Of a stretch of 21,070 nucleotides of DNA, positions 1-21,070 are shown one piece after another. Where the stretch lies: assembly GCA_031409655.1 (NCBI GenBank), contig JANNXQ010000017.1:1-21070 (forward strand), read 5' to 3'. The position numbers were made by a program, and so were the translations under genes. Positions within the stretch are counted from its first letter, which is position 1, and every line of letters starts with the position of its first letter. The notes under the pieces were generated by a model. The model worked only from the letters and a program-made list of their open reading frames with translations. It searched no databases and was not told the DNA's origin. This DNA is from Chthoniobacteraceae bacterium. GTDB taxonomy: Bacteria; Verrucomicrobiota; Verrucomicrobiia; Chthoniobacterales; Chthoniobacteraceae.

Positions 1-1
1 A

Positions 2-478
2 GCGCAGAGCGTCGGCCAGGAACTCGAACTCACCCGCCGCCGTCTCGCCATGCTCGCGCTCAAGGCCCCGCTCGCCGGCATCGTCGTCTCCGGTGATCTG
101 CGTCGCGCGGAAGGTCAGCCGGTGCAGCAGGGGCAGGTGCTCTTTGAAGTCGCGCCGCTGGAGGAAATGATCGTCGAGATCGATGTGCCGGATCGTGAAA
201 TCAGCCGCGTGCGCGCTGGCCTGCCGCTGCGCTTCCGGCTCGAAGCCTTCGCTGGCCAGCAGTGGAGCGGGAAAGTCGATCGACTCCATCCGCGCAGCGA
301 GCAGCGGGAAGGCCGCAACGTTTTCATCTGCGAAGCTCCGATCCGCAATGGCGATGCGCGCCACGATCTCCGCCCCGGAATGCGCGGGCGCGCGGTCATC
401 GAGGGCGACCGCCGGCCGCTCCTCTGGATCGTCGGCCATCGGCTCTGGGACTTCATCGTGGAGGGGCTGCTCTGGTGA
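2..478 (+). CDS. Periplasmic adaptor / membrane fusion protein (HlyD/RND-MFP family), C-terminal part; 5' truncated by window edge
   Basis: Frame is open from position 2 (AQSVGQELELTRRRLAMLALKAPLAGIVV...) to TGA 476-478. It shows the lipoyl-half motif 'LKAPLAGIVV..EGQPVQQGQVLFEVAP', beta-barrel 'VEIDVPDREISRVRAG..FRLEAF' and the MFP C-terminal 'LRPGMRGRAVI'. Confidence 0.85.
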   Translation, partial: AQSVGQELELTRRRLAMLALKAPLAGIVVSGDLRRAEGQPVQQGQVLFEVAPLEEMIVEIDVPDREISRVRAGLPLRFRLEAFAGQQWSGKVDRLHPRSEQREGRNVFICEAPIRNGDARHDLRPGMRGRAVIEGDRRPLLWIVGHRLWDFIVEGLLW

Positions 479-509
479 CGCCGCGCGCGTCCCGGCACCA
501 CTTCCTTTG

Positions 510-2675
510 ATGGAATCATCCGCCAGCCGTTCCGTCGTCGAATCCGGCTCGCTGCGTCCGCAGCTCCGCGAAGGCCTGCGCTTTTCCGTGCAAGGCGAGG
601 CCGCCGCGCGGGTCTGCGTGATCGAAGATCCGCACACCTCGCGCTTTCATCGCGTGGGTCTCCATGAGTACCGCTTCATCGCCGAGCTGGATGGCGCGCG
701 CACCCTGGCCTCGATCCTCGCCAAGCTCGCGCGCCATGGCGGCGGCGAATCTTTCAGCGAGGCCGAGGCGTTGCAGATCATCCGCTGGCTCGCCGGCAAT
801 CACCTGCTGGAAATCGAAAGCGTCCGCCCAGCGAGCGAGCGCGGTGAAATGGTACGCACGCTCGTCACCGCGATCACCTGGCTGAATCCGCTCATCCTCA
901 AGGTCCCGCTTGCTCGACCGGATCGACTCTTCGCCGCCCTCGCCCCCGCCTTCCGCTGGGCGCTCGGGGGCTTCGGATTCGTGGTCTGGTGCGTGGTCGT
1001 GCTCGCCGGTCTCGCGCAGGTCGCAGTCGAATGGACGCGCTTCTCCGCTGGCTTCGAAGGCATCCTCGCCCGCGACCGCTGGCTCTGGCTGCTGCTCGTC
1101 TGGACGGTGCTGAAACTCGCGCACGAATTCGCCCACGGGATTTTCTGCCGCCACTTCGGGTCCGCTGTCCGGGAGATCGGCGCGATCTTCGTGCTCTTTG
1201 TGCCGATGGGTTACGTCGATGCGACCACGAGCCTCGGCCTCGCCTCAAAGTGGCGCCGCATCATGGTCGCCTTTGCTGGCATCTACCTGGAGTTCTTCCT
1301 CGCTGGTCTTGCCGCCCTGGCTTGGGCGCGCACGCCGGAAGGCTCGCTCGCCGCGACGCTGCACTCCGTGATCATCACCGGCACGGTCGTCACACTTTTT
1401 TTCAATGCGAATCCGCTGATGCGCTTCGATGGGTACTTCATCCTGAGCGACCTGCTCGGCATCTCGAATCTCGCCACCCGCGGTCGCCAGTGGATGCAGG
1501 GTGCGCTGAGCTGGCTGTTCCTCGGAGGAAAGTCGCGCCGGCCGGCCAGGCCGCGCAATCGCGAGGAAGGAATCGTCGCCGGCTACGGCATCGCGGCGGG
1601 CTGCTGGCAGGTGCTCGTCGTGACGGGACTGCTCGTCGCCGCGAGTGTGACCCTGCGGGGCGGCGGACTGCTCTTCGCCGTGATCGCCGCCGCGCTCTGG
1701 CTCGGCGTCCCGCTCTCGCGCGGTGTTGGTGCGCTGTTCCGGTCCGTGCGCGCAGAGACGGGCCGCGGCACCGCCGTTGCGTTTCGAGCAGCCGTGATCG
1801 CGCTCGCTGTCGTCGCGCTCGCTCTCGTCCCTTTTCACCGTTCGGTGTCGAGCGCCGGAGTCATCGAACTCGCTGACACGCTCGTGCTGCGCACGGAGTG
1901 TCCCGGTTTCATCGCCGCGACACACGTGCGCGACGGCGAGAAGGTCGAGGCCGGCCAGCTTCTCTTCGAACTGCGCAATGATGACGCCACCGCCGCCCTC
2001 GAGCGCAGTCGGGTAGAACTCGCCGGACAGGAACTTCGCGCGCGTCTCGCTTTCACTCGCGAGAACGTCTCGGCCGCGCAAGCAGAGCAGGCGAAAGCGG
2101 AAGCCCTGCGCAAGACCGTGGCGCAGCACGAGAGCTACGTGGCGACCTTGCAGATCCGCGCGCCCTTCGCTGGCCGCCTGACCGCGCGGGAGCTCGATCG
2201 CCTCCCCGGCGCTTTCTTCCGCGCCGGCGAAGAACTCGCGCACCTCGGTCGCGCCGACGGGTGCGACGTGCGGATCGCGCTCGATCAGGAAGATGAGCCG
2301 CATTTCCGCGCCTCGCTCGAGCAGGCGCTGCGCGTGCGGGTCGAGGGAATGGGCACCGATTTCCCGGCGACGCTGACCCGCGTCGAATCCCGCGCGACGC
2401 GGGAACTGATCGACCCCGCCCTCACCGCGCTCGGCGGCGGCCCGCTGGCCGTGCGGCACGTCGAGGAGGAAACCTCGACGGATGCGCGGCAATCCGCGGA
2501 GTACGAATTGGCCGAGCCGCACTTCGTCGCCCTCGCGCGCCTCGCCACGGACGAGCCCTTCTGCGCCGGACAAATGGCGCGAGTGAAACTGCACAGCACC
2601 CGCGCCGTGAATCTCTGGGAGCTGGCGCAAGGCCGCCTCGCCCGCTGGCTGAAGACCTTCACCGCCCAGGCCTAA
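510..2675 (+). CDS. Fusion protein: N-terminal PqqD/RRE-like domain + M50 (site-2 protease) zinc metalloprotease + C-terminal HlyD/biotinyl-lipoyl adaptor domain (~721 aa)
   Basis: ATG 510 chosen because the ORF-track start at 183 overlaps the upstream gene. HExxH motif 'LAHEFAHG' (1122-1136) and 'NANPLMRFDGY' NPxxxxDG motif (1404-1436) lie among several hydrophobic segments. The C-terminal part has 'VRDGEKVEAGQLLFEL', a coiled coil and 'IRAPFAGRL'. Confidence 0.88.
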   Translation: MESSASRSVVESGSLRPQLREGLRFSVQGEAAARVCVIEDPHTSRFHRVGLHEYRFIAELDGARTLASILAKLARHGGGESFSEAEALQIIRWLAGNHLLEIESVRPASERGEMVRTLVTAITWLNPLILKVPLARPDRLFAALAPAFRWALGGFGFVVWCVVVLAGLAQVAVEWTRFSAGFEGILARDRWLWLLLVWTVLKLAHEFAHGIFCRHFGSAVREIGAIFVLFVPMGYVDATTSLGLASKWRRIMVAFAGIYLEFFLAGLAALAWARTPEGSLAATLHSVIITGTVVTLFFNANPLMRFDGYFILSDLLGISNLATRGRQWMQGALSWLFLGGKSRRPARPRNREEGIVAGYGIAAGCWQVLVVTGLLVAASVTLRGGGLLFAVIAAALWLGVPLSRGVGALFRSVRAETGRGTAVAFRAAVIALAVVALALVPFHRSVSSAGVIELADTLVLRTECPGFIAATHVRDGEKVEAGQLLFELRNDDATAALERSRVELAGQELRARLAFTRENVSAAQAEQAKAEALRKTVAQHESYVATLQIRAPFAGRLTARELDRLPGAFFRAGEELAHLGRADGCDVRIALDQEDEPHFRASLEQALRVRVEGMGTDFPATLTRVESRATRELIDPALTALGGGPLAVRHVEEETSTDARQSAEYELAEPHFVALARLATDEPFCAGQMARVKLHSTRAVNLWELAQGRLARWLKTFTAQA

Positions 2676-2885
2676 GCTCCGGGGAGCATACGCGTCTTGC
2701 GTGTGGGTTTCGGCGTCCCGCCGAAACGAACTTTCCAGCCCGCACTTTCTCGCGAGCGATCAGCTACCCCAAAGCCCGCCGGGAAGTGCAAAGAGTGCAG
2801 AGCATTCGCGAGGGCGGACGCGCAAATAAGTTCGTCGCGGCGAGACGCCGCGACCAACACGCGAGACGCGGATGCTCCCCGGGGC
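2676..2885. repeat. REPIN/MITE-like inverted-repeat element, copy 1 (58-nt arms, 94-nt spacer)
   Basis: Arm 2676-2733 versus the reverse complement of arm 2828-2885: 49/58 identical by manual alignment. Each arm holds nested hairpins with 3-nt loops (gtttcggcg-tcc-cgccgaaac; gtcgcggcg-aga-cgccgcgac). The element fills the whole gap between two convergent stop codons and has a second copy at 17577-17815. Confidence 0.9.
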
Positions 2886-3701
2886 CTACCGCGCCACCGT
2901 GCTCACCGGGGCCAGGGTACACCGGGCGCCGCTGCGGAGTTTCCCCTCCGCATTCTCGATTGAGAATTTCACCCGCACCGTGCCGCTCGCCGCGTCGGTA
3001 ATCGGGCTGACGAAATCCACCGTGGCCGGGATCCGCGTTTGCGAATCCAGCAGAAGGAGGTCGAGTCGGTCGCCCGCTTTGAGCGCTTCGGTGCGATCTG
3101 GAGTGAGGAAGAGATTCGCGGCGAGCTTGTCGATCTGGACCACCGTCAGCACGTGCGGTGAGGCCGTGGAAACGCTCTCGCTCGGATCGCGTTTGATTTC
3201 CGTCACCACGCCATCCACCGGGCTGCGCATCGTGCGCGCTTCGATCATCGCCTCGATCTTCCGCACCTGCGCCTGCTTGATCGTCACCTCTGTCGCCGCC
3301 TTCTCGGATTCTTCCGGCGTCACGCGCGTCTGCTGCGAAAGCTCCACCACCCGTTCGCGCCGCGTGCCGGCCAGCTTCGCTTCCGCGCGCGCGATCTCGA
3401 GTTCGGCCGCCAGCACCGCGGTGTCCAGCTTCGCCAGCACCTGCCCTTGTTTCACGCGATCGCCTTCTTTCACCAGCATCTCCCCGATGACGCCTGTCTC
3501 GCCCGCGGAGACGGTGATGAGGCGGTAAGGCTCGGTGTAGCCGAGGGTGGAGGACTCGTCGGCGAGGGCGCTGAAAACACCAAACTCCAAACGCCAAACG
3601 CCAAACATCAAACGCAGAAACATCGAGCCCGCACACAACGTGGACGTTGCCCGAGTTTGGCGTTTGAAGTTTGGCGTTTGAAGTTTGGTGTTTTCTTTCA
3701 T
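2886..3701 (-). CDS. Short periplasmic adaptor / efflux RND membrane fusion protein (271 aa; alternative start at 3623)
   Basis: Motifs 'GVIGEMLVKEGDRVKQGQVLAKLD', a short helical hairpin, 'MRSPVDGVVTEI', 'VDFVSPITDAASGTVRVKFSIENAEGKLRSG'. The ATG lies 1 nt after the secA-like stop (TGA-C-ATG). Confidence 0.88.
   Translation of the reverse strand: MKENTKLQTPNFKRQTRATSTLCAGSMFLRLMFGVWRLEFGVFSALADESSTLGYTEPYRLITVSAGETGVIGEMLVKEGDRVKQGQVLAKLDTAVLAAELEIARAEAKLAGTRRERVVELSQQTRVTPEESEKAATEVTIKQAQVRKIEAMIEARTMRSPVDGVVTEIKRDPSESVSTASPHVLTVVQIDKLAANLFLTPDRTEALKAGDRLDLLLLDSQTRIPATVDFVSPITDAASGTVRVKFSIENAEGKLRSGARCTLAPVSTVAR
3573..3695. repeat. Inverted pair of heptamer tandem arrays (6 x CAAACNN ... 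6 x NNGTTTG) inside the 5' end of the adaptor gene
   Basis: Left arm 3573-3615: g aaaacac caaactc caaacgc caaacgc caaacat caaacgc. Right arm 3653-3695: gagtttg gcgtttg aagtttg gcgtttg aagtttg gtgtttt c. 37/43 positions are complementary. The 37-nt spacer contains a small hairpin caacgt-gg-acgttg. Confidence 0.9.
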
Positions 3702-3702
3702 G

Positions 3703-5583
3703 TCAAAGGGTCTGCTTCAGTTCATCCACCCACTCGTCATTCTGCGCGAGGGCATGGCGTTGATCGCGGTCGAGGGCTTCGGCTTTGCGTTGGGCGCGCA
3801 GGAAGTGCGCCGCTGCGCTGAAAGAGAGTTCCCCGCACTTGCCCACTGCCGTCCGGGCGAGCTGCTGCGCGGCATCGGGAGCGTGGCGCAAGAGCAGATC
3901 GTCTTCGAGCGAAAGGAAAAATTGGGCGCCTCCTGGCTGGCCCTGGCGGGCGGCGCGGCCGGTGAGTTGGCGATCGATCCGCGCGGACTCGTGCCGCTCC
4001 AGGCCGATGACGTGGAGCCCGCCAGCGCGGCGGGATTCCTCCGGCACCGGGATGTGGGCGCCGCGGCCCGCCATGTTTGTCGCGATGGTCACCGCACCGG
4101 GTTCGCCCGCGAGTTCGACGATGGCGGCTTCTTCCGCGTCCTGTTTGGCATTGAGCACCCGGAAGGGAAAGCCAAGCGGGGCGAGCGCTTCCGCAAGCGC
4201 TTCGCTGTTTTCGATCGTGCGGGTGCCGATGAGCACGGGCTGACCTTCGCTCCGGCGCGTCCAGACATCGCGCGCCACGGCGGCGTGCTTTTGCTCGCGC
4301 GTGGCGAAGACCCGATCAGGCAGCAACTCCCGGCGCGAAGGCCGGTGGAGCGGGATCACTTCCGTCTCGAGGCCGTAGCTCGCGCGCAGCTCGTTCGCCA
4401 CCTCGGCGGCAGTGCCGGTCATTCCGCAGACCCGGCGATAGAGGCGGAAATACGCGGGCCGCGTAATCGTCGCTTCACTGGAATTTTCATCCGTGATGGT
4501 GACGCCCGCGCAGGCTTCGACAGCCTGGTGCATGCCGCCGCGCCAGGTGCGCTCGGGGCAGAGGCGACCGGTGAATTCATCCACGATCACCACTTCGTCC
4601 TTCCGCACGACGTAGTGGACATCGCGCCGGAAACGAAACCGCGCCCGCAGCGCCGTCTCGACGTAGTGCGACCAGCCGCGCTGGAGCAGGGGGATCACTT
4701 CTTCGGCGAGCAGCGTCATGGCGTGCTCCTCGCCAGCCGGCGTGAGCGTGAATTGCGGGGCCCTGAAATGCTCGCTGGCGACGAGTTGCTGCGCGACGCG
4801 ATCGGCGTGGAGATACACTTCCGGGGTGTCGCTCGGACGCTTCATCCCCCCGGCGATGATCAGCGGGCTGCGCGCTTCGTCGATGAGCACGCTGTCCGCT
4901 TCGTCGATGATCGCAAAGGCGTGCCCGCGCTGCGTCAGCGTGGGCCGTGTGGTCTTGCGGCGGAGCAGCACTTCGTGAAAGCGCGGCTCGGTGCGGCCGG
5001 CGGCCCGCAGCGCGAGCTGATCGCGCAGATAGTCGAACCCGAAATCCGTGCCGACGCCATAGGTCACGTCGCACTGGTAAGCCGCGCGTGCTGCCGCCGG
5101 ATTGGGCTTTTCGGGCAGCAGCCCGATCGTCAGCCCGAGCCGCTCAAAGGGGGTGCGGGCGAATTCGAAATCCCGCTGCGCGAGATACGGATTCACCGTG
5201 GCGACGTGGGCGCCGAGTCCGTGCAGGGCAAAACGAAACGCCGGGAGCAGCGCGACGAGCGTCTTGCCTTCGCCCGTGGCCATCTCGGCGAGCCGCCCTT
5301 CGGCGAGAGTCAGCCCGGCGAGCATCTGGCAATCGTAGGGCGCGAAACCATGACAACGCCGCACGGCTTCGCCAATCAGCGCGCTGGCTTCTGCCGTGAA
5401 ATCCGCGCGCACCGGTTCGTCGCGCGCCTCTTCGCGAAGCGCCGTCGCGCGTTCGCGCAGCCGGCCTTCTGACTCGGCGTGCAGGTCCGCGGAAAATTCG
5501 CGGACGCGTTCAAGTGCGAACGAATTCCGCCGCGCCGTGCGGCGCTCAGGCTCGAGACCGAACAGCGATTGGAGCGCACGCAT
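3703..5583 (-). CDS. secA: Secondary, C-terminally truncated SecA paralogue (SecA_DEAD-domain ATPase, 626 aa)
   Basis: SecA motifs occur in order: AEMATGEGKT, ATVNPYLAQRD, FGFDYLRD, IIDEADSVLIDEARSPLII, VDEFTGR, GMTGTA, GQPVLIGT, VLNAK, ATNMAGRG, GGLHVIGLERHESARIDRQLTGRAARQG, FLSLEDDLL. The protein ends ~60 aa later, so it is a paralogue rather than the housekeeping SecA. Confidence 0.93.
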   Translation of the reverse strand: MRALQSLFGLEPERRTARRNSFALERVREFSADLHAESEGRLRERATALREEARDEPVRADFTAEASALIGEAVRRCHGFAPYDCQMLAGLTLAEGRLAEMATGEGKTLVALLPAFRFALHGLGAHVATVNPYLAQRDFEFARTPFERLGLTIGLLPEKPNPAAARAAYQCDVTYGVGTDFGFDYLRDQLALRAAGRTEPRFHEVLLRRKTTRPTLTQRGHAFAIIDEADSVLIDEARSPLIIAGGMKRPSDTPEVYLHADRVAQQLVASEHFRAPQFTLTPAGEEHAMTLLAEEVIPLLQRGWSHYVETALRARFRFRRDVHYVVRKDEVVIVDEFTGRLCPERTWRGGMHQAVEACAGVTITDENSSEATITRPAYFRLYRRVCGMTGTAAEVANELRASYGLETEVIPLHRPSRRELLPDRVFATREQKHAAVARDVWTRRSEGQPVLIGTRTIENSEALAEALAPLGFPFRVLNAKQDAEEAAIVELAGEPGAVTIATNMAGRGAHIPVPEESRRAGGLHVIGLERHESARIDRQLTGRAARQGQPGGAQFFLSLEDDLLLRHAPDAAQQLARTAVGKCGELSFSAAAHFLRAQRKAEALDRDQRHALAQNDEWVDELKQTL

Positions 5584-5592
5584 CGCGGCAGC

Positions 5593-7371
5593 TCATTTGC
5601 CCGGGCGCGTGGACTTGCCGTCGCGGGCGCCTTTTTCGAGATGGAGCAGCGGGAGCTTTTTTTCGTCGCGATCACGGACGATCTCGACGGACGAGTAGTT
5701 CAGCAGCCGGCCCTTGGCGCGTTCGAGATTCACGATGGCGATCTGATAGTTTGCTCCGGCGCGGATGAATTCCTCCTCGGCATTGGCGCGGCGATCCTGG
5801 GTGTCGAGGACGGTGTCGAGGTAGTTGGCCATCAGCGTGTCTTCGCCCACGGCTTGCAGGGCGCGGCGGGCCTGGAGCGTTTCGAGATCTTCGGTGAAGG
5901 CTTTCACTGCCGAGTATTTCGCCTGCGTCTCGCGATAGGCGGTGGCCACCTCGCGCGCGCTGATCTTCACCTCGAGCAGCACGGTGTCGATGGTCGTACG
6001 GAGTTGGTCGAGCTGCTGGCGGAGTTCGAGTTTGCGGCGTTCGAGGCGCGCGCGGGCGATTTGATTTTCCAGCGGGATGCTGAAGACAAATCCTGCGCCC
6101 CAGCCCGGGGAGCCGGTGGAGTACTCGCGGCTGTAGGCCCCGTCAAAGCCGCCGTCGTCGAGTCCGCCGAGCGAGCCTTGAAGCACGAGATTCAGCTCGG
6201 GCATGAGTTCATTGCGTGACATTTTCTCCCGCACCGTGGCGGCGCGGAGTTGGAGAAAAGCCTGGTTGATCTCGGGCCGGCTCTCGAGCGCGGCCTGCGC
6301 GGCTGCCTGGCCGTCGAAGCTCGCCGGCGTCAGCACCAGCAAGTCCCGCGGGATGATCTCGATATTCGGATCATTCAGCAAAGTGGGGTCGCTGGTCAGG
6401 GCCTTGAGCCGGTCCTGCGCATTGCGCACGGCGGCTTCGGAGCGGACGAGATCCGAGCGCCGTGAAGCCAGCGCGCTCTCGGCGCGGAAGAGCTGGCTTT
6501 TCCCGGCGTCCATCTTCTGGCGGGCGCGCAGTTCATCGGTCACCCGCGCGGTGTCTTCGACGAGCCGCGATTTTTGCAAATAGGTCACGCGAGCGGCATA
6601 GAGCGCCCAGTAGGTGCGGGTGATTTCGAGGAGGTGCGATTCGCTCTGGCGGATGAATTCCTGCATCGCGATTTCCGAATCGAGCCGCGCGATCTGGATC
6701 ACGGAACGGTTGTAGCCCACGCCCGCACCCTTGAGCAGCGGCTGCACGACGGAGACGGAGAGCTTCGCGTTCGATTGCGGATTGGGGAGGAAGTAGATCG
6801 AGTTGTTGTCCGTGCGGGAGAGGGTCTGCGAGACACTGATCTCTGCGCCAGTGATCACCTTCTTTTTCACCCCGGCCTCGAATGACCACTCATCCTGCTT
6901 GAAGCGCGTGGAGCCGCCGGTCGTAAGGCTGCTGCCGACGGGATCATTGGTGCGGTCAAATTTTCCCTGGAGGTAGGCGTTCGTGTCGAAGGCGCCCTTC
7001 GCCTCCTGGATGCCCGTCTCGCGGATCAGTGGCAGGTCGCTGAAGACGCGGATCTGGCTCGAATTGCGGATCGCCCGGACGTACAGCTCGTCCACCGAGA
7101 GGCGCTGGGCCCGGCTGGAGTCGCCGATCGTGTTGCGCTGGCCGCGAATCCACCAAGGGGAAAAATCTTCCGGCATTTTTGCCTCGGTCTGGTTCGCAAA
7201 GCTGCGATTTCCGCGCCCGGCGCTGGCCGCTTCGCGGCGGTAGCCCTCGAGGATTTCCTGCTCAACGGCGGTCGGCTCGAGCGCCACATTTTCCTGCGCG
7301 AGCAAGCGTCCGAGGCTGATGAAGACAAGGATCGCGGCAAGGTGGCAGGTGTGGATGATAGGGTATTTCAT
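5593..7371 (-). CDS. TolC-family outer membrane factor (~592 aa; alternative start 7398)
   Basis: Signal-peptide-like MKYPIIHTCHLAAILVFISLGRLLA-QEN, followed by two OEP-like repeats with helical and beta-strand motifs: 'IQEAKGAFDT', 'LSVSVVQPLLKGAG', 'ALESRPEINQA', 'RNELMPELNLVLQ', 'GFVFSIPLENQIARA', 'YQIAIVNLERAKGRLL'. Confidence 0.88.
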   Translation of the reverse strand: MKYPIIHTCHLAAILVFISLGRLLAQENVALEPTAVEQEILEGYRREAASAGRGNRSFANQTEAKMPEDFSPWWIRGQRNTIGDSSRAQRLSVDELYVRAIRNSSQIRVFSDLPLIRETGIQEAKGAFDTNAYLQGKFDRTNDPVGSSLTTGGSTRFKQDEWSFEAGVKKKVITGAEISVSQTLSRTDNNSIYFLPNPQSNAKLSVSVVQPLLKGAGVGYNRSVIQIARLDSEIAMQEFIRQSESHLLEITRTYWALYAARVTYLQKSRLVEDTARVTDELRARQKMDAGKSQLFRAESALASRRSDLVRSEAAVRNAQDRLKALTSDPTLLNDPNIEIIPRDLLVLTPASFDGQAAAQAALESRPEINQAFLQLRAATVREKMSRNELMPELNLVLQGSLGGLDDGGFDGAYSREYSTGSPGWGAGFVFSIPLENQIARARLERRKLELRQQLDQLRTTIDTVLLEVKISAREVATAYRETQAKYSAVKAFTEDLETLQARRALQAVGEDTLMANYLDTVLDTQDRRANAEEEFIRAGANYQIAIVNLERAKGRLLNYSSVEIVRDRDEKKLPLLHLEKGARDGKSTRPGK

Positions 7372-7427
7372 GGGCTGACTCGGGAGCGCTCCAAGCATGG
7401 AGCGGCACCCTCTTGCAACTGGCAGAC

Positions 7428-7443
7428 TGCTAGTTCCGTGCCC
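7428..7443 (-). promoter_or_regulatory. Putative sigma-54 (-24/-12) promoter for the tolC-secA-adaptor operon
   Basis: Minus strand reads GGGCACG-GAAC-TAGCA versus consensus TGGCACG-N4-TTGCW, with exact GG-N10-GC spacing, 30-60 nt upstream of the candidate tolC starts. Confidence 0.55.
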
Positions 7444-7453
7444 GGCAGGCTCA

Positions 7454-7469
7454 CGGCACGATCGTCGCT
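7454..7469 (+). promoter_or_regulatory. Putative sigma-54 (-24/-12) promoter for the giant protein gene
   Basis: Plus strand reads CGGCACG-ATCG-TCGCT with exact GG-N10-GC spacing. Predicted +1 is near 7480, immediately before GTG-ATG (7480-7485). Confidence 0.55.
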
Positions 7470-7482
7470 ATGCCAGCAGGTG

Positions 7483-10400
7483 ATGCGTAGAAACCCTGAC
7501 AACCGCCATCGGCGTCGTCCCCTCCTCCTCGAAACCATCGAGGACCGCACCCTGTGCAGCGCGGTGCCGGCCGTGGCGATCAGCGCACCGCCGCAGCCGC
7601 TGGTCGGCGAGCAGATCCAGCTCAGCGTTGCCTTCGATAATGCGCATCCGACGGACTCCGGCTTCGGGCCGTATGTGGATGTGGTGCTGCCGGCGACGGG
7701 CGCGGATGGCGACGGGGCGCAGACGGATGATGGCATCTCCTTCGTCAATGGGAGCGCGACCTACCTCGGGGCGGCGGTCACGACGACGGTGCTGACTTTC
7801 GATGGGGCAGGAAATGCCGCGCATCCGTACGCCAGGGACGCGAGCGGGGCGGCGGTCGTGGTCACGGGGACGCCGGGGAATCAACTGGTGGTCTTCCAGC
7901 TTCCGTTTGGGAGTTTCGCGCCGACCCAGCCGGCGGCGACGATCAACTTCTCCGCGAACGTCAGCAATCTCGCGGATGTCGGAACCGGGCTGAACCTCCA
8001 GGCGCGCGGCGGATTCCAGTATGGCGATGACGCGCTGGATAACCCGGCGAGCGATCCGTCGCTCGTCGGCGCGTATGCCAGCAGCACGGTCACGCCGCAG
8101 CTCTTCACGCTCACCAAGACTTTCCTCGGGCTGGAGGATGAAACGGCGACCGGGCCGAATTTCCTCCGGCAGTATCGCATCACCGTCGATGTCGCCGCCG
8201 GGCAGACCCTCACGAATCTCGACCTGACCGACGCGCTGCCGGGCACGCTGCAATATGTGAGCACCGACGCGACGACGATCCGCGGCACGCCCACGGGGAC
8301 CACGGCGGTGAGCACGCCGGGGACGAGCACGCCGGGCGGCACGCTCACGCGGCGCTTTGCCAGCGTCACCGGCACCACGGCGACCAATGACGCGGAGTTA
8401 CTCTTCACTTACTTCGTCCCGCGCATCGACAGCGGCAGCGGGGTGATCGTGAACGCGACCAGCGGCAACGCTGTGACCATCGGCAATAACGCGCGCACTT
8501 CCGGAACGTGGGTGCCGCTCGATGGGCGCGACACCGGTGGCGTCGTCTCGATCGACCCCGCGGGTCCCGAGCACACGCTCACCGCGAAATCCATCGCGAC
8601 GCAGAAGTCCGTGGCGATCGTCACCGACACCGGCGCGGTCGGCGCGACGCCCGGCGACACGCTGGAGTACACCGTGCAGGTCCAAGTCTCGGATTACTTC
8701 GCTTTCCAAAATCTCGTCCTCACCGATCTCATCTCCGACGGCCAGCACTGGGACAGTACCTTCACGCCGACGATGTCGTGGAATGAGCACGGCACCTTTG
8801 CTGCCGTGGGCTTGAATGCGACGAACTACACCGTCGCGCAGAACTTCACCGGCGCCGTCGCGAGCGGAAACCTCACAATCGACCCCGCGGCCAATGACGG
8901 CACCACCACCGTGAGTTTCCGCGTCTCGGATGAAATGGTGACGCGCGGTCAGGATGGCAAACTCCTCGGCGGCGGCATCCCGAATGGCGGCACCGGCGTC
9001 GGCGCGCTGCCCAACAATCCGCCGCTGCCCTTCGGCCCGACGACGATGACGGTGCGCTTCCGCACGGTCATTCAGGATTCCTTCAACGACACCTTTGCGA
9101 GCGGCGAGGCGCCACTGAATCCGCGCGACGTGCTCGCCGACGCGGTGACGATCAATGGCGATCTGCTCCAGGTGAACAACGTCACCACGACGACCGGCCA
9201 GAGCGAAGCGGACACCTCCGCGGCGAGCATCGCCATCGTCAATACCGCGGTGAGCAAGAGCATCTACGCGATCAACGGCAGCACCAATCTCGCGCCCTTC
9301 ACCGGCCCCGCCGGACAGCTTCTCGTGAGCCCCGCGGACACCGTCACCTATCGCCTGCAATTCGCCGTGCCCACGGGCGACGTCGAGAATCTCACGCTCA
9401 ACGACTATCTCCCGCTGCCCGTCTTTGACGCCACCCAGGTCACCGCATTTCAGGATACAATCAGCGCCGCCCCACCCGCCGCGGGCTTCGGAAAATTCGG
9501 GCCGAATGAAACGCTGCGCGCGCTCACCGGCGTGCCACCGACGATCACGACGAACGCGACGAACAATCTCGTTACCTTCAACCACGGCACTGCCGACGAT
9601 CCCGCGAACACCCCGCGCATCATCGATCTGCTCTTCACCGTGACGGTGAGTAATCAGCCTTTCACCGACGGCCTCTTCCTCACCAACCAGGTGCAGGTGA
9701 GCGAAAACAACACCCAGCAGCCCGCCGTCGCGGCGGTCTCCGATGCCATCGTGCAGATTCAACTTCAGGAGCCCGCGGTGTTCATCGCGAAAGGCGTGGT
9801 CGGCTATAACACCACGGGGCTGACGCTCGGCGGCATTGCCTTTTCCGCGGCGAGCGCGGCCTCGAGCTTCACCGGCACGGTAAGCAACGCGACCCAGGCC
9901 GCGGCGATCGGCGCGAGCAATCTCGCCGGCAATCTCGTCGATGCCGGTGATGAAGTGCGCTACGCGATCGTCGTCCAGAACACCGGCCGCAACGACGCCT
10001 TCGACGTGAACCTCACCGACGGCGTGGTCGCGGGCTACACCATCCCCGGCAGCCTCGCCGCCGCGAATCTGGTGGTGCGCCGCGGCGACGGCACGCTGCT
10101 CACGAGCGGCACCGATTACACCGCCTCCATCAACGGCGGTGGCGTCCTCAGCCTCACGCTCACGGATAACTACACGAGCGGGAACACCAGCGGCGACACC
10201 GACTCCGGCGCACTTAGCCGCGGGCAGAATGCGAACACCGGCCTCGCGATCACGAACGGCTCGAACACCGTCGTCATCACCTACGATCTCACCCTGGCCG
10301 CGAGCACGACGCAGACGCGCTCCACGCTGACCAATACCGCGACGCTCACCAACTACGCGGGCGCCGAGGGCGGCGTGGACTTTACCACCACGGACCTGAC

Positions 10401-13400
10401 TGACACCGCGACCGTGCAGCTTGCCAGCCCGACCGTGGCCAAGGCGCTCACCGCCACGGAAGTCACCACCGGTAACAACAGCAACACCCAGGCGACGATC
10501 GGCGAACTCGTGACCTACACGCTCACCATCACCGCGCCCGAAGGCACCACGCCTTCTGCGACACTCGTCGATACCATGGCCGCGGGGCTCGCGTTTGTGG
10601 ACGTGGTGAGCGTCACGAATTCCGCGGGCCTCACGACCGCGAACACGATCGGCACCGGCACCGCGCCGACAAATGTCACCATCGCCGGCAGCGGCCGCAC
10701 GCTCACTTTCAACTTTGGCAACATCACGAATGCGGACAGCAGCAACGGCGCGGCCGAGACAATCACCATCGTCTATCGCACCGTCGTTCTCGACGCCCTC
10801 GCCAATCAAGCCGCCGTCACGCTCACGAATTCCGCGGTCTTCTCCGCTCAGTTCACGAATCAGCCCGGCGGCTCCCCGCAGAGCTACAGCCTGGCCGCGG
10901 TCGCGGCGGCGAATGTCACGATCATCGAGCCGGCGCTCGCGGTGGCGAAGACGGTCTCCTCGACGCTCGGCGGCGCCTACGCCGCGACGCTCACCAATCG
11001 CGACGCGGGGGACTCCGTCTTCTACCGCATCCGGATCACCAATGCCGCGGCCCAGCCCACGGCCTTCGATATCTTCCTCACCGACACGCTGCCCGCGACG
11101 CTCTCGGGCGCAACCATCGCGAGCGTGACCACGAGCGGTTTCGGCGCGACGCCGGTGCCAGTCGCCGGTGACTTCCAAATCTCGGGCGGCATCGTGGGCA
11201 TCAATCCCGCCGGACCGCGCGCAGGCGACATCGACATCCCGGCCGGCGCGACGCTCGATGTCTTCGTCGGCGGCACGCTCTCCTCCACGGCGCAGCCCGC
11301 GCAGAGCATCGCCAACACCGCCACGATTCGCTGGACGAGCATGGATGGCAGCGTCGGCACCCGCTCGACTTTCAACGCGGCCGCCACCGAGCGCAGCGGC
11401 GGCTCGCTCACGCCGGCGACGAACACGAACGCGAGCACGAACAACGCGATCCTCGACAACTACGCGGCCACCAGCGCGAGCGGCGCCGTGACGATCGTGA
11501 GTCCGACGCCGACCAAGACGATCGACGCCACTTCCGAATCCGGCACCGGCAACGTCGCCGGAGTCGAGCGCGTCGCCATTGGCGAAATCGTCCGCTACCG
11601 GCTCTCGTGGCGGATTCCCGAAGGCACGTCGAACAACCTGCGCTTCACCGACGCGCTGCCCACCGGCATGACCTTCCTGAACGACGGGACCGCCACACTC
11701 GCCTTCGTCTCGACGGGCGGCACGATCAGTTCTTCGATCGCGGCCATCGGCACCGGCGGGAGCGTCATCGGCGATGAAACCACCGTCGCCGGGATCAATC
11801 CGCAATTCGTCATCCCCGGTGCGCAGATCACCGGCGGCCCTTTCGTCAGCGGCACCGATCCCGTCTTCAATCTCGGCAACGTCGTGAACAACGACAACGA
11901 CGCGAACCAGGAATTCGCCGTGATCGAATTCAACGCCAACGTGCGCAATCAGACTTCGGCCCAGCGCTTCGACAACGTGAGCGGCGCGGACACCGGCGCG
12001 GTGAATCTCAGCAACACCGTGACCGTGGCGACGACGACCAGTTCCGTAGCTTCCGCCGCCGTCGTCGCGCGCATCACCGAGCCCGCGATCACCAATGTAA
12101 CCAAGACGATCTCGCCCGGTCCCTACGATGCCGGCGACTTCGTCACCTACACCGTCACCTTCTCGAATGTGAACTCGGTCGATGCCGCGCCCGCCTACGA
12201 CGTCGCGCTCACCGATCTGGTGCCCGCCTACTTCGACACCGTGACCTTTGGCAGCATCACCGCCACCGGCACGGCTTCCGGCCTGAGTGGGAGTGCGGTG
12301 GGGAATACGATCACCGCGAGTGTCGCGTCGCTGAATCCCGGCGCGACGATCACCGTCACCTTCACCGCGCGCTTCATCGGCAATGCGCCCGCGGGCCAGC
12401 AAGTCACGAACACCGCGAGCCTCACCTACAGCAGCCTGCCCGGCTCCGGCGCTGCGCTCAATGACGGGGTGGCCGCGACCACCGATAGCACGCCCGCGGC
12501 CGCGGGCACGGCGACCGGCGAACGCAATGGCTCCAGCGGCACGGGCGCCGACGCCGGCTTCCTGAATAACTACGCGGACATCGGCAGCGTGACGATCACG
12601 GCGGCGAATCCGACCTTCGACAAGACCTTCCAAGGCGGATCGCTCACCGCGGACGATACCAGCGTCGCGGGCAGCAGCGGCGCGACGGTCGTCCCCGGCG
12701 AGCAGGTCACCTACGACATTCTCATCGCTCTGCCGGAAGGTCTCACCCAGGCGCTCAGCGTGATCGACGCCGTGCCTGCGGGGCTGCGCATCGACGGCCT
12801 GCAAATCCTGACCACCACAGCATCCGCCCCGCAGCTCACCGCGGATTTCAATGGCAGCTTTGCGACGACGCCCACGCTCGGTGCGGCCTTCACCGGACCC
12901 GGAAATCTCACGCTGAACTTTGGCGATACCACCGTGGCCTCGGATAACGATGGGACGAATAACAGCTTCGTCATCCGCCTCACCGGCACGGTTCAGAACA
13001 TCGCCGGCAACACCGTCGGCGTGTCGCGCACCAATACCGCGACGGTGCGCTTCACCGATCCGAATACGGGATTGCCGGCCATCTTCGCCGACACGAATCC
13101 GGCCAATGATCCGGTCGTCACGGTCGCCGAGCCTGCGCTCACGATCGGCAAGTCGGTGAACTCCGTGACTGTCGATGCGGGCGATCCGCTCAGCTATACG
13201 ATCACGCTCGGCAATGCCTCGGGGCAGATCGCCTACGATGCGACGCTGAACGATCTGCTGCCCGCCTTCCTCAGCGGAGCGACGATCACTTCCGTCACCA
13301 AGTCCGGTGCGGGGACCATCTTCGTGAATGGGGTGGCGACCGATCCGGTCGCGAACACCGATGTCGTGATCTCGAGCGGCACGCTGCAATTTGCGGGCGG

Positions 13401-16400
13401 CTCGAATATCGACCTGGGCGCGGGGACGACTTTGCAGATCGTCGTGAGCGGCACCGTCGCGAGCACGGTCACGCCCAATCTGACGGTCAACAACACTGCG
13501 GCGACCACCTGGACGAGCACCGACGGGGCGAACGCCGACGAACGCGACGGCTCGGGAGGTGCGATCAACACTTACTCCGCGAGCAGCTCGATCCCCTTCA
13601 CGGTGCCCGTCGCGAGCATCACCAAGGCGCTCTTTTCCACCAGCGACGTGGTCACGACCGGGACGGATATCGCCATCGGCGAGACCGCGACTTACGTCCT
13701 CACCGTCACGCTGCCGGAAGGCACGGCGCCCAATCTTATCGTCACCGACGCCCTCCCCGCCGGGCTGCAATACGTCTCTGCGAGCATCGACCCGTCGGGC
13801 TTCGCCGGCACCGTGCCCGCGCCGACGATCAGCGGCGGCGCGGGCAATGGCGATGACGTGACCTTCACCTTCGGCAGCATTGCGACCACCGGAGACAACA
13901 ACGCGTCGAATAACAGCTTCGTCATCTTCGTCACCGCGCGCGCGCTCGACGGGCTGGGAAATATCGGCACGACACCGGGCCAGACCTCCCTCGCGAACAG
14001 TGCGTCGCTCGACATCACCGGCGACGGCGTAAGTCCCGCGACCACCCCGAATGTCACCGCAACCGTCGTGGAGCCGCGCCTGCAAATCACCAAGGCCGTG
14101 AGCGACAACACGCCCGACATTGGCCAGACGCTCAACTACACGCTGACCGTCGCGCACACCGCGTCGAGCACCGCGACCGCGAATGACGTGCTCGTGCGCG
14201 ACCTGCTCCCCGCCGGGCTCGCACTCGACACCGCGAGCATCCGCATCAATGGCGTGCTCATCGGGGCGTCACCGCTCGTCGCCGCGAATGCCTCCACGAG
14301 CAGCGCGCTGGATTTCCGCCTTACCTCGGTCGCCCTCGCGAGCACCGTCACCATTACTTACGATGCCGCGGTCACCAACAGCGTCGCGACCAGCGGCAGC
14401 GTGCTCGACAATCGCGCGAAGATTTACTGGGACAGTCTCGCCGGTTACGACGGCAACAACAGCACCCTCACCGGCACGCCCGATGGCAGCGAAGAGCGCG
14501 ACTTCGGCGCCACCCCCGGCTACGACGAAGCACCCACCCCCGGCGTCAATGACCCCGCGCAAGACAGCGAACGCGTGACGGTGAATACGAACACGATCTC
14601 CGGCTTCGTCTATCGCGATGACGACAGCAGCGGCACGCGCTCCGGGGGAGACACGGCCATCTCCGGAGTCACCCTCACGCTCACTGGCACGAGCACGCTC
14701 GGCCTCCCGATCAATACTTCGGTGATGAGCGCGGTGGATGGCAGTTACTCTTTCACCGGTCTGCCGCCCGGCACCTATCTCATCACCGAGACGCAGCCCG
14801 CGGGCTATGTGGACGGACTGGAGACGGCGGGAAATGTTGCGGGCACCTTTGGTGGCACCGTGTCCCCCGCGCCCGGCACCGAGACGATCAGCGCGATCAC
14901 CATCCCCGCGCAGTCGAATACCACCGAGCCGAACTACAACTTCGGCGAGACCCTGATCTCCAGCCTCGCCGGCTCGGTCTTCGTGGATGGAGACAATGAC
15001 GGCGTGCGCGACTTCGGCGAAGCGGCCCTCGCCGGCATCCCCGTCGTTCTCACCGGCACCGACATCTACGGTCAGGCCGTGACCTTGAATGCGACGACCG
15101 CTGCGGACGGTCGGTACAGTTTCGCCGGCCTGCGCCCCGGCAACTACACGCTCACCGAAGACGACAGCAGCGTGGTGCCCGGCACTTATCTCGATGGACG
15201 CGACCTGCCGGGCAGCGCCGGCGGCGCCCTCGGAGGAGGATCGCCCAAGCACGACGTGCTCACGGTCTCGCTCCCGCAGGGCACTGCGGGCGTGGACTAC
15301 AATTTCGGCGAAGTGCTTCCGTCATCGCTCGCGGGCTCCGTCTTCCTCGACGCGGATGGTAATGGCGTGCGCGGCGGCGCCGAGACGGGCCTTCCGAATG
15401 TGACCGTCGCCCTCACCGGCACGGACGATCGCGGCAATGCCGTCTCGCTCTCGACGCTCACGAATGCCACTGGCGCGTTCAACTTCACGGACCTGCGGCC
15501 CGGCAGCTACACCCTCACCGAGACGCAGCCCGCGGCCTATGCCGACGGCACCGACGCGCCCGGCACCCTCAGCGGTGCGCTGGCAGATGATGTCATCTCT
15601 GCCATCCCCGTGACGCCTGGTGTCGCGGGCACCGGCTACACCTTCGGCGAGCTCCCCGCCGGCATCTTCGGCACGGTCTTCATCGACCGCGATGCGGATG
15701 GCGTGATCGACACCGCGGACACAGCACGGCTCGGCGGCGTGGCGATTACCTTGCTCGACAGCGGCGGTGGCATCGTCGGCTCCACGCTCACCGCCGCGGA
15801 TGGCACTTACTTTTTCGACGGACTCGCCGCAGATACTTACACCGTCGTGCAGAGCCAGCCGACGGGTTACGGATCGAGCACCGCGAACAGCGTGAGCATC
15901 GTCCTGCCCGGCGGCGGCACCGCGTCCGCGGATTTCGGCGAGACCACCGGGTCGCTTGCGGGTGTAGTGTATCTCGATCGGAGTAACGACGGCGTGATCG
16001 ATGGTGGCGAAACTCCGACCTCCGGAACGACCGTCACGCTCACTGGCACCGACGCGACCGGCGCGACCATCACCCGCAGCACGCTCACGCTGGCCGACGG
16101 CAGCTACGCGTTTGGCGATTTGCTCGCCGGCACTTATCAAATCGTCGAGACGCAGCCCAGTGGCTACAGCGACGGGCGCGAGACGGTCGGCACTGGGGGC
16201 GGCGACGCCACGGTGAACGACCGCTTCACTGCCATCGCCCTCGCCGCCGGCGCAAGGGAGAGCGGTTATTTGTTTGGCGAGCGCCTGCCCACAGACCTCG
16301 TCACCACCAAGACCGACGGGCTGAATGCCGCGCGCCCCGGCCAGGTCATCACCTACACGATCACCGTGAGCAACGTTTCGCTGCAAGAGGTCGAGGGACT

Positions 16401-17574
16401 GCTCGTCACCGATCAATTCCCCGCCGATGCGCTCGAATTCCTGAGCGCCTCCAATGGCGGGGTCTTCAACGCCGCGACCGGCACGATCACCTGGAACCTC
16501 GGCCAGCTCGCCAGCGCCGGTGGGAGTGTCACCCTCACCATCGACGCTCGCGTCCGCACCCCCGCGCCGGCGCTCGTCGAGCGGATCGTCAACACCGTCA
16601 CGGCGATCGACACCCAAAACCCCGGCTCCGATCCCTCGCCCGAGAATAACACCGCGACCGACCGCGACGACCTCCCTGCGGCGCCCGATCTCTACATCGT
16701 AAAGACGACGAACCTCGCCACTGCGAAAGCCGGAAAGACGATCACTTACACCCTCAATGGCGGGAATTCGGGCGACCAATCCGCCGCGCGGGTGATCGTC
16801 TCCGATCCGCTGGCGCCGGGTCTGCGTTTCGTCTCGGCGACGCTCGGCGGGCGGCTCGTGGGCAACGCGGTGCAGTGGGATCTCGGCACGTTGGCCCCGG
16901 GCGAGACCTTCACGCTCAGTGTGACGGTCGTCGTCGAGCAGACGGTGGCGGGGAACTTCGTGAACACCGCGACCATCACCGACGCGAGCCAAGGCTTCGA
17001 AGATCCGACGCCGCAGAACAACACCTCCAGCGTCCCCGGTCAGATTGTGGCTTCGCAGACGTTCGCGTTCGATGGGTTCAATAACTTCGCTCGGAACAAT
17101 CTCGATCGCGCGCTCGACTGGCGCGTGCGCAGTCCCGAAGTGCTCGCCGACGCCATCCTCCCGCTGCAACCCATCTACAGTGGCGAAGCCGACCCCGGCT
17201 CCACCCTGGTGATCGAGCTGTATAATTCCCGCGGCGTGAACATCGGCTCGCAGACCGTCGTCACCGACACCGGCGGCAACTGGCTCGCCACCTTCCCGAG
17301 CACGATCCTGAAGGACGCGCCGAACACCGCGCGCATCACGCAGATCGCGGCGAGTTACAGCCTCAGCGATCCGTGGGGGCACAACCTCCGCACTTACTTC
17401 ACGCCCGCGATCAATAACGGCCACTTCTTCCTCGATCAGCGCGGCGGCGGCGACCTCACGGGCGAAGCCGCGCCGCTCCTCGGCGGCCTTGGGCTCGAGC
17501 AGCCGCTGCAGCTCGGCGCGGTGAAATATGGTGGTGAGTTCCTGACCAGCCAGTCCACCGCGAGCGGACGGTAA
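7483..17574 (+). CDS. Giant extracellular adhesin-like protein (~3363 aa): LEPR-XLL/planctomycete-type leader, ~12 isopeptide (D2-type/DUF11-like) Ig modules, 5 SdrD-B-like modules, 2 DUF11-like modules, C-terminal Ig-like tail
   Basis: Single 10-kb ORF, Thr/Ala/Gly/Asn/Asp/Val rich. Start MRRNPDNRHRRRPLLLETIEDRTLCSA chosen because the ORF-track start 7342 overlaps tolC. Repeating 'K..GD/GE.V.Y...D.LP...NTA' modules (~8100-14590), 'SxxGxV[FY]xDxDxDG' modules (~14590-16290) and 'DLxxxK..G..ITYT' modules (~16290-17040). Confidence 0.92.
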   Translation: MRRNPDNRHRRRPLLLETIEDRTLCSAVPAVAISAPPQPLVGEQIQLSVAFDNAHPTDSGFGPYVDVVLPATGADGDGAQTDDGISFVNGSATYLGAAVTTTVLTFDGAGNAAHPYARDASGAAVVVTGTPGNQLVVFQLPFGSFAPTQPAATINFSANVSNLADVGTGLNLQARGGFQYGDDALDNPASDPSLVGAYASSTVTPQLFTLTKTFLGLEDETATGPNFLRQYRITVDVAAGQTLTNLDLTDALPGTLQYVSTDATTIRGTPTGTTAVSTPGTSTPGGTLTRRFASVTGTTATNDAELLFTYFVPRIDSGSGVIVNATSGNAVTIGNNARTSGTWVPLDGRDTGGVVSIDPAGPEHTLTAKSIATQKSVAIVTDTGAVGATPGDTLEYTVQVQVSDYFAFQNLVLTDLISDGQHWDSTFTPTMSWNEHGTFAAVGLNATNYTVAQNFTGAVASGNLTIDPAANDGTTTVSFRVSDEMVTRGQDGKLLGGGIPNGGTGVGALPNNPPLPFGPTTMTVRFRTVIQDSFNDTFASGEAPLNPRDVLADAVTINGDLLQVNNVTTTTGQSEADTSAASIAIVNTAVSKSIYAINGSTNLAPFTGPAGQLLVSPADTVTYRLQFAVPTGDVENLTLNDYLPLPVFDATQVTAFQDTISAAPPAAGFGKFGPNETLRALTGVPPTITTNATNNLVTFNHGTADDPANTPRIIDLLFTVTVSNQPFTDGLFLTNQVQVSENNTQQPAVAAVSDAIVQIQLQEPAVFIAKGVVGYNTTGLTLGGIAFSAASAASSFTGTVSNATQAAAIGASNLAGNLVDAGDEVRYAIVVQNTGRNDAFDVNLTDGVVAGYTIPGSLAAANLVVRRGDGTLLTSGTDYTASINGGGVLSLTLTDNYTSGNTSGDTDSGALSRGQNANTGLAITNGSNTVVITYDLTLAASTTQTRSTLTNTATLTNYAGAEGGVDFTTTDLTDTATVQLASPTVAKALTATEVTTGNNSNTQATIGELVTYTLTITAPEGTTPSATLVDTMAAGLAFVDVVSVTNSAGLTTANTIGTGTAPTNVTIAGSGRTLTFNFGNITNADSSNGAAETITIVYRTVVLDALANQAAVTLTNSAVFSAQFTNQPGGSPQSYSLAAVAAANVTIIEPALAVAKTVSSTLGGAYAATLTNRDAGDSVFYRIRITNAAAQPTAFDIFLTDTLPATLSGATIASVTTSGFGATPVPVAGDFQISGGIVGINPAGPRAGDIDIPAGATLDVFVGGTLSSTAQPAQSIANTATIRWTSMDGSVGTRSTFNAAATERSGGSLTPATNTNASTNNAILDNYAATSASGAVTIVSPTPTKTIDATSESGTGNVAGVERVAIGEIVRYRLSWRIPEGTSNNLRFTDALPTGMTFLNDGTATLAFVSTGGTISSSIAAIGTGGSVIGDETTVAGINPQFVIPGAQITGGPFVSGTDPVFNLGNVVNNDNDANQEFAVIEFNANVRNQTSAQRFDNVSGADTGAVNLSNTVTVATTTSSVASAAVVARITEPAITNVTKTISPGPYDAGDFVTYTVTFSNVNSVDAAPAYDVALTDLVPAYFDTVTFGSITATGTASGLSGSAVGNTITASVASLNPGATITVTFTARFIGNAPAGQQVTNTASLTYSSLPGSGAALNDGVAATTDSTPAAAGTATGERNGSSGTGADAGFLNNYADIGSVTITAANPTFDKTFQGGSLTADDTSVAGSSGATVVPGEQVTYDILIALPEGLTQALSVIDAVPAGLRIDGLQILTTTASAPQLTADFNGSFATTPTLGAAFTGPGNLTLNFGDTTVASDNDGTNNSFVIRLTGTVQNIAGNTVGVSRTNTATVRFTDPNTGLPAIFADTNPANDPVVTVAEPALTIGKSVNSVTVDAGDPLSYTITLGNASGQIAYDATLNDLLPAFLSGATITSVTKSGAGTIFVNGVATDPVANTDVVISSGTLQFAGGSNIDLGAGTTLQIVVSGTVASTVTPNLTVNNTAATTWTSTDGANADERDGSGGAINTYSASSSIPFTVPVASITKALFSTSDVVTTGTDIAIGETATYVLTVTLPEGTAPNLIVTDALPAGLQYVSASIDPSGFAGTVPAPTISGGAGNGDDVTFTFGSIATTGDNNASNNSFVIFVTARALDGLGNIGTTPGQTSLANSASLDITGDGVSPATTPNVTATVVEPRLQITKAVSDNTPDIGQTLNYTLTVAHTASSTATANDVLVRDLLPAGLALDTASIRINGVLIGASPLVAANASTSSALDFRLTSVALASTVTITYDAAVTNSVATSGSVLDNRAKIYWDSLAGYDGNNSTLTGTPDGSEERDFGATPGYDEAPTPGVNDPAQDSERVTVNTNTISGFVYRDDDSSGTRSGGDTAISGVTLTLTGTSTLGLPINTSVMSAVDGSYSFTGLPPGTYLITETQPAGYVDGLETAGNVAGTFGGTVSPAPGTETISAITIPAQSNTTEPNYNFGETLISSLAGSVFVDGDNDGVRDFGEAALAGIPVVLTGTDIYGQAVTLNATTAADGRYSFAGLRPGNYTLTEDDSSVVPGTYLDGRDLPGSAGGALGGGSPKHDVLTVSLPQGTAGVDYNFGEVLPSSLAGSVFLDADGNGVRGGAETGLPNVTVALTGTDDRGNAVSLSTLTNATGAFNFTDLRPGSYTLTETQPAAYADGTDAPGTLSGALADDVISAIPVTPGVAGTGYTFGELPAGIFGTVFIDRDADGVIDTADTARLGGVAITLLDSGGGIVGSTLTAADGTYFFDGLAADTYTVVQSQPTGYGSSTANSVSIVLPGGGTASADFGETTGSLAGVVYLDRSNDGVIDGGETPTSGTTVTLTGTDATGATITRSTLTLADGSYAFGDLLAGTYQIVETQPSGYSDGRETVGTGGGDATVNDRFTAIALAAGARESGYLFGERLPTDLVTTKTDGLNAARPGQVITYTITVSNVSLQEVEGLLVTDQFPADALEFLSASNGGVFNAATGTITWNLGQLASAGGSVTLTIDARVRTPAPALVERIVNTVTAIDTQNPGSDPSPENNTATDRDDLPAAPDLYIVKTTNLATAKAGKTITYTLNGGNSGDQSAARVIVSDPLAPGLRFVSATLGGRLVGNAVQWDLGTLAPGETFTLSVTVVVEQTVAGNFVNTATITDASQGFEDPTPQNNTSSVPGQIVASQTFAFDGFNNFARNNLDRALDWRVRSPEVLADAILPLQPIYSGEADPGSTLVIELYNSRGVNIGSQTVVTDTGGNWLATFPSTILKDAPNTARITQIAASYSLSDPWGHNLRTYFTPAINNGHFFLDQRGGGDLTGEAAPLLGGLGLEQPLQLGAVKYGGEFLTSQSTASGR

Positions 17575-17576
17575 GG

Positions 17577-17815
17577 AGCGCGGTCGCGGAGGTTCGGGTG
17601 CCATACGCGTCCCGCGTGTTGGTCGCGGCGTCCCGCCGCGACGCACTTTGTGAACCGAGCGCTTCAGCAAGAGCTCCGCACCGGGAAGACTCGCCAGCGG
17701 GTTTTGCAGGCGCGGAGGTCTTTCCAAAACGCCTTTGCAGGGAAGTTCGTCGCGGCGGGACGCCGCGACCAACACGCGAGACGCGCATGGTACCCGGAAC
17801 TCCGCGATTCGCGCT
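17577..17815. repeat. REPIN/MITE-like inverted-repeat element, copy 2 (72/73-nt arms, 94-nt spacer)
   Basis: Arm 17577-17648 versus the reverse complement of 17743-17815 shows 8 differences in 73 columns. It shares the core cgcgtcycgcgtgttggtcgcggcgtcycgccgcgacgmactt with copy 1 and begins 2 nt after the giant gene stop. Confidence 0.9.
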
Positions 17816-17855
17816 TTCTCGACAAAGGAGCGCGGTCTTTTCAGTATCTCGCCTC

Positions 17856-19220
17856 GTGCCCAGTACCGACACGCCTGCCACCTCGCCTCCGCGCACCCTC
17901 GCCACGACTGCGCCCTCCGCGCTGGCCGAGCAGGGCGCACCACTGCTCAGCGCGGGGGCGCATGAATTTCTCGGACGCGCGCCGCATTGGATGGTGCGCT
18001 CGGGGCTGTCGCTGCTCGCCGCGATGCTCGTGCTGCTGCTCGTGCTCGGGATCATCATCAAGTATCCCGACACGATCGCCGGGCGCGTGACCATCACGGG
18101 CACGCAGCCTGTCGGCGAAGTGGTGGCGCGGCAGAGCGGGCGGCTGGCGCAATTGCGCGTGAAGGAAGGGCAGCAGGTGGCGCGGGGCGACATCCTCGCG
18201 ATCGTCGAGAGCCCGACGCAGGCCGATCTCGTCGCGCGACTCGCGGGCAAGCTGGCGCTGCTCGAGCCGGCCACGCTCGGCGGGGCGCGGATGCTGGACG
18301 AATCCTTCAAGCCCGAGGATGGGCTTGGCAAATTGCAGAATGCGTATGCCGCTTTCCTCAACTCGTACAATCAGCTCCGCAGCCTGATCGCGGACGAGTA
18401 TGCGGAGAAGGCCGGCGCGCTTTTGAAGCAGCAGCTCGAGGGGAAGCGCGCGCAGATCGGGTCGCTGCGCGGGCAGACGGAGCTCAGCAAGCGCGAGGTG
18501 GCGCTGGCGCGGGAGAAATACGGACGCAACAAGGAACTCTTCGATCGCAATCTGCTCAGCGCCTCGCAACTCCAGGATGAGGAGATCGTCTTCCTCGGCC
18601 AGCAGCGCGCGGAGACTTCCACGCTGCGCGCACTCACCGAGTCGGAGATCGAGGCGGCCGAGGTGGAAAAGGAAATCCGCGATCTCGAACACGAACGCAC
18701 CGAAGCGCTGCGGCTCGCCCAGCAAGAGCTGCGGACGAACTTCAATCGGCTGCGCGGCGAGATCGATGTGTGGGATGCGGACTACGTGCTGCGCGCACCG
18801 GCCGAAGGCGTGGTCGCGTTCTACGATTTCTGGAGCGATCAACAGTTCGTCACCGCGGGGCGGCAGGTTTTCCTCGTCGTGCCGGAGACCACGCAACTCA
18901 TCGGCCGGATGCCGGTGAAGCAGGGCGGCGGGGGGAAGATTCGTCCGGGGCAGACGGTGCGCTTGCGGCTCGATGATTTCCCGTACAAGGAATTCGGAGT
19001 GGTGACGGGCCGCGTGCAGAGCGTCTCGATGGTCGCGCGCGACGGGGCGAATCTCGTGCTCCTCGACCTGCCGCATCCGCTGGTCACGAGCTTCCATCGC
19101 GAGATCGAATTCCGGCAGGAGATGACCGGGCAGGCGAGCATCGTCACGGAGGACATCCGGCTCATCGGGCGCGTGCTGTATGAAGTGCGGCGCGCTTTTG
19201 TGAACAACACGCCGCCGTGA
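17856..19220 (+). CDS. HlyD-family secretion protein (long coiled-coil T1SS/peptide-export adaptor, ~454 aa)
   Basis: GTG 17856 chosen because upstream in-frame starts fall within the repeat; start is uncertain. Short cytoplasmic N-terminus, one TM 'GLSLLAAMLVLLLVLGIII', then 'KYPDTIAGRVTI', 'LRVKEGQQVARGDILAIVE', a long coiled coil, 'LRAPAEGVV', 'GQTVRLRLDDFPYKEFGVVTGRVQSVS'. Confidence 0.88.
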   Translation: MPSTDTPATSPPRTLATTAPSALAEQGAPLLSAGAHEFLGRAPHWMVRSGLSLLAAMLVLLLVLGIIIKYPDTIAGRVTITGTQPVGEVVARQSGRLAQLRVKEGQQVARGDILAIVESPTQADLVARLAGKLALLEPATLGGARMLDESFKPEDGLGKLQNAYAAFLNSYNQLRSLIADEYAEKAGALLKQQLEGKRAQIGSLRGQTELSKREVALAREKYGRNKELFDRNLLSASQLQDEEIVFLGQQRAETSTLRALTESEIEAAEVEKEIRDLEHERTEALRLAQQELRTNFNRLRGEIDVWDADYVLRAPAEGVVAFYDFWSDQQFVTAGRQVFLVVPETTQLIGRMPVKQGGGGKIRPGQTVRLRLDDFPYKEFGVVTGRVQSVSMVARDGANLVLLDLPHPLVTSFHREIEFRQEMTGQASIVTEDIRLIGRVLYEVRRAFVNNTPP

Positions 19221-19254
19221 AGGAGAGCGAGTGGGCCGCCAGGCCGCCGCCGCT

Positions 19255-20163
19255 CTACGGAGCCCCAGTGAGCGCGCTCTGGGCGGCGGAGCTGACGATC
19301 GCGGAGGGATCGGTGCTGAGTTGCGCGAGCACCGCGCGGGTCTCTTCGTCGCGGAAATTGGCGAGCGCCTGCGCGGCGGCGGCGCGGGCGGTTTCCGTGG
19401 CGGCGTCTTTGTTGCCCAGCGCGGCGTAGCGCAGCGCGGCGAGCGCAGCGGGCTGGTCGATGCGCGCGATCACCGTCCGGAGTCGCGCGGTGTCGTCCGG
19501 GTCGGCCGCTTGCAATCTTCCGAGCAGGCAACTCAAAGCGTCGGGCGTGCCAATGGTCCCGAGCGCTTCGGTCGCGGCGACCGTCAGTTGGGGTGGCGCA
19601 TCCGGGCTCTCGGCGAGCGCGATGAGGGCCAGTGCCGCGTCGGGATTGGTGATGTTGCGGAGCACTTTGGCGAGCCGGTAGCGGTCGTCGGCCCGGAAGG
19701 CTGCGGAGAAGCGGCGCTGCACTTCTCCGATGGTCTCCGCGGTCGCCATCGGCCCCAGGGCTTCGAGCGCGGCGCGCAAAAGAGCGCGGTCGGTGGTGAT
19801 GGTGACCCAATCGAGCAGCAAGGGAATGGTGGCGAAGTCACGAAGGGCACCGATCTCCTGCGTGAGTTGCACTTTCTCCGGCCCATCGGCCAGCGCCGCC
19901 AGCCTCCGCAGCGTCGTCTCCAAGGCCGCGAGCGCGCCGGTCCGCGGGTCGGGCTCGATGCCGGAGCCGAGGGTCACGCGGTCGGCCGTCGCCGCGTAGG
20001 GCAGAGTGGGTTCGGGCGCCGCCGGAGTCTCGGCAGGCGCGGGCTGAGCGGCGGCCGATTCCACGGGTGCGGGACTCTGCCGGACGTAGAGGAAGGCCAC
20101 GATCGCGGAGCCGGCGAAGAGCGCCGCCTGCACCGTGAGGAATCGGCGAAAGGAAAGACGCAT
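19255..20163 (-). CDS. HEAT/PBS-lyase-like repeat protein with N-terminal membrane anchor (302 aa)
   Basis: Basic N-terminus plus hydrophobic segment (AALFAGSAIVAFLYV), a Pro/Ala linker, then helical repeats 'LRAALEALGPM', 'AATEALGTIGTPDALSCL', 'RAAAAQALANFRD', 'DPSAIVSSAAQSAL'. Starts 6 nt after the upstream gene's stop. Confidence 0.75.
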   Translation of the reverse strand: MRLSFRRFLTVQAALFAGSAIVAFLYVRQSPAPVESAAAQPAPAETPAAPEPTLPYAATADRVTLGSGIEPDPRTGALAALETTLRRLAALADGPEKVQLTQEIGALRDFATIPLLLDWVTITTDRALLRAALEALGPMATAETIGEVQRRFSAAFRADDRYRLAKVLRNITNPDAALALIALAESPDAPPQLTVAATEALGTIGTPDALSCLLGRLQAADPDDTARLRTVIARIDQPAALAALRYAALGNKDAATETARAAAAQALANFRDEETRAVLAQLSTDPSAIVSSAAQSALTGAP

Positions 20164-20169
20164 GACCGA

Positions 20170-21069
20170 TCAGGGCAGCACGCGCGAACTGACCGCGCCA
20201 TTACTGCTGGAGATGGTGACTTCGGCGCGGCCAGTGTTGTTCGATTCGCTGGCTTCATCGATGCGATTGAGCGTATCGAGGCGGATCTCCAGGACATAAG
20301 TGCCGGCGGCGACGCCGGTGATGTCGATCCACTGACCGGGGAGGTTCTTCGAGTAGATGTCCGACCAACCGGCCTGGATGCCCTGGTAGTCGCAGTCATA
20401 AACGGCGCGGGAGTTGGCACTCGGATTCCAGCGCGAGACATCTTCCAGGCAGAAGCCGACCTTTTGTCCCAGAGCCACCTGCTGCCCCGAGGAGTTGAGC
20501 AGCTTGTATTCGGCGAAGCCATTGAAGTGGTAGTGGCCGTGGCAGGGCGCGTAGGTGAAGAGCGGATTGCCAGCCGGGCTGCGCAGCACGAGGTCCGCGG
20601 TGCCGACATTGCGCGTCTCTGTGGTGAAACGGAGCAGCCGGCGAGTGCCCGAGGTGACCAATCCCTCCGTGACGTCGCAGGCTCCGCCGCTGAAGGTCTC
20701 GGTGCTCGTGGAGGCATTCAGGGAGGTGAGAATCGGGACCAGGTCGGGTTTGGCGGTCGTCGAGTAAGTGGCCTTGAGGGTGACATTGCTGTAGGCGGCG
20801 TAGCCATAGAGCATGAGGTACCAATCCCCGGCCGCCGGACTGTTGACCGTGACGCTTTCGTTGCTGTTACTCAGATAGGGGCGGTAATCGTAGAGGGAGA
20901 GCGTCGGTTGTGATCCGCGGCGGACGTAGAGATCGCAGTCGCCGCTGCCCTGAATCGTGATCGCCAGTGAAGTCTGCCCGACGGGCACGCTGATCCGGTA
21001 ATGAGTCTGGCTGCTTTTCGCACCGGAGAGTCCCGCTTTCGGGCTGCCATTTTGCAGTTCGGTGATTCC
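20170..21069 (-). CDS. Lysyl oxidase family protein with a preceding PPC (bacterial pre-peptidase C-terminal) domain; 5' truncated by window edge
   Basis: Frame is open to the window end (GITELQNGSPKAGLSGAKSSQTHYRISVP...). PPC signature 'GSGDCDLYVRRGSQPT..YDYRPY...NESVTVNSPAAGDWY'. LOX signatures 'RRLLRF....NVGTADL', 'CHGHYH' (20527-20544), 'KVGFCLED', 'QGIQAGWSDIY....PGQWIDITGV..GTYVL'. Confidence 0.9.
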   Translation of the reverse strand, partial: GITELQNGSPKAGLSGAKSSQTHYRISVPVGQTSLAITIQGSGDCDLYVRRGSQPTLSLYDYRPYLSNSNESVTVNSPAAGDWYLMLYGYAAYSNVTLKATYSTTAKPDLVPILTSLNASTSTETFSGGACDVTEGLVTSGTRRLLRFTTETRNVGTADLVLRSPAGNPLFTYAPCHGHYHFNGFAEYKLLNSSGQQVALGQKVGFCLEDVSRWNPSANSRAVYDCDYQGIQAGWSDIYSKNLPGQWIDITGVAAGTYVLEIRLDTLNRIDEASESNNTGRAEVTISSSNGAVSSRVLP

Positions 21070-21070
21070 G

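Follow-up and report, generated by a model that had tools for sequence, protein, structure and literature searches.

A conserved locus in which a secondary SecA_DEAD protein accompanies genes related to type I secretion was reported by Kamneva, Poudel and Ward (PLoS One 2015, PMC4452313). In the sections of that paper covered here, SecA_DEAD is proposed to supply the ATPase and the M50 protein the membrane pore, and horizontal transfer is proposed as the route by which the locus spread; the core module has, on these sections, already been published as a computer prediction. A preliminary description of the DNA analysed here had pointed to this paper, and the content of the paper, as far as those sections go, agrees with what it stated. 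West-Roberts et al. (bioRxiv 10.1101/2023.11.21.568195), in the part of the preprint covered, describe SecA_DEAD and preprotein-binding domains in giant proteins of Omnitrophota and Actinobacteriota and propose that the SecA part helps to export the giant protein itself. Our literature search found no experimental studies of the module. Here, we analyse a window of 21,070 nt, the entire contig C17 of a freshwater-sediment Verrucomicrobiota metagenome-assembled genome, which carries a PqqD-like/M50/HlyD fusion, a small HlyD, a 626-aa SecA, a TolC and a 3,363-aa adhesin-like gene. From the sequence we establish this gene set and its conservation, a missing ABC partner, intact catalytic motifs, a predicted RRE fold and a genome-level link between the short SecA and leader-tagged giant ORFs. 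The evidence supports the locus as one copy of a conserved short SecA / M50-HlyD / GAF-HlyD / small HlyD / TolC module, and we consider it probable, at roughly 60%, that the module serves specifically to export giant leader-tagged proteins and to process their leaders, cargo assignment included. All functional readings rest on correlation and fold. The features of the window are:

2-478, plus strand: 3' part of a GAF-like-HlyD adaptor gene, cut at its 5' end (HlyD_D23 58 bits, HlyD_3 58 bits)
510-2675, plus strand: fusion of a PqqD-like (RRE) domain, an M50-type intramembrane metalloprotease and HlyD, 721 aa (profile matches, HEFAH motif)
2673-2888, no strand: palindromic repeat copy 1, about 215 nt, between the convergent operon halves (arms 2673-2764 and 2797-2888)
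2886-3701, minus strand: small HlyD-type adaptor, longest ORF 271 aa (HlyD_3 62 bits, RND_mfp 121 bits)
3573-3695, no strand: palindromic repeat of 123 nt between secA and the small adaptor (41-nt arms, 88% complementary)
3703-5583, minus strand: short SecA paralogue, 626 aa, with NBD1, preprotein cross-linking domain, NBD2 and a scaffold-helix stub (Pfam)
5593-7398, minus strand: TolC-family outer-membrane factor (OEP 99 bits in two stretches), 9 nt upstream of secA
7483-17574, plus strand: giant adhesin-like protein, 3,363 aa, likely cargo (DUF11 in seven stretches, SdrD B-like, SpaA and isopeptide-forming pilin-type domains)
7522-7569, plus strand: leader motif LLLETIEDRTLCSAVP, residues 14-29, a LEPR-XLL variant (alignment with seven leaders)
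17584-17807, no strand: palindromic repeat copy 2, directly 3' of the giant gene (repeat search)
17991-19220 (about), plus strand: T1SS-type HlyD, about 409 aa from the Met that bears the TM segment (profile matches)

The genes and positions listed in the preliminary description are all where it placed them, but its count of three adaptors falls one short: the window holds four adaptor-type genes, the fourth being the T1SS-type HlyD at about 17991-19220, just beyond the range 2-17574 that it had covered. The 9-nt gap that it gave between tolC and secA stands, whereas the 1-nt gap between secA and the adaptor results from choosing the longest possible frame. In this frame, codons 3-43 sit inside the palindromic hairpin at 3573-3695, so the true start of the small HlyD is probably later, for example at ATG 3623; its orthologues in related loci are 241-268 aa. 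The N-terminus of TolC is signal-like, with a hydropathy peak of 2.46. The T1SS-type HlyD has a strong TM segment and matches TIGR01843 at 96 bits (cut-off 209), NHLM_micro_HlyD at 54 bits and HlyD_3 at 52 bits; no ABC partner lies beside it, and no homologue of at least 60 bits was found in the 15 + 80 related loci. The GAF-like-HlyD gene begins on contig C19, whose terminal 141 nt are identical to the first 141 nt of the window. Once joined across C19 and C17, the frame is open and encodes 618 aa, with residues 25-618 aligning to the GAF-HlyD of L053, the closest relative. One TM segment precedes the HlyD part; a GAF domain is present in all 13 orthologues and was not detected by Pfam (E<=0.001) in the window's copy.

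The 141-nt overlap adds the start of this gene and 18.5 kb of upstream flank. As the preliminary description had claimed, the window contains no ABC transporter or secY: none of the genome's 87 ABC_tran matches, nor its single SecY match, falls on C17. It had also named a conserved ABC transporter or secY just upstream as evidence that would speak against it, and the last 18.5 kb of C19, which hold housekeeping genes, contain neither; the closest ABC gene lies about 21 kb ahead of the module's first gene, beyond pyruvate kinase, pyrB, pyrC and other housekeeping genes. The genome has no SecY paralogue, and a Pfam scan of the window's main ORFs found no RND pump, secE or secG. Across 80 M50-HlyD loci, an ABC ATPase occurs within 10 kb at one, at the edge of that locus. 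As far as sequence indicates, no component of the module is a known protein-conducting inner-membrane channel.

The gene set recurs in other genomes to an extent that speaks against chance. Of the 15 other short-SecA loci of a phylum sample, 13 have GAF-HlyD, M50-HlyD and SecA in colinear order, and a short SecA lies inside an adaptor/TolC operon at 47 of the 80 M50-HlyD loci, which come from Planctomycetota, Verrucomicrobiota, Pseudomonadota, Thermodesulfobacteriota, Spirochaetota and Lentisphaerae. In half of the loci formed by the window and the phylum sample (8/16), the module has a large leader-tagged ORF next to it, as it does, by our reading of the rows, in about 16 of the 80; the leader motif occurs in 20 of the 703 ORFs of those 80 loci, against 2/703 for the reversed motif. 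At E<=1e-5 the leader profile matches 15 of 201 phylum genomes, exactly the 15 with a short SecA as counted from the best 150 of 430 SecA matches, in a comparison that has an element of circularity (the seed leaders came from 7 of the 14 other matched genomes, G180 twice) and includes kin that are not independent. In one of the 15, the short SecA is split over two contigs. In five genomes that have no adjacent cargo, the leader heads frames of 5,448-20,466 aa elsewhere, besides frames of 291 and 441 aa, and the motif is close to the frame start in all 16 fetched places. Leaders of the Planctomycetota type escape the profile (0 of 5 genomes), so its negatives are weak.

The M50-HlyD fusion is present in 50 of the 201 genomes, 35 of which have no short SecA among the best 150 of 430 SecA matches. 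Two more M50-HlyD/GAF-HlyD sets occur in the window's genome itself, on C287 and C295, with no SecA, TolC or ABC gene beside them and an ECF sigma gene ahead of one. Well-flanked loci without a nearby SecA make up 14 of the 80, and short SecAs occur elsewhere in four of five such genomes checked. In the relative G202, a TolC-HlyD-GAF-M50 locus stands beside a leader-tagged ORF of >1,691 aa, and no short SecA was found in the assembly as it stands. The M50-HlyD/GAF-HlyD pair appears commonly to occur independently of the short SecA, which counts against a strict requirement for SecA.

The short SecA matches SecA_DEAD (288 bits), PP_bind (86 bits) and P-loop_SecA (179 bits) and has GEGKT as its Walker A motif. 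Pfam found no SecA_SW (wing/scaffold) in it, and its scores reach no SecA or SecA2 equivalog cut-off. It aligns to residues 10-604 of B. subtilis SecA and up to residue 649 of 871 in that of T. maritima, and its short length is conserved (566-660 aa in 61/61 relatives); the canonical SecA of the same genome, with SecA_SW present, is encoded on C74.

The M50-HlyD ORF is open from 183, and ATG 510 comes after the stop of the preceding gene. Its match to Peptidase_M50 is under the cut-off at 24 bits, RND_mfp reaches 63 bits and NF041824 (daptide HExxH protease) 155 bits against a cut-off of 300, while HExxH and N-x-N-P-L-x-x-x-D are invariant in 15/15 orthologues. PqqD (PF05402) matches the N-terminal domain in 10 of these 15 and not the window's copy taken alone. 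A model of this RRE domain (pLDDT 77) resembles leader-bound TbiB1, PqqD and leader-bound lasso B1, with TM 0.61-0.74 per target, and a fold search with it returned no match at E<=0.001; as modelled, the N-terminus has the leader-recognition (PqqD) fold of RiPP pathways. In our reading, the full-length model (pLDDT 74.7) contains seven long membrane helices followed by a MacA/MexA-like adaptor, an odd number, with which the RRE would lie on the cytoplasmic side of the membrane and HlyD on the other.

For the giant gene, the most likely start is ATG 7483 (MRRNPDN...), which replaces GTG 7342, and the gene is divergent from tolC, as in the type A loci of Planctomycetota. A profile search found no RTX match in the protein. 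Its leader shares invariant E, R, S and A with seven leaders of giant ORFs adjoining related modules. The leader profile gives the window's own leader 58 bits; NF012209 (LEPR-XLL) scores seven of the eight aligned leaders and gives no score to the window's own at E<=1. Hydropathy peaks of 0.83-1.93 across the leaders, against 2.46 for the TolC signal, indicate no Sec-type hydrophobic core. The strict motif is rare in the window's genome, with five six-frame matches (two for the reversed motif), and only two of the five head large frames, and a second cargo-like ORF lies on C134. Adjacency and genome-level co-occurrence give good support to the giant protein as the module's likely cargo.

Direct copies of the copy-1 repeat lie at 17590-17649 and 17743-17797, with related copies on other contigs, and the 3573-3695 element recurs, translated, on C293, C43, C259 and C71. 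The assembly might have wrongly joined a GAF-HlyD/M50-HlyD half to an HlyD-SecA-TolC-giant half at the 2673-2888 repeat, which we regard as very improbable. That repeat is multi-copy, its depth is raised about six-fold in public contigs (137 versus about 20 in run X1) and none of the public contigs listed bridges it; moreover, L053 is similar only as far as the end of M50-HlyD and has just the GAF-HlyD/M50-HlyD half there. However, the two window copies are only 78-93% alike, so a k=141 assembly is able to pass the repeat, and depth is even on both flanks in all four runs. Joints from 2733 to 17742 do occur in three runs, but they are short-sided, with sides of <31 letters, a range that the tool flags as unreliable. 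Even if the join were wrong, the functional reading would be unaffected, given that both halves are in one genome.

For the exporter reading, we propose that the leader, first out of the ribosome, would be bound in the cytoplasm by the PqqD-like domain of M50-HlyD. The short SecA, which would have kept the ATPase core and preprotein clamp and lost the wing, two-helix finger and C-tail that serve SecYEG, would then push the unfolded chain, N to C, into an inner-membrane portal made of the seven-helix M50 domain and the adaptor anchors. Three different adaptors would make up, with their periplasmic HlyD parts, the duct to TolC, the metalloprotease site would cut off the leader, and the cytoplasmic GAF-like domain may provide gating or regulation. 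The preliminary description had already drawn such a one-step, SecA-driven tunnel; its placing of the locus in a conserved module and its cargo link hold up, and SecA as motor, M50 as gate and leader protease, and export in one step are roles that we infer.

Export could instead take two steps, with the short SecA as an accessory, SecA2-like motor to the housekeeping SecYEG, the M50 protein trimming the leader, and the adaptors and TolC serving the outer-membrane step only. SecYEG is, to our knowledge, the only known partner of SecA, the short SecA still has its two nucleotide-binding domains and the preprotein cross-linking domain, and the module offers no recognised inner-membrane protein channel. 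The window's leader is also the most hydrophobic of its set, peaking at 1.93 in a 12-mer of moderate hydrophobicity with A-I-S-A after it, and because of this stretch and the silence of NF012209 a Sec-type reading may hold for the window copy. Nevertheless, we think a two-step route unlikely: SecA_SW, which we take to hold the two-helix finger entering SecY and most of the scaffold, is missing, alignment to solved SecAs ends at B. subtilis residue 604, the single SecY has no paralogue, the relatives' leaders carry charged residues within the conserved core and peak at just 0.83-1.56, and the operon setting of the short SecA recurs at 47 of the 80 loci. It is also conceivable, if quite improbable, that the module exports no giant protein and acts on the leader only, either as an envelope-spanning device for processing or signalling or as an exporter of small peptides, with an intramembrane protease guided by the RRE, plus a GAF sensor, at its centre; it might, for example, release, anchor or regulate the giant protein or release a signal peptide. 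M50 proteases are classic signalling proteases, the closest curated family, at 155 bits, is NF041824, a leader protease of RiPPs, RiPP pathways are where the RRE fold typically occurs, the 35 of 50 M50-HlyD genomes without SecA (best 150 of 430 matches) are also without leader matches, and the ECF sigma gene precedes one paralogous set. Such a device would give no reason for the joint inheritance of three adaptors, TolC and a translocation ATPase that has a preprotein clamp, together with ORFs that reach about 20,000 aa and in which no further export signal is visible; nor is a small precursor gene seen between the window's module genes.

The exporter reading shares with classical type I secretion (HlyB-HlyD-TolC; SiiE, LapA) a membrane-fusion adaptor and TolC duct and very large, repetitive adhesin-like substrates whose genes cluster with it. 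In contrast, the module here has a SecA-type ATPase in place of the ABC pump and no ABC transporter, and three different adaptors, two with cytoplasmic domains; the presumed cargo has an N-terminal rather than C-terminal signal and no RTX repeats. Accessory SecA2 of Gram-positive bacteria and mycobacteria is likewise a second SecA for few, often very large surface proteins, but solved SecA2 chains have 778-786 aa, whereas the window's SecA lacks SecA_SW and falls below all SecA2 equivalog cut-offs; its diderm host has no SecY2, and the gene is linked to TolC. RiPP leader systems offer the PqqD-like fold, leader-binding in solved complexes (TbiB1, lasso B1), and, in NF041824, the nearest curated family of HExxH membrane metalloproteases, although that match reaches only about half of its cut-off; the presumed substrates here have 3,000-20,000 residues instead of tens, and a periplasmic adaptor forms one protein with the RRE and protease. 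NCBIfam NF012209 ('LEPR-8K', LEPR-XLL domain-containing protein) names the domain and assigns no export route. The giants of West-Roberts et al., in the part covered, also tie SecA motor domains without scaffold or wing to giant proteins, but in those the SecA part is built into the giant itself, with type II secretion genes as neighbours, whereas the window encodes it as a 626-aa protein of its own within an adaptor/TolC operon.

Closest is the locus of PMC4452313, in the sections covered: a second SecA_DEAD protein beside canonical SecA, Peptidase_M50-like/HlyD, GAF/HlyD, HlyD/biotin-lipoyl and sometimes OEP, with the ABC transporter absent, as here. Those sections name no substrate, leader or PqqD-like domain. 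Compared with them, the module here is arranged in two convergent halves, with GAF undetected by Pfam, and a giant LEPR-XLL-type cargo is both adjacent and co-occurring genome-wide. To that prediction the present analysis adds the co-occurrence of leader and short SecA, the rarity of ABC genes at 80 loci and the PqqD fold at the N-terminus of the M50 fusion.

The window is a further instance, and a clean example with the putative cargo gene adjacent, of a gene module known from its definition in silico. The available text of Kamneva, Poudel and Ward (2015; PMC4452313) places secondary SecA_DEAD proteins near M50-like/HlyD, GAF/HlyD and HlyD/biotin-lipoyl proteins in conserved neighbourhoods that include an OEP protein in some cases and are described as having no ABC transporter. 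It proposes that SecA_DEAD acts as the ATPase, with the M50 protein a possible pore, states that the biological role is unknown, and includes Methylobacterium extorquens AM1 among the carriers. We found no later functional work on the module in the openly accessible literature.

The window makes up all of contig C17 in an assembly of 306 contigs (6.85 Mb, completeness 94.9%, contamination 5.26%), and long spurious open reading frames (ORFs) are common in it because the GC content is around 66%. Family scans and translations confirmed, with small corrections, the gene set of the preliminary description, as follows.

Genes of the window, with the basis of each assignment
2..478, + strand: C-terminal part of an HlyD protein, 5' end cut (family scan and translation)
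510..2675, + strand: M50-like/HlyD fusion, 721 aa, with HEFAH (family scan and translation)
3701..2886, - strand: small HlyD protein (family scan and translation)
5583..3703, - strand: SecA, 626 aa (family scan and translation)
7398..5593, - strand: OEP/TolC (family scan and translation)
7483..17574, + strand: giant protein, 3,363 aa, with DUF11, SdrD-B-like, SpaA and isopeptide-pilin domains (family scan)
about 17991..19220, + strand: T1SS-type HlyD with a strong membrane anchor (TIGR01843 96 bits, NHLM-type 54 bits)
20163..19255, - strand: HEAT-repeat protein, convergent with the T1SS-type HlyD (family scan)
21069..20170, - strand: lysyl oxidase-like protein with a pre-peptidase C-terminal (PPC) domain, 5' end cut (family scan)

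Lysyl oxidase homologues are, to our knowledge, uncommon in bacteria. A 560-aa ORF on the plus strand (19231-20913) is not taken as a gene, being rich in Gly and Arg, without any family match, and overlapping minus-strand genes that have families. For the T1SS-type HlyD, a start at the Met preceding its membrane helix is more likely than one with the ORF at 17598, the first 130 codons of which are repeat. This HlyD follows the giant gene, and the window contains no ABC partner for it; 95 related loci yielded no homologue scoring 60 bits or more, and its sole paralogue in the genome is the HlyD beside an ABC exporter on C19, the contig that shares sequence with the window start.

Repeats bear on how the gene map is read. 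A palindromic element of ~215 nt occurs in two copies of direct orientation (2673-2888 and 17584-17807) that flank the HlyD-SecA-TolC-giant segment, and a 123-nt hairpin repeat (3573-3695) recurs on four other contigs and lies in the first 43 codons of the small HlyD ORF, whose repeat-derived start includes a signal-like stretch. The 9-nt gap reported earlier between tolC and secA is upheld, whereas the 1-nt gap between secA and the adaptor gene is a product of taking the longest ORF, of which codons 3-43 are this hairpin repeat. The palindromic repeats have copies on many other contigs, with a depth spike of 137 against ~20, and it counts against a simple account that the two operon halves of the window meet across such a multi-copy repeat. 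When public contigs from a single study (four DNA runs) were compared with positions 1-20000, no piece among those listed spanned 2538-3172 or the second repeat.

The end of C19 is an exact copy of the first 141 nt of the window, shared with no other contig, and the adaptor frame stays open through the join to give a 618-aa protein. Residues 25-618 of it align with GAF-HlyD from the closest relative, which is a Chthoniobacteraceae MAG (56% identity for the M50-HlyD fusion protein, 67% at the DNA level). Position 142, the first base past the overlap, is C in the window but A in public contigs of three of the runs; a strain variant at this site probably caused the contig break. The 18.5 kb upstream on C19 encode pyruvate kinase, an ACT protein, a beta-eliminating lyase, DUF6421, asparagine synthase, an Mrp-type ATPase, pyrB, a pyrC-like gene, a MoxR ATPase and a 535-aa protein without assignment. 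The ABC_tran family has 87 matches in the genome, all of them outside C17 and outside the final 18.5 kb of C19, and the genome has a single SecY. The upstream ABC transporter or secY paralogue that would have spoken against the preliminary interpretation is thus not found in the 18.5-kb flank. The nearest ABC gene lies ~21 kb ahead of the module's first gene and belongs to a cNMP-binding/C39-peptidase/ABC exporter with its own HlyD. This 1,035-aa protein (C19:14809-19116; L007:13305-17612 in the extracted locus) has two cyclic-nucleotide-binding domains, a C39 peptidase and ABC membrane and ATPase domains, is preceded by a sigma-54 activator gene, and looks like a bacteriocin/NHLP-type peptide exporter.

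Neighbourhood conservation, proposed earlier as a check, is borne out across genomes. Relatives of the M50-HlyD fusion occur in 50 of 201 phylum genomes, and a full-length short SecA occurs in 15 of the 201 (among the best 150 of 430 SecA matches), including this genome and one in which the gene is split by a contig break (G004). Of the other 15 loci with a short SecA, 13 have GAF-HlyD, M50-HlyD and SecA in colinear order and at least 10 have a recognisable TolC. In a wider sample of one genome per species, taking the loci of the best 80 of 592 fusion relatives (Planctomycetota, Verrucomicrobiota, Pseudomonadota, Thermodesulfobacteriota, Lentisphaerae and Spirochaetota), we found short SecA in 47, GAF-HlyD in 74, small HlyD in 46 and TolC in 32. 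A profile of 32 ABC domains taken from this genome detected an ABC ATPase in one of the 80, at the locus edge. The order TolC-small-GAF-M50-SecA is seen in 34 loci and TolC-SecA-small-GAF-M50 in 13, all of the latter from Planctomycetota; the window has this second order with one half inverted. Cultured carriers include Puniceibacterium sediminis DSM 29052, Dyella sp. OK004, Pseudomaricurvus alkylphenolicus KCTC 32386 and Seongchinamella unica.

The candidate motor is a reduced SecA. Only two PF07517 matches exist in the genome, the canonical protein on contig C74, which has SecA_SW, and the short one in the window, which has SecA_DEAD, the preprotein cross-linking domain and a P-loop domain, with intact Walker A (GEGKT) and DEAD-type Walker B, and no SecA_SW. 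Its alignment with solved SecAs stops at residue 604 of about 800 in B. subtilis and 649 of 871 in T. maritima; the missing part is presumably the wing, the C-tail, most of the scaffold and the two-helix finger that inserts into SecY. The 61 short SecAs extracted all measure 566-660 aa. A quick tree with one canonical SecA places the window protein as sister to 13 SecAs from loci of the Planctomycetota gene order (aLRT 99); the lone canonical SecA joins between two short-SecA clades, which fits one or two origins. An apparent M50-SecA fusion ORF of 1,343-1,384 aa in another genome (G062:C10) was discarded as a frame artefact, given that M50-HlyD has its own stop and the SecA frame is open upstream.

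The M50-HlyD fusion combines parts that could read, cut and pass a leader-tagged substrate. Both the HExxH and the NPxxxxDG-type motifs of site-2 proteases and Peptidase_M50 are present, and all 15 orthologues keep H205-E206-x-x-H209 and N299-x-N301-P302-L303-x-x-x-D307 without variation. The Peptidase_M50 match is weak (24.1 bits against a gathering threshold of 27.2); HlyD_3 scores 24 bits and RND_mfp 63 bits. The nearest curated protease family is the daptide leader protease (155 bits, below cut-off), and MjS2P (3b4r, E 0.033) is the only protease among the solved-chain matches; the matches listed from a full-length fold search are all adaptors, with no site-2 protease among them. In residues 1 to ~100, 10 of the 15 orthologues match PqqD (PF05402), at best with E 6e-5, and the window copy is unmatched when scanned by itself. 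The predicted structure of this putative RRE, a PqqD-like RiPP leader-recognition domain, has the expected strands and helices (pLDDT 77) and resembles the RREs of TbiB1, lasso B1 and PqqD, solved with leader, at TM 0.61-0.74 normalised per target, none reaching E<=0.001. A complex prediction that paired the RRE (residues 1-125, from an alignment of 15 rows) and the leader (54 aa, from one of 8 rows) scored 0.28 against a mark of 0.32, was run without controls and speaks neither for nor against binding. In the model of the full fusion (pLDDT 74.7) the adaptor part has MacA, MexA and AcrA as its best structural matches, and on our reading seven long membrane helices lie between it and the RRE, which would make the RRE cytoplasmic and HlyD periplasmic. 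The joined 618-aa adaptor is an orthologue of the GAF-HlyD proteins and consists of ~350 cytoplasmic residues, one membrane segment and then HlyD; GAF is detected in 13 of 13 orthologues and not in this copy at E<=0.001.

The large ORFs beside the module share an N-terminal leader with the consensus F-x-L-E-x-L-E-x-R-I-L-L-S-A-x-P, in which E, R, S and A are invariant among the eight aligned. The window leader, LLLETIEDRTLCSAVP (residues 14-29), has these four columns. NCBIfam NF012209 (LEPR-XLL) matches seven of the eight, and the window leader matches no family at E<=1. In 8 of the 16 phylum loci the module has a leader-tagged large ORF next to it, and another two loci stop within 300 nt of secA; in Planctomycetota-type loci, as in the window, the leader-tagged ORF is divergent from tolC. 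Searching the first 200 residues of 703 ORFs (>=400 aa) from the 80 wider loci with a relaxed motif gave 20 ORFs, against 2 for the reversed motif, and in our judgement 16 of the 20 are true leaders. An eight-leader profile (E<=1e-5) matches 15 of 201 genomes, exactly those with a short SecA among the best 150 of 430 SecA matches, a correspondence to be read with the caveat that 7 of the 14 other matched genomes (G180 twice) supplied seed leaders and that the genomes are related, hence not independent. In five genomes without adjacent cargo, the leader matches head frames of 5,448-20,466 aa elsewhere, save for frames of 291 and 441 aa, and the motif was near the frame start in all 16 places inspected. 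The profile has no match in five Planctomycetota-type genomes, though the motif search finds leaders in two of their loci, so it is too narrow to prove absence.

Within this genome the strict motif has five six-frame matches, against two for its reverse. Large frames follow only two of them: the giant ORF of the window and a weaker candidate, a 1,021-aa FG-GAP protein on contig C188. A second ORF (C134:3-1988, minus strand; locus L133) has a near-identical leader (KLLLETFEDRILCSAA) with a DUF4347 domain after it; this ORF is cut by the contig start, and no module gene adjoins it. No Sec-type hydrophobic core is seen in the leaders, whose hydropathy peaks at 0.83-1.56 (relatives) or 1.93 (window), against 2.46 for the TolC signal. 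On comparative evidence, the assignment of the giant LEPR-type proteins as cargo of the module is well supported, and we did not find this assignment in print.

Several observations count against a strictly SecA-driven reading. A GAF-HlyD/M50-HlyD pair occurs without short SecA or leader match in 35 of the 50 genomes with a fusion relative (best 150 of 430 SecA matches), and this genome itself has two more such sets, at C287:7158-12462 and C295:3073-8801 (L003 and L004), with no SecA, TolC or ABC gene beside them; the former has a small HlyD between GAF-HlyD and M50-HlyD, and the latter comes directly after an ECF sigma-factor gene. Four of five genomes with a SecA-less M50-HlyD locus carry one to three short SecAs elsewhere. 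The fifth, a Terrimicrobiaceae MAG (locus L078), has TolC, small HlyD, GAF-HlyD and M50-HlyD beside a divergent leader-tagged ORF of >1,691 aa, and no short SecA was found in that assembly, including between tolC and the small HlyD gene. A separate MacB-type operon (OEP, HlyD, ABC ATPase, FtsX permease) occurs in 2 of 16 phylum loci, both from one family, where it lies between the GAF-HlyD gene and the tolC/small-HlyD genes (L015:6261-10924 and L019:6403-10849, in G099 and G060).

The most likely working model has SecA as putative motor, the RRE as candidate receptor and the M50 part as candidate peptidase and portal, with the leader predicted to be cut at or shortly past the L-x-S-A-x-P segment. 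We give a probability of roughly 0.4 to the fuller reading that this is a distinct diderm secretion system and not a T1SS variant, in which the RRE would read the LEPR-type leader, a SecA-derived motor without its SecY-binding parts would export proteins of 3,000-20,000 residues from N to C terminus, possibly cotranslationally, and a portal of intramembrane protease and three adaptors would lead into TolC, with the leader cut in passing. Beyond the RTX/ABC paradigm, we know of little on how proteins with several thousand and up to twenty thousand residues cross two membranes. Giant proteins of Chlorobium chlorochromatii, whose genome has a second secA, are reported to be expressed and transferred (bioRxiv 10.64898/2026.03.19.712371). 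If the reading is true, the SecA motor would have found a use apart from SecYEG, and a secretion machine would have taken up an intramembrane protease fold together with a RiPP-style leader reader. The present analysis develops the gene-neighbourhood note of 2015 into a testable model: it specifies a cargo class, a leader in which four positions are invariant, a domain that may be the receptor, and catalytic residues for mutation.

Among known systems, the available text of a 2021 Chemical Reviews article describes SecA only with SecYEG/SecDF. Accessory Sec (SecA2/SecY2) differs in that the best SecA2 model gives the window SecA 538 bits against a cut-off of 1085, SecA_SW is absent from it, and the genome has one SecY. 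Classical T1SS has in common with the module a membrane-fusion protein and a TolC-family outer-membrane factor, but its dedicated ABC transporter (ABC_membrane plus ABC_tran) is absent from the window module. Its substrates have a C-terminal signal and are typically RTX proteins, whereas the window giant has an N-terminal signal-like motif, no RTX family among its Pfam matches and no recognised tag in the C-terminal 160 aa inspected. The locus of Kamneva et al. has a second SecA_DEAD protein, a weak M50 plus HlyD neighbour, a HlyD/biotin-lipoyl protein, in some cases an OEP, and no ABC transporter; these features recur in the window, where the small HlyD and the OEP/TolC are the last two proteins.

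Follow-up and report, generated by a model that had tools for sequence, protein, structure and literature searches.

The 721-aa protein encoded at 510..2675 joins an RRE/PqqD-fold domain, a site-2 (M50) protease and an HlyD-type adaptor in one chain. The reading favored here, with moderate confidence, is that this fusion serves a type-I-like exporter without an ABC transporter as its signal receptor and probably also as its signal peptidase. The parts of this reading differ in strength: the fusion very likely belongs to an exporter for tagged proteins, its RRE is likely to be what reads the tag, and removal of the tag by its protease is evenly balanced. The window, which is the whole stretch of DNA analyzed (21,070 nucleotides), is an entire contig (C17) of a 6.85-Mb genome whose nearest homologues are from Chthoniobacteraceae. 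The fusion gene has the following features.

510..2675, plus strand: RRE + site-2 (M50) protease + HlyD fusion, 721 aa, with 7 predicted membrane helices
543..821, plus strand: RRE/PqqD-fold domain, residues 12-104, from a structure model and fold comparison
1122..1136, plus strand: HEFAH zinc-binding/catalytic motif, residues 205-209, from the homologue alignment
1410..1433, plus strand: NPLMRFDG motif, residues 301-308, from the homologue alignment
1833..2672, plus strand: periplasmic adaptor domain (lipoyl, hairpin, barrel), from domain and structure matches

A longer reading frame from the ATG at 183 was rejected, since it overlaps the upstream gene on the same strand, which ends at 478, and disagrees with the homologue lengths. 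Among the matches listed, homologues are mostly 705-735 aa with a query coverage of 97-100%; therefore, the start is placed at 510. The whole-protein model, built from 63 homologues (pLDDT 81.4), has an N-terminal domain of three strands and three helices, a helical membrane region and the adaptor. It matches RseP (7w6z, Z 10.1, residues 186-317), SpoIVFB (8vjl, Z 9.6) and periplasmic adaptors (Z 14.7, residues 441-708), and the Foldseek matches listed for it are adaptors only. Since the seven hydrophobic helices have basic loops on the N-terminal side, we infer that the RRE and the active site are cytoplasmic and the adaptor periplasmic.

Modeled alone from a 78-row alignment, residues 12-104 form three strands and then three helices (pLDDT 90.9). 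The top VIA-align match among 48,161 chains is the lasso B1 protein 6jx3 (Z 10.8, rmsd 2.9, 84 aligned), followed by TbiB1 5v1u (Z 10.1), PqqD 5sxy (9.3) and TigE (9.3). Enzymes that share the fold and do not bind leaders rank close behind in the same comparison (PKMT2, Z 9.0; Rv2067c, 8.4; NovN, 7.8), so the RRE fold alone is no proof of function. Foldseek returns nothing at E<=0.001 for this domain and places the same RRE proteins near the top of its ranking. Pfam PqqD matches 5 of 78 homologous N-domains (best 1.4e-8), the window's domain not being among them, and the sole PDB match of the N-domain profile is PqqD, at E 1.2.

The protease residues H205, E206, H209, N301, P302, D307 and G308 are invariant in all 63 aligned homologues, which were picked from the best 120 of 359. 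The HE..H motif is retained in 80 of the 83 ORF rows from distant loci, the remainder being fragments; these two results suggest that proteolysis is under selection. Conservation of NPLMRFDG over the 80 related loci was left unused because this motif was a search pattern and the count would be circular. Asp307 is presumably the third zinc ligand, as is established for site-2 proteases. The Pfam M50 match of the fusion is below its cut-off (E 2.6e-5, 24.1 bits vs 27.2). The original prediction had described a PqqD/RRE-like N-terminal region of ~100 aa, intact M50 zinc ligands and an adaptor in a single chain, and the fold comparisons and the alignment bear out all three. The 'channel' in its title is an interpretation, and its view of the RRE as repurposed from RiPP pathways presupposes a direction of evolution and is likewise conjectural.

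For the N-terminal 400 residues, the top-scoring NCBIfam model is that of the daptide leader peptidase, NF041824, which aligns with residues 28-399 (E 1.5e-45, 155.9 bits vs a cut-off of 300). The fusion would work like this peptidase and is not a member of the family: its score is under the cut-off, and its neighbors encode SecA, HlyD and TolC. According to Ren et al. (10.1101/2023.03.08.531785), MpaP, the RRE-site-2 fusion of the daptide pathway, removes a leader with the consensus ELExMEAP; the leader of MpaA is numbered there as E-8 L-7 D-6 P-5 M-4 E-3 A-2 P-1. The requirement for L-7 and M-4 was measured for the RRE of MpaB, not that of MpaP, and a direct assay of MpaP was not found in the available text of that paper.

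The genes next to the fusion are as follows.

2..478, plus strand: 3' end of a GAF-like + 1-TM + HlyD adaptor gene (618 aa), from Pfam HlyD
2886..3701, minus strand: stand-alone HlyD/RND adaptor, TIGR01730 above cut-off
3703..5583, minus strand: short secondary SecA, 626 aa, with DEAD, preprotein-binding and P-loop domains
5593..7398, minus strand: TolC-family outer-membrane channel (PF02321)

The 5' part of the GAF-like-HlyD gene is on contig C19, whose sequence shares 141 nt with the start of the window; the GAF match of the 618-aa protein is weak (E 0.014, below cut-off). The short SecA has intact ATPase motifs and no match to the wing/scaffold. The stand-alone HlyD, the short SecA and TolC face the fusion gene, the gene for a 3363-aa protein is divergent from TolC, and the true start of the stand-alone HlyD is probably some codons later. 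A HEAT-repeat gene and a lysyl-oxidase-like gene were also weighed as possible parts. No dedicated ABC transporter was found among the window proteins scanned. In 80 related loci, compared with flanks of up to 10 kb and often shorter, the partners are GAF-HlyD (72), HlyD (58), TolC (39) and short SecA (34), and a tagged ORF is present in 26. ABC ATPase ORFs occur in just 6 of the 80 by phmmer, a count preferred to the 0/80 of a regular expression, which was set aside. The type-I kind of HlyD at 17991-19220, downstream of the giant-protein gene, was rejected as part of the system, with a single weak match (E 7.5e-5) in the 80 loci.

The same locus, with short SecA, GAF-HlyD, M50-HlyD, HlyD and TolC, was reported by Kamneva, Poudel and Ward (2015, PMC4452313), who remarked on the missing ABC transporter and proposed that the M50 protein could form the pore. 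The words PqqD, leader and Planc_extracel have 0 occurrences in its main text, and no cargo is named in the text available. The pore proposal, together with the seven membrane helices and the lack of a conserved ABC transporter, favors a reading in which the RRE docks the tag and the tag stays on, the protease acting in quality control (on stalled cargo or another subunit) or the M50 helices serving mainly as a pore. This reading is unlikely, since the conserved catalytic residues point to proteolysis under selection and the nearest NCBIfam model is a leader peptidase.

Under the favored reading, in which the fusion receives and probably cleaves the signal, the likely cargo in the window is the giant protein.

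7483..17574, plus strand: 3363-aa putative surface protein (DUF11, isopeptide/pilin-like and SdrD_B repeats), likely cargo
7522..7560, plus strand: export tag LLLETIEDRTLCS, residues 14-26 of the giant, a divergent Planc_extracel/LEPR-XLL motif, from profile and alignment

The giant begins at 7483 with MRRNPDNRHRRRPLLLETIEDRTLCSAVP and contains neither RTX repeats nor a hydrophobic signal peptide. The tag itself is not hydrophobic, unlike classical site-2 substrates. Together with 22 tags of related loci it forms a gap-free alignment, and of these 23 tags NF012209 matches 16 and PF07595 matches 4. The window's tag is below the PF07595 cut-off (E 0.0023, 18 bits vs 25.5) and is not matched by NF012209. 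A tag profile from which the window's tag was excluded finds, at >=12 bits, 2 of 31,108 ORFs in the own genome: this giant and a DUF4347 protein on contig C134. Of the 27 locus matches of the tag profile, 21 had seeded it. The regular-expression matches in L001, L006 and L007, and one of the two in L019, were dropped as spurious.

PMC8567305 regards the Planc_extracel/LEPR-XLL motif as a putative new kind of export signal, a view dating from 2004, and counts 52 proteins with it in Tuwongella, of which 20 were detected. The original prediction noted neither that the locus is published nor that this motif is already known. The supplement of that paper contains an 86-kDa 7-TM 'M50' protein and, two genes away, an 80-kDa HlyD, both in membrane fractions, as well as a 75-kDa second SecA. 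From size, helices and neighbor, not from sequence, we infer that the 86-kDa protein is an orthologue of the fusion. Since the supplement lists proteins rather than peptides, according to its sheet headers, it cannot show cleavage. The motif is also carried by the giants of a Chlorobium symbiosis (10.64898/2026.03.19.712371), and tagged frames reach 19,216 aa in the Verrucomicrobiota genomes. A machine that reads the motif is named nowhere in the literature searched, which covered few subscription journals.

The tag and the fusion occur together across genomes. In 250 Verrucomicrobiota genomes, the tag is present in 26/56 fusion-positive vs 4/194 fusion-negative genomes; in 13 of the 26 the two share a contig and lie no more than about 14 kb apart. 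The tags of the four fusion-negative genomes are in frames of 78-826 aa, and all tag matches in frames >1000 aa fall in fusion-positive genomes. In 299 Gammaproteobacteria, the independent model NF012209 at E<=0.005, a cut-off picked after the table was seen, matches 18/38 fusion-positive vs 2/261 negative genomes, and at E<=0.05 it matches 23/38 vs 15/261. In these counts, 8 genomes with adaptor-only or weak matches are scored as fusion-negative, and G334 (the centre) and G555 (unscored) are omitted. Fisher p-values (1e-16 to 1e-6) overstate the association because related genomes are not independent. Fusion-positive genomes with no visible tag (30/56 Verrucomicrobiota and 20/38 Gammaproteobacteria) may have divergent dialects, broken assemblies or other substrates. 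G291 (96% complete, in about 120 contigs) speaks against an obligate link: 16 of its ORFs are tagged, and searches with three queries for the fusion and one for GAF-HlyD found neither gene. In G264, one tag and no fusion were found. What these counts link to the tag is the operon as a whole rather than the RRE in particular. Of the original prediction that the fusion recognizes the N-terminal motif of the giant, the association holds by neighborhood and by co-occurrence in two phyla, the homology to the daptide peptidase, whose leader resembles the motif, also speaks for it, and direct binding is weakly supported by a co-fold.

In this co-fold, the RRE and the tag score 0.37 vs 0.01 for the best control, with runs sharing >=70% of contacts and a partner pLDDT of 50-51. 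The mark applied was reached by 116/157 solved complexes and 2/215 mismatches; at <=0.60, these are just 18 solved complexes and both mismatches. Passes as low as 0.37 are false in the majority of cases, save where the pairing was already probable. Since RRE-leader complexes are already solved, the pass may reflect likeness only.

The own genome has two further complete RRE-M50-HlyD genes (on contigs C287 and C295) with intact motifs, each adjoining its own GAF-HlyD and HlyD. The tagged ORFs of the genome number 32 by pattern, 31 of them with a Met up to 41 residues upstream, and 35 by an IEPLEARIAPA profile. Of the 32, two (C17 and C134) read LLLET[IF]EDR[TI]LCS, and all the rest, 30 in number, belong to the IEPLEARIAPA type. 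In L005 and G302, the former dialect is again found next to near relatives of the window gene. Across 90 genomes of the order, the IEPLEARIAPA dialect is present in 11 and the fusion in 16; the nine best matches of the C287 paralogue are in nine of these 11 genomes, and three genomes have the tag and a C287-type gene on one contig. In a quick tree, the window-type and C295-type sequences each form a well-supported group. Those of the C287 type fall into two well-supported subclades with a joint-branch support of 74, so a single origin cannot be claimed for them. The third RRE strand varies by paralogue group (SRFHRVG, LQYFRMT, LRFFEMG). The three divergent paralogues are each associated with their own tag dialect; the code may be loose, since one C295-type locus has an IEPLEARIAPA-type gene nearby.

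These data bear on whether another subunit, through the preprotein-binding domain of the short SecA or through the GAF, reads the tag, the RRE then binding another peptide or being structural. The short SecA keeps its preprotein-binding domain, and GAF-HlyD co-occurs as tightly as the fusion in the related loci, so that co-occurrence cannot separate the two. However, 8 of the 9 genomes with a C287-type fusion and IEPLEARIAPA tags have only a full-length SecA and no short SecA, which also makes the short SecA accessory; between paralogue groups, changes in the third RRE strand go with changes in the tag dialect, and the co-fold gives weak support to the RRE as reader. A reader other than the RRE is therefore improbable.

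The C295 operon contains an ECF sigma factor that continues in frame into Met + IQPLEQRRVPSATG and then into an acidic, poorly conserved tail. In all 14 aligned homologues, found with a search region that included the motif, the Met and L-E-x-R-R-V-P-S are invariant and the tails diverge. Of 121 family genomes, the sigma-tag fusion is present in the own genome, G692, G699 and G705, each time inside the operon; the last three are the three genomes with close C295 orthologues. The motif reads LDARRVPS in G705, and a fifth, weak match covers the sigma part only. The machine may cut at the tag and free the sigma factor, or an internal start may yield a small cargo. The C295 arrangement suggests export-coupled sigma release. 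A description of such a sigma-tag fusion was not found in the literature searched, which covered few subscription journals.

An internally tagged sigma factor would also fit a regulatory site-2 protease or a RiPP maturase, with the giants leaving the cell otherwise, for example through a C39-ABC transporter and the HlyD at 17991-19220. This reading draws further on the position of that type-I HlyD downstream of the giant, on G291, which is tagged with no detectable fusion, and on contig C134, where 3.4 kb separate the second tagged gene from a peptidase-domain-like ABC gene, whose peptidase domain we take to be C39 from its motif. It is very improbable, as a C39-like ABC query has no match in the 80 related loci, where ABC ATPases and the type-I HlyD are as rare as noted above. 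No RiPP modification genes were found among the nine window proteins scanned, and the tags track the fusion across two phyla.

If the fusion is the receptor and peptidase of an exporter, the tag would be bound by the cytoplasmic RRE in extended-strand form, in the way RiPP leaders are bound by RREs, and the neighboring site-2 active site, close to the cytoplasmic face of the membrane, would cut the tag off. By eye, the MpaA leader ELDPMEAP can be aligned with both I-E-P-L-E-A-R and L16-E-T-I-E-D-R22. If this daptide register is valid, the predicted cut is after Arg22, which would be the simplest site. Since the conservation of the motif extends 3-7 residues beyond the Arg, the site is not fixed and could instead be near Ser26/Ala27. 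The adaptor of the fusion, GAF-HlyD and the stand-alone HlyD would form a periplasmic tunnel that docks on TolC. In the window subtype, the short SecA would push the unfolded giant through, N-terminus first. The core would be RRE-M50-HlyD, GAF-HlyD and HlyD, with the short SecA and a local TolC as accessories.

A wider proposal can be made tentatively. It holds that LExLExR-tagged proteins have a distinct secretion system, whose RRE-site-2-adaptor protein, a homologue of RiPP leader peptidases, would serve as both receptor and signal peptidase. Paralogue-specific dialects would sort dozens of cargoes per cell, with or without a dedicated SecA motor, and one branch, linked to gene regulation, would free an internally tagged ECF sigma factor on cutting. 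The motif marks some of the longest bacterial proteins. If the proposal is true, it defines an ABC-less route through TolC with an N-terminal signal and ties it to RiPP leader processing, and a short portable tag for the export of very large proteins could follow. The locus, the motif and RRE-site-2 fusions are each known already. A link between RRE, M50-HlyD and the tag was not found in that search, which covered few subscription journals, nor in the available text of PMC4446572, PMC8277102, PMC10885120, PMC12749797, PMC10952558 and 10.1101/2023.11.21.568195.

Among known systems, the window locus has the gene set that defines the secondary-SecA module of Kamneva et al. It shares with that module the short SecA lacking the wing/scaffold, GAF-HlyD, M50-HlyD, HlyD, sometimes an OEP, and the absence of an ABC transporter; however, two paralogous operons of this genome have no adjoining short SecA. 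The window's tag falls below the cut-offs of both Planc_extracel (PF07595) and LEPR-XLL (NF012209), and the IEPLEARIAPA and sigma-internal dialects of the own genome are missed by both models. The daptide proteins MpaP/DapP are similar in having an N-terminal RRE joined to an intramembrane site-2 protease and a leader, ELExMEAP, that resembles LExLExR. In contrast, the fusion here has an extra adaptor domain, its neighbor is a 3363-aa protein rather than a short precursor, and no Dap modification enzymes were found among the window proteins scanned.

SpoIVFB and RseP share the fold and zinc ligands of the fusion and carry CBS or PDZ domains where it has the RRE and the adaptor. SpoIVFB works on a sigma precursor, which offers an analogy for the sigma-tag fusion, although the removable part would here be C-terminal to the sigma factor. 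Type I secretion systems and PCATs use an adaptor and TolC, and PCATs fuse leader recognition and removal to the inner-membrane component. The proposed exporter resembles these in its adaptor and TolC and in the fusion of recognition and putative removal to an inner-membrane protein. It differs from them in that the fusion has no ABC domain, the protease is a metalloprotease instead of a cysteine protease, and the cargo has neither a double-Gly leader nor RTX repeats.

The module of GAF-HlyD, HlyD and RRE-M50-HlyD genes has a paralogue on contig C295 of the same genome (G000), which includes a sigma factor carrying an export-type tag.
G000:C295:3073-4746 (locus L083:1574-3247, P0123), ECF sigma-tag fusion with relatives in loci L125, L126 and L127
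The reading frame of the sigma factor continues into an invariant Met, followed by the internal tag IQPLEQRRVPSATG. The fusion lies within the paralogous operon in all four genomes having a C295-type paralogue. The tail of the protein is divergent and acidic, and its C-terminal stretch is weakly hydrophobic.

The genome also encodes about 30-35 proteins with an IEPLEARIAPA start, in frames of about 200-2900 aa.
G000 contigs C126, C100, C179, C230, C251, C196 and others, IEPLEARIAPA-type proteins
The genes are partly in tandem arrays, with nine in the C126 array, and many of the products have a similar C-terminus (D/N-V-x-L/I-R-E-V). Contig C134 encodes a second tagged protein 3.4 kb from an ABC transporter gene, which has no HlyD gene seen adjoining it.
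G000:C134:1-1988 (-), LLLETFEDRILCS then DUF4347, incomplete at contig end
G000:C134:5396-7837 (+), peptidase-domain-like ABC transporter
Genome G291 has 16 tagged ORFs, and neither RRE-M50-HlyD nor GAF-HlyD is detectable in it; this is either an assembly gap or a true exception.

The window contains a dispersed repeat, with 89 blastn matches over 35 contigs.
2676-2885 and about 17600-17800, intergenic imperfect palindrome of about 205 nt
Because of this repeat, the ORF at 17598 is extended spuriously at its N-terminus. Over its first 40-68 codons, the ORF of the stand-alone HlyD (about 3500-3701, -) matches short stretches of several other contigs, which suggests a second dispersed repeat at or within its 5' end. 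The window also carries the following genes.
17991-19220 (+), type-I-like HlyD, immediately 3' of the giant gene
19255-20163 (-), HEAT-repeat protein
20170-21069 (-), PPC and lysyl-oxidase-like protein, incomplete at contig end
This HlyD has no ABC partner within the window and is not conserved across the 80 related loci.

The module is present twice, in convergent copies, in a Pirellulaceae locus (L029:9980-19722). An orphan operon on C287 has no adjoining SecA, TolC or cargo gene.
G000:C287:7155-12339 (locus L082), GAF-HlyD, HlyD and RRE-M50-HlyD
In the relatives of this operon from genomes G311 and G320, the next gene downstream is TolC-like.
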